Below, piece after piece: positions 1 to 39,703 of a DNA stretch of 39,703 nucleotides (positions within the stretch are counted from its first letter, which is position 1; the number at the start of each line of letters is the position of its first letter). The position numbers were made by a program, and so were the translations under genes. Source of the stretch: Candidatus Tayloriibacteriota bacterium. GTDB taxonomy: Bacteria; Patescibacteriota; Minisyncoccia; Phycocordibacterales; UBA10002. Below the pieces are notes generated by a model. That model did no database searches. It saw nothing but the letters and a program-made list of their open reading frames with translations, and was not told the DNA's origin. The stretch is taken from NCBI GenBank assembly GCA_009694955.1, contig SIBZ01000004.1:1-39703 (forward strand), given 5' to 3'.

Positions 1-147
1 TTATTGCCTTGATACCAACTACCAATCATTGACCACATCTGGCCCTCTCTTTCTTTTTCGGGCTTGGCTGAATTACCAAAGAACCCGTTTCAAGCCTAGT
101 CTGTAGGAACGAGATTAAAAGGTCAAGGAAATTTCGGCTAGTCGTTT

Positions 148-423
148 CTATGAGTTTTTCTCTTCCTTTTTCAGCCAGCGGACGAGATAGACCGAGAGTA
201 AAACAACGACAAGCGTGATGATGATGGCGTACAAAAATTTGGCGAGAAGGCCGTTTTTATCCAGCGGAAAAAGATACTCAATCAGCGCTTTAATCGCGTC
301 GTTCCACGCGAGCCCCGCGACGAGGCCGAGACCTGCGGTGATAAAGCCGAGCGTGCGCTCGCGCACTTCTTTCTGAAGCGTCTTTCCCTCTTCTTTTACT
401 TTTTCGAGATGCATCGGTTGCAT
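148..423 (-). CDS. Small two-TM membrane protein, DUF5654-like
   Basis: Motif GFITAGLGLVAGLAWNDAIKALI followed by a second TM helix, as recalled for DUF5654. Confidence 0.75.
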   Translation of the reverse strand: MQPMHLEKVKEEGKTLQKEVRERTLGFITAGLGLVAGLAWNDAIKALIEYLFPLDKNGLLAKFLYAIIITLVVVLLSVYLVRWLKKEEKNS

Positions 424-428
424 TTTTT

Positions 429-465
429 CTACTAACTACTTACTACGAGCTACTTTCTACTTACT
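429..465. repeat. Heptamer array, CTACnnn family
   Basis: ctactaa ctactta ctacgag ctacttt ctactta ct; contains the TAG stop of the HAD gene (457-459). Confidence 0.8.
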
Positions 466-1146
466 GATGTTATACACCACGTCCTTCCGTTCCACCACCA
501 CACGCCATTTATTGCGCTTCGCGTGGGCATACAGCTTCGCGTTCGGGTTAAAACAAATCGGCTCCGATACCAGCTCAAGGAACGGGATATCACTTTCGGT
601 ATCGCCTACTCCGACCGAGCCCTTGAGGGTAAGGTCCTCTTTCTCAACGGCACGCTTCACGACAAGCGCTTTGTTCAGCATAAAATGCAACTCGGTAATC
701 TCGCCGGTAAAACGGTCGGACGGACCTGTCTCGTACATCATCCCGTAGACCTTATCAAACCCAAGCCGTTTACAGAAATGGTCAAGGACACCCTTCGGTG
801 AATGTGAGACAGCGAGCAGAAAGAACCCTTTCTTCTTATACTCCTTTATCAAGTCACGTGTGAAGCGGTACACTCTATCTTTCTGCTCCGCGACGACTTC
901 TTCAGCGATGCGGGAGAATTCTTTGTACTCCACGCCTTTAATATTCGCCATAAAGACCTTCACAACCGCCATAATGTAGGCGTCGTAGTCACCTTTCCGG
1001 TCCAGCCACGCGAGCTTCTGGCGTGCGAAATCGGCGTTTGCGTTCTTGCTGAAAATCCCCTCTTCAATCATCCGGTCCACAATCTGGATAAGGAGCGAGG
1101 AACGGAAGATAGTTCCATCTATGTCGAAGATTGCTACCTTTTTCAT
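457..1146 (-). CDS. HAD-IB family phosphatase (SerB-like)
   Basis: Motif I FDIDGT, motif II VSHS, motif IV GDTESD, and NP. Confidence 0.9.
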   Translation of the reverse strand: MKKVAIFDIDGTIFRSSLLIQIVDRMIEEGIFSKNANADFARQKLAWLDRKGDYDAYIMAVVKVFMANIKGVEYKEFSRIAEEVVAEQKDRVYRFTRDLIKEYKKKGFFLLAVSHSPKGVLDHFCKRLGFDKVYGMMYETGPSDRFTGEITELHFMLNKALVVKRAVEKEDLTLKGSVGVGDTESDIPFLELVSEPICFNPNAKLYAHAKRNKWRVVVERKDVVYNISK

Positions 1147-1218
1147 ACACTCATAGTAGCATATTCGGAAACTTGACAGGAATGTACAAAAGATTCAGTA
1201 TATTTTCAGGATTGAACT

Positions 1219-1626
1219 ATGAAAACACCGAGACACTTCATCGTCTACGACACTGACGAGCCAACAAGTTATCTCAATATCCAGGTTATCGCCGATTGGC
1301 AAGAACGGAACGGAATCGCGCTTATCATCTGCCATACCCTAGAAAGTTTGAAGCGTATCCTACAGGATTTCCCGCACGACATCGTACTCGTGTCGCTCGC
1401 GAATCGCGAGCGTGCCGCGAGGGGCACTCTCTTTCTACGCAACCACGGCGTATCCTTCATCATCATACCGGAGAAGTTGTTTCTGGTTGATTACTTTGAT
1501 GTCGAAACGCTTGACCTTGTCCCGCCCGAACTGGTGTTCGGACGGAAACTGGTTGGGTCGAGGTTCCACCGTACCCACCATGTGGTCAACTGGGGACGAA
1601 CGGTGGATACTCTTTCCTCACGCTAG
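1219..1626 (+). CDS. Hypothetical protein
   Basis: 135-aa ATG ORF with TTGACA upstream (1173-1178) and a terminator immediately downstream. Confidence 0.6.
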   Translation: MKTPRHFIVYDTDEPTSYLNIQVIADWQERNGIALIICHTLESLKRILQDFPHDIVLVSLANRERAARGTLFLRNHGVSFIIIPEKLFLVDYFDVETLDLVPPELVFGRKLVGSRFHRTHHVVNWGRTVDTLSSR

Positions 1627-1631
1627 GCAAA

Positions 1632-1670
1632 CGGCGCTCCGACAGTTTTGTCGCGAGCGCCGCCTTTTTT
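1632..1670 (+). terminator. Intrinsic terminator between convergent genes
   Basis: cggcgctc-cgaca gttt tgtcg-gagcgccg hairpin followed by a T6 tract. Confidence 0.75.
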
Positions 1671-1689
1671 CTCACAATCCTTGTGGAAA

Positions 1690-2745
1690 TTACAGCTTGA
1701 TGATTTTCTCCCAAGGCAATCCCTTCTTGCCGAAGTGGCCATAAGCGGCAGTCGCTTGATACCACGGTTTCCGTAAATCAAGCCGTTCAATAATCGCAAG
1801 CGGACGGAAGTCAAAATGCTTTTTCACGAGTGACGCAAGACTCTTCCCTTTCTCGTCAATCGCGTGGACCATAAGGGGATCAATATGGCCAATCGCGTAG
1901 GCAACCGAGACAAGACACTCTTTCGCATATCCGTTCGCTACGATATTCTTCGCCACGAACCGGCACATATACGCGGCGGAACGGTCTACCTTGGTGAGGT
2001 CCTTTCCTGAGAACGCCCCTCCCCCGTGGCAGATAAGTCCGCCGTAGGTGTCTACCATAATTTTGCGCCCCGTGAGTCCCGCGTCCGCCTCAAATCCTCC
2101 CTGTACGAAATTCCCCGTCGGATTTACGAGCACTTCCACTCCTTTGAGTGAACCGATAATCGGAGCGATAATTTTTTTCGTCACTGTCTCCGTCACTTCG
2201 TCGTGGCCGACGCTCTTGTCATGCTGAGTAGAGACAAGCGCGGTTGCAATTTTGTTATTCAGAATCGTAATTTGCGTTTTACCGTCTGGCTTCAGCCATT
2301 TGATTTCCTTCTTCTCTCGCGCTTCCTGAAGTCTTCGTGCCATCTTGTGCACTAATACAACACCAGTCGGCAAATATTCCGGAGTTTCCTTCGTGGCGAA
2401 ACCATACATAATACCTTGGTCACCCGCGCCTCCCGTATTCACACCCTGCGCGATGTCCGGTGACTGCTCTACGATAAAGACCTGGATATCCAAAGGTTTG
2501 GTATAGCCGATGCTCCGGTATACAGCCGCGGCTATTTTCTTATAGTCTACCTTAGCGTTAGTGGTAACTTCCCCACCAAGAACGAGATGTCCGTGGCTTC
2601 CGAAGGTTTCCACTGCGACACGGCTCATCGGGTCTTGACGCATGCACTCGTCTAAAATAGCATCCGAAATCTGGTCACAGACTTTATCCGGATGGCCATT
2701 CGTAACGCTTTCTACGGTATATGTTCTTCTATCGTGTATGTGCAT
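1690..2745 (-). CDS. metK: S-adenosylmethionine synthetase
   Basis: ESVTNGHPDKVCDQISDA, GAGDQG, DAGLTGRKI, GGGAFSGKD and AAYGHFG signatures. Confidence 0.97.
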   Translation of the reverse strand: MHIHDRRTYTVESVTNGHPDKVCDQISDAILDECMRQDPMSRVAVETFGSHGHLVLGGEVTTNAKVDYKKIAAAVYRSIGYTKPLDIQVFIVEQSPDIAQGVNTGGAGDQGIMYGFATKETPEYLPTGVVLVHKMARRLQEAREKKEIKWLKPDGKTQITILNNKIATALVSTQHDKSVGHDEVTETVTKKIIAPIIGSLKGVEVLVNPTGNFVQGGFEADAGLTGRKIMVDTYGGLICHGGGAFSGKDLTKVDRSAAYMCRFVAKNIVANGYAKECLVSVAYAIGHIDPLMVHAIDEKGKSLASLVKKHFDFRPLAIIERLDLRKPWYQATAAYGHFGKKGLPWEKIIKL

Positions 2746-2757
2746 CGATTTGAAATT

Positions 2758-2841
2758 AATTTTTAATTTTCTAATTTTTTAGTTTCTAAATAATTTCCGG
2801 GTGTCTTTTGTTTAAAAACTGGAAATTGGTTATTAGAAATT
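2758..2841. repeat. Inverted heptamer cassette (AATTTyy / rrAAATT arms)
   Basis: Left arm aattttt aattttct aatttttt agtttct aaat aatttcc; right arm aaaaact ggaaatt ggttatt agaaatt. Confidence 0.6.
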
Positions 2842-2868
2842 AAAAAACTTTCCCGTAGAGGAAAGATT
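2842..2868 (-). terminator. Terminator of the riboswitch expression platform
   Basis: Minus strand CUUUCC-UCUACG-GGAAAG-UUUUUU directly after the aptamer. Confidence 0.8.
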
Positions 2869-2872
2869 TTTG

Positions 2873-2975
2873 GCTAGTATCCTTCCCCGTTCGGGGCTGG
2901 GTTGGCACAGCACTCTTTCGAGCCAGTTGCCGGAGGGTCATTGAGCCAGTACTCTATCCTCACTCTTGATATCGC
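2873..2975 (-). ncRNA. SAM-I (S-box) riboswitch aptamer
   Basis: Minus strand UAUCAAGAG..GAGG.AUAGAGUACUGGCUCAAUGACCCUCC.GGCAAC..GUGCC.AACCCAG.CCCCG-AA-CGGGG.AAGGAUA gives P1-P4, kink-turn region and a possible CUGG/CCAG pairing; lies upstream of metK. Confidence 0.92.
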
Positions 2976-2993
2976 TATGAAGTTGTAACCGAC

Positions 2994-3022
2994 ATACTAC
3001 ACAACTCGCGCCCGACGCGCAA
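2994..3022 (-). promoter_or_regulatory. Sigma70-type promoter for the riboswitch-metK transcript
   Basis: Minus strand TTGCGC-17 nt-TAGTAT just upstream of the aptamer. Confidence 0.6.
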
Positions 3023-3160
3023 TGTTATTGGGATGTTAATTACACATCAAAGACTTGATTCCTGAAAGGTTTGGAGTAGGATACCCCAAGCTGTGTTGAC
3101 GAATTGGGAATGCTTCCCAGAATGTTCTTTACAGCGACAAACTCCCGCATTTCAAGACCT

Positions 3161-3541
3161 ATGAAAGAACATATCGGTTCCGGTCTCCTATCCGCGATTC
3201 TCATTCTTTTCGCCCTGCAGTCACGGGCCGAGGAAACAGTTTTTATCCCCACCCCAGGAATGACTCCCGGACAAACGGTCCACTTCGAATTCCGGCCCGC
3301 GTCGCCGGACGTACAAGTTGTCGGCATTATCGTGGTCTATAAGCACGTTGCTCCAAAAAAAGAGGGGCAGGCTCCACAGAAAGACCCGCCGGTGATTCCA
3401 CTGAGAAGGGTCCAGGAGACGGCGTTCTGGGAAAAACCGTCGGGAAAAATCGGTCCATTTGAGCTGAAGCTCGGCGAGTCGGCATCAAAGGGAACATTCG
3501 CCGGTGCGCCGGTGCTCGCCGTGCTCAGCCGAAAGTTCTAG
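3161..3541 (+). CDS. Hypothetical secreted protein
   Basis: ATG at 3161; signal-peptide-like MKEHIGSGLLSAILILFALQSRA; terminator downstream. Confidence 0.6.
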   Translation: MKEHIGSGLLSAILILFALQSRAEETVFIPTPGMTPGQTVHFEFRPASPDVQVVGIIVVYKHVAPKKEGQAPQKDPPVIPLRRVQETAFWEKPSGKIGPFELKLGESASKGTFAGAPVLAVLSRKF

Positions 3542-3572
3542 CTCTTGGAAATGCTATGAACGAGAAGAATAG

Positions 3573-3605
3573 TGCCACGCGGACAGTACGTCTGCGTGGC
3601 ATTTC
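3573..3605. terminator. Hairpin terminator between convergent genes
   Basis: tgccacgcggac-agtac-gtctgcgtggca followed by tttt. Confidence 0.7.
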
Positions 3606-3606
3606 T

Positions 3607-4176
3607 CTATATCTCTATTTTAATTTTGACCGCCCCCGCTCGTAGTACTTTGGGCGAATCGCCGAGAAACGATACAAGTGTGGAGGGTTTCCCTCTCAAC
3701 CTCCCCGCACTAACATAGACATCTATCTTTTCCCCAAAATACTTTTTCGCCTCCGCGATGGTCTCTGCGGGTTTCTCCCCTTCCGGGTTCGCGCTCGGCG
3801 CGAGAAGCGGGCCGGTTTTTTTTAGCAATGTTTGAAGTTTTTTTGACTTCGGTAAACGAAACGCGAGTGTGTTCGTTCCTAAATGCAGATACGAAAACTT
3901 TTTTGCTTTACACGGGAAAATGACACTTACCTTTCCCGGCCAGACCGTCTTGAGAAAACGCGAAACAGCCGGAGTCGGCGTAATGGCGAATCCGGCCAGT
4001 TCCGTAATGGACGAAATGAGCACAATAAAAGGTTTTTCCGGAGTTTTCCGGCGCAGCGCGTAGAGCTTCTTCACCGCTTTCTTATCCAGCGCCCTCACGA
4101 CGACACCGTAGATGGTGTCGGTTGGGATTACTCCAATGCCCCCTTTTTTCAGAAGATTGATAAGAGTAGAAGGCAT
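3607..4176 (-). CDS. tsaC: L-threonylcarbamoyladenylate synthase (TsaC/Sua5/YrdC)
   Basis: PTDTIYG, WPG, PLLAPSANPEG, PSTLV and LRAGA motifs; ATG at 4176 preferred because the upstream GTG lies in a repeat. Confidence 0.92.
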   Translation of the reverse strand: MPSTLINLLKKGGIGVIPTDTIYGVVVRALDKKAVKKLYALRRKTPEKPFIVLISSITELAGFAITPTPAVSRFLKTVWPGKVSVIFPCKAKKFSYLHLGTNTLAFRLPKSKKLQTLLKKTGPLLAPSANPEGEKPAETIAEAKKYFGEKIDVYVSAGRLRGKPSTLVSFLGDSPKVLRAGAVKIKIEI

Positions 4177-4188
4177 GACAGAGTAATC

Positions 4189-4256
4189 AATCACCAATAT
4201 CCAACGAAAGAACGTTTCTTTTTGGTTATTGGTGTTTGGTTATTGGTGATTAGTTA
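4189..4256. repeat. Inverted heptamer cassette, CCAAT/TTGG family, copy 1
   Basis: aatcacc aatatcc aa - spacer cgaaagaacgtttctttt - ttggtta ttggtgt ttggtta ttggtga ttagtta. Confidence 0.85.
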
Positions 4257-4792
4257 GCCTTAAACGTCGCCTCCTCTCCCGCGACAATGACATCTTCGCG
4301 ATAATTGAATGCGGCGGCCCCGACATCCTTGTACACAACAACTTTGTATGTACTGCCCGCGACAGTCGGGCGAAGAAGTTCAATGGTTGTCTTCTGTGCG
4401 TTGCCGACAAACACCTTCTGAGCGCCGAGAATGTTACCAAGCACACCGCCTTTTACCTCACGCACCGCTACCCACAGGATGTCTTTTGCATCGATGCTCG
4501 CGATTTCCACGCGACCGCCAGCAGGTTGGTCGGTGACACTAAGCCCCTTGGTGGTCACTGCCCCCGTCGCAGGGGTTTCGGATGCTTCTTTCTTTTCCGT
4601 CGGCGCGACAACCCCCTCTTTCTCTTTGATAACTTCTCCTACCGCTGCTTCTTCTTTGGACGTTGAAATATTCTTTACCACATCTCCCGTCCGGCGCGCT
4701 TGCCAGAAGACGCCCGTCGCGAACCCGACAAGGAGTCCGATAATGAGAGCGGTGATAATCTTTCCCGATGCGTTACTTTGAGTGGGTTCCAT
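4250..4792 (-). CDS. Membrane-anchored protein with low-complexity linker and beta-rich C-terminal domain (possibly DUF7282-like)
   Basis: N-terminal TM helix, then VTDQPAG...WVAVRE...GNILGA pattern. Confidence 0.7.
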   Translation of the reverse strand: MEPTQSNASGKIITALIIGLLVGFATGVFWQARRTGDVVKNISTSKEEAAVGEVIKEKEGVVAPTEKKEASETPATGAVTTKGLSVTDQPAGGRVEIASIDAKDILWVAVREVKGGVLGNILGAQKVFVGNAQKTTIELLRPTVAGSTYKVVVYKDVGAAAFNYREDVIVAGEEATFKAN

Positions 4793-4799
4793 GGTACCG

Positions 4800-4830
4800 A
4801 TGAATTATGAGGTATGAATAATGAATTAAG
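4800..4830. repeat. Heptamer array, ATGAnnn family
   Basis: atgaatt atgaggt atgaata atgaatt aag. Confidence 0.7.
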
Positions 4831-4908
4831 CTCTAGTGGCTGTATTGTAATCGGTAGTACGTCCTTGAACATCTTTACTTAAAAGGTCTCCTATGTCATA
4901 AATAGGAG

Positions 4909-5652
4909 ATGAACATACTGCGAACACGATTTAAAAAAGACATTGTGTGCGAATTTATTCCTCCCAATCGACCTTCAAACAAGGTGATTATTTTCTGTAA
5001 AGGAATGCCTGGGCTTCCTCGGTTCCCCCAGGTGTTGGAATTCTGGGCGAAAAAAGGCTACTGGGTATTTTTCCCCCGTTATCGTGGCACATGGGAAAGC
5101 GACGGCGAGTTTCTGAAGGAATCTCCCGAAAAGGACATTCTTGATGTCATCGACGAACTCCCAAAAGGATTTACCGACCTCTGGTCCGGTCGGTCCTATA
5201 AGCTATCAGCTAAAAGCTATAAGCTATTCATATTCGGCGGCAGTTTCGGCGGGCCGGCAGCAATACTCTGTTCCCGAGATCCACGTGTGACGAAAGCGGT
5301 CGCCTTCGCGCCAGTTATAGATTGGGAAGCGCCATCCGAGGAAGAACCGATGGATAAACTTGGTGCATTTATTCCGCAAGGGTTTGGACAGAGCTACCGG
5401 TTCTCACAGAAAAATTGGGACCGACTCAGCCACAACGAGTTTTACAGTCCGCTCAAAGAGTCCGATACGATTGATGGCAAAAAACTTCTCATCTTCCACG
5501 CTAAGGATGACGAATCGTGCCACTATCCCTCGACCAAAACATTCGCCGAAAAAACCGGCGCGAAACTCATCACGCTTCGCACCGGTGGCCACTTTGGCAT
5601 CTCAAAATCCATCGAACCGAGATTCTATAAAGAAATCAAGAAATTCCTCTAG
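4909..5652 (+). CDS. Alpha/beta hydrolase (prolyl-oligopeptidase-like)
   Basis: YRGTWES, nucleophile elbow GGSFGG, FHAKDD and GGH. Confidence 0.88.
   Translation: MNILRTRFKKDIVCEFIPPNRPSNKVIIFCKGMPGLPRFPQVLEFWAKKGYWVFFPRYRGTWESDGEFLKESPEKDILDVIDELPKGFTDLWSGRSYKLSAKSYKLFIFGGSFGGPAAILCSRDPRVTKAVAFAPVIDWEAPSEEEPMDKLGAFIPQGFGQSYRFSQKNWDRLSHNEFYSPLKESDTIDGKKLLIFHAKDDESCHYPSTKTFAEKTGAKLITLRTGGHFGISKSIEPRFYKEIKKFL
5196..5226. repeat. In-frame heptamer array (AGCTnnn family) inside the hydrolase
   Basis: ctataag ctatcag ctaaaag ctataag cta, read as SYKLSAKSYKL. Confidence 0.8.
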
Positions 5653-5653
5653 T

Positions 5654-5702
5654 AGTAATTTTAGCAAAGTAACCACGGCCGTGGTTACTTTGCTAAATTA
5701 CT
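5654..5702. repeat. Perfect 38-bp palindrome with no loop (REP-like or bidirectional terminator)
   Basis: tttagcaaagtaaccacgg|ccgtggttactttgctaaa at 5660-5697; contains the truB TAG. Confidence 0.85.
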
Positions 5703-6409
5703 TCTGCATCTTCGATTTTGAATTCTCCTATTCGAGTACGGCGAAGCCCCGCGAGCGTGGCGGGAACTCCAAGACGCCTTCCGAACTCTTCGGCGAGGGA
5801 GCGGATGTAGGTCCCGCTTGTGACGTCGAAGCGGACAGACACCACCACCCCGCCTCCGGCACCCCTCCTCAACTGAGGAGGGGGTGAAGAGACACCGAGA
5901 AACTCCACCGCGGTTATCTCCATCACCTTACTTGGAGTATCTACCACTTCACCGCGCCGTGCTTTTTTATACAGTGCTTCCCCTCCCCGTTTGATAGCGG
6001 AATACGCCGGAACCGGAAGCTCAAGCTTTCCTATCATTGTCTGCAGTATCTTTTCTATTTCTTCGTTTGAAAATTTCTTATCTTGAAAATTAATTGAAAA
6101 TTGGGAATTGGAAATTGGTACTTCTTGGCCAGTGATATCTCCCGTATCCGTTTTTACTCCGAGTAGTATTTCCGCCTCATATGTTTTATCGAGCTTCAAA
6201 AACTCGTGAAGTTTTTTGGTTCCGTCACCAACTCCGATAATCATAAGCCCCGTCGCCATCGGGTCCAGCGTCCCCGCATGCCCCATCTTGCGTATATTCA
6301 GCTTCTTCCTCAGTATGCGAATACAGTCAAAGGAAGTAATTCCCTTCGGCTTATCAATGAGTAGAATATGTTCGGGAAGCACAGTAGGAGTATGGTACAC
6401 TTTTAACAT
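5693..6409 (-). CDS. truB: tRNA pseudouridine(55) synthase
   Basis: DKPKGITS, GHAGTLDPMATG, PAYSAIK, GTYIRSLA and LRRTRIG; ATG at 6409. Confidence 0.96.
   Translation of the reverse strand: MLKVYHTPTVLPEHILLIDKPKGITSFDCIRILRKKLNIRKMGHAGTLDPMATGLMIIGVGDGTKKLHEFLKLDKTYEAEILLGVKTDTGDITGQEVPISNSQFSINFQDKKFSNEEIEKILQTMIGKLELPVPAYSAIKRGGEALYKKARRGEVVDTPSKVMEITAVEFLGVSSPPPQLRRGAGGGVVVSVRFDVTSGTYIRSLAEEFGRRLGVPATLAGLRRTRIGEFKIEDAEVI
5844..5884. repeat. In-frame GC-rich double-hairpin element in truB
   Basis: accaccccgcctccggcacccctcctcaactgaggaggggg, read as PPPQLRRGAGGGVV. Confidence 0.75.
6067..6120. repeat. In-frame heptamer array (TTGrrAA family) in truB
   Basis: ttgaaaa...ttgaaaa ttaa ttgaaaa ttgggaa ttggaaa ttggta, read as PISNSQFSINFQDKKFSN. 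Confidence 0.75.
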
Positions 6410-6415
6410 ATCATT

Positions 6416-6492
6416 AATCACCAATAACCAATATCCAATCACCAAGGAAGAAATGATTCTTTTTGGGTATTGATAATTGGTGCTTGGTTATT
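6416..6492. repeat. Inverted heptamer cassette, CCAAT/TTGG family, copy 2
   Basis: aatcacc aataacc aatatcc aatcacc aa - spacer ggaagaaatgattctttt - ttgggta ttgataa ttggtgc ttggtta tt. Confidence 0.88.
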
Positions 6493-6497
6493 TTACT

Positions 6498-6752
6498 ATG
6501 TCCCACATAGACCGCCTCGAATTTAAAAAAGCGTTGTACAAACTCCGCGAAAGCGGTTCGTTTTCCAATCATGAAATAGACGAGATAGAGAACGTCTTTT
6601 ACGGTAGCTTACACGAAAGCAATATGTCGGCAGGTATCAGCTCCTCTGAACTCGAAAAAGGCATCGAGTACCTCACACGACATCCCGAAAATCACCATCT
6701 TTCTCACGATGAAATCAAAAAATTGGAGGAGGTGCTGAAGCACTATCTCTAA
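6498..6752 (+). CDS. Small hypothetical helical protein (84 aa)
   Basis: ATG at 6498; internal repeat FSNHEIDEIE / LSHDEIKKLE; protein-like composition. Confidence 0.7.
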   Translation: MSHIDRLEFKKALYKLRESGSFSNHEIDEIENVFYGSLHESNMSAGISSSELEKGIEYLTRHPENHHLSHDEIKKLEEVLKHYL

Positions 6753-6755
6753 GAA

Positions 6756-6816
6756 AATAACCGAAAAATCACTGATTCTCTTTTGGTTGGTGGTTGGTGA
6801 TGGGTGTTTGATTATT
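6756..6816. repeat. CCAAT/TTGG family cassette, copy 3 (degenerate), forming a protein C-terminus
   Basis: aataacc...tgattctctttt ggttggtgg ttggtga tgggtgt ttgatta tt; read on the minus strand as NNQTPITNHQPKENQ*. Confidence 0.7.
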
Positions 6817-7164
6817 TCCCCGCAGTGTCCGTACTGCCCGCACTGCCTGCTTCAAGTGGCGGACGGTAAAAAAGCCGACCACACCGAGTACGACGAGCAA
6901 GAGCTTCATCTCAAGTTCAGTGGAGGAAAATGCCGACAGAGAGAAGTTCGAAAGGTTTCCCCCGCTCTCCGCGACCGAAAGGTTTCTCCATACGTCTTGA
7001 ACGGACACAAACAATGTGGCAATAAAGGCGACCACGACAATCACGAGACAGTCAAACGCGAACGGAGAAATATTGCGGATCATAAACAAGACGTAGATGC
7101 GTCGCATCACGCGCTGTCTGAGCGTCTTTCTCGTACTTGGTTGTATGATACTTTCGTCTTGCAT
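6769..7164 (-). CDS. Membrane protein, candidate anti-sigma factor
   Basis: Two hydrophobic segments; starts 1 nt after the ECF sigma stop. Confidence 0.65.
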   Translation of the reverse strand: MQDESIIQPSTRKTLRQRVMRRIYVLFMIRNISPFAFDCLVIVVVAFIATLFVSVQDVWRNLSVAESGGNLSNFSLSAFSSTELEMKLLLVVLGVVGFFTVRHLKQAVRAVRTLRGNNQTPITNHQPKENQ

Positions 7165-7165
7165 A

Positions 7166-7780
7166 TTATGGATGGCTCAGCGGACTTCTCTCTTTTCGCT
7201 TCTCCATTATTTCTTTCAATTCTTGTTTCGCTCTATGTACCCGCGCGCGAACCGCGCCTTCCGATATCTGCAATATACGGGCGACATCCGCGTGAGGCTT
7301 TCCTTCGATAAAGTGGAGACGCATCGGTTCCGCCAACCCCCCTGAAAGTTCCTTCAGCAATGATTCCACCTCGTCGCGGTTAAGTTCTTGCTCACGGCGC
7401 TCTCCCGCTCCTCGGTCGGCCACCAGTTCCTGAAATTCGGGGTCGAGGTCGGCAAGAAAATTTCCTTCACCTTTCGTTTTCTTGTAGGCGGTGTAGCAGG
7501 TATTGACGAGGATGCGGTATCCCCACGACTTGAATCCGGCACCCGGCTGTGGCCGGAATCTACGGGCGTTCTTGTAAATCTTCACAAACGCATCCTGCAC
7601 GGCGTCCTGTGCCGCCTCTTTGGTTCCTAAAATGTAGTATGCCTTGCGCAAAAACGCTTCTTCATACCGTTCAAGAAGCTTTTCAAAAAGGCGTGGGTTG
7701 CTAAATGAGCGCTCCAAGAGCTCTTCATCCGGCATACTCGCGATAAGGTCCCGTTTTTCGTTTGATTCGTCTAACAGCAT
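7166..7780 (-). CDS. ECF (sigma-24-type) RNA polymerase sigma factor
   Basis: Region 2 AQDAVQDAFVKIY...FKSWGYRILVN; region 4 VARILQISEGAVRARVHRAK. Confidence 0.92.
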   Translation of the reverse strand: MLLDESNEKRDLIASMPDEELLERSFSNPRLFEKLLERYEEAFLRKAYYILGTKEAAQDAVQDAFVKIYKNARRFRPQPGAGFKSWGYRILVNTCYTAYKKTKGEGNFLADLDPEFQELVADRGAGERREQELNRDEVESLLKELSGGLAEPMRLHFIEGKPHADVARILQISEGAVRARVHRAKQELKEIMEKRKERSPLSHP

Positions 7781-8054
7781 GCAAAAAAGGCTTGCGTTCT
7801 CGTGCCTTACCCCAAATAGTACTCACCTTTTCCTATTACTGCAACCGTATTTATATCATCGGCGTTACGCCGATGATATAAATGCACCCCCCCCGCATTG
7901 AATGCGGAGTCCTTGATTTTTGGCGCTTGTCCACAGTAGGCTCTTTGAGCGATGTATACAATGTGCGATACTAGTGGTAACTCGCCTGAACTTTGCTACG
8001 GCAGAGAGAGGGTAAAAAGGTCGAAGACCAGTTCATCATCTCACTTATACATAC

Positions 8055-8228
8055 ATGCGAACAAACTCTTCCGGAGGATTGCGCCATCTCATTCCGATTC
8101 TCATCATCCTCCTTGCGGTTTCTTTCCTGCTCCAGTCTATGAATATGCTTTCGGCGCCGGTCGTTGCCGTCGTCTGGCCGATACTTCTCGGACTCATCGG
8201 ACTCGTCAAGCTAGAAGAAGCACGCTGA
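8055..8228 (+). CDS. Small two-TM protein (57 aa), LiaF/DUF5668-like; absent from the ORF track
   Basis: MRTNSSGGLRHLIPILIILLAVSFLLQSMNMLSAPVVAVVWPILLGLIGLVKLEEAR*; ends at a terminator. Confidence 0.75.
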   Translation: MRTNSSGGLRHLIPILIILLAVSFLLQSMNMLSAPVVAVVWPILLGLIGLVKLEEAR

Positions 8229-8278
8229 TTCTCAAAAGAAAAACATCCGCCAACTGGCGGATGTTTTTCTTTTGAGAA
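8229..8278. terminator. Bidirectional terminator, 24-bp perfect inverted repeat
   Basis: ttctcaaaagaaaaacatccgcca-ac-tggcggatgtttttcttttgagaa. Confidence 0.85.
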
Positions 8279-8285
8279 GTTCGTG

Positions 8286-8606
8286 TTAGAAGCTTCTTCG
8301 GTCGTCGCTACCGCGGTCAGAACTGCCACCTCGGCTGTCGAAACGACGCGGGGGTCGCTCGGCCATCGGTCGTGCCTCGTTGACGCGAAGTTTCCTTCCG
8401 TCAAGGTCTTTGCCATTCCATATCTCGATGGCCTTGGCCGCATCGGCCTCTTCCATCTCGACGAAACCGAAACCGCGTGAGCGGCCACTCATCCTGTCGG
8501 TGAGTACGGTTGCGGATACAACCGTTCCGGTTTGAGCAAAGGCGTCGCGCAGGCTGTCGTTCGTTGTGTTGTACGACAGGTTGCCGACGTAAAGCTTTGT
8601 TGCCAT
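8286..8606 (-). CDS. RRM-domain RNA-binding protein
   Basis: RNP2 LYVGNL, RNP1 RGFGFVEM and an R/G/D-rich tail. Confidence 0.95.
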   Translation of the reverse strand: MATKLYVGNLSYNTTNDSLRDAFAQTGTVVSATVLTDRMSGRSRGFGFVEMEEADAAKAIEIWNGKDLDGRKLRVNEARPMAERPPRRFDSRGGSSDRGSDDRRSF

Positions 8607-8694
8607 GTATTGAGAAATACTATCCTTATAACTGTCTCCCGACCTTGCCGCGCCATAGTTCGCTTAGGGCGAACGACGGAGGGCTTCTCAATAC
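8607..8694 (-). promoter_or_regulatory. Structured 5' leader of the RRM gene
   Basis: Perfect 10-bp pairing of 8607-8616 with 8685-8694 abutting the ATG; inner hairpin gttcgc/gcgaac. Confidence 0.55.
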
Positions 8695-8734
8695 GGCTGC
8701 TTACGCTTCCTCCTTGAGAAAAAAGACAACATCA

Positions 8735-8773
8735 CGATAGCACGATTGAAAAGGGGGCGCAATCGGTATAGTA
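8735..8773. promoter_or_regulatory. Overlapping divergent promoters
   Basis: Minus strand TTGCGC-17-TATCGT with extended TG; plus strand TTGAAA-17-TAGTAT. Confidence 0.55.
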
Positions 8774-8815
8774 TGTGGTTTGACACACTGCACACATACA
8801 ACAATTCCAGACTTT

Positions 8816-9145
8816 ATGAGCAATAATGACCGTAGCGAGGGAAATACCGCAGGTGCGGTGATATTTCCCCTTACCTTCGCCTTTTTAGCGTTTTTCCTTC
8901 CACTCTTTGGGAAAGTCGGGCTGGTATTCGCATTTATTCTCATAGCTTTTGCCGCCTTCTTCATCGCATGGTGCCGTGCCCCACTGTGGTGCAAAATCAT
9001 CATGCGGGTATGTCTCGCACTCGGTTTCCTTTTTTCCCTGTATGTCAAAGTTGCCGACGTGAAAACGTTCGCGCCCGAGATACTTACGGCCATAGGCCTC
9101 TTTGTCATCGGACACATACTTGGACGATATAATAAACTCGACTAA
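8816..9145 (+). CDS. Small multi-pass membrane protein
   Basis: About four hydrophobic segments; ATG at 8816; terminator downstream. Confidence 0.65.
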   Translation: MSNNDRSEGNTAGAVIFPLTFAFLAFFLPLFGKVGLVFAFILIAFAAFFIAWCRAPLWCKIIMRVCLALGFLFSLYVKVADVKTFAPEILTAIGLFVIGHILGRYNKLD

Positions 9146-9189
9146 GTCTGTTCAAGAGTAGAAGTGAATTCTAGGCAATTTGCCCTTGT

Positions 9190-9221
9190 GCGACCCTCGT
9201 TTCGGGAGTCGCTCTTTTTTT
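9190..9221 (+). terminator. Intrinsic terminator
   Basis: gcgac...gtcgc hairpin followed by a T tract. Confidence 0.6.
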
Positions 9222-9265
9222 ACAACGTGCCTTGTAGAAACATCTAAACTTGTTAGAATACCTTT

Positions 9266-10594
9266 ATGTCCGAACCGAAGAGACGTCTTTCAACCGAACC
9301 ATATAAAGGCGTGCGGGATTTCTATCCCGACGACTTCGCGGTGGAGAAATATATTTTCGGCGTCTGGAGCGATACCTGCCGGAAATTCGGTTATGAAGAA
9401 TACACCGCCTCCATATTGGAGCCAGCGGAACTCTACCGCGGTAAGGGGAGCGACGAAATCGTAAACGACCAGACCTACACCTTTACCGACCGCGGAGAAC
9501 GTGAAGTTACCTTGCGCCCCGAGATGACCCCCACCGTAGCACGCCTTATCGCGGGGAAACGCAAAACGCTCTACTTCCCTGTCCGCTGGTTTTCTCTTCC
9601 GAATCTGTTCCGCTATGAGCGTCCTCAGCGTGGGCGCCTGCGTGAGCACTATCAGCTGAACGCCGATATTTTCGGCGTCGCCGGCATAGACGCAGAGACG
9701 GAAATAGTTTCGCTTGCCTATGAAATAATGCATTCATTCGGCGTCGCCGACGGGAACTTTGAAATCCGTATTAACAGCCGGAAGGTGATGAATTACATCA
9801 TAGAGTACCTCCTCGGCCAGACCGGTGAGGAAGGCAAGAAAACGGCACAGCTCATTGACCGGCGGGCGAAGATGGAGAAAGAAGTATTTGAAAAAGCGCT
9901 CAGCGAACATTTGAAGGAGAAAGACGCACTCCTCCTCACACTTCTCAATTCCAAAAACTTTGCAGAATTCGTGTCGCATCTCCCGAAGGTACCCCCGCTT
10001 GAGGAGGCGCTTAAGGAAATTGATTCACTCACTGCGTCACTTGAAGCACTGGGTATCACGAACGTTGTTTTTGACCAAACGCTGATGCGCGGATTTGATT
10101 ACTACAGTGGCATCGTGTTTGAAGTATTTGATAAGAATCCGGCAAATCCCCGCTCGCTTTTCGGAGGTGGCCGCTACGATAACCTGCTCGAGTTATTCGA
10201 TGTAGAGAAAGTACCGACCGTCGGATTCGGCATGGGTGATGTGACTATCCGCGACGTACTCGAGACCTACGACTTGCTTCCGAAAAAATTCCCTTCGCCC
10301 GCGGACATCTATCTCTCCGCGTTTGATGCGAATTTCAAGAGCTCTGTAAACGATATCGCGCAAAATCTCCGCCGGGCGGGAGTCCGTGTCCTCGTAGACT
10401 ACGGAACCGGCAAGGTGGGCACGAAGGTGGCAAATGCCGACCGAGCCAAAGTTCCCTTCTTCGCGCTTATCGGCGAAGCGGAAAAAACCTCGGGACATAT
10501 CAAAGTGAAGAATTTGGAAACCGGCAAAGAAGCGATTCTCATGGAAGACAAAATCGCTGAATATATAAAAAATGCGACCTCCTCAACTCTTTAG
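9266..10594 (+). CDS. hisS: Histidine--tRNA ligase
   Basis: KGVRDF, LRPEMT, FRYERPQRGRLREHYQ, RGFDYY and GGGRYD. Confidence 0.97.
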   Translation: MSEPKRRLSTEPYKGVRDFYPDDFAVEKYIFGVWSDTCRKFGYEEYTASILEPAELYRGKGSDEIVNDQTYTFTDRGEREVTLRPEMTPTVARLIAGKRKTLYFPVRWFSLPNLFRYERPQRGRLREHYQLNADIFGVAGIDAETEIVSLAYEIMHSFGVADGNFEIRINSRKVMNYIIEYLLGQTGEEGKKTAQLIDRRAKMEKEVFEKALSEHLKEKDALLLTLLNSKNFAEFVSHLPKVPPLEEALKEIDSLTASLEALGITNVVFDQTLMRGFDYYSGIVFEVFDKNPANPRSLFGGGRYDNLLELFDVEKVPTVGFGMGDVTIRDVLETYDLLPKKFPSPADIYLSAFDANFKSSVNDIAQNLRRAGVRVLVDYGTGKVGTKVANADRAKVPFFALIGEAEKTSGHIKVKNLETGKEAILMEDKIAEYIKNATSSTL

Positions 10595-10670
10595 AGGGGA
10601 GGTTGAGTGGGGTGTTTCGTACTTTCGTACCTGTTCGTAGTTGAAGAGCGAAGGCGACGAAATACGAGAA
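10578..10670. repeat. GC-rich hairpin element over the hisS stop, followed by TTCGTA repeats
   Basis: cctcctcaactctttagaggggaggttgagtggggtg, then tttcgtac tttcgtac ctgttcgtag ... acgaaat acgagaa. Confidence 0.55.
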
Positions 10671-10696
10671 GTAACAACGTATAGTGTTCGTATTGT

Positions 10697-11272
10697 ATGC
10701 GTAAAATTGTTTTTGACATAGAAACCACCAATTTCTTCACCGACACGGGGTCAAACGACCCCACATCTTTGACGATTGCGTGCGTGTGCACTCACGATTC
10801 TGAAACTGACGCATACGCGAGTTATTACGAAGGCGACCTCCCGAAGCTCTGGCCAATTCTGGAAAGGGCAGATTTGCTTATCGGTTACAACTCGGACCAT
10901 TTTGATATCCCGCTTCTCAATAAATACTATCCCGGGAATCTTACCGGCATTAAGAGCCTTGATTTGATGAAGGAAATCCAGAAGGTGCTCGGCAGACGCA
11001 TTAAACTGGACAGCGTCGCCGAAGCGACGCTCGGCAAGAACAAGAGCGCTGACGGTAAAATGGCGAATGTTTGGTGGCGCCAAGGAGAGAAGCAGAAGGT
11101 GGTGGACTACTGTATTGATGACGTCCGTATCACCAAAGAACTCTATGAGTATATGCTGAAGCACGGCAAAGTAAAATATCCGGACGGCAAGATGATACGC
11201 GAGCTTCTTCTGGACACTTCGGCGTGGAATACCAAAAACGAAACCGTGCTCACCCACACATTACCGTTTTAG
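10697..11272 (+). CDS. RNase H-like DEDD 3'-5' exonuclease (RNase_H_2/YprB-like)
   Basis: FDIET, GYNSDHFD and YCIDDV motifs. Confidence 0.88.
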   Translation: MRKIVFDIETTNFFTDTGSNDPTSLTIACVCTHDSETDAYASYYEGDLPKLWPILERADLLIGYNSDHFDIPLLNKYYPGNLTGIKSLDLMKEIQKVLGRRIKLDSVAEATLGKNKSADGKMANVWWRQGEKQKVVDYCIDDVRITKELYEYMLKHGKVKYPDGKMIRELLLDTSAWNTKNETVLTHTLPF

Positions 11273-11274
11273 AC

Positions 11275-11350
11275 AGTTGTAAGTTGTAAGATTAAAGATT
11301 ACAGTAAGTGTGCCGCTTTACTTACATCTTAAATCATACATCTTTAATCT
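11275..11350. repeat. Inverted heptamer cassette, AGATTTA/TCTTAAA family, copy 1
   Basis: agttgta agttgta agattaa agattac ag - spacer - cttacat cttaaat catacat ctttaat ct; ends directly at the DsbA ATG. Confidence 0.85.
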
Positions 11351-12160
11351 ATGGACTCTAAAAACCCACTCACCCTCCCTATGGCCATTGTCGTGGCCGG
11401 AGGACTGATTGCCGGAGCAATTTTTCTCAAAGGAAACGCGAATCTCGGACCGAAGGCGGTTCAAGAACGCCCTGCCGTCGTGGCACAACCGGCTGAGACC
11501 GGCGCGATGCCTCTTCGCCCGATTGACGCAAATCGCGACCATATCCGAGGTAATCCGAACGCCAATATCGTCATTGTCGAGTTTTCAGACCCCGAATGCC
11601 CTTTCTGCGAGCGATTCCACAGGACGATGCAGAAAGTTATCGAAACCTACGGCAGATCGGGAAGTGTCGCGTGGGTGTACCGAGAGTATCCCATTCCCCA
11701 ACTTCATTCCAAAGCTCCTAAAGAAGCGGAGGCATTCGAATGCGCGGGTGAACTCGGCGGAAACGCGAAGTTCTGGGAGTACGCCGACCGCTTGTTTGCC
11801 GTGACCAAGTCAAATGACAGTTTGGACCCGGCTATGCTTCCACGCATTGCCGTCGAAGTAGGGCTTGATGAAGCGCGTTTCAACGAATGTCTTTCAAGCG
11901 GACGGCAACAAGCGCGTATACAGGAAGACCGTGCCGATGGCGAAGGCGCCGGAGTTGACGGCACTCCGCACAGCGTGTTTGTACTGAAAGCCGCTGTTTC
12001 CAACAAAAACAAGGAATCGCTTCTCACGCTTATGGAACCGCTTCGCGACCCGTACGGCAATCTTCCGATAAGCTTCTCGCTTGACGGACTCCGTGTGGGC
12101 CTCAATGGCGCACTTCCGCTCGACATCATCAAGCAAGTAATCGATATACTCCTTAAGTAA
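11351..12160 (+). CDS. Membrane-anchored DsbA-family thiol-disulfide oxidoreductase
   Basis: N-terminal TM helix, EFSDPECPFC active site and GVDGTP cis-Pro loop. Confidence 0.92.
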   Translation: MDSKNPLTLPMAIVVAGGLIAGAIFLKGNANLGPKAVQERPAVVAQPAETGAMPLRPIDANRDHIRGNPNANIVIVEFSDPECPFCERFHRTMQKVIETYGRSGSVAWVYREYPIPQLHSKAPKEAEAFECAGELGGNAKFWEYADRLFAVTKSNDSLDPAMLPRIAVEVGLDEARFNECLSSGRQQARIQEDRADGEGAGVDGTPHSVFVLKAAVSNKNKESLLTLMEPLRDPYGNLPISFSLDGLRVGLNGALPLDIIKQVIDILLK

Positions 12161-12173
12161 AATTAGAAAAGAC

Positions 12174-12202
12174 AAAACCCGCGCTCCGAGAGGCGGGTTT
12201 TT
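12174..12202. terminator. Bidirectional terminator
   Basis: aaaacccgc...gcgggttttt. Confidence 0.75.
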
Positions 12203-12224
12203 AAGTAGATTCTTCTGCGAATGC

Positions 12225-12965
12225 TTATCGATTCGCTTGCCGATATTCCCAACTTGCACGTATGAATGCCTTGAAGAGCGCGTAGGGAGCCCGTTCGGAT
12301 ATAATCTCTTCCGGATGCCATTGGACACCGAGTACGAACGGATAGTCTGGCACCTCCACGCCTTCTACGAGCCCGTCTGGAGCAACGGCACTCACCGTGA
12401 GGCCATTACCGAGCTGGTTGATTCCCTGATGGTGCAGGCTGTTCACCCGTACTTTCGGGACACCGATGATACCGCGAAGGCCAGTGCCGGCATTAATCGT
12501 CACCTCGTGCGCAATAAAGTTGCGCCCCGGCTGGTCGTGGCAATCGTGATTCAACTCTTGGTCCGGACGCTCTTTCAAGACGTCCTGCCAAAGCGTACCA
12601 CCGAAGTGCACATTCAGAAGTTGCATCCCTCTGCAAATCGCGAGGACGGGCATCCGTTCTTTGAGCGCGGATGCGAGAAGCGTGCGCTCAAGCGAGTCGC
12701 GTTCGCGACACATCTTTACGCTGTGCGTAACTCGTTGACCGTACTGTATTGGTTCAATGTCGCTTCCGCCGGGAAGTAGAAGCCCGTCGAACTGACCGAG
12801 AAAGCTCGGAATCTGAGCGGCTGGTGGCGTTGAAGCAAGCATACAGAGCACCCCGTCAGTTTGAGCGACGGCTTCCGCGTACGCTTTGTTGACGGAATGT
12901 CGGAGGGGAGAATCACCGGTTGGAGCAAAGGACGTGAGAATGCACGGCAAACCATTAGTTTTCAT
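12225..12965 (-). CDS. Peptidase C26 / gamma-glutamyl-gamma-aminobutyrate hydrolase family (class I GATase)
   Basis: LLLPGGSDI, ICRGMQ, VNSLHHQ and GVQWHPE. Confidence 0.92.
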   Translation of the reverse strand: MKTNGLPCILTSFAPTGDSPLRHSVNKAYAEAVAQTDGVLCMLASTPPAAQIPSFLGQFDGLLLPGGSDIEPIQYGQRVTHSVKMCRERDSLERTLLASALKERMPVLAICRGMQLLNVHFGGTLWQDVLKERPDQELNHDCHDQPGRNFIAHEVTINAGTGLRGIIGVPKVRVNSLHHQGINQLGNGLTVSAVAPDGLVEGVEVPDYPFVLGVQWHPEEIISERAPYALFKAFIRASWEYRQANR

Positions 12966-13078
12966 TTGGTAATGATGGGTTGGGTTGGAAAGTTTCAGGT
13001 AACTTCACGGAAGATACCACGCGGTACAAAAACAGTCCAGCTTGCCTCAGCGAAGTCTTACGAAGCTGTTTTTTCTTC

Positions 13079-13108
13079 CTACTAACTACTATCTACCTAC
13101 TACTAACT
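13079..13108. repeat. Heptamer array, CTACnnn family
   Basis: ctactaa ctactat ctaccta ctactaa ct; encodes the last residues LVVGR* of the helicase. Confidence 0.8.
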
Positions 13109-16034
13109 TCTTTAGTCGGCACCATTCGCACTCCGGCTCATCGCAAAAGTCGGTCATCACACGACCGGACCAAACTGAATCAATGAGCGATTGAATTTCT
13201 GTTTTGAGTTTCTCGATATCCGCATCCGCAACCGGAAGAGAGACGATACCGCACTTCCCTTTCCTATCTGGCATCACGAATACAAGCGAAGGAACAATGT
13301 CTTTATTTTTGTATTTCGGATTGTGCTCCAAGAGGAATTTGTAGAAAATAAGCTGGCGCCAAGGGTTTCCGTCGGATGATTTGGTCTCTCCTTTAATCGC
13401 CGGAACCGTCATTGCTTCTTTGGTCTTGTAGTCGAACACGCGGACGGTGTCGCCGTCTTCAAGAACCGCGTCAAGTTTGCCGTGAACGGGCATAGTCACT
13501 TGGCCACCTTCGTACGTCCCAGAAAAGTGTCCCTCGCTCCAGCTTTCTGTAACCGCCTTCCCCGATGCGAAATGGCTTTGGAGTTCCTGAGCGATACTCG
13601 GCGCCTTTTCAAACAGTTCTGTCTTGACCGCTTCCTTTTCAAATACCGGAAGCAGTGAGCGCTCCAGGTATGCGGAAACTGAGTCCCGAAAGACCTTTTC
13701 AATAGTGCCTATACTCCGGTCGGTTTCTTCCCATATCCGTCTGAACGCTTCGTGTACCGCCGTTCCTTTCTCCGCGCTTGGCGTCGACGCTTGAGGAATC
13801 TTCAGGATACTTTGATAGAGAAACGCGCTCGGGCACGTTATGAAGTGGTTAAGCGCCGTAACGGAAAGTCCTGAATTGAGGAGCGTGGTTTTCGTGAGGT
13901 CAATAAGTTTTCGGTTGTGAGTAGAAATCCCTCCCGTCTCAGAAGATGTACTTCCTTTAAAAAAAGGAGAATGAAGACCTCCAACATCTGGAGGCAAAAC
14001 AGTCCTTTCCACACACTTCGGGTCAAGCTCATCAAGAAAACGGAGTGGCGTTTCTGTCTTTCCACCCGCAATTTCCTCCGGCACCAATACCACAGCGTGC
14101 TTCTTTGCGCGGGTGAGCGCGACATAAAACAAACGACGTGCGTCACGGATAGAATCTTCATCATCCTTTTCTTTATGCGGAAAGACGAAATACGTACCAC
14201 GTGTTCTGCCTATCCACGAACTCTCCGTTACAAACGGCAAAAAGACGTAATCAAACTCAAGTCCCTTGCTCCCATGCGCAGTCATTGCCCTGACCCGGAG
14301 TTCGGGAGAGCCGACACTTACCTTCACGCTCCGCTCCTCCGAAGAGGCTTTATAGGATAGGAGCTTCGCAAGAAGTTCTCGTGTATCGCGGATATCTCCT
14401 TCCCGTATCAGATATTCCGAGAGTTCGACAATACCGCGCCAGACTTCCATCGCGGACGGGTCTTTGACGGCGAGCGTAAGAAAGCCCGACGCTTCCGCCA
14501 AGAAGACTAGATACGCAAGCGCTCCTTCGTCGGTAAGTTTGTTCTGAAGATGCCTGAGTGCGGGGATTTTCTCCGCCACGCCTTGTTTCCCGCTCCGAAG
14601 CGCACGAATGCACTCTACACCGTTTTCAAACGGCACATCCCAGAGCCCCACCGCAATCGTCTTCGCAAGTGCCTCCGTATTGGTGGTATCCGACAGATAT
14701 TCAATCAGCGTAAAAAACAGATTACCGATGGGGTGATTAAAGATATTTATTTTCCGTTCGGAGGAAACGGGAATTTCTTTTGATTCCAAAAAACGGATAA
14801 TCCGTTCTAAATCGCGATTGGTCTTTGTAATAATCGCCATGGTGCTTTCGTTCTCTTTTTCAAGAATTGCCTGTATTTCTTTTCCTAAATACTCAAGCGT
14901 ATCGCACTCTTTCCCTGATATGAGCGCTAGCGGTTGTGGCTTTCCCCCGCCCCCTGAGGTAAGCCGGACCCGAAGATGTGTATGTTCACCTTCGCCGTAA
15001 TTGTTTTCAATCATACTGAAGGTGCTGTCGAGGAGGTGCTGATGCGAGCGGTAGTTCGTTTCAAGCGGAATACTCTTCATTCCTTTCCACGCGTTTTTGA
15101 ACCGAAGGAAGTTTTCCACGGACGCCCCCTGAAAACGGTAAATCGCCTGCTTTTCGTCGCCAACTACGAAGAGATTCGGCGAATCAAAAAAGTCGGCGAG
15201 CAAACGGATAAGCAGGTTTTGCGAATCGTTGGTATCCTGATGTTCATCGACGAGTATATAGAGAAACTTCTCCTGAAGCAGACGGAGAAGCAATGTGTCG
15301 TTCTGGAGCGCGGTGAGGAGTTCGATAATCAAGTCGTTAAAATCAATTTTCCGTTCGGCGCGTTTTCGCTTTTCATACACCTCATACACGTCGGCGAAAA
15401 GCACCGTGCGTTCGCATTTCTCTATCCGCTTCTCGGCCTCGGCTTTGAGTTTGCCTTTGGTTGGCCCGCGCGAGGAAAGAGCGTCGGGGTCGGCCTGTAT
15501 GCTCTTCTTCTCTTTCTTCGCCCCTTCACGCATCATTTCCGGCGTCAACGCTTCGCGCTTCGCGTCGCTTATGCCTCCGACTATTTTCTGTACGTAAAAA
15601 TCGGGATTACCGAATGGCCGGAGCTCCGCGAACCGTTCATCTTTCAGAATCTCACGGACGAGACTTTCTGCGTCTATGTCGGTCATCTGTATCGCCCTAT
15701 CCAGATGCGCGAAATGGTCTTTGAACTCAGCAATGATTGAGGAGGCGAAACCGTGAAAGGTGTGCAGACGCACTTCGTCAGCGCGCGAACCCATAAGGGC
15801 ACGTAGTTTCTGGCGCATCGCCTTCACTCCCGCTTCGGTAAAGGTAATCGCCAAAATCCCCGACGGTGGTGTGTCGGTCTTCCGGAGGATTTGCGCGATG
15901 CGAAGCGTAAGTACGGTCGTCTTCCCCGTCCCCGGCCCGGCGATGACCATGACGGGTCCGTCGATAGTATCGACAGCCTCCTTTTGCTTCGGATTGAGTC
16001 TGGCGTATTGTGCTTGAAATGCGCTGTCGGACAT
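13089..16034 (-). CDS. UvrD/PcrA-family SF1 helicase fused to a C-terminal PD-(D/E)XK nuclease
   Basis: AGPGTGKT, DEHQD, GDEKQAIYRFQGA, NYRS, TAHGSKGLEF, FYVALTRA; nuclease GKLD...DYKT; C-terminal Cys cluster. Confidence 0.93.
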   Translation of the reverse strand: MSDSAFQAQYARLNPKQKEAVDTIDGPVMVIAGPGTGKTTVLTLRIAQILRKTDTPPSGILAITFTEAGVKAMRQKLRALMGSRADEVRLHTFHGFASSIIAEFKDHFAHLDRAIQMTDIDAESLVREILKDERFAELRPFGNPDFYVQKIVGGISDAKREALTPEMMREGAKKEKKSIQADPDALSSRGPTKGKLKAEAEKRIEKCERTVLFADVYEVYEKRKRAERKIDFNDLIIELLTALQNDTLLLRLLQEKFLYILVDEHQDTNDSQNLLIRLLADFFDSPNLFVVGDEKQAIYRFQGASVENFLRFKNAWKGMKSIPLETNYRSHQHLLDSTFSMIENNYGEGEHTHLRVRLTSGGGGKPQPLALISGKECDTLEYLGKEIQAILEKENESTMAIITKTNRDLERIIRFLESKEIPVSSERKINIFNHPIGNLFFTLIEYLSDTTNTEALAKTIAVGLWDVPFENGVECIRALRSGKQGVAEKIPALRHLQNKLTDEGALAYLVFLAEASGFLTLAVKDPSAMEVWRGIVELSEYLIREGDIRDTRELLAKLLSYKASSEERSVKVSVGSPELRVRAMTAHGSKGLEFDYVFLPFVTESSWIGRTRGTYFVFPHKEKDDEDSIRDARRLFYVALTRAKKHAVVLVPEEIAGGKTETPLRFLDELDPKCVERTVLPPDVGGLHSPFFKGSTSSETGGISTHNRKLIDLTKTTLLNSGLSVTALNHFITCPSAFLYQSILKIPQASTPSAEKGTAVHEAFRRIWEETDRSIGTIEKVFRDSVSAYLERSLLPVFEKEAVKTELFEKAPSIAQELQSHFASGKAVTESWSEGHFSGTYEGGQVTMPVHGKLDAVLEDGDTVRVFDYKTKEAMTVPAIKGETKSSDGNPWRQLIFYKFLLEHNPKYKNKDIVPSLVFVMPDRKGKCGIVSLPVADADIEKLKTEIQSLIDSVWSGRVMTDFCDEPECEWCRLKKLVVGR
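13925..13972. repeat. In-frame 48-bp monomer of the AAATCC...GAAT double-hairpin element
   Basis: aaatccctcccgtctcagaagatgtacttcctttaaaaaaaggagaat aligns with the reverse complement of 17656-17702. Confidence 0.75.
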
Positions 16035-16055
16035 ATGGGAGAGTATAACAAAAGA

Positions 16056-16085
16056 AGCTTATAGCTGTTAGCTGATAGCTCTTAG
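16056..16085. repeat. Heptamer array, AGCTnnn family
   Basis: agcttat agctgtt agctgat agctctt ag. Confidence 0.8.
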
Positions 16086-16173
16086 GCAGACAGTAACTAT
16101 TGACATTGAATCGTAAAGGTGGTTAGATGAGCCTCGAAACGTTCGAACATCAACAACTCAACCCCCGAAATCT

Positions 16174-16593
16174 ATGCCTACTGAAATGCTACTCTTCTCT
16201 GTCTGGTGCATCCTTGGAATTGTGTTTATGGTCGCCGGTGGTGTTTTCCTGTTTGGTCCCACCAAAAAACCGAAACTGGTGCTTTGGTTCATTTACACAT
16301 TCACAATCTTCTTAACGGCCTTATGTGCATGGTATCTGGGTCACGGACATCCGAGCTATGGAAGATTCGCCTCGGTTATGTTGACGCGGGGAGACCCATT
16401 GGCAATTGCCGGAATGTCGATGCAGACAGGCAAAGACGGAGAACCCGAAGCCTACTTCTTGTTCTTTGCCAGGGAAAATAAGCCCCCGCTCACTATAAAG
16501 CTACTCGCGGCGGATATCGTCAACCCGGATGGCCTCAAACTGGGAGGCGTCCTACCAATGCTGGTGGACGGAAAATGGAGATTCCGATTTTAG
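16174..16593 (+). CDS. Hypothetical membrane protein
   Basis: Two N-terminal TM helices; TTGACA upstream at about 16100. Confidence 0.65.
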   Translation: MPTEMLLFSVWCILGIVFMVAGGVFLFGPTKKPKLVLWFIYTFTIFLTALCAWYLGHGHPSYGRFASVMLTRGDPLAIAGMSMQTGKDGEPEAYFLFFARENKPPLTIKLLAADIVNPDGLKLGGVLPMLVDGKWRFRF

Positions 16594-16740
16594 CAAGTTG
16601 CTCTGTGAAGAAAAAAACTGCCGGAGACTCCAGCTTCTTCACGCAGGAGCGTAGCTCTGAACGAAGGAAGGCGGTAACACCCGTTTCGAAACGGCGTTAC
16701 CGTCTACCACTCAGGCGAAGATTCAAAGGTTAGTCACATC

Positions 16741-16772
16741 CGCTCCGGCCCACAAAGCCGGAGCGAACTTTT
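16741..16772. terminator. Terminator hairpin
   Basis: cgctccggc-ccacaaa-gccggagcg followed by a T tract. Confidence 0.7.
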
Positions 16773-17635
16773 TATAGGAGTGCTTTTTCGATAAGCGGAG
16801 CAACATCGATAGTTGAAGCAGGCTCTGCAATGCTGTTCGAGAGGAACAGTTTTGAGTAATTTTTCTGCAAACGCGCGACACCCTCGGGCAGAAGTCCGTG
16901 AGTTACAACCGCAACCATCTCTTTCGGACCGTATTTTTTACACGCTTCCTCAAAGCGAATCATCGTCCCTCCCGTTTCCACAAGGTCATCAACGACGGCA
17001 ACGGCCTTCCCCCTAAGACTACCGAACAAGGCTTCGTCCTCGGCAAGGTGGACCGTATAGGAGTCAACACGGGTCTTCTGGACACCTTGTAGCCCTTTCG
17101 TGCGCTTAGTGTGCCCCATATCGGGTGCGACGAACACTGCATCGGGATATTCTTTGCGGACAGCCGAAAGAAGCGTTTCGTGAGCCGAAACGGATTGGAA
17201 TGGAAGCCCACTCAACCACGCTCCGTCGTGGAAATGCGGGTCGATGGCAAATATCTTTTTCACGCCGTAGTACGACACGAGTTTCCGGAGGATATCTTCG
17301 GCGGTTATGGTTTCCCCTGCTCCGTGGAGCTTATCCTGCATACTGTACGGAACATACGAAAAAAACACTTCAACGTCCCTCTTCCCTTCCCGCTTCAGAA
17401 TGGAAAGAATTATTTCAAGTTCCAAAAGTCCGTCATTCGGATTCGGCGCGCCGGAGTGAAGCACGACAAATCGCCCTTCCTTCGGAAGGTCGGGGAGCTT
17501 TACAAACACCTCCCCGTCCGGAAACGCATTTTTCCCATCTTTATTTTTCCCAAGCGGAACAAGCCGGAATTCCTTTCGGTTCTCGAAATAGACGCGAAAA
17601 TGCTGTGCCGACGTCGTGAGAATAAGATTAATCAT
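16772..17635 (-). CDS. prs: Ribose-phosphate pyrophosphokinase (PRPP synthetase)
   Basis: FPDGE, PYSMQDK, IDPH, APDMG and VDDLVETGGT; ATG at 17635, since the longer ORF start runs through a repeat. Confidence 0.85.
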   Translation of the reverse strand: MINLILTTSAQHFRVYFENRKEFRLVPLGKNKDGKNAFPDGEVFVKLPDLPKEGRFVVLHSGAPNPNDGLLELEIILSILKREGKRDVEVFFSYVPYSMQDKLHGAGETITAEDILRKLVSYYGVKKIFAIDPHFHDGAWLSGLPFQSVSAHETLLSAVRKEYPDAVFVAPDMGHTKRTKGLQGVQKTRVDSYTVHLAEDEALFGSLRGKAVAVVDDLVETGGTMIRFEEACKKYGPKEMVAVVTHGLLPEGVARLQKNYSKLFLSNSIAEPASTIDVAPLIEKALL

Positions 17636-17655
17636 ATTTATCAGGCTCTTTCTGA

Positions 17656-17752
17656 ATTCTCCCTTTCCTAAAGGGAGCACTCCGTCTTCGGAGGAGGGAT
17701 TTAAATCCTCCGTCCTCGAAAACTCGGACACCTCCTTTAGGAAAGGAGGAAT
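17656..17752. repeat. Head-to-head dimer (BIME-like) of a double-hairpin element
   Basis: attctccctttcctaaagggag...gggattt|aaatcctcc...cctcctttaggaaaggaggaat. Confidence 0.85.
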
Positions 17753-17778
17753 AAGATACTGACACCTACTTCTCTTTC

Positions 17779-17801
17779 CTAAAAGCTAGAAGCTATAAGC
17801 T
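17779..17801. repeat. Heptamer array, AGCTnnn family
   Basis: ctaaaag ctagaag ctataag ct, just after the rpoD stop. Confidence 0.7.
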
Positions 17802-17805
17802 TCCC

Positions 17806-19017
17806 CTAATATCCTTGGAGTTTTTTCGCTTTCTCGTGCTGGCGGATTTTCTCGTGCGCCTTGGCCTCAATCTGGCGGATGCGTTCACGGGTCACGCCGA
17901 ACTTCTGGCCGACTTCTTCGAGCGTGTGGGTAATGCCATCGAGAAGACCGTGACGGAGCTCCAAAATTTTTCGTTCTTTTTCGGACAGGTCGCCGAGGAT
18001 TTCTTTCACTTGGTCGCCGAGGATTCGGCGGGACGATTCCTGGTCGGGAGAAAGGATTTTGTCGTCGTGGAGAAAATCTCCGAGTGTCGACTTGCCGTCG
18101 TCTCCTTCGTCGCCCACAGGGGACTCGAGCGACACGGTGTCTTGGTCAATTTTTTCGATTTGGTATACCTTATCCGTTTCGATACCCATTTCAACACCGA
18201 TTTCTTCGGGAAGCGGGTCACGTCCGAGGTCCTGCGAGAGACGGCGTACTACCTGCTTGTACTTCGCAATCGTTTCCACCATATGCACCGGCACCCGAAT
18301 CGTGCGTGACTGGTCGGCGAGCGCGCGGGTAATCGCCTGGCGAATCCACCAGGTCGCGTAAGTTGAAAACTTATATCCTTTGGTCCAGTCGAACTTATCG
18401 ACCGCCTTGAAAAGACCCAGGTTCCCTTCCTGAATGAGGTCGAGAAGCGTGAGGTCGGGCGAGCGTCCGACGTATTTTTTGGCAATCGAGACGACGAGAC
18501 GCAAGTTCGCGCGGGCAAGCAGGTTTTTCGCTTCCGTGTCGCCTGCCTGAATGCGCTTCGCGAGTTCCTTTTCGTCCTTGGCGTTGATGAGCGGGTACTG
18601 TCCGATTTCCTTCAAATACATCTGAATCGAATCATAAGATGATTCGCTACTCTTCCCCAGATAGACATTTTTCTTGCCGTGTGGCTCTTCCACCTCCTTT
18701 TCGAGCATGCCTCCTCCCTCGAGCACATCGATGCCCGCAGTCTGGAATTTTGCGTACAGCTCATCGAGGAACATAATGTCCTCCTCGATGGTGGGAAACT
18801 CTTTCAGAATATCGTTGTAGGTGATAAACCCACGGTCCTTGCCTTTGGCGACAAGCCTGTCCGTCCGTATGTCGCGTTCTTTCCCACGGGAAAGTTTTAC
18901 CGGCTGTTCCTTCGGCGAGACTTTCTTTTTCGTCTGAGGCTTCTTTGAGACCTTTGGCGCAACCTTTTTCTTCTTTTTCTTGTCTTTCGCGCGAGGCTTT
19001 TTTGACTTTTTGGCCAT
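17806..19017 (-). CDS. rpoD: Primary sigma factor RpoD/SigA
   Basis: [40 protein letters not shown] and TRERIRQIE. Confidence 0.97.
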
Positions 19018-19126
19018 AGGTTTTACGTTAGTGGTGGTGACACTCTACCACGTTTTATATAAATCTCAACCCCCCGTCAAAGTTTGCGGACACCACTTGT
19101 CAGTGTGAGCATCGGATATCCTTTCC

Positions 19127-20860
19127 TTAATGCATCGGCTCCGAGAACCGTGCCGATTTAAGCCCCGCTAGTTTCTGCGTAAGGTCTTTGCATCGTTGCA
19201 ACAGCGCGAGCGCTTCTTCTCTCTTCCCTTCACGCTCTTTCTGCATCAGCGTATCCATCGTCTCGGAAAGTTCTACCGTTACCCGCTCCTCCTCAAGGTG
19301 GCGGATAAGTTCCGCTTCCTCCTGCGCGCTCGGCGCGCCATCCCCGTACAGCGTCTCGGCCTCAAGAAGAAGCACATCACGAAGCAGTCCGTAGTGTTCC
19401 TGTTTTTTTGAAAATAGTTCCGGTCCGTAAAGCTTCGTAAGCGTTCCTGAACCTCGTTCGCGAAGCGGTGCGTTCCCCCGCGCCTCGGCGAAGAACAGAA
19501 TACTGAACACTCGCCGTTCTATCGTCGTCGAACGGAGCGGAGCGAGTATCTTCTGTGGCAGAGCGGCCCCCCCTTCTTTCGCTGAAGGCGCGGGTAACTT
19601 TTTGAACGTCTCCCACAACGCTTCTTCACGGAGTCCACTTTTCTCGGCGATGGTTTTCAAAAAGTGCGATTGCTCCACACTTGACGGAAGTATCCGGAGG
19701 AGCGGAAGGAGTGTCTTCTCGATGGCGAGTGCACGCTCCCGTCCCGCTTTGGCGGACGCAAGCAGACTCTCAAGCAAGAAATCAATCACGTGTCTCGCCT
19801 CGGTAACCGCCTTATCCCACGCCTGCGGTTCCTTTTGTATAAGGTCTGCGGGATCTTTTCCTCCCGCAATGGCGATAACCTTCACGTTCATACCGAGGGA
19901 AAGCGCAATATGGATAGCACGCTCGCTCGCGCGGATGCCGGCGGGGTCCGAATCGAACGAGAGAAGCAGGTTTTCCGTAAGCCGTTTGATACGCGTAAGT
20001 TGCTCTATGGTAAGCGCGGTTCCCGAAGAAGCGACGGTATGCTCGTACCCCGCCTGATGCGCCATAAGAAGGTCCATCTGCCCCTCGACAAGAATGGCAG
20101 AATCCTTCTGCCTGATGATGAGCTTTGCCTTGTCGAAACCGTGGAGTGTTTGCGACTTGTTGAAGAGTATCGTCTCCGGACTGTTGATATATTTGCCGGT
20201 CTTTCCATCGTCAAACGCGGGGAGAATGCGGGCGGAAAATGCAATCACGCGTGAAGCACTGTCCCGAATTGGGAACATAATGCGTCCGCGAAACGCGTCA
20301 TAGAATTTATTCCTATCTTGCTCGGAGCGCTTGATGAGCCCTACCTTCCCCATTTCTTCAGGTGTAAAGCCTTCCTTGGTGAGATAGTCAAACAGCACTC
20401 TCCAGTCGTTTGGAGCGAAACCGATTCGCCAGTCCTGTATCGTCTTTGGCGAGAGTCCGCGCCCCTCTATATACCGTTTCGCTTCCGAAGTATTCCGAAG
20501 CGTTTCTTCATAGAACCGAGTCGCCTTTTCAAGACAGAGGTACAGCCGAGCGTACTCACTCCGCATCTTGGGGTCGATTTTCTGGAGGGTAACACCCGCG
20601 CGTGACGCGAGCACACGGAGTGCTCCGATGAAGTCGAGCCCTTCGAATTCCTGCACAAATGTGAAGATATCCCCTTTCGCGTTACATCCGAAGCAGTAGT
20701 AGGAATTTCGCGCGGGCGAGACGAAAAACGACGGCGTTTTTTCGTTGTGGAACGGACACTTCCCCTTCAGCGAACTTCCGGCTTTGGTGAGCTGGATATA
20801 GGAGCCGACCACGTCGGCAATACCAAGTCGTTCTTTAATTTGTTCTACCGGTGTGGACAT
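19127..20860 (-). CDS. dnaG: DNA primase
   Basis: CPFHNEKTPSF zinc ribbon, KYINSPET, EGQMD and TOPRIM FDSDPAG. Confidence 0.97.
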   Translation of the reverse strand: MSTPVEQIKERLGIADVVGSYIQLTKAGSSLKGKCPFHNEKTPSFFVSPARNSYYCFGCNAKGDIFTFVQEFEGLDFIGALRVLASRAGVTLQKIDPKMRSEYARLYLCLEKATRFYEETLRNTSEAKRYIEGRGLSPKTIQDWRIGFAPNDWRVLFDYLTKEGFTPEEMGKVGLIKRSEQDRNKFYDAFRGRIMFPIRDSASRVIAFSARILPAFDDGKTGKYINSPETILFNKSQTLHGFDKAKLIIRQKDSAILVEGQMDLLMAHQAGYEHTVASSGTALTIEQLTRIKRLTENLLLSFDSDPAGIRASERAIHIALSLGMNVKVIAIAGGKDPADLIQKEPQAWDKAVTEARHVIDFLLESLLASAKAGRERALAIEKTLLPLLRILPSSVEQSHFLKTIAEKSGLREEALWETFKKLPAPSAKEGGAALPQKILAPLRSTTIERRVFSILFFAEARGNAPLRERGSGTLTKLYGPELFSKKQEHYGLLRDVLLLEAETLYGDGAPSAQEEAELIRHLEEERVTVELSETMDTLMQKEREGKREEALALLQRCKDLTQKLAGLKSARFSEPMH

Positions 20861-20950
20861 AAAGCTTGCACGTTATCGCAAAAGAGTGTACTCTATAAGA
20901 ACAGTTGGCTTCGGCCTCACCCCCGCAAGGGGGAGAATGTGGGAAATCCG

Positions 20951-21565
20951 TCAGAGTAATCCTTTGACGGATTTCCTTATATCTTCAGATAACGTTTTCG
21001 GGAAATACGGTATCACGTCCTCATCTCGTAAAAGAATAGTATTGTTGGAAGCTTTCGTTAAGCCAAATGATTGCCCTTTTGAAACTCCGACGTAGACAAC
21101 TCGTTTATTGAAAGACCGAACCTCTTCTACGGCCGGCACGAGATCTGTATCAGAACTCAAAAGATATCCTATATCATACTTGTTCTCGCGGGCAAGCCGT
21201 ATCATTTCCACTGCGATTCTTACATCAACACCTTTTTCGTGGAAACTTTTATCCGGGTGTTGAATGAGATTACCCAAAATAACAGCTATGTGTTGCTGTT
21301 GTAATTTCGCAATAAGTTTCTGCTGGCTTGCGTAAAGTTTCTCAGACTTTTCTTTGTTTGGTCCACTTTGTCTCCGTATTGCTCCGACATAATATCGTAT
21401 CTCGGCAAGAGTGTTTGATTTGATAAGATTTCTAGCAAAACTCGCGTAGTCAAAATCCAGTAACTTTAAGATTTCTTTTTTTTCAGCTGTAATATCCTTC
21501 AATTTATAATAAAAATTATTGCCGTCAATGAATAGTATTACCCGATTTTGAGGCTTGTTTTCCAT
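20951..21565 (-). CDS. NYN-domain (LabA/DUF88) PIN-like ribonuclease
   Basis: FIDGNNFY, EKGVDV and LSSDTDL; AT-rich. Confidence 0.9.
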   Translation of the reverse strand: MENKPQNRVILFIDGNNFYYKLKDITAEKKEILKLLDFDYASFARNLIKSNTLAEIRYYVGAIRRQSGPNKEKSEKLYASQQKLIAKLQQQHIAVILGNLIQHPDKSFHEKGVDVRIAVEMIRLARENKYDIGYLLSSDTDLVPAVEEVRSFNKRVVYVGVSKGQSFGLTKASNNTILLRDEDVIPYFPKTLSEDIRKSVKGLL

Positions 21566-21571
21566 ATAAAA

Positions 21572-21652
21572 CTAAACTGCCGTCCTGGTTTGCACCAAGA
21601 AGGCAGTGGGATTAGTGCCTATACTATATCAGGCAACATACCCAAAAGTCAA
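21572..21652 (-). promoter_or_regulatory. Promoter and long stem-loop leader of the NYN gene
   Basis: TTGACT-18-TATAGT, then ACUAA..ACUGCC.UUC.UUGGU-GCAA-ACCAG.GAC.GGCAGU.UUAGU. Confidence 0.55.
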
Positions 21653-21773
21653 CTTGGCTGTTGATAAATAATTATAGTTAAATTTTATCATACATCAGAT
21701 AAAAATACCCTTATCACGAAAGAAAATTAGACACATTTTTTCTATGCTTGTGAGGGGCCTGGCCCCTATTCCC

Positions 21774-22775
21774 TTAGGCAATTTCAACGTCAACAAGTTT
21801 CAGCTTCATCCCGTAAAATTGGTCGCCGGTTATTATGTTAATTTTTCCTTCTCCGGAAAAAGGAGTATTGGTTGGGGGGACAATTTCACTCTGCCCCTTT
21901 GAAATTTTATATGATGGTCGTGTACTTTTTAAGAATAAATGATACGCACCTTCAGTTCGCGACTCGCCGGGTTTAAAGGTCAATCCCTTTCCCTCTGCCC
22001 ATAATTCATGTGGTTCACCCTCAATATCAATTCCATATCCAATGGCAAGATAATTTGCTTGCCTGAACATTTCCAGTTTTTCCGGTGAATCTCCGACAAG
22101 TTTTGTCGAAGGATCAACGGGAATCCATTGGCCATTACTCAACTTAATCTCAATCCACGAATGAGGCGATACTGGTTTACCAATTTCAGTTGATTTGAAC
22201 AATTTTTCTTTTGTATCGGTACGTTCGATATTTTTAATCGTTCCTGAATCGGAGTTCATAAAACATCCCTCGAGTCCGGCTTTCTCTGCAAGATATAAGT
22301 ACGCAACGGACAAATGCCTGCACACCCCGTAACCTTTTTCAACCAGTTCGGATAGGGGAACATTCATTGTTGAAAAACTATTCAGTCCGGTGTTTTTTGC
22401 GACCCATTGGGCAAGTTCAGGATCTGTTTCGGAAACTTTTTCTAAAACATCCTTGTGTGCGTACTGAATATTGTCTCTGAGTAAGTTTAGAATTGCCGCG
22501 GGACGTTCGTGCTCAGGTAAATTTTTGATAGCTTCCGCTTGCAAAACAAGATTGTGAACTTTTTCAGTCTCTTTGTCGATCAAAACCGAGAAGTTGGCAT
22601 AGCTTTTCCCTTCTTCTATGACGATGGGTTGCTTTTCTACAACAACTTTTACTTCGGGAGAACAGGGAGTATTTGTATCAAGTTCAAGATGTTTAAAAAG
22701 TACCACAGCTTGCGCAGAGTTTTTTTCAATTTCTATCCCATTCGGTTGTTTTAAGCCTTCCACAACGCAAATCAA
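21774..22775 (-). CDS. Transglutaminase-like (Cys-His-Asp) protein, probably 5'-truncated
   Basis: GVCRH, PHSWIE and WIPVDPS; no ATG near the 5' end; abuts a hairpin element. Confidence 0.75.
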   Translation of the reverse strand: MICVVEGLKQPNGIEIEKNSAQAVVLFKHLELDTNTPCSPEVKVVVEKQPIVIEEGKSYANFSVLIDKETEKVHNLVLQAEAIKNLPEHERPAAILNLLRDNIQYAHKDVLEKVSETDPELAQWVAKNTGLNSFSTMNVPLSELVEKGYGVCRHLSVAYLYLAEKAGLEGCFMNSDSGTIKNIERTDTKEKLFKSTEIGKPVSPHSWIEIKLSNGQWIPVDPSTKLVGDSPEKLEMFRQANYLAIGYGIDIEGEPHELWAEGKGLTFKPGESRTEGAYHLFLKSTRPSYKISKGQSEIVPPTNTPFSGEGKINIITGDQFYGMKLKLVDVEIA

Positions 22776-22890
22776 TTACCTCGCGGCAAGCCGACGAGGT
22801 TTGACTCGAGGCTCCGCCACATTGTTAATATTGAAAACCAAAGGTTTTCAAACTTTCCTATGCGGTTCTCGCGGCAAGCCGCGAGGAAAT
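22770..22890 (-). mobile_element. Candidate non-autonomous IS200/IS605-like miniature element
   Basis: Two terminal hairpins share the 14-nt direct repeat ctcgcggcaagccg (22780-22793 and 22868-22881); the minus-strand end reads ...gaggtaattgatt. Confidence 0.55.
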
Positions 22891-22973
22891 CCGCTTCGCG
22901 TATTGTACCACTTCTGCTCAAAAAATCAAAGCAGAGAGCCGTAGAAATTAGGATGACATGGGGCGAAGGCTCC

Positions 22974-23006
22974 ACAAAACTCCCCGCAAACGGCGGGGAG
23001 TTTTGT
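22974..23006 (-). terminator. rpoC terminator
   Basis: acaaaactccccgc-aaacg-gcggggagttttgt. Confidence 0.85.
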
Positions 23007-23042
23007 TATTCAGTCATTCAGTTATTGGTTATCCGTTATTCA
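23005..23042. repeat. 7/8-mer array, GTTATTC family
   Basis: gttattca gtcattca gttattg gttatcc gttattca; includes the rpoC TAA. Confidence 0.65.
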
Positions 23043-26000
23043 GCCGGCTCTTCGAATGCGGGTTCCGGATAGAGCTCCGCTTGCATCTTCGCAATCATCG
23101 CGGCTTTCGGGCCTCCCTTGTAACCGGTGCCGGCGGGGATAAGACGTCCGATAATGACATTTTCCATAAGGCCTTGGAGACTGTCTTTGCTTCCACGTAC
23201 CGCAGAGTTGATGAGGACCCGAGTCGTGTGTTGGAAGGATGCAGCGGAAAGGAAACTTCGGCGCGAGAGCGACACTTCGGAAATACCCATAACGAGTGAC
23301 TCTGCTTTTGCTTCTTCTTCCCCCCGTTCTTTGGCACCTTCGTTTTCGCGTGAGAGTGTCAACGGGTCAACAACATCTCCTATCGAGAGCGCCGTGCCTC
23401 CCGCGTCCTTCACCTTCCGGCGGAAGAACATCTGGCGGACAATCGTTTCAATATGCTTGCGGGCAACCGTTTCTCCCTGGAGGTCGTAGGGTTTGGTGAC
23501 TTCACTGATGATGTATTCTTGCGCGCGTTCGCGTCCGCCGTACTTGAAGAGTTCGTCGATATCGGCCGCACCGTCGGTGAGGAGGTCGCCCTTCTTCACC
23601 GCGTCGCCAACCTTCACAAGCGGAATGCGGTTGTAGCTCGTGACGTACTCCGATTCGCTCTTCTTTTTCGTTTTGCTCTTATCGGCGATATCCGGAAGAA
23701 CCGTAATAATTTTTTCTTTGCCGAGGTCTTTGATTTCGGTAATGATGCCATCAACACGGCAGACGACCGCTGGGTTCTTCGGCGCGCGCTTCTCGAAGAG
23801 TTCTTCGACGCGCGGGAGACCTTGCGTAATGTCTCCGCCGAGTGTCGACACACCTCCAGTATGGAAGGTACGCATCGTAAGCTGTGTTCCCGGTTCGCCG
23901 ATGGCCTGCGCAGCAACGGTGCCGACCGCTTCGCCAAGTCCGACTATTTCGTGTTTACCGAGATCGAGTCCGTAACACTTCTGACAGATACCGGAAACGC
24001 TCTTGCACGAAAGCGGTGAACGTACCCATACCTCCTCTACTCCGGCTTCCTGCACTTTGAGCGCATCAAGCTTGGTAAGAAGGTCACCCTTCTTGAAAAG
24101 TACCGTACCCTCCGATGTAACGATATCGGCGGAAAGGAACCGTCCCTTGATATTCTTTGAGAGAATGGCGTCAATACCGGATGCGGAATTGCGAGAAATC
24201 TTAATACCTTCTTTCACACCGCAATCTACTTCACTCACCATTACGTCTTGCGCCACCACGAAAAGCTTACGGGTAAGGTAACCGGCTTTCGCGGTGTTAA
24301 GCGCGGTGTCGGTAAGACCTTTACGCGAACCGTGCGTGGTAATGAAGTATTCAATTGGCGTGAGACCTTCCTTCATACAGGAGAGAATCGGGAACTCAAT
24401 GGTTTCTCCGGCGGTGTTCTGGATAAGACCTTTCATACCGGCCATTTGCGTTATTTGCGAGAACGAACCGCGGGCACCGGAATACACCATATCGAAAACC
24501 GAGCCGTTTTTGTCGAGCGAGGCGGGGATGAGTTTCTCAACCTGTGCCTTGGCCGCGTGCCAGATTTCGATATTCTTCCGGAGACGTTCCTCTTCGGACA
24601 AGAGGCCGTCACGCCATTCCTGATACGCAACTTCGGATTTTTCTTTCGCCTTCTCAATCACGTCCGCTTTACCCTCCGGCACTTTCACGTCGTCGATACC
24701 CCACGTGATGCCCGAGTAGGTCGCGTATTTGAATCCGAACGCCTTGATGCGGTCCATAATGGACGGGATTTCCGAGATACCGTAGCGGTTGATGAGGTCG
24801 TCAACGAGCGAGGACATGCTCTTTCGTTCCATTTCCTTGTTGATAAACGCGTAATCGTTCGGGAGTACACTGTTGAAAAGGAGGCGCCCCACGGTCGTTT
24901 CAAACACTTTGCCTTCATACGCTTTGTATTTTTCCTGCTCGGTGGCGAGTACTTTAATCTTCGCGCGAAAATCAACCACATCGAAGTCCCACGCGGTAAT
25001 CGCGCTGTTGGGACGGGCGAACATCTTGCCTTCTCCTTTCGCGCCGGGAAGCACCTTGGTCATCCACCAGCACCCGAGCACAATGTCGAGCATTTTTCCG
25101 GATACAATAGGGTCGCCGGAGCCGGGCTTCAAGATGTTCTTGTGGGCGGCCATAATCTCCCTCGCTTCAAGCTGTGCTTCTTCAGAGAGTGGCACGTGTA
25201 CGGCCATCTGGTCACCGTCGAAGTCCGCGTTAAAGGCGGTACATACGAGCGGGTGCACTTGGATGGCGTTACCTTCAATCAGAACCGGCTGGAAGGCCTG
25301 AATACCGAGGCGGTGCAGAGTCGGCGCGCGGTTCAGGAGCACGTATTTGTTTTTGATAACTTCTTCGAGAATCGCCCAGACTTCCGGCACACCTTCTTCA
25401 ATGAGGCGTCCGGCTCCTCGAATGTTGAACGCGAGTTCGCGTTGTAACAGTTTGGAAATGACGAACGGTCGGAAGAGTTCGAGCGCCATATGTTTCGGCA
25501 AACCGCACTGGTGGAGTTTGAGTTCGGGACCAACCACGATAACAGAGCGTCCCGAATAGTCGACACGCTTACCGAGGAGGTTCTGGCGAAAGAGACCACG
25601 CTTGCCTTTCAGGTTATCCGAGAGCGACTTGAGCGGTCTTCGCTGTGAAGCGGTGAGCGCTCCCGCGGCGCCGGCGCCGTGACGGATGGAGTTGTCGATG
25701 AGGCTGTCAACGGCTTCCTGCAAAATGCGCTTTTCGTTACGCAAGATGACATCCGGCGCGTTGATTTCCTTAAGCTTTCGAAGACGGTTGTTGCGGTTGA
25801 TAACCCGGCGGTAGAGGTCGTTCACATCTGAGGTGGCGTAGCGCCCTCCGTCGAGCGGTACCATCGGGCGGAGCGCCGGAGGAATAACGGGAACTCGCGT
25901 GAGAAACATCCATTCGGGTCGGATATTCGCGGAAATCATTGAACGGATAAGGCTTAGCCTTTTGTTCAAACGGTCGCGTTCCACCGAGCTTGCCTTCTCT

Positions 26001-26722
26001 AGCTCTCCTTCAAGCGTCTTCTGGAGCACGTTCAAATCGAGCACCACGAGGAGGTCGTAAATCGCCTCCGCACCGACACCCGCTTCAAAGAGCGTGCCGT
26101 ATTTGAGCGAGAACGAATGAAATTGCACTTCATCAAGAACCGCCCCTTCGACAACGCCCTCTATTTCGCGCTTGGCCATAAGGTAGCGCTCTTTCAAAGC
26201 ATCGCGGTCTTTCTCCGTCGTAAGAGCCTTTACTTTGGTGCGGTATTCGTTCTCGAGGTCGCGCAGGAGTCTCGAGCGCTCTTCGGGCGCGACTTTCGTG
26301 ATGAGATATCCCGCGAAATAAATGACTTTTTCGAGCTCGGCCGAGGACATACCGAGAAGGAGTCCGAGGCGGGAGGGCATACTCCTGAGGAACCAGATAT
26401 GGGAAACCGGCGACGAGAGTTCGATATGTCCCATTCGCTCACGGCGGACAATCGAGCGCGTCAGTTCTACGCCACATTTCTCACAGACAATACCTTTATA
26501 GCGGACACCGCGGTATTTCCCGCAATAACATTCATAGTCGCGGTCGGGACCGAAGATGCGCTCGTCGAAGAGGCCGTTCTTTTCACTGCGCTGTGTTCGG
26601 TAGTTGATGGTTTCCGGCTTGGTGACTTCACCGAACGACCACTCCTTGATGTCGTCGGGCGACGCAAGTTTGAGGAAGACCGAGTCGAAGTCGTTGATGT
26701 TTGAGATGGTTTTGCTTTTCAT
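23036..26722 (-). CDS. rpoC: RNA polymerase beta' subunit
   Basis: NADFDGD catalytic motif, zinc-binding cysteines and GEPGTQLTMRTFH. Confidence 0.99.
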   Translation of the reverse strand: MKSKTISNINDFDSVFLKLASPDDIKEWSFGEVTKPETINYRTQRSEKNGLFDERIFGPDRDYECYCGKYRGVRYKGIVCEKCGVELTRSIVRRERMGHIELSSPVSHIWFLRSMPSRLGLLLGMSSAELEKVIYFAGYLITKVAPEERSRLLRDLENEYRTKVKALTTEKDRDALKERYLMAKREIEGVVEGAVLDEVQFHSFSLKYGTLFEAGVGAEAIYDLLVVLDLNVLQKTLEGELEKASSVERDRLNKRLSLIRSMISANIRPEWMFLTRVPVIPPALRPMVPLDGGRYATSDVNDLYRRVINRNNRLRKLKEINAPDVILRNEKRILQEAVDSLIDNSIRHGAGAAGALTASQRRPLKSLSDNLKGKRGLFRQNLLGKRVDYSGRSVIVVGPELKLHQCGLPKHMALELFRPFVISKLLQRELAFNIRGAGRLIEEGVPEVWAILEEVIKNKYVLLNRAPTLHRLGIQAFQPVLIEGNAIQVHPLVCTAFNADFDGDQMAVHVPLSEEAQLEAREIMAAHKNILKPGSGDPIVSGKMLDIVLGCWWMTKVLPGAKGEGKMFARPNSAITAWDFDVVDFRAKIKVLATEQEKYKAYEGKVFETTVGRLLFNSVLPNDYAFINKEMERKSMSSLVDDLINRYGISEIPSIMDRIKAFGFKYATYSGITWGIDDVKVPEGKADVIEKAKEKSEVAYQEWRDGLLSEEERLRKNIEIWHAAKAQVEKLIPASLDKNGSVFDMVYSGARGSFSQITQMAGMKGLIQNTAGETIEFPILSCMKEGLTPIEYFITTHGSRKGLTDTALNTAKAGYLTRKLFVVAQDVMVSEVDCGVKEGIKISRNSASGIDAILSKNIKGRFLSADIVTSEGTVLFKKGDLLTKLDALKVQEAGVEEVWVRSPLSCKSVSGICQKCYGLDLGKHEIVGLGEAVGTVAAQAIGEPGTQLTMRTFHTGGVSTLGGDITQGLPRVEELFEKRAPKNPAVVCRVDGIITEIKDLGKEKIITVLPDIADKSKTKKKSESEYVTSYNRIPLVKVGDAVKKGDLLTDGAADIDELFKYGGRERAQEYIISEVTKPYDLQGETVARKHIETIVRQMFFRRKVKDAGGTALSIGDVVDPLTLSRENEGAKERGEEEAKAESLVMGISEVSLSRRSFLSAASFQHTTRVLINSAVRGSKDSLQGLMENVIIGRLIPAGTGYKGGPKAAMIAKMQAELYPEPAFEEPAE

Positions 26723-26726
26723 AATG

Positions 26727-26814
26727 AGTTGAAAGATTTAAGTTGTAAGATTTAAGGAGGACACCTCTTTTCTTAATTCTTTACGTTAATCTTGAATCTT
26801 TAATCTTAAATCTA
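26727..26814. repeat. Inverted heptamer cassette, AGATTTA/TCTTAAA family, copy 2 (rpoB-rpoC spacer)
   Basis: agttgaa agattta agttgta agattta ag - gaggacacctc - tcttaat...tcttgaa tctttaa tcttaaa tct. Confidence 0.88.
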
Positions 26815-29800
26815 ACGAGCTCGTTCCCGTCTTCGCTCATAGGTGGTCGACCGCTTTGCCGGCATCTCAATTCCCGTTTCTCCTTCTTTCTTCAGTTCAA
26901 CATCAAGCGCAAGTCCTCGCAGAGTGTTCAAAAGTACACTGAACGAAGCCGGCGCGTTCATCGCTCCGATACGCTCACCTTTCACGATGGCGTCGAATGC
27001 CGCAGAGCGCCCCAGAATATCGTCGGACTTAATCGTAAGCATTTCGCGGAGCGTATATGCCGCGCCATGACCGAGAAGCGCCCAGACTTCCATTTCACCG
27101 AAACGCTGACCTCCACCTTGCGCTTTCCCTCCGAGCGGTTGCTGGGTGATAAGCGAGTACGGACCGATGGAGCGCATATGAATTTTGTCTTCCACCATAT
27201 GGTGAAGCTTCATAATGTACATATACCCTACGGAGATATCCTGGTTGAAGCCATCGCCGGTCCGGCCGTCGTACAGTTTCATCTTGCCTGTCGGTGCGAT
27301 ACCTGCCTTCACGAGTTCTTCCTTGATTTCAACATCCGTCGCTCCCGCGAATGGGGGCACGATTGCCTGATAGCCGAGCGTGTTCGCGGCAAGGCCGAGG
27401 TGTAATTCCAAAATCTGTCCGAGGTTCATACGGGAAGGTACACCGAGCGGAGTGAGAATCATATCCACCGGACGGCCATCGGCCATATACGGCATATCTT
27501 CTTCGGGAAGCACCTTGGAGATGACACCCTTGTTTCCGTGGCGTCCGGCGAGTTTGTCGCCGACCGAAGCGGCGCGCAATTCCGCGACTTCGATATGAAT
27601 GCGCTTAATGATGCCCGATTCGAGCTTGTCGCCCTTCTCGCGCGAAAATACTTTCACGCCGATAATGCGCCCACGCTTTCCGTTTTCCATACGCTTCGAT
27701 GTGTCTTTGACGTCGCGCGCTTTCTCACCAAAGAGAGAACGCAGGAGTCTTTCTTCCGGCGTAAGCTGTGTTTCGCCTTTCGGAGTGATTTTACCGACAA
27801 GAATATCACCCGGGCGTACTTCCGCACCAATGCGCACAACACCGTCTTCATCGAGGTTCTTAAGTTTGCTTTCGCCGACGTTCGGGATGTCGTGAGTCGT
27901 GATTTCGGGACCGAGCTTGGTGTCGCGGACGTTTACCACAAACTCTTCAATGTGCACGCTTGTGAACCGGCTGTCCTTGACGAGGCGTTCCGAAATAATG
28001 ATGGCATCTTCGTAGTTGGAACCTGACCACGACATAAAGGCAATCAGGATGTTCTGGCCAAGCGCCATCTGTCCGCGGTCGCTCGATGAGGTATCGGAAA
28101 GCACGTCTCCGCGGGAGACGTTTTGGTTGAGCGACACAATCGGGCGCTGGTGGAATGAGGTAAAGCCGTTGGTCCGCGAGAAATTAACGAGGGGGTATTC
28201 CTTCTCCTTTCCTTTCGCGTTTTTGAGAACAATTCGGCGCGCGTCGACGTGACTGATGATGCCGTCTTCGTCAGCAATGATAAGACGTCCCGTATCGCGG
28301 GCCGCCATCTCCTCGATGCCGGTCGCGACAAGCGGAGCTTCGGGGATAAGGCACGGAGTCGCTTGTTTCTGCATGTTCGAACCCATAAGCGCGCGGTTCG
28401 CGTCGTCGTGGTTCAAGAACGGAATCATAGACGTAGCGACGGAAAAGGCCTGATTGGTCGCGACGTCGATGTAGTCAATTTCTTCCCGCTTCACAAGCTC
28501 CGGCTTTCCGTTCAGACGAACCTCGGCTTCAGCGGCAAGAATGGTTCCGTCAGCGCCGTACTTCGTGGCGGCATGGGCGATTTTAAAGTTTTCTTCCTCG
28601 AGCGCGTTGAGATACTGCACCTCCTTGGTGATTTTTCCGTCCTTTACTTTCGCGTAAGGCGTTTCAATCATTCCGAAACTGTTGAGACGGGCGTAGGTTG
28701 AGAGGCGGAGGATGAGTCCGATGTTCGGACCTTCGGGCGTATGAATGGGACAAAGTCGTCCGTAGTGGGACGGATGCACGTCGCGGACTTCGAAGCCTGC
28801 GCGTTCACGCGTCAGTCCTCCGGGACCGAGCGCCGAAAGCGTGCGTAAATGTTCGAGCTCGGAGAGAATGTTCTCCTGTTGCATAAACTGCGAGAGTTGG
28901 TTCGTGGTGAAGAATTCCTTGATGCGCGCTTGGAGAGGTTTTGGCGAAATGAAGTTGACAGGGAGCGTCACGTCGGACTCGACGGTCGACATACGGTCTT
29001 GCACGTTGCGCTTGATTTGCGCCATACCGACACGGATTTTCTGCTGGAAAAGTTCGCCGACAAAGCGCACTCTGCGTGAACCGAGGTGGTCGATGTCGTC
29101 CTCCATCGCGTCGGCGGTGTTGTCGAGCGTGATGACATTGGTGACAATCGTGACAAGGTCGTTGAGCGAGATGACCCGGCGGTCCATTTCTTTCTCATCC
29201 ATCGATTTGCCGAACCGCTTATTAAAGCGGAACCGCCCCACTTTCGAAAGGTCGTACCGTTCCGTCTCGAAGATGGAGTTGATGAACTCTTTCGCGTTCT
29301 CGACGCTTCCGATTTCCCCGTCGCGCAGGCGCTTGTGGATTTCCATATAGGCCTCGTCGGTTGTCTTCGCGTGGTCTTTGGCGAAAGACGCCTTAAGATG
29401 GGGTTCGGCGGCGGGAGTCGTGGCAAAAAGGCTGAAAATCTGCTTTTCATCCTTGGCTCCGAGAATGCGCAGGAGTGAGGTAACGGCAAACTTGCGCTTG
29501 CGGTCGATGCGGACATAGAGTGCACCATCCACATCGGTTTCAATTTCAATCCACGCGCCGCGTGCGGGAATAATCTTTGCACCGAAGTATTTCCTGCCCT
29601 TGATTTCCTCTGCCGTGAAAAAGACACCGAATGAACGGGCGAGCTGAGGCACAATAACACGCTCAATACCGGAAATGATGAACGTACCGTGCTGTGTCTG
29701 AAGCGGAAAATCCGCCATAAAAATCTCCTGCTCTTTCACTGAACCGACAATTTTATTCTTAAGACGCACCGTGACTTTGAGCGGAGCTTCATAGGAGAGC

Positions 29801-30060
29801 TTGTTTTGCTTCGCGTAAAACTCGTCGAACTTCGGCTCCTGCAGTTTGAAACCGGTGAAATCCAGTTCAAACTTTTTGCCGGAGTAATCCTTAATTGAAG
29901 AGAATTCGGAAAACACTTCTTTGAGCCCCGTTTCAATGAGCCATTTGAATGACTCTACTTGAGGTTCAACGAGGTTCGGGAGCGTCGTGAGCGGGGCCTT
30001 ATAAGCGCCGAAGTGCTTCTGGGGCCGTGCCTGGGCGCTTGACGTGTATTCTCTGCTCAT
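26812..30060 (-). CDS. rpoB: RNA polymerase beta subunit
   Basis: GDKLAGRHGNKG, GGQRFGEME and HDDANRALMGSNMQ. Confidence 0.99.
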   Translation of the reverse strand: MSREYTSSAQARPQKHFGAYKAPLTTLPNLVEPQVESFKWLIETGLKEVFSEFSSIKDYSGKKFELDFTGFKLQEPKFDEFYAKQNKLSYEAPLKVTVRLKNKIVGSVKEQEIFMADFPLQTQHGTFIISGIERVIVPQLARSFGVFFTAEEIKGRKYFGAKIIPARGAWIEIETDVDGALYVRIDRKRKFAVTSLLRILGAKDEKQIFSLFATTPAAEPHLKASFAKDHAKTTDEAYMEIHKRLRDGEIGSVENAKEFINSIFETERYDLSKVGRFRFNKRFGKSMDEKEMDRRVISLNDLVTIVTNVITLDNTADAMEDDIDHLGSRRVRFVGELFQQKIRVGMAQIKRNVQDRMSTVESDVTLPVNFISPKPLQARIKEFFTTNQLSQFMQQENILSELEHLRTLSALGPGGLTRERAGFEVRDVHPSHYGRLCPIHTPEGPNIGLILRLSTYARLNSFGMIETPYAKVKDGKITKEVQYLNALEEENFKIAHAATKYGADGTILAAEAEVRLNGKPELVKREEIDYIDVATNQAFSVATSMIPFLNHDDANRALMGSNMQKQATPCLIPEAPLVATGIEEMAARDTGRLIIADEDGIISHVDARRIVLKNAKGKEKEYPLVNFSRTNGFTSFHQRPIVSLNQNVSRGDVLSDTSSSDRGQMALGQNILIAFMSWSGSNYEDAIIISERLVKDSRFTSVHIEEFVVNVRDTKLGPEITTHDIPNVGESKLKNLDEDGVVRIGAEVRPGDILVGKITPKGETQLTPEERLLRSLFGEKARDVKDTSKRMENGKRGRIIGVKVFSREKGDKLESGIIKRIHIEVAELRAASVGDKLAGRHGNKGVISKVLPEEDMPYMADGRPVDMILTPLGVPSRMNLGQILELHLGLAANTLGYQAIVPPFAGATDVEIKEELVKAGIAPTGKMKLYDGRTGDGFNQDISVGYMYIMKLHHMVEDKIHMRSIGPYSLITQQPLGGKAQGGGQRFGEMEVWALLGHGAAYTLREMLTIKSDDILGRSAAFDAIVKGERIGAMNAPASFSVLLNTLRGLALDVELKKEGETGIEMPAKRSTTYERRRERAR

Positions 30061-30242
30061 AATGAGTGTACGTTTTATTAAAAACTGCTAAAAGCTCTCC
30101 CACGTGCACAAAAGAAAAAGGCCCTCGGTCTCTCGGGTCTTTTTATTTGAATAGATTGATTTAGTTGATGCTTAGCAAGATTAGAGAGGACAACGCCTTT
30201 AATCCTTGCCCGCAGTGCCGGAACACACTCATTCCGCAGGTG
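30061..30242 (-). promoter_or_regulatory. Long structured rpoB leader with an internal terminator-like hairpin
   Basis: Stems gcaaggatt/aatcttgc and aaaaagaccc/gggcctttt followed by U's; 9-bp pairing of 30061-30069 with 30225-30233. Confidence 0.55.
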
Positions 30243-30248
30243 CCAAGG

Positions 30249-30291
30249 AGTCTAGCCTAAAGCACCTTTCTTGTCAATGGGGTTATCCACA
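30249..30291 (-). promoter_or_regulatory. rpoB promoter with an adjacent perfect DnaA box
   Basis: Minus strand TTGACA (30272-30277)-17-TAGACT (30249-30254); TTATCCACA at 30283-30291. Confidence 0.7.
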
Positions 30292-30331
30292 GGCTGGATG
30301 TTTCGTCCTTTCTGCTTCCCTTTCCCCCTTT

Positions 30332-30382
30332 CTGTCATTCCAGCCCATCTATAACCTTGTGGGGGGAGAGCTGGAATCCAGA
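30332..30382. repeat. GTCATTCC...GGAATCCAG palindromic element, copy 1
   Basis: ctgtcattccagc...gctggaatccaga. Confidence 0.7.
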
Positions 30383-30412
30383 TTGGATGCCTCATATGTT
30401 ACAATGTCGCGT

Positions 30413-31588
30413 ATGATCAAAAAACTGTTTGGAGTTGAGCGTAATGTCTTCTTTATGGGACTCGTCTCGTTCTTCAACGACTTCTCCAACGAGATGATTG
30501 TCTCCATCTTCCCCGCCTTCTTCAGCTCCGTCTTGAAATCAGGCGCCGCAAGCTTAGGATTTATCGAGGGTCTCGCGGACGGCATTTCAAACCTCACGAA
30601 AATCTTTTCCGGCCGTCTTTCCGACAAAACCCAGAAACGAAAAGTGCTGGCGCTCTCCGGCTACATTCTCTCGGTTGCCACGCGCCCGTTTTACCTCGTT
30701 TCTTCTGTCGCATCGCACGTACTTGGCATCCGCGTCGTTGACCGTATCGGTAAAGGAATCCGCGAAGCGCCTCGCGACGCACTTCTCTCTCTTTCTTCCG
30801 ATTCCGAACACATCGGGCATTCATTTGGTTTCCACCGCTCGATGGATTCGCTTGGTTCTATCTTAGGTCCTCTTACCGCATTCCTCATTCTTGAACGGTT
30901 TCCCGGCGCGTTTAATACCGTATTTATTACCGCGTTTTTTGTCGGCATTCTAGCGCTCTTCTCCTTCGTTTTTATTAAGGAGGTGCAGGCGGTACACGCC
31001 CGAGGGGAGAAACTGCGCCTCCGCCTTAAACCGCACACCAAAGAGTTCAAACGTTTTCTCGGTATTATCTTCCTCCTTTCCATCGCCAATCTCCCTATCG
31101 CTCTTCTACTCCTCCGCACGCAGGACCTTGGACTCCGCATAAGTTTCATTCCTCTTTTCTATTTATTCTATAGCGTTTCCTATACACTTCTTTCCCCCAA
31201 AGCGGGACGTCTCGCCGACAAAGTCGGAGACAAGCCGGTCATTCTAGGCGGATATCTGCTTATGGGGCTCGCGTATCTTTTCCTTATTTATGATCAGACA
31301 CTTGTCGCTCTCGCAGTTGGCTTTATCATTCTTGGTATCGGGAGCGCGACAACCGACAGCGTTCAGCGTTCATTTGCCGCGCGCCTCACGAACCCAGAAG
31401 AACGTGGAAATGCGTATGGTCTCCTGAACGCCGCCATCGGGTTTGGTCTTCTTATCTCCGGCGTTGTCGGCGGACTCTTATGGCAGAACTTCGGAGCCAC
31501 CACCGCGCTCACCTTCGGCCTCGGCCTTATTCTCATCGCGCTTATCGCGTTCGGCCTTATCGGCGCTAAACGCGCGAATACACAATAA
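30413..31588 (+). CDS. Major facilitator superfamily transporter
   Basis: About 12 TM helices; motif A GRLSDK and GRLADKVG; ATG 7 nt after TGtTACAAT. Confidence 0.93.
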   Translation: MIKKLFGVERNVFFMGLVSFFNDFSNEMIVSIFPAFFSSVLKSGAASLGFIEGLADGISNLTKIFSGRLSDKTQKRKVLALSGYILSVATRPFYLVSSVASHVLGIRVVDRIGKGIREAPRDALLSLSSDSEHIGHSFGFHRSMDSLGSILGPLTAFLILERFPGAFNTVFITAFFVGILALFSFVFIKEVQAVHARGEKLRLRLKPHTKEFKRFLGIIFLLSIANLPIALLLLRTQDLGLRISFIPLFYLFYSVSYTLLSPKAGRLADKVGDKPVILGGYLLMGLAYLFLIYDQTLVALAVGFIILGIGSATTDSVQRSFAARLTNPEERGNAYGLLNAAIGFGLLISGVVGGLLWQNFGATTALTFGLGLILIALIAFGLIGAKRANTQ

Positions 31589-31615
31589 AAAAGAGCCGAC
31601 TCCTGTCGGCTCTTT
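31587..31615. terminator. Bidirectional terminator
   Basis: aaagagccgac-tcct-gtcggctcttt. Confidence 0.8.
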
Positions 31616-31637
31616 AGCGTATGCAAAGCTGGGCTAA

Positions 31638-31928
31638 TTATTGCCCGTGCTTGAAGAGCAAGTAGTACGCAACACCCGCGAACGCGAGGGCGAAGAAGCG
31701 AACTATCCAGAGGATATTCCTCTGCAGGTTCATAAACTTGTACGCTTCATCCCGTCTCTTTTCGGGAGGTAGCACGTTGTACACCGGGTCATATCCCGCA
31801 AGGAACGCCTCGTTTTCGTGCACTCCGCGAAGCGTCCGAAGTCGGAACGAGTGAACGGGACTAGAGATACACATCCAAAGTGTCGGCTGTATCAATGTGT
31901 GTTTTTCTGACTGAGTACATTTAGACAT
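31638..31928 (-). CDS. Small hypothetical protein with a C-terminal TM helix
   Basis: 96-aa ATG ORF with AAGGA upstream; ends at a terminator. Confidence 0.5.
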   Translation of the reverse strand: MSKCTQSEKHTLIQPTLWMCISSPVHSFRLRTLRGVHENEAFLAGYDPVYNVLPPEKRRDEAYKFMNLQRNILWIVRFFALAFAGVAYYLLFKHGQ

Positions 31929-32137
31929 ATTTACTTTTTCCTTTACACAAAAATAGCCCGCTTTCTAGCGGACTTTTCCTTTTTTCATTCAGCTGGACTC
32001 CTCGCCACAGCTAGGCCGTATACAGTATCGTTCACTCGCTGAGGGCGGGTGGACAACCAAACTTACTTTTTCAAGACGACCTAACTAATATATACCCAAT
32101 ACCCCCCGTTTGTCAATCATTCCTTCCTCACTCTTAC

Positions 32138-32163
32138 TAGGCTAATTCGTGCGAATTAGCCTA
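32138..32163. repeat. 12-bp palindrome after trmD
   Basis: taggctaattcg-tg-cgaattagccta. Confidence 0.65.
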
Positions 32164-32173
32164 TAACAAATTG

Positions 32174-32860
32174 TTATTTTCTGCGCTTCAGTTTCCACTC
32201 GTTGATTTTTGCCTGATGACCGGAGAGAAGGATTTTAGGGACGCGGAATTTCTTGCCTTTGTAGGAAAAGATTTCAGGGCGGGTGTAGACATCGGGGCTG
32301 GCAACACGACTTTCCTCGCGCGAGTTGAAATCGCCAAGCACGCCTTCCACTTGGCGCGCGATTACGTCAATCATCAGCATTGCGGGGAGTTCCCCGCCGG
32401 TGAGTACGAACGGACCCACGGATACCTCCTCAACCTTGAATGCCTTCTTGACTCGTGCATCTATTCCCTCATACCGCCCGCAGATAATGATGATGTCTTT
32501 CTGTTTCGCGTACTTCACTCCACTTTCGTTGGTGAACTGCTTCCCGCTCGGGCTTAGCCAGACAAGAGGAGCTTTTAGCTTATAGCTTATAGCTTTTAGC
32601 TTTTTCGCCATTCTCACATTTTTAAGAATGTCAGAATATGCTTTTTCGATGGCGCGGATAACTGGTTCGGCTTGGATAACCATGCCGGGACCGCCGCCGT
32701 ACGGAGCGCGGTCAATTCGTTTCCATTTATTTTCCGCAAAATCGCGCGGGTTGTAGAACTTCACCTGTATCTTTTTGTCCTCAATGGCGCGCTTCAAAAT
32801 CGACTCCCCGAGATAGGAGTCAAATGCGTGCGGGAATAAGGTTATGATATGGAAATTCAT
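32174..32860 (-). CDS. trmD: tRNA (guanine-N1)-methyltransferase
   Basis: PYGGGPGMV, LSPSG, CGRYEGIDAR, VLTGGELPA and LLSGH; ATG at 32860. Confidence 0.97.
   Translation of the reverse strand: MNFHIITLFPHAFDSYLGESILKRAIEDKKIQVKFYNPRDFAENKWKRIDRAPYGGGPGMVIQAEPVIRAIEKAYSDILKNVRMAKKLKAISYKLKAPLVWLSPSGKQFTNESGVKYAKQKDIIIICGRYEGIDARVKKAFKVEEVSVGPFVLTGGELPAMLMIDVIARQVEGVLGDFNSREESRVASPDVYTRPEIFSYKGKKFRVPKILLSGHQAKINEWKLKRRK
32570..32637. repeat. Composite in-frame insert in trmD: heptamer array plus palindrome
   Basis: agctttt agcttat agcttat agctttt agctttt (32570-32604) and attctcacatttttaagaatgtcagaat (32610-32637), read as SDILKNVRMAKKLKAISYKLKA. Confidence 0.8.
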
Positions 32861-32899
32861 GTATAGCAAAATACAACAAAATTGTAATAATGGCAATAC

Positions 32900-32931
32900 A
32901 ACACAAAACCGCCTTTCGGCGGTTTTGTGTT
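32900..32931 (-). terminator. Terminator after khpA
   Basis: aacacaaaaccgcc-tttc-ggcggttttgtgtt. Confidence 0.85.
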
Positions 32932-32942
32932 AGTCTTTTCTG

Positions 32943-32977
32943 AAAGCTAAAAGCTAAAAGCTAGAACCTAAAAGCTA
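32943..32977. repeat. Heptamer array, AGCTnnn family
   Basis: aaagcta aaagcta aaagcta gaaccta aaagcta; last unit carries the khpA TAG. Confidence 0.85.
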
Positions 32978-33292
32978 TATCTTGAGGTCTTCCATCGCCT
33001 CGTCCACGCTCTTCGTGGTTGAGCGTTCCGGGCGGGTTCCCCCTTCCGGCTCGTTGATTTTGAGATTTACGCGCGCATTGTTCTTCATACCGACGACTCG
33101 GAGGAGCGTGCGGATTGCCTTTGCAGTGTTGCCTGAGCGACCGATAACTTTACCCATATCAACCGGGCTAATCGAGAGTGTCAGAAGCACGCCCATTTCG
33201 TCGACGGTTCGGTTGATTTTGACATCATCCGGAGCGTCTACAAGCGCCTTCACTACGTATTCGAGAAACGCGACATCGCTTTCTTGTGCCAT
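32975..33292 (-). CDS. khpA: KH-domain RNA-binding protein KhpA (YlqC)
   Basis: DMGKVIGRSGNTAKAIRTLL; lies directly after rpsP. Confidence 0.92.
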   Translation of the reverse strand: MAQESDVAFLEYVVKALVDAPDDVKINRTVDEMGVLLTLSISPVDMGKVIGRSGNTAKAIRTLLRVVGMKNNARVNLKINEPEGGTRPERSTTKSVDEAMEDLKI

Positions 33293-33358
33293 ATTCGTAT
33301 GCTTTTACTAAAAATCCTGATAATTCCTTCTTACTGCGACCCCTTAATCCTACGACAG

Positions 33359-33721
33359 TTATGCCCCCTGCGCAACCGGCGCTTCGACGGGTTTCTCCGC
33401 CACCGGTTCCGCCTTCTTCTCCTCCCCTTTGACCTCCTCTTTTTTGATAGGAGTTCGTCTCGGGAGGACGTTTATTTTCTTTCCCGCGATAATCTTTTCA
33501 TGTACCAAATAGTTGTGGAGCGTGTCCGAAGGCTGGGCTCCCTTTGAAATCCAGTATTTGACGCGCTCGGCGTTGACGGTCTTTTCGTCTGTCTTGAGGT
33601 TAAACGAACCGAGTACTTCGTGAAATTTACCGCTCTTAGTCGAGTTTTTTGAGTCGGTCAAAACCACCCGAAAAATCGGGATGTGCTTGCGGGCGACGCG
33701 TTGTAGTCGAATCATTAACAT
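33359..33721 (-). CDS. rpsP: 30S ribosomal protein S16
   Basis: MIRLQR...FRVVLTDS...YWISKGAQPSDT; ATG at 33721. Confidence 0.95.
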   Translation of the reverse strand: MLMIRLQRVARKHIPIFRVVLTDSKNSTKSGKFHEVLGSFNLKTDEKTVNAERVKYWISKGAQPSDTLHNYLVHEKIIAGKKINVLPRRTPIKKEEVKGEEKKAEPVAEKPVEAPVAQGA

Positions 33722-33728
33722 GGGCGCT

Positions 33729-33769
33729 ATCATATCAGTCTTTGTGAAAAAGTCAAAACAGGCTATAGT
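33729..33769. promoter_or_regulatory. Overlapping divergent promoters for rpsP and rnr
   Basis: Minus strand TTGACT-16-TATGAT-7 nt-ATG; plus strand TATAGT-6 nt-GTG. Confidence 0.65.
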
Positions 33770-33775
33770 AGGGCG

Positions 33776-35755
33776 GTGAAAAACAAGCGATTTCCAAAGG
33801 AAGACGGAAAAAAGCATCCTACCCTCACATTGCGAGGTATTTTAAGCGTGAATTCCCGAGCGGTTGGATTCATTGAGGATACGAAGAGCGACGAAGATGT
33901 CATGATTGAAACGCCGAATCTTCATACGGCGCTTAACCGCGACGAGGTGGAAGTTGAGCCGCTTAAAGCCAAAGTCCGGGGGCGCCGAACCGGTAAGGTC
34001 GTGCGTATCATTACGCGCGCCAAAATGCGCTTTGTCGGTACGATTGGAGAGAATGGAACACGACTCATACTGACACCCGACGACTTCCGAATGTACGCGC
34101 CTATTACGATTCCACGCCCTCCCCGTGAGGCACAAAAAGGATATAAAGCGCTTGTCGAAATCAAAGAATGGCAGGATGGCAAAGAACCGCAAGGCGAGAT
34201 TGTTAAAGTTATTGGCAAAAAGGGCGAACATGAGGTGGAAATGGAATCTATCATTCTTGAACGCGGATTCGAGAGCAGTTTCCCAAAAGAGGTAGAGACT
34301 GAGGCGGAAGAAATAGCGGAGGGAGCAAAGAGGCTTATCACCGAGACCGGCTCCCCTGTTCCGACGGAAGAAATGAAAAAGCGCCGCGACTTTCGTACCA
34401 CTACCCTGTTCACGATTGACCCCGAGAGTGCAAAAGATTTTGACGACGCCTTGTCATTTAAAAAGCTCTCGAATGGGCACTTCGAGATAGGCGTCCATAT
34501 CGCCGATGTCTCGCATTACGTCCGCGAAGGGACCGCGCTCGACCGCGAGGCACGTGAACGCGGCACCTCCGTGTATCTCGTCGACCGCACGATTCCGATG
34601 CTTCCCCACGCCCTTTCAAACGACCTCTGTTCACTGAACCCAAATGTCGACCGTTTCGCGTTTTCAGCCGTGTTTGAGATGGATGACTCGGGTACCGTAT
34701 TTAGCCGCTGGTTCGGAAAGGGGGCGATTCACTCACAGATGCGGTTTTCGTACGAAACGGCTCAGGAATCCATAGACAAGGGGGGTGTGCTCTCAGAGGA
34801 GCTACGACTCATGAACGCGATAGCAAAAAAACTCCGAGCCGAAAAATCCAAACAGGGCGCAATCGACTTTGAACAGGACGAAGTTGGCTTTGAATTGGAT
34901 GAGACGGGCCACCCCACCCGCGTCTTTAAGAAAAAACGACTGGATACCCACAAACTCATCGAGGAGTTCATGCTCCTCGCCAACCGCGAGGTGGCTTACT
35001 TTTTTCACCAGGCATGGAAAAAATCGGGAGGCAAGATTCCCTTTATCTACCGCACGCATGACGTTCCGAACCGCGAGAAAATCGAACAGCTCGGCATCTT
35101 TGTCCGCGCGCTCGGACACGAACTCCCTGTCGGCAATGACAGAAACGTGACCGGTAAAGATTTACAAGCGCTCTTTACCGCTATTGCGGGGCATGCCTCC
35201 GAATCGCTGATTAAAACCGCCGCCATACGCAGTATGGCAAAAGCGGTGTATTCGACTTCGAACATAGGTCACTTCGGCCTCGCGTTTGAATACTATACGC
35301 ACTTCACCTCCCCCATCAGACGGTATCCCGACCTCCTCGTGCACCGTTCTCTCTTCTCAATTCTGGAACAGCACAAGGTGGACCCCGACAAACTCGCCAA
35401 ACTTGAACGTATGGCGGGAGACGCCACACAAAAAGAAATCTCCGCAGCCGAAGCGGAGCGCGAATCTATCAAACTGAAGCAAGTGGAATACATGGAGGAA
35501 CGTATCGGCAAAGAGTTTGAGGGCATTATTTCCGGCGTGACCGAATGGGGAATCTACGTGGAGGACAAGGAAACACGTTCGGAGGGTATGGTGAAGCTCC
35601 GCGCCCTCGGGGACGACTACTACGTGTTGGATGAAAAGAATTACGCGGTTGTCGGGGAAAAAACAAAGAAAAAGTATACGCTCGGCGACAGTGTGCGTTT
35701 CAAGGTCATGGGTGCCGACGTGGAGAGGAAGACACTCGACTATCGGCTGGTGTAA
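33776..35755 (+). CDS. rnr: Ribonuclease R
   Basis: TIDPESAKDFDDA, HIADVSHYV, IEEFMLLAN, HFTSPIRRYPD and a C-terminal S1 domain. Confidence 0.96.
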   Translation: MKNKRFPKEDGKKHPTLTLRGILSVNSRAVGFIEDTKSDEDVMIETPNLHTALNRDEVEVEPLKAKVRGRRTGKVVRIITRAKMRFVGTIGENGTRLILTPDDFRMYAPITIPRPPREAQKGYKALVEIKEWQDGKEPQGEIVKVIGKKGEHEVEMESIILERGFESSFPKEVETEAEEIAEGAKRLITETGSPVPTEEMKKRRDFRTTTLFTIDPESAKDFDDALSFKKLSNGHFEIGVHIADVSHYVREGTALDREARERGTSVYLVDRTIPMLPHALSNDLCSLNPNVDRFAFSAVFEMDDSGTVFSRWFGKGAIHSQMRFSYETAQESIDKGGVLSEELRLMNAIAKKLRAEKSKQGAIDFEQDEVGFELDETGHPTRVFKKKRLDTHKLIEEFMLLANREVAYFFHQAWKKSGGKIPFIYRTHDVPNREKIEQLGIFVRALGHELPVGNDRNVTGKDLQALFTAIAGHASESLIKTAAIRSMAKAVYSTSNIGHFGLAFEYYTHFTSPIRRYPDLLVHRSLFSILEQHKVDPDKLAKLERMAGDATQKEISAAEAERESIKLKQVEYMEERIGKEFEGIISGVTEWGIYVEDKETRSEGMVKLRALGDDYYVLDEKNYAVVGEKTKKKYTLGDSVRFKVMGADVERKTLDYRLV

Positions 35756-35789
35756 CAATTTTTGCCGAGCGCAGGTTTTCAGCGTTAGC

Positions 35790-36026
35790 ATGAAAACAAA
35801 TTCTTTCGCTCTTCACCGGCGCAAAAAATCATCAGCGCGACATTCCGATCTTCGGGTCATCCCGAGATTGGTGGAAATCCCCATCGAGGTTAAATTCTGG
35901 GCTATCAACCTGATGCGGGACTGGGACGGTTTCTTTAATGGAACTCCTCCTCCAAACCTTGCACAGCAACTGGCAAAATGCAGGCCGTTTGTTTCGGCGA
36001 AAGGCACCCTTACCCGGAGCTTTTGA
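35790..36026 (+). CDS. Hypothetical protein (78 aa)
   Basis: ATG at 35790 after rnr and before a terminator; no recognisable motif. Confidence 0.35.
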   Translation: MKTNSFALHRRKKSSARHSDLRVIPRLVEIPIEVKFWAINLMRDWDGFFNGTPPPNLAQQLAKCRPFVSAKGTLTRSF

Positions 36027-36058
36027 CCCAGGAACACACACCGTCTGACCACCGCACC

Positions 36059-36081
36059 AGCCGCGCACGCGCGGCTTTTTT
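36059..36081 (+). terminator. Intrinsic terminator
   Basis: agccgcgc-ac-gcgcggct followed by a T tract. Confidence 0.7.
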
Positions 36082-36134
36082 GTTGACTACCAGCACGGTT
36101 TTCTTATACTATCCGCAGTCTTGTAAAGGAACCT

Positions 36135-36434
36135 ATGCGCACCAAAACACATACACCTAGTGTCCGTTTGGCGGGAATAGCATCAGAAGAGCTCACACAA
36201 AGGCAACGGAAAGTACTGACGCTCGTCGTGAAAGGTTTTGACCGTAATAGTATCGGACGAGAGCTCGCCGTACATGGGCGAATGGTCCGCTATCATCTCA
36301 CCGCGCTCTATCGGAAGGCGGGCGTTCCGAGTTTCCAGGCCTTGCAGGCCAAAGCGGGAGTACTTCGGATCCTCAGGCTTAAAGACGGACGCCTCACGTT
36401 CGGGTCAGCGAGGCGAAAGGCCTCAGCCGTATGA
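36135..36434 (+). CDS. Stand-alone LuxR-type HTH regulator
   Basis: LTQRQRKVLTLVVKGFDRNSIGREL...VRYHLTALYRKAGV; AAGGA upstream. Confidence 0.8.
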   Translation: MRTKTHTPSVRLAGIASEELTQRQRKVLTLVVKGFDRNSIGRELAVHGRMVRYHLTALYRKAGVPSFQALQAKAGVLRILRLKDGRLTFGSARRKASAV

Positions 36435-36447
36435 AAGTGAACATTCG

Positions 36448-36479
36448 AAAAGCCACGCGGGTAACCGCGAGGCTTTTTT
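36448..36479. terminator. Bidirectional terminator
   Basis: aaaagccacgcgg-gtaa-ccgcgaggctttttt. Confidence 0.75.
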
Positions 36480-36486
36480 GTTTCCT

Positions 36487-36516
36487 CTGTCATTCCAACG
36501 AAAGCTGGAATCCAGA
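36487..36516. repeat. GTCATTCC...GGAATCCAG palindromic element, copy 2
   Basis: ctgtcattccaacgaaagctggaatccaga. Confidence 0.7.
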
Positions 36517-36549
36517 GTTTCAGAACTGAATCCTCACTTTAGTCTACGA

Positions 36550-38829
36550 CTACTTCGCTACCGCCACCGCTTCGTCAAAGGCAATCGAGAGGAGCTTGGA
36601 CACCCCGCTCTTGTCCATCGTGACCCCGTAAATCACACCAGCGCGGGACATCGTTTCGCGATTATGCGTAATCAAAATCAGCTGGGAATATTTGGACAGG
36701 TTCTCAATCATATCGCCGTACTTCTTTGAGTTCGCTTCGTCCAGCGCCGCGTCAGTTTCGTCAAGAATGATGAACGGCGGGGGCTTCACCTGTGACATCG
36801 CGAAGAGAAGCGCGATGGAGGTGAGCGCGCGCTCGCCTCCGGAAAGCATCATAAGCGCTTTGATTTTCTTCCTCGGAAGATTCACCTCAATATCAATGCC
36901 TGTTTCCTGCTCGGTATCCTCGGATGCCGCTACCGCAGCCGCTTCCCCGCCATCGAGAAGGTCATCGACCTCCCGCCGGATTTTCTTTTCCGGTTTCGCG
37001 ATTGCGAGCTTCGCCGAACCACCACCGAACATAAGCGAAAAGTAGTTCTGGAACTCCGCGTTTATCTTCTCGATACCTCCGCGAAACTCTTCATCCAGCT
37101 TTTGCTCAAGCTCGATAATGAGATTCCGGAGCGTCTCGGCACTTTGTTCAAGGTCGGTGATTTCCCGCGCAAGAAACTGGTCGCGCTCGGTTGCCTCCTG
37201 AAACTCTTTCAGCACCTCCGCTCCGCTTCCTCCGCCCGCATCCTCGATGCGGATTTTCAGTTTTTCCACTTTCCGTCGCCGTTCTTCTTGCAGTGCTCGG
37301 TCCTCGAGTGTCATTGCTTGAGGGTTTAGGGTTTCGCCCTTCTCATCTTTCAATTCCACCTTTTCATATTCCAAAATCTCCCTACCAATAAGTAGGACGC
37401 CTTCGGTGAGTTCGCGTTTGAAATCCCCTTCCAAATGCTCGAGTTCGTGCGCTCGTACACGGAGCGCGTTTAACGCGCCGTGTAGTTCGTTCTGACGTGC
37501 CATAATGCGGAAGACTTCTTTTTCCGCGTCCCGGCTTGAATCTTTTTCCTTGTCTATTTCCGTCCGGAGCGCGTACTCTTCGTGTTGTGCATTCTTTTCG
37601 GCTTCCCGCACCTCGCGGAGTTTTTGTTCGACTTCTTTCTTCTTCTCAGCCAAAGATTCGATTTCTTTCGCCACGTCCTCTGCTCCCTGGTCCTTTTTCC
37701 TCCGGTGGCGTTCGAGAAACGTATGCATCGCTTCCTTGATGCGCCCGATGGTGACGATGAGGATACCCGCGTCCCGCTCATCTTCATCGACGGACACGGA
37801 ATCGATTTGCCGGACCAGACCTTCGACTTCGGAAAGCGGGATAACGACGCTGTCTGACTCCATTGTCCCGCGGATTTTTTGCAAACGCTGTGCTCCTGCG
37901 ACTTCGCCCTCAAGCCGGCCTACTTCGCGCGAAAGCGACTCGCGTTCTTTCCGAAGGCCGTTTAGTTTCTCTTCGATGGCGATAATCGCCTTCGTCTTTT
38001 CGTCTTTCCCATGCGTTTCTTCAAGAATTTTCTTGGACGCGATAAGTCTGTCGTTCAGTTCGGCGAGCTCTTGCTTGGGCTCACGCTCTTCTTCCGCTAT
38101 CTTCTCTTTCGAAACAGCGATGTAGGCGTGTTCCCGCTTCAGGTATTCGCCGTATAGCGCACGGAGCTCTTCCTTCAGTTGTTTGGTCTTTTCGATTTTC
38201 TCAACCTGTTTTTTGAGAAAGGAAATATGCGGGGCAATCTCACGGCGAAGTGATGCCACCTGCTTCATATTTTCGTCGGTTTTCTCGAGCTTCTTTTCCG
38301 ACTCCTCCCGCTTCCATTGGTAAATCTTGAGACCGAGCGCGTCTTCAATCATCTCCCGTCGTTCCCGCATAGTGGCGTTAAGGATTCTGTCTGCCTCGCC
38401 CTGCGAAATGATGTGGTGCCCCGATGAGCCGATATGCGCTCCGGCGAGGAGCTCCACGATGTCGCGGAGGCGCACCGGCGAGCCGTTCACGAGATACTCA
38501 CTTGATGCATCTCGGAAGATGACGCGTTCAATAACCACTTCATCGACATCAAGATTGAGCAAACGCTTTCGGTTGTCGAATACGAGCTTCACCGACGCGC
38601 GGTTGGAGCGCCCCATTTCGGGAGAGCCGTTCCAAATGAGGTCTTCGGTGCGCTTCCCTCGCATACTCTTAATGGACTGTTCTCCGAGCACGAAACGAAA
38701 CGCTTCGGCGGTGTTGCTCTTCCCGCTTCCGTTCGGACCGACGATGGACGTAATAGGCGTGTTGAAAGACAGTTCGGTCTTCTTGGCGAAGGACTTAAAG
38801 CCGGTGAGTTCCAATGATTTTAAGTACAT
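36550..38829 (-). CDS. smc: Short SMC-family ATPase (759 aa)
   Basis: GFKSFA, GPNGSGKSN, Q-loop ISQG, LSGGE and LDETDAALD, with coiled coil in between. Confidence 0.9.
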   Translation of the reverse strand: MYLKSLELTGFKSFAKKTELSFNTPITSIVGPNGSGKSNTAEAFRFVLGEQSIKSMRGKRTEDLIWNGSPEMGRSNRASVKLVFDNRKRLLNLDVDEVVIERVIFRDASSEYLVNGSPVRLRDIVELLAGAHIGSSGHHIISQGEADRILNATMRERREMIEDALGLKIYQWKREESEKKLEKTDENMKQVASLRREIAPHISFLKKQVEKIEKTKQLKEELRALYGEYLKREHAYIAVSKEKIAEEEREPKQELAELNDRLIASKKILEETHGKDEKTKAIIAIEEKLNGLRKERESLSREVGRLEGEVAGAQRLQKIRGTMESDSVVIPLSEVEGLVRQIDSVSVDEDERDAGILIVTIGRIKEAMHTFLERHRRKKDQGAEDVAKEIESLAEKKKEVEQKLREVREAEKNAQHEEYALRTEIDKEKDSSRDAEKEVFRIMARQNELHGALNALRVRAHELEHLEGDFKRELTEGVLLIGREILEYEKVELKDEKGETLNPQAMTLEDRALQEERRRKVEKLKIRIEDAGGGSGAEVLKEFQEATERDQFLAREITDLEQSAETLRNLIIELEQKLDEEFRGGIEKINAEFQNYFSLMFGGGSAKLAIAKPEKKIRREVDDLLDGGEAAAVAASEDTEQETGIDIEVNLPRKKIKALMMLSGGERALTSIALLFAMSQVKPPPFIILDETDAALDEANSKKYGDMIENLSKYSQLILITHNRETMSRAGVIYGVTMDKSGVSKLLSIAFDEAVAVAK

Positions 38830-38835
38830 AAAATC

Positions 38836-38866
38836 AGATTTACGAAGTATGATTTAAGATTTACGA
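38836..38866. repeat. Heptamer array, AGATTTA family
   Basis: agattta cgaagta tgattta agattta cga, just upstream of the smc ATG. Confidence 0.7.
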
Positions 38867-38960
38867 AAACTGAAAAGACGGCTTAATCATAGCAATTTAC
38901 CGACAAACAAAAAAGCGCCGCGACGACAGCGCTTTTCGCAAATAAGTAAAGTCTCCGCAC

Positions 38961-39151
38961 CTAAGCCGTTTCCGAAAGATTCTGTGGTCTCGAATCCTTC
39001 CTTACGGCTTCGTAAGTCTTTGCAGCTCCTTTGAGCTGCTGTAACTCCGGTTCAGTGTGAGTGACCGCCTCGGCTTCAGGTTCTTCAAAAAACCGCAGTC
39101 GTCGTCTTCCCTGCCTCTCTGTGGCTGGGGTTGCTTATCGTTTTGTTCCAT
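38961..39151 (-). pseudogene. Small gene split by an apparent -1 frameshift at a T6 run
   Basis: The ATG frame MEQNDKQ...DDDCGF continues in the -1 frame as FEEPEAEAVTHTEPELQQLKGAAK...ETA*. Confidence 0.4.
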
Positions 39152-39225
39152 ACTGAAAAAAACAGTACAATAAAAGCGAAAAAGAGCAGGCTCTGACGTA
39201 CGCTTTCCTTCTATTTCATTCCACG

Positions 39226-39516
39226 ATGTATAAGAAGATGTTACAATTTCTTCAAATGGGAAAACTGAATTCCGAGAAGAAGATAACTCGCAACCGTGTC
39301 CTTCTTTTCATAATAGGTGGTGGAGTACTAGCGTGGCTCCTCTTCCTGTCGATCCAAACGATTATAGTGAATATAAGCTGCACAAAGGAAGGCGGGCTTT
39401 TTCTATCTAGCACGAGTGGGGGGATATCTCCTAGTAGTAGACTTTCCGATTACGCTGTGAGAAAGAAGTACGGCGATAACTACACAAGATACGTCTCCGG
39501 TTATTGTATTCATTAA
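39226..39516 (+). CDS. Hypothetical single-TM protein
   Basis: 96-aa ORF with a hydrophobic helix; AT-rich. Confidence 0.55.
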   Translation: MYKKMLQFLQMGKLNSEKKITRNRVLLFIIGGGVLAWLLFLSIQTIIVNISCTKEGGLFLSSTSGGISPSSRLSDYAVRKKYGDNYTRYVSGYCIH

Positions 39517-39550
39517 CCGTTACATCTCGCCTGCCATCTTTACTAACTTT

Positions 39551-39703
39551 TTATTCCCACTTTTTGGCTTCTAGCCCGGCTTTCGCCGCCGATTGTTCAG
39601 CTTCCTGCTTTGACTTCCCTTCGCCCTCGGCGACACGTTCTTTGCCTAAGAAAACGGCGACGGTGAACTGCTTGTCATGGTCGGGGCCGATTTGTTTGAC
39701 CAT
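39551..39703 (-). CDS. rnc: Ribonuclease III, C-terminal dsRBD (partial, runs off the window)
   Basis: GPDHDKQFTVAV...GEGKSKQEAEQSAA; upstream of smc as in the usual rnc-smc arrangement. Confidence 0.9.
   Translation of the reverse strand: MVKQIGPDHDKQFTVAVFLGKERVAEGEGKSKQEAEQSAAKAGLEAKKWE

Follow-up and report, generated by a model that had tools for sequence, protein, structure and literature searches.

The heptamer arrays dispersed through the 39,703-nucleotide stretch of DNA analysed here (the window) are confirmed as a real feature of their genome, and they are probably ORF-less copies of IVS-like small palindromic elements whose complete copies carry a gene of the IVP family (PF05635/TIGR02436), encoding a four-helix-bundle protein. 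This reading draws on the periodicity and size mode of the arrays, their inverted pairing, their position at both flanks of IVP genes, the co-divergence of IVP protein and heptamer unit, the correlation of arrays with IVP genes across genomes, and the copies in rRNA genes and in frame within protein genes.

Period-7 arrays in the host genome

The host genome, 868,699 bp in length and 88.6% complete, belongs to the Paceibacteria (CPR). TRF returned 40 rows for the window, of which 17 were of period 7 and 7 of period 14. Across the whole genome there were 173 rows of period 7 and 33 of period 14, against means of 14.8 and 2.2 in five dinucleotide shuffles. A recurrence test, in which one 4-mer had to be seen three times at a fixed lag, was scored separately in intergenic DNA and in crude ORFs. 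Genome-wide, intergenic DNA gave 116 recurrences at period 7, where 10 shuffles gave a mean of 1.9 and a maximum of 4, an excess of about 60-fold; the remaining periods from 4 to 15 gave 2 to 18. Within crude ORFs the count at period 7 was 48 against 17.7 in shuffles, and the same test found no enrichment there at periods 8, 10, 11 or 13. Self-matching segments were similarly concentrated at lags 7 (64) and 14 (53), with at most 6 at any other lag between 4 and 15.

The size of the arrays has a mode and does not simply decay: 48 of the 173 rows span 30-31 nt, and 47 have 4.3-4.4 copies. The units are diverse, with 87 canonical units among the 173 rows, and family-level similarity between arrays is found genome-wide. 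Multi-unit arrays that are identical to each other and have a common inner motif recur at several loci. The conserved inner motif of the AATTTTC family occurs at about 13 loci (22 strand-wise matches), and one copy of this family surrounds an IVP gene (C20:1252-1533).

The original prediction listed about 17 loci in the window, of which 14 are matched by a TRF row of period 7 or 14 that coincides with the module or lies within it: 429, 2758, 4189, 5196, 6067 (6092-6118), 6416, 6756 (6784-6810), 11275, 13079, 16056, 17779, 26727, 32570 and 32943. Among the other claimed loci, 23005 has period 8, and 4800 and 38836 lack a TRF row, are plain in the sequence and match IVP arms of relatives. Two partner arms, at 11323-11349 and 26786-26813, were missing from that list. 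The inventory (Table 1) comprises five two-armed modules and about twelve single or degenerate arms, all ORF-less; every copy lies in an mRNA spacer, a leader or an ORF, and none in an rRNA gene.

Table 1. Heptamer arrays in the window, with the IVP gene arms that they match (L numbers denote IVP loci)
Position	Strand	Array	Basis	Setting	IVP arm and score
429..465		single arm, CTAC/GTAG, 5 cores	TRF	covers HAD-hydrolase stop (457-1146, -); stops 6 nt short of DUF5654 gene start (148-423, -)	L141/L138, 22.5 (null max 11.5)
2756..2847		paired module, AATTTTT family; arms 2756-2789 and 2833-2847	TRF; RNA fold z = -3.5	metK leader, between SAM riboswitch (2874-2975, -) and metK start (2745)	no match among 30 loci tested
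4184..4256		paired module, AATCACC/GGTGATT (CCAAT) family	TRF; RNA fold z = -4.35	spacer from stop of gene 4250-4792 (-) to Sua5/YrdC gene	no match among 30 loci tested
4800..4827		single arm, ATGAATT family, 4 units	read in sequence; no TRF row at score >=30	ends 7 nt upstream of start of gene 4250-4792 (-)	L142, 18.5 (null max 12)
5196..5227	+	AGCT-family array, in frame as SYKLSAKSYKLF	TRF	within S9/S33-type peptidase gene 4909-5652 (+)	L140, 27.5
6057..6118	-	AATTTTC/ATTGAAA-family array, in frame	TRF	within truB (5693-6409, -)	L133 (host genome's own IVP gene), 16
6416..6485		paired module, AATCACC family; arms 6416-6445 and 6463-6485	TRF; RNA fold z = -2.5	ends 6 nt upstream of truB ATG (6409)	
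6756..6810		small degenerate module: one AATAACC unit, spacer, TGGTTGG units; weakest of the loci listed	TRF	overlaps 3' end of ORF 6769-7164 (-)	
11275..11349		paired module, AGATTTA/AGTTGTA family, 14-nt super-period	TRF; RNA fold z = -2.0	78-nt spacer from stop of gene 10697-11272 to DsbA-like gene start 11351 (+)	L156, 19.5 and 16.5
13079..13108		single arm, CTAC/GTAG family	TRF	covers stop of UvrD/PD-(D/E)XK helicase-nuclease gene (13089-16034, -)	L150/L141/L138, 20
16056..16085		single arm, AGCT family	TRF	divergent spacer, ~21 nt upstream of helicase gene start	L140, 22.5
17779..17801		single arm, AGCT family	TRF	5 nt past sigma-70 gene stop (17806-19017, -)	L151/L140, 18
23005..23039		single arm, GTTATTC family, irregular 7-8 nt spacing	TRF period 8	at rpoC stop (23036-26722, -), adjoining terminator-like hairpin	L159, 23
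26727..26813		paired module, AGATTTA/AGTTGTA family	TRF; RNA fold z = -0.7	89-nt rpoB-rpoC spacer; first arm from rpoB stop, second ending 5 nt before rpoC ATG	L156, 23 and 18
32570..32604	-	AGCT-family array, 5 units, in frame as KKLKAISYKLKA	TRF	within trmD (32174-32896, -)	L140, 24.5
32943..32977		single arm, AGCT family, 5 units; inverted relative to 32570-32604	TRF	overlaps KH-domain gene stop (32975-33292, -); upstream of terminator-like hairpin and trmD	L151/L137, 22
38836..38863		single degenerate arm, AGATTTA family	read in sequence; no TRF row at score >=30	7 nt upstream of SMC gene start (36550-38829, -)	L156, 16 (null max 12)

Inverted arms and IVP genes

Of 181 arrays genome-wide, 71 are accompanied by an inverted partner at most 110 nt away, none has a direct partner, and shuffled flanks yielded no inverted partners; for the remaining 110 (about 60%) no partner arm is detectable. 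The host genome has three IVP genes, each situated between inverted arrays, and the three array families are different. Among the IVP loci examined in the genus, 29 of 31 have inverted array flanks scoring at least 18, a threshold above the peak of 16 reached in shuffles, and the same is true of only 12 of 778 control genes. IVP proteins that are at least 80% identical have a common unit family, even across different genomic contexts. The original prediction had mentioned, as unverified, similar arrays flanking 23S_rRNA_IVP/TIGR02436-like genes, which these loci bear out, and it had stated correctly that the window itself holds no such four-helix-bundle gene: no PF05635/TIGR02436 gene was found in it. 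Fifteen of the 20 window arrays match the arms of IVP genes elsewhere in the genus, and the five others, from the AATTTTT and CCAAT families, have no match among the 30 IVP loci tested of the 74 known.

The host IVP protein scores 127 bits against PF05635 (cut-off 33.8) and 124.7 bits against TIGR02436 (cut-off 24), and matches PDB entries 2gsc (E = 7e-24) and 2rld, each of which has five chains. The longer, gene-carrying elements contain the four-helix-bundle gene only, and neither TnpB nor RT was found in the host genome at its 88.6% completeness.

The density of arrays follows the presence of IVP genes across genomes. Period-7 loci number 31.7 per 100 kb at the median (6.7-55.5) in 13 IVP-bearing genomes and 3.3 (0-7.9) in 10 IVP-free ones. 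Over these 23 related genomes, density correlates with IVP genes per Mb (rho 0.81) and with raw IVP counts (rho 0.79), figures that overstate independence because the genomes are kin, and for which some genus-level samples took in IVP loci.

A complete element would comprise one arm of some 30 nt, built of about 4.3 heptamers with five cores, the TIGR02436/PF05635 (S23p/IVP) gene and the same heptamers inverted, and the heptamer families of the window arrays would have a cognate IVP-carrying element elsewhere in the genome or genus. The host genome has three IVP genes and more than ten heptamer families, so most arrays are without a cognate protein gene there. That the arrays are non-autonomous copies of a trans-acting system, as originally predicted, is the reading favoured by the arm matches, the array-flanked IVP genes and the density that tracks IVP number.

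We infer that the IVP protein, as a homopentameric toroid, binds an arm in such a way that each subunit takes one heptamer, an arrangement that would account for the five-core size as well as the 7-nt period. Such binding would make IVP the factor acting in trans to maintain or spread the arrays. A strict ruler of one heptamer per subunit is a poor fit to some arms, whose periods are 8-9 nt.

By analogy with known IVSs, paired arms in transcripts may be substrates of RNase III, a gene for which is present in the host genome. The five two-armed modules of the window have terminal inverted repeats of the kind that characterises an IVS (roughly 20-30 nt, able to form a stem), with pairing at the consensus level only. 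When 16 analysable pairs were paired unit by unit, the true inverted order gave a mean of 19.0, compared with 19.4 for the same order and 19.4 for random order. Folding of array-bearing spacers shows no advantage of the sense over the antisense strand and the RNA fold z-scores of the modules are modest (-0.7 to -4.4), so a selected RNA stem, and hence cutting by RNase III, is unproven for the mRNA copies.

Sites of the arrays and competing explanations

In these compact genomes the copies appear to settle where extra sequence is tolerated, namely in operon spacers (from stop to start codon), leaders, permissive protein loops and rRNA helices. The 16S gene of genome G012 is interrupted after model position ~70 by an IVP gene with its arms, and in the host's own 23S gene the loop at LSU model position 583/584 contains a 102-nt hairpin that is ORF-less and has arms of tandem units. 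Tolerance in frame, which had been predicted, is seen in trmD, truB and the peptidase gene. The peptidase segment has orthologues of equal length and differing sequence and is therefore no length insertion; the truB array is a 9-residue insert that some orthologues are without; and the trmD site is variable among orthologues and adjoins a conserved in-frame palindrome. Filled and empty sites were compared and empty-site orthologues were found; in trmD no target-site duplication was evident by eye. The original prediction would have been abandoned had period 7 not exceeded other periods, had families shown no similarity genome-wide, or had empty sites been missing, and the opposite was found on all three points.

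Solo copies of the AATTTTC family have terminal inverted repeats and an inner sequence in common with the gene-carrying element (the C20 IVP copy), as MITEs do. Unlike in MITEs, no recognised transposase is encoded by the longer elements, and no target-site duplication is evident in the trmD comparison. For the arrays generally, neither a mechanism of transposition nor a duplicated target was found, RNA evidence was likewise absent, and no RNA run contains the window.

All eight same-genus loci have arrays or a long hairpin in the rpoB-rpoC spacer, with different unit sequences, and the units of one orthologous spacer are unrelated between species whose RpoB proteins are 83-93% identical. Fast replacement of copies would leave such different families at one orthologous site in sister species. 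In other families of the order, and in IVP-free members of the genus, the spacers are about 25-66 nt long and without paired arrays.

The placement of the arms would also suit host cis-regulatory platforms in leaders and spacers, bound by S1, Csp or CsrA-like proteins or acting in stop-start translational coupling, with the IVP link incidental. In co-directional spacers the distance from the upstream stop to the first arm, and from the end of its partner to the downstream start, is about 0-10 nt; by crude starts, an SD-like tetramer accompanies 3 of the 69 starts next to arrays and 85 of the 749 others; and stop trinucleotides at 7-nt spacing are commoner than in column-permuted controls. The TAACTGA repeats of Beggiatoaceae have the same placement, and the same candidate binders are proposed for them in PMC4679880. 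We consider this explanation unlikely. Tight placement next to stop and start is a trivial outcome when 75-100 nt are inserted into a spacer of about 25 nt, the same families occur in frame in the three protein genes and in rRNA genes, and the absence of a sense-strand folding bias, the unrelated units in one orthologous spacer and the relatives that cope with short spacers all argue against a regulatory role.

Ordinary long simple-sequence repeats, arising by local slippage with a polymerase-related preference for 7 nt, neutral and unrelated to any protein gene, are likewise an unlikely account. The many different units are compatible with slippage, as are the frequent fusion of an array's first unit with local sequence such as a stop codon and the different heptamer numbers of Coxiella strains (PMC4990558). 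Slippage is opposed by the size mode where decay would be expected, by inverted partners in the complete absence of direct ones, by identical multi-unit arrays with a common inner motif at several loci, by the arrays flanking 29 of the 31 IVP genes examined, and by the background level of period 7 in IVP-free genomes of the same genus despite common replication machinery.

Mobilisation as MITEs or REP-like sequences by the genome's HUH Y1 transposases (RAYT-like) is highly improbable, and the HUH candidate of the original prediction is not supported. In its favour, the host genome has two PF01797 genes and the CTAC/GTAG core may resemble the REP 5' tetranucleotide. REP/RAYT membership is rejected because the hairpin that flanks the Y1 gene at C14:11921-12634 is of another kind, GC-rich and REP-like without heptamers, and because array density is only weakly correlated with the number of Y1 genes (rho 0.36, n = 23), with G028 having four Y1 genes and no period-7 loci in 60 kb, and G031 and G047 being array-rich with no Y1 genes.

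Comparison with known systems

As probable copies of IVS-like elements, the arrays invite comparison with the rRNA IVSs that contain an S23p ORF in Coxiella, Leptospira and others (PMC4990558), in which, likewise, inverted arms of some 28-30 nt enclose a PF05635/TIGR02436 ORF and tandem heptamers of variable number stand just upstream of it. According to the same source, the stem of the Coxiella 23S IVS is a 28-bp inverted repeat and RNase III excises the element, 3-4 tandem heptamers, differing in number from strain to strain, precede its S23p ORF, and the S23p protein of Xanthomonas is a homopentameric toroid (PMC4990558). Copies in rRNA genes are found in the present lineage as well. Unlike the rRNA IVSs, the elements described here exceed 100 copies per 0.87 Mb, most of them ORF-less, located in mRNA spacers, leaders and ORFs and falling into many heptamer families; their arms are whole arrays that pair only at the consensus level, and RNase III excision is here presumptive.

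The heptamer repeats of cyanobacteria known as STRR were reportedly described by Mazel in 1990, and as first defined they have a cyanobacterial host. The present arrays resemble them in being tandem 7-nt units, mainly intergenic and exceeding other periods; the host is not cyanobacterial, its closest rpoB loci being in Parcubacteria/Paceibacterota MAGs and its rpoC unsplit. With STRR and the heptamer SSR excess of Xanthomonas and Nostoc (PMC4692102), the arrays have in common intergenic tandem heptamers of several families per genome, some inverted pairs, and same-site differences in length and sequence between close relatives. They differ in their CPR host, in being AT-rich and short, with a mode at five cores and no G-quadruplex formation, and in their link to a four-helix-bundle gene, of which the main text of PMC4692102 makes no mention.

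The TAACTGA repeats of marine Beggiatoaceae, as described in PMC4679880, also consist of 2-6 heptamers ending a few nt from start codons, with the RBS mostly absent; some overlap the ends of upstream ORFs or sit in ORFs, and they are found ahead of essential genes. Unlike the arrays here, they form a single heptamer family with inverted pairs in one of 170 sets, and that account identifies no associated gene (PMC4679880).

Avd, of the diversity-generating retroelements, belongs to the same four-helix-bundle superfamily as the IVP protein, which scores 26 bits against NF033474 (family cut-off 80). Unlike in Avd systems, no reverse transcriptase was found in the 88.6%-complete genome, nor a template/variable repeat pair. 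Small palindromes that are tolerated within conserved protein genes also include the Rickettsia palindromic elements and other in-frame repeats resembling MITEs. The elements described here differ from them in having heptamer arrays as arms and, in the complete form, a four-helix-bundle gene where those have a transposase or nothing.

Period-7 arrays in the window and genome

The window takes up the whole 39.7-kb contig C31 of a genome of 868,699 bp in 52 contigs, 88.6% complete, and carries housekeeping genes including rpoB, rpoC, rpoD, dnaG, hisS, metK, trmD, truB, rpsP, RNase R, SMC and others. The host is a CPR bacterium, since the public genomes nearest by rpoB locus are Parcubacteria/Paceibacterota MAGs and the genomes of relatives are near-complete at 0.5-1.0 Mb. 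It is not a cyanobacterium, because rpoC on the window is unsplit. Only 13.6% of the genome is intergenic DNA.

TRF returned 40 rows in the window, 17 of period 7 and 7 of period 14, and such rows fell at 14 of the 17 loci where the original prediction had placed heptamer arrays. At 23005 the period reported was 8, and the arrays at 4800 and 38836 stayed under the TRF threshold yet are visible in the sequence. An autocorrelation check had been suggested along with the loci, and period 7 did exceed both other periods and shuffled sequence. Between genes, a 4-mer recurred three times at a fixed lag 116 times for period 7 (mean 1.9 and maximum 4 in ten shuffles) and 2-18 times for other periods; within crude ORFs, the simple ORF calls of this analysis, the count was 48 against 17.7, with periods 8, 10, 11 and 13 at expectation. 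Across the whole genome there were 173 period-7 TRF rows against a mean of 14.8 in five dinucleotide shuffles, 33 period-14 rows against 2.2, and 64 and 53 self-match segments at lags 7 and 14, with at most 6 at other lags. Many arrays have a 14-nt super-period built from two alternating unit variants (Table). Among 80 rpoB loci of other Paceibacteria genera (L049-L128, for example L070, L071, L069 and L099), TRF likewise reports period 7 most often, with 49 rows against at most 33 at any other, and some of the families, AGCTTTT and ATTGAAA, are those of the window genome.

Merging of the TRF rows gave 181 arrays, each placed by its midpoint relative to the crude ORFs. Between ORFs lie 110 (84 co-directional, 17 divergent, 9 convergent), 65 lie in ORFs, 21 of these no more than 60 nt from an over-extended 5' end, and 6 lie at contig edges. 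The 173 rows reduce to 87 canonical units, the recurrent families being AAAATTG (13 rows), AAAAGCT (10), AACTACT (10) and AAATTAG (8). Array lengths are not geometric: 48 of the 173 rows measure 30-31 nt and 47 contain 4.3-4.4 copies, that is, four units and the core of a fifth. A reverse-complementary partner lies within 110 nt of 71 of the 181 arrays (local score at least 12), and for none of the 181 did a direct partner or a shuffled flank reach that score within the same distance. In co-directional spacers, where 46 of the 84 arrays have an inverted partner, the first arm starts about 0-10 nt past the upstream stop and the second ends about 0-10 nt ahead of the downstream start.

The AATTTTC/ATTGAAA family occupies about 13 genomic loci (22 strand-wise matches), which bears out the family-level similarity expected at the outset. 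Its multi-unit arms are nearly identical, and a conserved inner motif adjoins the left arm. Such likeness at so many loci suggests copying between sites, and points to a dispersed family that local slippage alone would not produce.

Table. Coordinates of arrays and associated features; positions are in the window unless a contig (C) of the source genome, G000, is named
Feature	Position	Strand	Remark
Two-armed module	2756-2847
Two-armed module	4184-4256
Two-armed module	6416-6485
Two-armed module	11275-11349		14-nt super-period
Two-armed module	26727-26813
Array	4221-4256		14-nt super-period
Array	16056-16085		14-nt super-period
Array	26727-26756		14-nt super-period
Peptidase array	5196-5227		in gene
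truB array	6057-6118		in frame
trmD array	32570-32604		in frame
trmD palindrome	~32605-32640	-	~24-28 nt, near-perfect
SAM riboswitch	2874-2975	-	metK leader
AT-rich two-armed array module	region 2746-2873		metK leader
23S rRNA gene	G000:C38:26306-29992	-	3,687 nt
Y1 (HUH) transposase-like gene	G000:C14:11921-12634	-
Y1 (HUH) transposase-like gene	G000:C27:6780-7043	-
Paralogue with flanking palindromes	G000:C6:49385-49984	+	~200 residues
Paralogue with flanking palindromes	G000:C46:26582-27199	+	~200 residues

The metK leader holds a SAM riboswitch whose 45.5 bits barely exceed the gathering score of 44.4. An array module separates the terminator-like hairpin of the riboswitch from the metK start codon and thus lies inside a regulated leader.

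Inverted arrays around four-helix-bundle (IVP) genes

The original prediction mentioned similar arrays flanking genes for four-helix-bundle proteins and noted that the window has no such gene. The window indeed lacks a PF05635 (23S_rRNA_IVP, or S23p) gene, and the three in the genome all lie elsewhere. This association was borne out in the genus, where inverted-complementary flanks scored 18-29 at 29 of the 31 IVP loci examined, against a mean of about 9 and a maximum of 16 in shuffles; the exceptions are L156 (score 7) and L158 (14). All three genes of the genome are flanked by inverted arrays, of three different families, and the one on C20 lies inside an AATTTTC-family element whose inner motif is common to the solo copies, which have no ORF. 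IVP genes were found in 17 of 21 genomes of the genus (74 matches, up to 10 per genome) and in one of 14 well-known control genomes, that of Bacteroides thetaiotaomicron. Their arms are arrays of about five units drawn from many unit families, one 5-25 nt upstream of the ATG and the other directly past the stop. As a control, such flanks were sought at 778 crude genes of the genome and found at 12; one is an IVP gene, and the rest include several that only happen to lie between a pair of solo elements or between operator-like palindromes.

Arms and proteins diverge together. IVP proteins at least 80% identical have a common unit family, even across differing genomic contexts, and more distant proteins have related or different units; at one syntenic site, IVP lineages of 66, 60 and 39% identity have different arms. 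Fifteen of 20 window arrays, from the CTAC, AGCT, AGATTTA, ATGA, GTTATTC and AATTGAA families, match a genus IVP arm (scores of 16-27.5, where null maxima do not exceed 14.5), and the five of the AATTTTT and CCAAT families have no arm match among the 30 IVP loci tested. The arrays form the arms of elements that carry an IVP gene when complete; the copies in the window are ORF-less.

Array density was compared in 23 genomes sampled over at least 30 kb each, with order-level stretches taken away from IVP genes and genus-level stretches partly including them. As these genomes are kin, the following values are descriptive and not probabilities: the median number of period-7 loci per 100 kb is 31.7 (6.7-55.5) in the 13 genomes with IVP genes and 3.3 (0-7.9), the level of other periods, in the 10 without, and the Spearman rho of period-7 density is 0.81 with IVP genes per Mb, 0.79 with raw IVP counts and 0.36 with Y1-transposase counts. 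The pattern for IVP genes is kept within the genus and in the order's other families.

Two copies lie in rRNA genes. In the related genome G012 an IVP gene with heptamer arms is found within the 16S gene, with SSU model positions 1 to about 70 before it and the remainder after. The 23S gene of the source genome is 3,687 nt long for 2,925 model positions. Its loop at position 583/584 of the model holds an ORF-less insert of 102 nt, the halves of which are inverted tandem-unit arms, and about 660 more inserted bases are present in the gene. The G012 16S insert and this 23S insert are classical intervening sequences (IVSs). They resemble that of Coxiella, for which PMC4990558 notes heptamers in one IVS, describing a 28-bp inverted-repeat stem in the 23S IVS with excision by RNase III, and 3-4 tandem heptamers, strain-variable in number, upstream of the S23p ORF. 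Xanthomonas S23p is cited there as a homopentameric toroid. The genome's IVP protein matches this Xanthomonas structure (PDB 2gsc, E = 7e-24) and 2rld, both of them five-chain entries, as well as TIGR02436.

Filled and empty sites among relatives

A comparison of orthologous loci for empty and filled sites had been proposed, and both states were found at trmD and truB. The trmD array reads KKLKAISYKLKA in frame; its site varies in length. In orthologues the site is taken up by different heptamer arrays or by a GC-rich palindromic insert of another type, and in five species only a basal in-frame palindrome is present. The truB array is an in-frame insert of nine residues that several orthologues lack. 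The peptidase segment is equal in length to that of its orthologues and different in sequence, so this array is not an insertion. At all eight same-genus loci (RpoB identity 83-93%) the rpoB-rpoC spacer holds arrays or a long hairpin with unrelated units, and the AGATTTA family of the window's spacer is common to L007 only. The spacer has just a short, one-armed, degenerate TTCGTA relic in IVP-free members of the genus, and is plain and about 25 nt long in three of three loci of the order's other families. Orthologous sites are thus found both filled and empty, and array turnover is fast.

The trmD palindrome lies directly upstream of the variable array site and is kept across the genus (same site in L014-L031), encoding S-x-I-L/P-K/R-N-V-G. 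Conserved genes of relatives also contain a second kind of small in-frame insert, GC-rich and palindromic, which is translated as ...LDSRLRGNDK... or ...SSPP.LRRG... and was found at L017, L022 and L023 (trmD), L038 and L041 (truB), and L248 and L251-L253 (peptidase). In some cases it occupies a site where other species have heptamer arrays.

Contigs from four DNA runs were compared with window positions 1-20000. Related-strain contigs break at or beside some arrays, chimeric joints connect arrays of the same family, and these contigs gave no clean evidence of array-length polymorphism over that stretch. No listed RNA run contained the window.

Proposed action of the IVP protein and other candidates

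We propose that an IVP pentamer would bind one arm with one heptamer per subunit, which would account for both period 7 and the five-core size mode. It would also act in trans, on the solo copies that belong to its family, and paired arms in RNA may be cut by RNase III, for which the genome has a gene. A selected long intercistronic hairpin coupling translation was also considered, and was dropped because the folding and unit-order tests were both null: sense and antisense strands of 56 array-bearing co-directional spacers showed no folding bias, and in 16 pairs the arms showed no register-specific compensation (inverted order 19.0, same order 19.4, random 19.4). Given this and the modest RNA fold z-scores (-0.7 to -4.4), inverted protein-binding platforms fit the mRNA copies better than a conserved hairpin. 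Some arms have periods of 8-9, which speaks against a rigid ruler.

More broadly, heptamer repeats of bacteria at large could have the S23p/IVP pentamer as their trans-acting partner. Its subunits would each read one heptamer in an arm of five cores, protein and heptamers would co-evolve, and the two together would form a minimal selfish element that reaches rRNA helices, operon spacers and protein loops by means other than a conventional transposase. We hold this extension to be possible but rather unlikely. If true, it would explain the period 7 of STRR-type repeats and the reports from cyanobacteria, Xanthomonas, Bacteroidetes, Beggiatoaceae and the Coxiella IVS. The gene family is present in three of the reported lineages: Xanthomonas (PDB 2gsc), Nostoc (alr0549, named four helix bundle protein) and Bacteroides thetaiotaomicron.

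Records of heptanucleotide repeats (STRRs and relatives) in bacteria go back decades, and we know of no explanation of their period and no partner protein. Likewise, the structures of S23p/IVP proteins are solved and, to our knowledge, their function is not known. The present genome joins the two physically, phylogenetically and by co-divergence, turning two puzzles into one testable hypothesis, a pentamer binding five heptamers, and so offers a proposal for both the function of the family and the origin of period-7 repeats. Separate papers already describe heptamer repeats beside start codons (PMC4679880), an excess of heptamer SSRs in Xanthomonas and Nostoc (PMC4692102) and IVSs with an S23p gene (PMC4990558). 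A full-text literature search found no paper on such arrays in CPR bacteria and none joining TIGR02436/S23p genes to genome-wide heptamer arrays, the search covering main texts; the supplementary tables of PMC4679880 and PMC4692102, which give the genes beside repeats, may include four-helix-bundle neighbours. New here are IVS-type elements outside rRNA that populate a whole streamlined genome. They are not peculiar to rRNA: in a streamlined CPR genome they can take over a large fraction of operon spacers and even lie in frame in essential genes. This bears on annotation in CPR genomes, with respect to start sites, spurious insertions and assembly breaks, and on the tolerance of selfish DNA by small genomes.

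Many arrays in co-directional spacers have a stop trinucleotide in each unit, closing three reading frames within 21 nt. Of 33 start-proximal arms, 14 show this on the sense strand and 19 on the antisense strand, against 7% of shuffles; in the comparison with column-permuted controls, periodic stops are enriched at 13 and 18 of 33 arms against 21%. They may be selected or a by-product of AT-rich units; stop codons as the cause of period 7 were dropped, being present on both strands and absent from some families. Depletion of SD sequences at array-adjacent starts was set aside, the difference being weak and the start calls crude.

The elements are accompanied by no transposase, reverse transcriptase or TnpB, and neither TnpB (PF07282) nor reverse transcriptase (PF00078) was found in the 88.6%-complete genome. 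HUH proteins had been named as candidates, and two Y1 genes (~238 residues) are present. Y1 was rejected as mobiliser for its different flanks and its weak correlation with array density: the GC-rich, REP-like hairpin on either side of the C14 gene bears no relation to the heptamers and suggests a distinct system of the RAYT/REP type. An identical perfect palindrome of 20-24 nt flanks the C6 and C46 paralogues on both sides, and these palindromes resemble the operators of transcription factors that control their own expression.

What the first reader, a model, noticed from the sequence alone, without database searches (positions are those of the whole stretch)
5693..6492. truB carries two unrelated in-frame repeat insertions and is bracketed by two more elements
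Seen: a heptamer insert (6067-6120, PISNSQFSINFQDKKFSN) follows DTGDITG, and a GC hairpin insert (5844-5884, PPPQLRRGAGGGVV) precedes the strand leading to GTYIRSL. Catalytic motifs are intact. A palindrome covers the stop and a cassette lies just upstream. Established parallel: Rickettsia palindromic elements insert in frame into surface loops of housekeeping proteins. Inference: a similar route of protein elaboration, using several element families.
Basis: partly seen in the sequence, partly recalled or inferred. Interest (0 to 1): 0.7.

Follow-up and report, generated by a model that had tools for sequence, protein, structure and literature searches.

The report
Repeat elements translated inside truB loops
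An intact tRNA-modifying enzyme gene of an ultra-small freshwater bacterium has two surface loops made of translated copies of genome-wide DNA repeats, and related species carry different repeats at the same two spots, so the gene shows how selfish or structural DNA is tolerated inside essential-type genes.

Summary
truB (window 5693-6409, minus strand, 238 aa) is intact and folds as TruB. Against solved T. maritima TruB it has exactly two gaps, of 9 aa and 12 aa.

The 9-aa gap is a 27-nt AT-rich heptamer array (6092-6118). It is one of 173 period-7 arrays in this 0.87-Mb genome, against 12-16 in shuffles. The 12-aa gap is a GC-rich hairpin element (about 5840-5886) with 29 loci in the genome. 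Eleven of those lie inside ORFs, read in both orientations.

The stop-codon palindrome (5660-5697) is not unique. It belongs to an 8-copy family whose paired copies bracket a mini-PaaX-like gene. The upstream "cassette" (6416-6492) is an inverted pair of heptamer arrays.

Same-genus relatives carry at least five other heptamer unit types at site 1. At site 2 they carry at least eight unrelated hairpin families, one nested in another's loop. Backbones that are 94% identical differ at both sites.

I read this as tolerated, fast-turning-over repeat DNA in two permissive loops, not adaptive protein elaboration. Expression is untested, because no RNA run was listed.

The scan has noted in-frame heptamer arrays, this GC element and mini-PaaX palindromes before, on other DNA. 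My literature searches found no report for Patescibacteria.

The parts
5693..6409 (-). truB, tRNA pseudouridine-55 synthase, 238 aa, short PUA-less form; ATG at 6409, TAG stop at 5693-5695
   Evidence: ORF list. Pfam TruB_N E 2e-38. AF2 model pLDDT 87.7, Foldseek 1r3e_A E 1.8e-21. The database protein P0001 has the same start. Only one truB match in the genome.
6092..6118 (-). Site 1 insert: in-frame heptamer array, CCAATTN x about 4 on the coding strand, encoding PISNSQFSI. More degenerate 7-nt phasing runs on to about 6067.
   Evidence: TRF period 7, 3.9 copies. 9-residue gap against 1r3e. Coil, with the 101-110 block at pLDDT 68. Relatives have other heptamer units at this site.
5840..5886 (+). 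Site 2 insert: GC-rich element (CACCACCACCCC block, small GCCTCCGGC hairpin, then the CCCCTCCTC/GAGGAGGGG hairpin). It lies antisense to truB and is translated as SPPPQLRRGAGGGVVV.
   Evidence: 29 loci in the genome. 12-residue gap against 1r3e. Tip of the beta hairpin E160-174/E188-196, with the 181-190 block at pLDDT 72. Contig depth 650 against 38 in X1.
5660..5697 (.). Perfect 38-nt palindrome of family P (TTTAGCA, 8 nt, ACGGCCGT, 8 nt, TGCTAAA). It lies between the convergent hydrolase gene and truB and overlaps the truB stop codon. It is an orphan copy of the palindromes that bracket a mini-PaaX-like gene.
   Evidence: 19-nt arms, 100%. RNA fold -29.6 and -29.1 kcal/mol, z about -8.1 on both strands. 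8 family members in the genome. Present in 17 of 21 genus genomes, with 0 hits for the reversed-pattern control. A related variant lies 26 nt past the truB stop in G011.
6416..6445 (.). Left arm of the upstream cassette: heptamer array (CCAATNN type on the + strand). It ends 7 nt before the truB start codon.
   Evidence: TRF period 7, 4.3 copies. Inverted repeats I3/I5. Similar arrays on C6, C52, C30, C20 and other contigs.
6463..6492 (.). Right arm of the upstream cassette: the inverted heptamer array. It ends 5 nt before the ATG (6498) of the divergent 84-aa ORF.
   Evidence: 83% complementary to the left arm; 83% identical as a direct repeat to the in-gene array, 6101-6123. The 96-nt region folds at -23.4 and -23.9 kcal/mol, z -2.65 and -3.2.
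4909..5652 (+). Convergent neighbour: alpha/beta hydrolase (Peptidase_S9-like). It carries its own in-frame heptamer array at 5196-5227 (SYKLSAKSYKLF).
6498..6752 (+). Divergent neighbour: small ORF with no Pfam family. It is followed by a one-armed heptamer array at 6784-6810.
   Evidence: direct repeat D1 6437-6468 / 6756-6787.

Best explanation
truB is a working-looking, single-copy tRNA pseudouridine-55 synthase gene. Two of its surface loops are occupied by translated copies of non-coding repeat DNA that is abundant throughout this Patescibacteria (Ca. Taylorbacteria-type) genome.

Site 1 holds a roughly 27-nt AT-rich heptamer micro-array. Site 2 holds a roughly 45-nt GC-rich hairpin element.

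The repeats arrive or are rewritten at the DNA level, by insertion, nested insertion into resident hairpins, gene conversion or recombination between strains. They persist only where the reading frame stays open and the protein tolerates a longer floppy loop. In a 220-aa enzyme very few loops qualify, so the same two sites are re-occupied again and again in related species.

The peptides themselves are by-products. The two flanking elements belong to the same repeat load. One is an orphan palindrome of the kind that brackets mini-PaaX-like genes; it sits on the stop codon and may also act as a hairpin at the convergent gene junction. The other is an inverted heptamer-array hairpin that fills the 88-nt divergent spacer.

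Shown here: family membership, copy numbers, in-frame status, loop location, and turnover among relatives. Inferred: neutrality, the selection filter, and the way the elements move.
For: Family membership
- The site 2 element is 93-96% identical over 41-47 nt to copies on C45, C36, C14, C41 and C7.
- It has 29 loci in the genome: 14 intergenic, 11 inside ORFs, 4 at ORF margins.
- Nine of the 10 other host ORFs have housekeeping-type Pfam families.
- Period-7 arrays: 173 rows against 12-16 in shuffles. Of these, 109 are intergenic, 34 deep in ORFs and 30 at margins. All 12 other ORFs that host arrays of 3.5 or more copies have Pfam families.

The peptide is not the conserved unit
- The GC element is read in both orientations and gives PPQLRRG-type or SSTEEG-type peptides.

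Loop location
- Against solved TruB 1r3e there are exactly two gaps, of 9 and 12 aa.
- Both inserts are coil or a hairpin tip, with block pLDDT 68 and 72 in a model of mean 87.7.

Tolerance
- The site 2 segment ranges from 18 to 80 residues across 42 orthologues, and the 56 invariant columns of the 38-sequence alignment are kept.

Turnover
- P0001, P0002 and P0003 are about 94% identical over conserved columns but differ at site 1 and/or site 2.
- In the relatives whose DNA I read, site 1 has CCAATTN, GAAKTAW, GATTCRR, AGTTGNN and GAAATAN-type units.
- Site 2 has at least 8 unrelated hairpin families.
- All 14 of 14 have a perfect stem of 8-19 bp there, against 5% of 2000 random 96-nt genome segments.

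Nested insertion
- L007 differs from L004 by about 48 nt placed in the apical loop of the resident hairpin, plus about 63 nt further on, with near-identical flanks.

Lineage-specific copy numbers
- GC hairpin: 0-16 copies per genome. P palindrome: 0-13 copies per genome. Both are found in 17 of 21 genus genomes.

Assembly behaviour and independent DNA
- Relatives' contigs break inside truB at these sites (G001, G020, G002).
- Assemblies from two other studies carry both inserts unchanged.
Against: - No RNA or peptide evidence shows that the insert-bearing gene is expressed.
- No empty-site allele with identical flanks was found for either insert of this genome, so an insertion event in this lineage is inferred, not seen.
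- I found no clear target-site duplication or terminal inverted repeat for the GC element. The 7-nt direct repeat I spotted around it is 53 nt apart and partly belongs to the element consensus.
- Net gain at site 2 is only about 8 aa over the 22-residue baseline of distant orthologues, although the element is about 15 aa. Part of the original loop must have been replaced or lost.
- Every close relative has a hairpin at site 2. That also fits selection for a hairpin at this place.
- Kin are not independent, and the truB tree is poorly resolved: 2 of 39 inner branches are starred.
- Distances from the inserts to the RNA-binding cleft were not measured.
Confidence: 0.72

Rival explanations
1. The nucleic-acid hairpin at site 2 (and possibly the array at site 1) is itself selected in cis. 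A structure in truB DNA or mRNA at this position would do something useful, such as pausing, processing, attenuation or protection from nucleases. Lineages would keep a hairpin there while its sequence is free to be replaced.
For: - 14 of 14 close relatives with DNA have a perfect stem of 8-19 bp at site 2, from at least 8 unrelated sequence families. Only 5% of random 96-nt segments have such a stem.
- Within the ingroup of the tree, only P0041 and the probably misplaced P0096 have the short 22-residue segment.
- The P palindrome near the truB 3' end differs between G000 and G011 by changes mirrored on both arms, so the palindrome stays perfect.
Against: - The same element families sit in many unrelated genes and intergenic spacers, so no truB-specific role is needed.
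- More distant Patescibacteria TruB genes lack any insert.
- The own GC hairpin RNA fold is not unusual for its composition: z -1.76, with 14 of 200 shuffles folding as well.
- The site 1 array has no fold (-1.2 kcal/mol).
- 'A hairpin is present in all' is also expected if hairpin elements are the main kind of insert in these genomes and this is one of few permissive loops.
Confidence: 0.13
2. Adaptive protein elaboration. The inserted peptides would give TruB a new surface, for example for a partner protein or an extra RNA contact that makes up for the missing PUA domain.
For: - The inserts are in frame, the gene is intact and single-copy, and this TruB lacks the PUA domain.
- Part of the site 2 element (VVV) is modelled as an extension of a beta strand.
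- Some site 1 peptides (ELPISN.QFPNN) recur in several relatives.
Against: - Near-identical backbones carry unrelated peptides at both sites.
- The GC element gives different peptides in other genes.
- Model confidence is low at both inserts.
- Recurrence of a site 1 peptide follows from recurrence of the DNA unit.
Confidence: 0.07
3. There is nothing mobile or repeated here: the features are ordinary fast-evolving low-complexity loops, or an assembly artefact at repeats.
For: - Loops of this kind vary in length in many protein families.
- Metagenome assemblies can join contigs wrongly at repeats, and the run contigs do break at the palindrome.
Against: - The site 2 DNA has near-identical copies at 28 other loci.
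- Period-7 arrays are more than tenfold above shuffles.
- Contigs from two other studies span both inserts with 0 differences.
- P0002, from another record, has the same site 2 peptide.
- The reading frame is open throughout.
Confidence: 0.03

Closest known systems
Rickettsia palindromic elements (RPE; Ogata et al. 2000, as summarised in the passages I read of PMC10969869)
   Same: Non-autonomous repeats from several families are inserted in frame into unrelated housekeeping genes. The host proteins stay intact and the extra peptide lies where the fold tolerates it.
   Different: - RPEs are about 150 bp and each is described as encoding a conserved peptide. Here the units are 27-50 nt.
- At least four unrelated classes meet at one gene, and the GC element is read in both orientations with different peptides.
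- The lineage is Patescibacteria.
- Sequence similarity to RPEs was not tested.
Over-represented heptanucleotide repeats of bacteria: Xanthomonas GGGAATC and Nostoc GGGGA(C/T)T arrays, with inverted pairs, and the Calothrix heptanucleotides (Rehm et al. 2015, PMC4692102; passages read)
   Same: Period 7 is the over-represented unit length. Arrays are mainly intergenic and often occur as convergent inverted pairs able to form stem-loops (here 27 of 129 arrays).
   Different: - Here the units are AT-rich (mean 30% GC in a 49.8% GC genome), not G-rich quadruplex formers.
- Arrays are short (most often about 4 units).
- Many different units coexist in one genome.
- About a fifth of arrays lie in frame inside genes.
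Small dispersed repeats nested in tandem heptamer repeats of Nostoc/Anabaena
   Same: Tiny hairpin elements and heptamer arrays share sites, and elements insert into one another. P0010 has a hairpin-type peptide inside its site 1 array, and L007 has one element in the loop of another.
   Different: The lineage and the sequences differ. In-frame residence in housekeeping enzymes is the striking point here. The comparison rests on recall.
REP/REPIN sequences with their partner RAYT genes (Bertels and Rainey 2011, PMC3116915; search listing and abstract only)
   Same: Family P palindromes occur dispersed as orphans and also as pairs that bracket a specific gene. 16 of the 75 listed palindrome loci lie next to a PaaX_M match. 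Orphans share the variant of the gene-flanking pair in G002, G003, G011 and G012.
   Different: - The bracketed gene encodes a PaaX-like protein with a Cas2-like central domain (PaaX_M E 2.9e-18), not a Y1 transposase.
- Two Y1_Tnp-like genes do exist in the genome, but they have other flanking palindromes.
- No movement has been shown.
   Same: The element has three matching blocks: CACCACCACCCC, which mirrors CCCCTCCTC, which pairs with GAGGAGGGG.
   Different: Triplex formation was not tested here. The first block has A where a pyrimidine-motif triplex would need T.

Membership tests
TruB (tRNA pseudouridine-55 synthase) | TruB_N catalytic domain with the catalytic Asp in the GTLDP motif and the conserved GTY.R motif | tested here: met
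   Pfam PF01509 E 2e-38, 132.5 bits against a cut-off of 27.3. D49, Y201 and R203 are among the 56 invariant columns.
TruB (tRNA pseudouridine-55 synthase) | TruB fold | tested here: met
   AF2 model pLDDT 87.7, pTM 0.86. Foldseek 1r3e_A E 1.8e-21, TM 0.78 normalised to the query; 1k8w_A E 2.5e-20.
TruB (tRNA pseudouridine-55 synthase) | C-terminal PUA domain, as in the solved bacterial TruB structures | tested here: not met
   The match to the 309-residue 1r3e chain ends at residue 204. TruB_C_2 scores 24.9 bits, below its cut-off of 29.3. Patescibacteria orthologues of 211-217 aa share this short form, so it is a lineage trait, not damage.
Rickettsia palindromic elements | In-frame residence in unrelated housekeeping genes | tested here: met
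Rickettsia palindromic elements | Element of about 150 bp encoding a conserved peptide | tested here: not met
   The elements here are 27-51 nt. The GC element gives different peptides by orientation and reading. The size and peptide criteria are taken from the passage of PMC10969869.
Rickettsia palindromic elements | Sequence similarity to the RPE families | not tested
   No RPE sequence was on hand.
MITE | Terminal inverted repeats and target-site duplication | tested here: inconclusive
   Flanks of 30 copies show purine-rich runs on both sides but no consistent duplication. The hairpins are internal, not terminal.
Heptanucleotide simple-sequence repeats | Tandem 7-nt units over-represented relative to other periods and to shuffles | tested here: met
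   173 rows of period 7, against 13 (period 6) and 45 (period 8). Shuffles give 12-16.
REP/RAYT-like palindrome systems | Dispersed palindromes plus a partner gene flanked by the same palindromes | tested here: met
   G000:C46 has palindromes at 26520-26557 and 27204-27241 around a 205-aa gene. The same layout occurs in G002, G003 (twice), G010, G011 and G012.
REP/RAYT-like palindrome systems | The partner gene is a Y1 (HUH) transposase | tested here: not met
   The partner is PaaX_M-type. The two Y1_Tnp matches lie elsewhere (C27, C14) and have different flanking palindromes.
Intrinsic terminator (for the stop palindrome) | GC-rich stem followed by a T run | tested here: inconclusive
   The scan lists it on the + strand only, with a weak tail (TTACTTCTGC). 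The count of terminator-like sites does not exceed shuffles: 2 against a mean of 1.4. Typical terminator-like hairpins of this genome have A/T-tract flanks and look different.

The most novel reading that the evidence does not exclude
Site 2 of TruB is a structure-directed landing pad. Hairpin-forming elements of these genomes would insert preferentially into, or replace, resident hairpins.

The evidence in hand is one nested insertion exactly in a hairpin loop, and at least eight families at one codon-scale site within one genus.

This would imply an undescribed hairpin-targeting mobilisation or conversion machinery in Patescibacteria. The genome's Y1-transposase-like genes and the palindrome-bracketed mini-PaaX/Cas2-like proteins are candidate actors. 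The same machinery would continually write new peptide loops into housekeeping enzymes.
Probability: 0.3. Interest if true: 0.78.

Novelty: new variant of a known kind. Interest (0 to 1): 0.58.

Why it matters
Patescibacteria have tiny, streamlined genomes, yet this one spends coding sequence of core enzymes on repeat DNA.

This single 0.7-kb gene and its orthologues give a compact natural experiment. There are two permissive loops, at least five heptamer unit types and at least eight hairpin families. There are also near-identical backbones with different occupants, and one clear nested insertion.

The system makes several open questions testable:
- How do such small repeats move or get rewritten without a recognisable transposase?
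- How much loop insertion does a conserved enzyme tolerate?
- Do the long palindromes tied to mini-PaaX-like genes behave like REP sequences?

There are also practical consequences. These repeats break assemblies inside genes, inflate protein-length variation, and can mislead annotation and alignment-based phylogeny of these lineages.

Tried and rejected
- **Expression.** No RNA holder was listed for window 5600-6600, so expression could not be examined.
- **X6 joint.** A relative in run X6 shows a joint that skips 5840-5897, but 'between: not known'. I do not count it as an empty site.
- **First periodicity scan.** My own scan penalised the variable unit positions too hard and found almost nothing. 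I used TRF with shuffles instead.
- **Stop palindrome by blastn-short.** It found no second copy. This was a false negative caused by the copy-specific inner arms, and a direct palindrome scan corrected it.
- **Target-site duplication.** The AGACACC repeat flanking the GC element in truB is 53 nt apart, which would not preserve the frame, and it overlaps the element consensus. Other copies show no consistent duplication. Rejected.
- **Translational bypass or excision of the GC element.** No support; rejected as unparsimonious.
- **Pairing with the 5' leader.** I asked whether in-gene arrays pair with an inverted partner in the leader. Only 2 of 22 in-ORF arrays have an inverted partner at 17/21 or better within 700 nt. 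The truB in-gene array reaches 15/21. Rejected as a general rule; trmD is an exception.
- **Promoter and terminator scan.** Counts do not exceed shuffles. The one promoter-like hit in the right arm overlaps the neighbour's ATG.
- **Rfam.** There are only sub-threshold microRNA-precursor-like hits on the palindrome, 20-23 bits against gathering scores of 56-200.
- **Tree.** It is too poorly resolved to count independent gains: 2 of 39 branches are starred.
- **Literature.**
  - 'Candidate Phyla Radiation' / 'palindromic elements' / 'in-frame': none of the 15 papers listed, of 37 that hold at least two of the terms, holds the first two terms together.
  - 'heptam' + 'Patescibacteria': 4 papers, all gut-microbiota studies.
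  - 'PaaX' + 'Patescibacteria': 0 papers.
  - The broader searches were dominated by general CPR papers and are not informative.
Full report
**What is there**

The window is contig C31 of an 868,699-bp, 52-contig genome of 49.8% GC. Protein hits place it in Patescibacteria, and earlier notes of this scan call it Candidatus Taylorbacteria.

The minus-strand ORF from 6409 (ATG) to 5693 (TAG stop at 5693-5695) encodes a 238-aa TruB.
- Pfam TruB_N scores E 2e-38.
- An AlphaFold2 model built on 38 orthologues has mean pLDDT 87.7 and pTM 0.86.
- Its best structural match is T. maritima TruB 1r3e_A (Foldseek E 1.8e-21, TM 0.78 normalised to the query).
- The 56 invariant columns of the alignment are all kept, including the catalytic Asp (D49) and the GTYIR motif.
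- This is the only truB match in the genome.
- The protein is the short, PUA-less form usual in Patescibacteria, whose orthologues are 211-217 aa.

**The two inserts**

phmmer against solved structures aligns the protein to 1r3e with exactly two gaps, of 9 and 12 residues.

The 9-residue gap covers 'isnsqfsin'. It coincides with a 27-nt period-7 tandem array at 6092-6118 (3.9 copies), which reads as CCAATTN units on the coding strand.

The 12-residue gap covers 'spppqlrrgagg'. It coincides with a GC-rich element at about 5840-5886. In the element's own orientation (the + strand, antisense to truB) this consists of:
- a CACCACCACCCC block,
- a small GCCTCCGGC hairpin,
- a CCCCTCCTC / GAGGAGGGG hairpin with a 4-nt loop.

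In the model, site 1 (residues 98-112) is coil and the 101-110 block has pLDDT 68. Site 2 (residues 175-187) is the tip of the beta hairpin E160-174/E188-196, and the 181-190 block has pLDDT 72.

Compared with distant Patescibacteria orthologues, whose site 2 segment is mostly 22 residues, the net gain at site 2 is about 8 residues. Part of the original loop has therefore been replaced.

**Both inserts belong to genome-wide repeat classes**

TRF finds 173 period-7 arrays in the genome, against 13 of period 6 and 45 of period 8. Three 100-nt block shuffles give 12, 13 and 16. Further properties:
- Units average 30% GC, and the commonest size is about four units.
- Many different units coexist. 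The AAAATTG class, to which the truB array belongs, is the most frequent, with 13 arrays.
- By a crude gene map, 109 arrays are intergenic, 34 lie deep inside ORFs and 30 are at ORF margins.
- All 12 other ORFs hosting arrays of 3.5 or more copies have Pfam families. They are Tgt, RNase H, KsgA, LeuRS, ribosomal protein S5, alanine racemase, DnaE, SecA, prepilin peptidase, IleRS, TrmD and the neighbouring hydrolase.

The GC element has 29 loci: 14 intergenic, 11 inside ORFs and 4 at margins.
- The best copies are 93-96% identical to the truB copy over 41-47 nt.
- Nine of the 10 other host ORFs have Pfam families. They are Obg, YebC, shikimate dehydrogenase, EPSP synthase, IMPDH, GMP synthase, peptidyl-tRNA hydrolase, an HhH-GPD glycosylase and an Ig-like surface protein.
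- The element is translated in both orientations, and its hairpin is read as PPQLRRG or as SSTEEG. What is conserved is the DNA, not a peptide.

**The two flanking elements**

The palindrome at 5660-5697 has 19-nt arms, 100% complementarity and no loop. It folds at about -29 kcal/mol on either strand, with z about -8.1. It overlaps the truB stop and begins 8 nt after the stop of the convergent hydrolase gene.

blastn-short found no second copy. A direct palindrome scan then showed a family of 8 in this genome. The outer TTTAGCA and central ACGGCCGT are conserved, and the inner 7-8 nt are copy-specific but always mirrored on the other arm.

Across the genus:
- The family is present in 17 of 21 genomes, with 0-13 copies each, and 0 hits for the reversed-pattern control.
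- Several genomes have a dominant variant in many identical copies, for example 7 of 9 in G005 and 6 of 10 in G011.
- In G011 a related variant lies 26 nt past the truB stop. It differs from this genome's copy by changes mirrored on both arms.

Two family members bracket a 205-aa gene on C46 whose product matches the PaaX central Cas2-like domain (PaaX_M, E 2.9e-18). Of the 75 palindrome loci that one search listed (32 further loci were not listed), 16 lie within about 400 nt of one of the 82 PaaX_M matches. This is my hand tally, and chance would give fewer than one. In G002, G003, G011 and G012 the orphan copies share the variant of the gene-flanking pair.

The stop palindrome is therefore an orphan copy of a palindrome-plus-mini-PaaX system that this scan has noted many times. 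Whether it also terminates transcription is open, because its T tail is weak.

The upstream 'cassette' (6416-6445 and 6463-6492) is an inverted pair of CCAATNN-type heptamer arrays with a short spacer. It fills most of the 88-nt gap between the divergent start codons (6409 and 6498). It folds at about -23.5 kcal/mol, z -2.65 and -3.2. Such inverted pairs are common: 27 of 129 arrays with at least 3 copies have an inverted partner within 700 nt, against 5 with a direct partner, and the gaps are mostly 17-54 nt.

**Relatives: the same two sites, different occupants**

I read truB DNA from 10 same-genus genomes and 6 close metagenome contigs.

At site 1 the arrays are built from at least five unit types:
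- CCAATTN (own, L002, L004, L007)
- GAAKTAW (L006, L011, L018)
- GATTCRR (L008)
- AGTTGNN (L010)
- GAAATAN-like (L017, L019)

At site 2, DNA shows at least eight unrelated hairpin-forming families:
- the own GC element, alone here and in P0002
- a TCTCCCTTTG...AAAGGGAG hairpin (the 'PLKKGG' peptide), often joined to the GC element (L004, L005, L007)
- a CCTCCG.../...GGAGG module (the 'KSSA...TSF.KGGISLP' peptide: L007, L019)
- a GTCATTCCC...GGGAATGAC double hairpin (L003, L006, L009)
- family P palindromes in frame (L008, L017, L051, and G001:C4:138-171 at a contig end)
- three further palindromes (L002, L010, L018)

All 14 of 14 relatives with site 2 DNA, this genome included, have a perfect stem of 8-19 bp there. 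Only 5% of 2000 random 96-nt segments of this genome do.

The closest backbones, P0001, P0002 and P0003, are about 94% identical over conserved columns.
- P0001 and P0002 share site 2 but have different site 1 arrays.
- P0003 (= L007) shares the site 1 type but has an 80-residue composite at site 2.

Pairwise alignment shows that L007 equals L004 plus about 48 nt placed in the apical loop of the resident hairpin, and about 63 nt further on, with near-identical flanks. This is a nested insertion. The own element aligns with the right half of the L005 composite, next to the same downstream codons, so it is orthologous to that half.

Contigs of G001, G020 and G002 end inside truB at these sites, as expected of multi-copy repeats. 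In the run contigs, depth jumps at 5838-5905 (650 against 38 in X1), at the palindrome and at the left cassette arm. It does not jump at the in-gene array.

**How it most likely works**

Shown:
- The inserts are members of dispersed repeat classes.
- They are in frame in many genes.
- They sit in two loops of an otherwise conserved fold.
- Occupants change faster than the backbone.
- Copy numbers are lineage-specific: the GC hairpin has 16 copies here, 14 in G012, 11 in G018 and at most 4 elsewhere.

Inferred: repeats are continually inserted, nested, converted or exchanged at the DNA level. Selection then removes all events except those that keep the frame and fall in the few loops that tolerate extension. 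The peptides are by-products.

I put this at about 0.72. The main rival (0.13) is that a hairpin at site 2 is itself useful in cis, because every close relative has one. I give adaptive elaboration of the protein 0.07, and artefact or ordinary loop drift 0.03.

The mover is unknown.
- I found no consistent target duplication.
- The genome does encode two Y1-transposase-like proteins. One is flanked by its own palindrome. The other lies next to a composite like those in relatives' truB.
- It also encodes mini-PaaX-like proteins tied to family P.

**Comparison with what is known**

The behaviour matches Rickettsia palindromic elements in outcome, but not in size, number of families or peptide conservation. 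The heptamer arrays resemble the over-represented heptanucleotide repeats and inverted pairs of Xanthomonas and Nostoc. They differ in being AT-rich, short, diverse in unit and frequently intragenic. Nesting of tiny hairpins recalls the small dispersed repeats of Nostoc, which I recall but did not read. Family P with its partner gene resembles REP/RAYT in layout, but the partner belongs to a different protein family.

My searches found no paper that links heptamer repeats, palindromic elements or PaaX-like genes with Patescibacteria. These searches cover open-access full text only.

Within this scan the general phenomena have been noted repeatedly on other DNA and in this genome. What this locus adds is the convergence of four classes on one gene, the serial re-occupation of two loops within one genus, the nested insertion, and in-frame copies of the mini-PaaX palindrome.

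**Limits**

- There is no RNA or protein evidence.
- No empty-site allele was found.
- The gene map is crude (longest stop-to-stop ORFs).
- Kin are not independent, and the tree is weak.
- Distances to the RNA-binding surface were not measured.
- Some site 2 families in the P-series proteins are classed from peptides alone.

Noticed in passing
window 5196-5227 (inside the hydrolase gene 4909-5652): A second in-frame heptamer array (CTATAAG x 4.6, peptide SYKLSAKSYKLF) lies in the convergent neighbour of truB. I did not check whether it is an insert relative to orthologues.
   Followed up: no
window 32570-32604 and 32943-32977 (trmD, 32177-32929, minus strand): trmD has an in-frame AGCTTTT x 5 array. 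Its inverted partner (18/21 match) lies 337 nt away, just upstream of the start codon, so the pair brackets the 5' third of the gene. It is one of only 2 of 22 in-ORF arrays with such a partner.
   Followed up: partly
G000:C46:26520-27241 (locus L083); G000:C6:49358-50038: A 205-aa PaaX_M (Cas2-like) gene is bracketed by two family P palindromes. A second PaaX_M match on C6 (49724-49945) lies between two copies of a different 32-nt palindrome (49358-49389 and 50007-50038).
   Followed up: partly
G000:C14:11921-12643 and G000:C27:6564-7277: There are two Y1_Tnp (HUH transposase-like) ORFs of about 240 aa. The C14 copy is flanked by a 43-nt palindrome at its stop and a matching half-site upstream. 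The C27 copy lies next to a multi-hairpin composite like the 'PLKKGG ... KSSA' composites found in frame in relatives' truB.
   Followed up: partly
G000 C27:5457-5490, C32:1076-1113, C32:4851-4896, C32:6792-6837, C4:1159-1196, C42:12063-12101, C6:42575-42625: 7 of 18 non-genic copies of the GC element lie in sense orientation 12-38 nt upstream of an ATG that opens an ORF of 100-765 aa. Each has a purine-rich AGGAAGA-type tail after the GAGGAGG stem arm. The element may sit in, or supply, ribosome-binding regions.
   Followed up: partly
G000:C52:14805-18533 (locus L082): The isoleucyl-tRNA synthetase ORF (1242 aa) has a histidine phosphatase domain (His_Phos_1, residues 543-710, E 4.8e-35) inside the synthetase. 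It also has an in-frame heptamer array.
   Followed up: no
window 6756-6816: After the small divergent ORF there is a one-armed heptamer array (TGGTTGG x 3.9). It is preceded by a 32-nt stretch 72% identical to the spacer region of the truB upstream cassette (D1).
   Followed up: no
L011/L015 (G001), L008/L014 (G020), L012 (G002), L024: Assemblies of relatives end inside truB at site 1 or site 2, so truB is split over contigs. This is a practical sign that these repeats fragment metagenome assemblies within genes.
   Followed up: partly
P0017 and P0030 (alignment A1, columns 58-74): Two relatives have a third insert, after the KKL motif near residue 40 (for example HANGAPTPAGFGNTKAPTRM). This suggests a third permissive loop.
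   Followed up: no

Follow-up and report, generated by a model that had tools for sequence, protein, structure and literature searches.

A double-hairpin repeat of CPR bacteria found in frame within genes, between genes and beside DUF559 nuclease genes

How does one element of about 50 nucleotides come to lie both in frame inside a helicase gene and, as a head-to-head dimer, in the spacer between two other genes? The question was raised by a stretch of 39,703 nucleotides (the window) from a 0.87-Mb Patescibacteria (CPR) genome (G000), in which a sequence-only reading had placed the same unit at 13925-13972 (unit A), 17656-17702 (unit B) and 17703-17752 (unit C). These coordinates proved right, and the three units belong to one family. 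A genome scan with the profile and the covariance model (R1) revealed 26 further copies, making 29 units at 18 loci, namely 11 head-to-head pairs and 7 singles. Likewise, the claim that one element occupies both coding and non-coding sites held, as five loci are in frame inside coding sequence, four in genes with Pfam support and the fifth in a large ORF, the other loci being intergenic. Each of the 11 pairs (11/11) combines a unit of type T1 with a unit of type T2.

The unit, of about 50 nt, consists of three parts: a head block (AAATCCCTCC or AAATCCTCC), a variable hairpin with a conserved loop, and a pyrimidine/purine hairpin (CTCCCTTT/AAAGGGAG or CCTCCTTT/AAAGGAGG). The purine arm has its mirror image in the head block, and the resulting three-block layout reads CTCCCTTT / AAAGGGAG / GAGGGATT in T1 and CCTCCTTT / AAAGGAGG / GGAGGATT in T2. 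The first loop between the blocks is 3-5 nt long and the second spacer, which contains a hairpin, 13-21 nt. In an alignment that had been fitted to the model, the variable hairpin shows two-sided changes at 6/6 base pairs and almost no G-U; 87.6% of its cells pair, whereas sliding the partners lowers this to 44-69%. Heads and hairpins were compared over 92 distinct units, 13 of them lacking a perfect hairpin. TCCTCC is the head in 30/33 units with an AGGAGG core and TCCCTC in 26/29 units with an AGGGAG core, head type matching hairpin type in 56/62 T1/T2 units with no cross-type case; because T1 and T2 are copied whole, this three-block agreement represents only about two independent changes. 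Across the genome there are 95 three-block motifs, compared with 0-3 in each of five shuffled genomes. A single strand could refold into a three-stranded form, and we infer that triplexes may arise; the folds computed here were Watson-Crick only.

Unit A is a single T1-type unit of 48 nt, running head to tail on the + strand. Its head AAATCCCTCC (13925-13934) is followed by a weakened variable hairpin (13935-13948), a decayed pyrimidine/purine hairpin (13951-13969) and a terminal AAT (13970-13972). Unit A belongs to the family by nhmmer (E 4.7e-9) and by R1 in a whole-genome search (53.8 bits, E 2.1e-9). Its closest copy, at C16 10536-10583, shares 42/48 bases (blastn E 1e-7), and about 35/47 aligned bases are identical to the reverse complement of unit B. 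We call the unit decayed because its fold is weak (-4.8 and -4.0 kcal/mol, z -2.1 and -1.0 against shuffles); the helicase copy is a partly decayed family member.

The host gene of unit A (13089-16034, - strand) encodes a UvrD-type helicase of 981 aa fused to a PD-(D/E)XK nuclease. The unit is read in frame from the - strand as HSPFFKGSTSSETGGIS at aa 688-704, and falls between UvrD_C (to about aa 650) and PDDEXK_1 (from aa 723). Across orthologues the linker spans 58-78 aa between two fixed motifs, with a sequence that is unalignable and too variable for a clean 48-nt gap to be seen. The expectation that related helicases would lack the 16-aa segment was borne out in the five closest pair-less orthologues (G014, G001, G017, G008, G002), where the segment is not conserved and the linker gives no R1 match.

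Units B and C form a 97-nt imperfect palindrome at 17656-17752, a T1+T2 head-to-head pair in the spacer between rpoD and a prs-like gene. Unit B (T1, 47 nt, - strand, R1 54.7 bits) runs from its head at 17702-17693 through the variable hairpin TCCG-AAGA-CGGA (17692-17681) and the hairpin CTCCCTTT-AGG-AAAGGGAG (17677-17659) to a terminal AAT (17658-17656). Unit C (T2, 50 nt, + strand, R1 69.7 bits) consists of the head AAATCCTCC (17703-17711), the variable hairpin (17712-17729), the hairpin CCTCCTTT-AGG-AAAGGAGG (17731-17749) and a terminal AAT (17750-17752). The pair out-folds its shuffles (-22.6 kcal/mol; z -3.9 and -3.6). Both neighbours lie on the - strand: the prs-like phosphoribosyltransferase gene (16772-17635) has its ATG at 17635, 20 nt past the pair, and the stop of rpoD (sigma-70; 17806-19017) lies at 17806, 53 nt from it. 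A search of 20 congeners found no counterpart of the prs-like gene at E<=1e-20, so the orthologous spacer is not comparable.

Within genes, copies occupy 5 of the 18 loci in G000. The hosts are the helicase, GatB (in which the insert is a complete pair), an M24 peptidase, a DUF559/MTES_1575-like protein and a 561-aa ORF, and the reading frame is identical in all five. One frame for every coding copy was rejected as a general rule, as other frames and orientations, some in putative spanning ORFs, are used in other genomes. Comparison of GatB across genomes reveals three filled at one site, 13 clean empty congeners and one genome with a different insert. The three filled genomes do not form one clade (AU p 0.014), and filled G015 is the sister of empty G013 with support of 100/99; gain or loss at this one codon does not follow the gene tree. 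Filled and empty sites are too diverged to define a target-site duplication at GatB, and no young insertion was definable.

The number of units per genome among 20 congeners varies from 0 to at least 99. Outside the genus, 40 further families of the order were scanned and 3 carry the repeat; it was found in 0/150 genomes of a phylum-wide sample; a search of viral contigs with the T2 hairpin pattern gave 0 matches. Judging by these searches, the sequence family is restricted to a single CPR genus plus a few relatives.

A suggestion in the sequence-only reading, that such repeats flank DUF559 endonuclease genes, is now substantiated. The DUF559 product is a Vsr-like PD-(D/E)XK endonuclease of ~120-160 aa; we know of no biochemistry on this family. 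In related genomes, three-block motifs lie within 150 nt on both sides of the gene at 18/27 DUF559 loci, and R1-type units abut both ends of the gene at nine loci. Motif density is 7.26 per kb near the gene ends versus 0.30 per kb elsewhere in the same loci (24-fold); at 6/27 loci no strict three-block motif was found nearby. The motifs at these loci belong to several unrelated sequence families. In G014, G017 and G020 the gene sits at the exact centre of a pair (TTT/AAA), the head of one unit (GGAGGGATTT) is the ribosome-binding site just 5' of the DUF559 ATG, and the gene ends within the other unit, from which it takes its last codons and its stop. Elsewhere the gene is flanked by a pair and one unit (G002, G009), or the unit tails point toward it (G011, G012, G027). 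Among out-of-genus genomes, DUF559 occurs in 3/3 with the repeat versus 4/37 without it. Within the genus, presence of DUF559 does not track the repeat: G006, G007 and G018 have the gene and only 0-1 units, and in G008 and G015, which carry the repeat, the gene was not found. In G000, which is 88.6% complete, no DUF559 gene with flanking T1/T2 units was found; the DUF559 gene on contig C27 lies about 900 nt (from its stop; about 960 nt from the Pfam match) from the nearest pair and has inverted three-block motifs from a different family on either side. Literature searches found no paper linking DUF559 to such repeats.

We consider it probable that the units are lineage-restricted, selfish, structure-forming repeats of the BoxC/PIT/triplex-motif kind, with pairs as gene-less DUF559 cassettes and singles as solo or decaying ends. 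A cassette would consist of two units bracketing a DUF559 endonuclease gene, and a T1+T2 pair would be a cassette without its gene, as a MITE relates to its parent. Because DUF559 sits at the pair centre in three genomes, the pairs look like gene-less derivatives; the pair at 17656-17752 looks like the cassette of G014, G017 and G020 minus the gene. Solo units such as the helicase copy would be single or decaying cassette ends. DUF559 would be the enzyme that moves the units, and gene-less pairs might be mobilised in trans. Copies would be kept where harm is small, in short spacers between genes of one operon, and coding copies where the frame stays open, as Gly/Ser/Pro-rich peptides in flexible protein loops or linkers.

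Alternatively, the units may have spread by replication slippage, non-B DNA recombination or some other enzyme, DUF559 being a passenger or homing-type gene that targets pair centres. Its exact position at TTT/AAA in three genomes, the varying arrangement of units around it and the repeat-bearing genomes in which it was not detected (G008, G015) agree with such a history. Holder 2015 (PMC4666352) also ties motifs of this kind to local genome rearrangement and associates no mobile gene with them. Against a passenger stands the division of labour in the cassettes, where one unit gives the ribosome-binding site and the other the last codons and stop, which looks co-adapted. Furthermore, the T1+T2 composition of 11/11 pairs is simply explained if the two types are the two cassette ends, and the motifs found at DUF559 loci come from several unrelated sequence families. 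We regard passenger status as unlikely.

It is much less likely still that intergenic copies are primarily functional RNA, hairpins that hide ribosome-binding sites or stabilise operon mRNA, with coding copies as accidents. Most intergenic pairs do lie between co-directional genes, 6-10 nt past the stop, and in 3/9 of them (C6 31493, C6 47403, C28) a terminal GGAGG/GGGAG lies 8-12 nt 5' of the next start. Orientation to transcription is nonetheless balanced (4 and 4 of 8 oriented pairs), pairing is nearly pure Watson-Crick on both strands, no Rfam family matched, copy number ranges from 0 to at least 99 among congeners, and the same units lie in frame in genes and around DUF559.

A REPIN/RAYT-type origin, in which a Y1 (IS200-like) tyrosine transposase would mobilise the pairs, as REP doublets, on single-stranded DNA, is very improbable: PF01797 genes occur in 19/21 genomes of the genus, G000 has two Y1 genes that carry HUH and Tyr motifs, one at a distance of 52 nt from a pair on contig C27, and doublets with decaying singles resemble REPINs, but the link is weak across 39 Y1 loci, whose surroundings hold only 12 units in 119.5 kb (4 of the 12 at a single G000 locus), Y1 genes also occur in genomes without the repeat (G007, G016, G019), no Y1 gene was found in G020 with its 42 units, and the G000 protein scores 28 bits against the NCBIfam RAYT model, whose cut-off is 80. 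A PDB sequence search with that protein gave no useful match.

We compared the units with known repeat systems. REPs are palindromes of 20-40 bp whose one end carries the tag GTAG or CGTC (tag: PMC3733652); by inspection, the present units have no such tag, and AGTAC, AGCAC or GGTG precedes their variable hairpin. With REP/BIME/REPIN-RAYT systems they have in common that the repeats are short hairpins, that inverted doublets are probably the form that replicates and singles its remnants, and that repeats flank a dedicated enzyme gene present in one or few copies; the flanked gene here is a DUF559 nuclease rather than a Y1 transposase, to which adjacency is weak. Like MITEs (Correia elements, for example), the pairs resemble a gene-less derivative made of the inverted ends of a gene-carrying element, ends which they have in common with the longer DUF559 cassettes in G014, G017 and G020; unlike MITEs, their parent has no known transposase and target-site duplication is not definable. 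Rickettsia palindromic elements (RPE) are 100-150 bp long and are not known to have a three-block mirror layout or an associated nuclease gene. Ogata et al. reportedly described them in 2000 both between genes and in frame in intact, often essential genes, where they are said to add short peptide loops. The likeness to RPE is that palindromic repeats occur in spacers as well as in frame within intact genes; the present units differ in their three-block mirror layout and their association with a nuclease gene.

In general layout the units match BoxC/PIT/TMECO, the G/C-rich intrastrand triplex motifs that Holder 2015 (PMC4666352) presents from E. coli and further Proteobacteria, isolated BoxC/PIT/TM strands having been probed for triplex by CD, NMR and DMS. 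Common to both are a pyrimidine arm, a purine arm and, as mirror image of the latter, a third block (class II, one strand), the absence of strand bias, copy numbers widely different between close relatives, and element-bearing sites at which strains differ especially often. In both, a close inverted pair is invariably made of two types, A with B in E. coli and T1 with T2 here. The blocks themselves differ, CTCCCTTT/AAAGGGAG/GAGGGATT here against CCCTCNCCC/GGGNGAGGG/GGGNGAGGG in E. coli. By inspection the units do not fit the published pattern CCCTCNCCC N3-6 GGGNGAGGG N3 GGGNGAGGG; their second spacer is 13-21 nt with its own covarying hairpin versus 3 nt in TMECO. The same spacer makes them fail the ITxF search rule, with loops of 1-6 nt, of Holder 2015 (PMC4666352). 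There, too, TMECO is described as always intergenic in E. coli MG1655, whereas 5/18 loci here lie in frame in ORFs.

A DUF559 gene also stands beside a canonical TMECO in E. coli K-12. The 3' end of ycjD (DUF559) is CCCTCTCCC-TGA, and the TMECO lies 170 nt downstream, the sole pattern match in 10 kb of a search run on this E. coli locus only. BoxC/PIT/TM repeats date from the 1990s, and to our knowledge some thirty years have brought neither a mechanism of spread nor an associated gene. More tentatively, and with the odds somewhat against it, DUF559 genes bracketed by three-block units may constitute an unrecognised class of small mobile elements without a classical transposase, from E. coli ycjD to CPR, with BoxC/PIT/TM as its gene-less derivatives; in-frame insertion, together with repeated gain or exact loss at one codon, would then remodel protein linkers and loops. 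The precise structural tie to a DUF559 gene provides a testable candidate enzyme with a defined substrate. The long double-hairpin variant routinely colonises essential genes in frame (GatB, helicase-nuclease, truB) in a minimal genome. For annotation and alignment of CPR proteins, this means that a short insert rich in Gly, Ser and Pro may be repeat DNA and not a protein feature specific to its lineage.

Three looser relatives had been proposed in the window, at 5844, 10578 and 20915. The last two are CCTCC/GGAGG-type hairpins only, with no R1 match at E<=1 and none by the three-block scan. The first is a genuine three-block motif from a different sequence family (CCCTCCT / AGGAGGG / GGGTGGT) at 5844-5889 on the - strand, in frame as SSPPPQLRRGAGGGVV in truB (5693-6445, - strand). 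Rfam at gathering thresholds gave no match at the units over the whole window; its only match there is a SAM riboswitch at 2874-2975.

The sequence-only reading had described three copies (units A, B and C) of a double-hairpin unit, and their sequences were confirmed in the window. A 981-aa UvrD-helicase/PD-(D/E)XK-nuclease ORF contains unit A (13925-13972) in frame at aa 688-704, after the last helicase domain, which ends near aa 650, and before the nuclease domain, which starts at aa 723; the nearest named relatives of this helicase come from "Candidatus Nomurabacteria/Parcubacteria" assemblies. In the spacer from the rpoD stop to the start of a prs-like gene, units B and C meet head to head as a 97-nt pair (17656-17752). 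We seeded a profile HMM with 20 regex-picked units, made a covariance model (R1) afterwards and ran both on the source genome (G000; 868,699 bp, 52 contigs, 88.6% complete), in which the window is one whole 39.7-kb contig (C31). Both models returned the identical set of 29 units at 18 loci, 11 pairs and 7 singles, bearing out the claim of one family with many genomic copies. Unit A scores 53.8 bits against R1 (E 2e-9), and its best match is a copy within gatB (42 of 48 bases). The B+C pair folds clearly more stably than its shuffles (z -3.9 and -3.6); folding of unit A is weak against shuffles (z -2.1 and -1.0), which marks it as a decaying copy. Together, the observation of double-hairpin units is confirmed, and the interpretation that one element uses both coding and non-coding sites is supported.

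Each unit begins with a head block, AAATCCCTCC in type T1 or AAATCCTCC in type T2. Next come a hairpin whose stem varies and whose loop is conserved (GAAGAC, TAAGAA or TCAGAA), a spacer of two or three bases and then a pyrimidine/purine hairpin (CTCCCTTT-nnn-AAAGGGAG in T1, CCTCCTTT-nnn-AAAGGAGG in T2); the unit closes with AAT, often followed by (T)AAAGAG or TCAGAA. Every one of the 11 pairs in the source genome consists of a T1 and a T2 meeting head to head. An R1 alignment of 69 units, taken from 20 genomes, shows two-sided changes at 6/6 pairs of the variable helix and few G-U pairs; 87.6% of cells are paired overall versus 44-69% with slid partners, a fraction biased toward structure because the alignment was fitted to R1. 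Eight intergenic pairs were oriented to transcription, four in each direction. That G-U pairs are nearly absent and that both orientations occur points to a constraint that is DNA-level or strand-symmetric, rather than one acting on one-strand RNA.

The head block mirrors the purine arm: reading along the purine-rich strand, AAAGGGAG precedes GAGGGATT in T1, and AAAGGAGG precedes GGAGGATT in T2. Set against the BoxC/PIT/TMECO triplex motifs (TMECO being the E. coli triplex-motif family), this mirrored block matches the class II layout of intrastrand triplex motifs described by Holder et al. 2015 (PMC4666352). With such a layout, a unit strand may form a triplex. We tallied head types in 92 distinct units, setting aside 13 without a perfect hairpin. 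TCCTCC heads 30 of 33 units with an AGGAGG core and TCCCTC 26 of 29 with an AGGGAG core, and no unit tallied combines the head of one type with the hairpin of the other, an agreement that represents only about two independent changes since unit types are copied as wholes. A third type, with a GGGGG core, mostly has a CCCCC head (of 11, 3 exact and 7 with one mismatch). Stronger support for the third block comes from a generic scan for a pyrimidine arm, loop, purine arm and mirror block at most 30 nt away, which returned 95 motifs in the source genome, drawn from at least six sequence families, versus 0-3 in five shuffled genomes. Three looser relatives had also been proposed: the one at 5844 (5844-5889) belongs to another sequence family of three-block motifs and lies within truB (5693-6445, minus strand), in frame as SSPPPQLRRGAGGGVV within the TruB_N domain, and those at 10578 and 20915 gained no support from R1 or the generic scan.

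The suggestion that such repeats flank genes of DUF559, a Vsr-like endonuclease family, proved sound. Generic motifs lie on both sides of 18 of 27 DUF559 loci, on one side of 3 and on neither side of 6, at a density of 7.26/kb within 150 nt versus 0.30/kb elsewhere in those loci. At 9 loci, each end of the gene has R1 units no more than about 100 nt away. DUF559 was found in 23/61 related genomes; outside the genus it occurs in 3/3 genomes with the repeat versus 4/37 without, a co-occurrence that is only indicative because kin genomes are non-independent. In three congeners (G014, G017 and G020) the gene sits exactly at the head-to-head junction of a pair: a reverse unit ending in GGAGGGATTT runs into (T)ATG, and at the other end ATT leads into a unit running from AAATCCTCC to GGAGGAATAA, one unit head being the Shine-Dalgarno of DUF559 and the other unit its last codons and stop. 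Other genomes show different unit arrangements around DUF559. The only full DUF559 gene of the source genome (contig C27, 5083-5508) stands between three-block motifs, inverted and from a different family; a second, DUF559-like gene itself holds an in-frame unit.

Unlike DUF559, genes for Y1 (IS200-like) transposases show weak adjacency to units. In C27 (5083-7250), DUF559, a TatD-family nuclease, a T1+T2 pair and a convergent Y1 transposase-like gene stand in a row, and the next large ORF carries a second pair, in frame. Y1 transposase-like and DUF559 genes repeatedly adjoin gatB in several congeners (C37 of G007, C8 of G012, C8 of G013, C2 of G018, C19 of G019; C9 of G001, C116 of G017, C30 of G020), indicating that the gatB neighbourhood is variable. 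The DUF559 gene of E. coli K-12, ycjD, has the 3' end CCCTCTCCC-TGA, and a canonical TMECO, the sole match in a 10-kb stretch, lies 170 nt downstream. Between ycjD and fabI (locus at NC_000913.3, 1351040-1351830) there is a second, partial ycjD 3' end and then the canonical TMECO; this second copy looks like the remnant of another DUF559 cassette. The name BoxC originates from fabI/envM.

The head-to-head pair is best explained as a DUF559 cassette minus its gene. T1 and T2 would be the cassette's two dissimilar ends, which would account for pairs always being T1+T2, single units would be remnants, and DUF559 may move the units. Against this stand the lack of a DUF559 gene flanked by T1/T2 in the 88.6%-complete source genome, the varied arrangements around DUF559, DUF559 presence that tracks the repeat only imperfectly within the genus, and the lack of a defined target-site duplication. 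The element belongs to a known kind of repeat, of which it is a new, long form. The DUF559 tie is a concrete mechanistic lead and apparently unpublished: among the matches listed, literature searches outside subscription journals found no work tying DUF559 to triplex, BoxC, PIT element or ycjD and none on REPIN/RAYT in Patescibacteria, and they found nothing relevant on in-frame palindromic elements in the Candidate Phyla Radiation.

Five ORFs of the source genome carry R1-family copies that are translated in frame: the helicase (unit A), GatB (an entire pair, DSPFLKGSTPSEAGGILKSSVLGDSDTSFKKGGI), an M24 peptidase, a DUF559/MTES_1575-like protein and a 561-aa ORF with no Pfam match over its cut-off. 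The GatB site, between HLEEDTATS(L/I)H and SL(V/I)DFNRAG, is filled by the pair in G000, G020 and G015, and is empty and uninterrupted in 13 congeners. A GatB tree computed without the insert does not unite the three filled genomes in a single clade (AU p 0.014) and places the empty G013 as sister to G015 (support 100/99). Either insertion recurred at the one codon, or the pair was precisely lost more than once, or there was local transfer. The same site in G003 (L078) holds a different, CGCGGATA-rich insert of 20 aa.

For the helicase, the linkers of the closest five orthologues (G014, G001, G017, G008 and G002) gave no R1 match. The distance between two fixed motifs varies from 58 to 78 aa among orthologues and the alignment is unusable, so the linker is too variable for a clean empty/filled test as in GatB. 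The G020 linker contains a whole pair, those of G011 and G012 weak copies, and the G008 gene a pair elsewhere, within the nuclease domain. An (ACGAACT)-type periodic stretch occupies the G014 linker (L030), and a CTTACAAGGTC(C/G)GACC palindrome pair that of G017 (L033). Unit-bearing sites of the source genome have other repeats in congeners and are thus hot spots for several small-repeat kinds. The units share RPE-like behaviour.

R1 units occur in 16/20 genomes of the genus (0 to at least 99 matches per genome), in 3/40 from other families of the order and in 0/150 of a phylum-wide sample; the T2 hairpin pattern had no exact match in the viral contigs searched. In a close strain, known from contigs (not reads) of two lake-water runs of another study, the unit A region (13912-14019) is "same length, diverged", and the pair region (17636-17778) has 103 other letters instead, with flanks that align. 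These data show that element-bearing spots vary between strains, and nothing beyond that.

The prs-like phosphoribosyltransferase gene adjoining the pair (16772-17635, minus strand) has no match at E<=1e-20 among 20 congeners and may be accessory; the close strain also has it beside rpoD. Gene-boundary spacers carry 7-nt-periodic low-complexity repeats of the (AGCTWWT)n, (CTACTWA)n, (TTGGTNA)n and ATCTTAAATCATAC types (5189-5226, 16056-16083, 17765-17802, 32570-32611 and 32933-32984; further, 423-462, 13073-13112; 4184-4251, 6425-6492; 11317-11350, 38836-38869), often as inverted pairs flanking genes such as the helicase, where they lie just upstream of the start and at the stop. A SAM riboswitch (RF00162) matches at 2874-2975 on the minus strand with 45.5 bits, the gathering score being 44.4.
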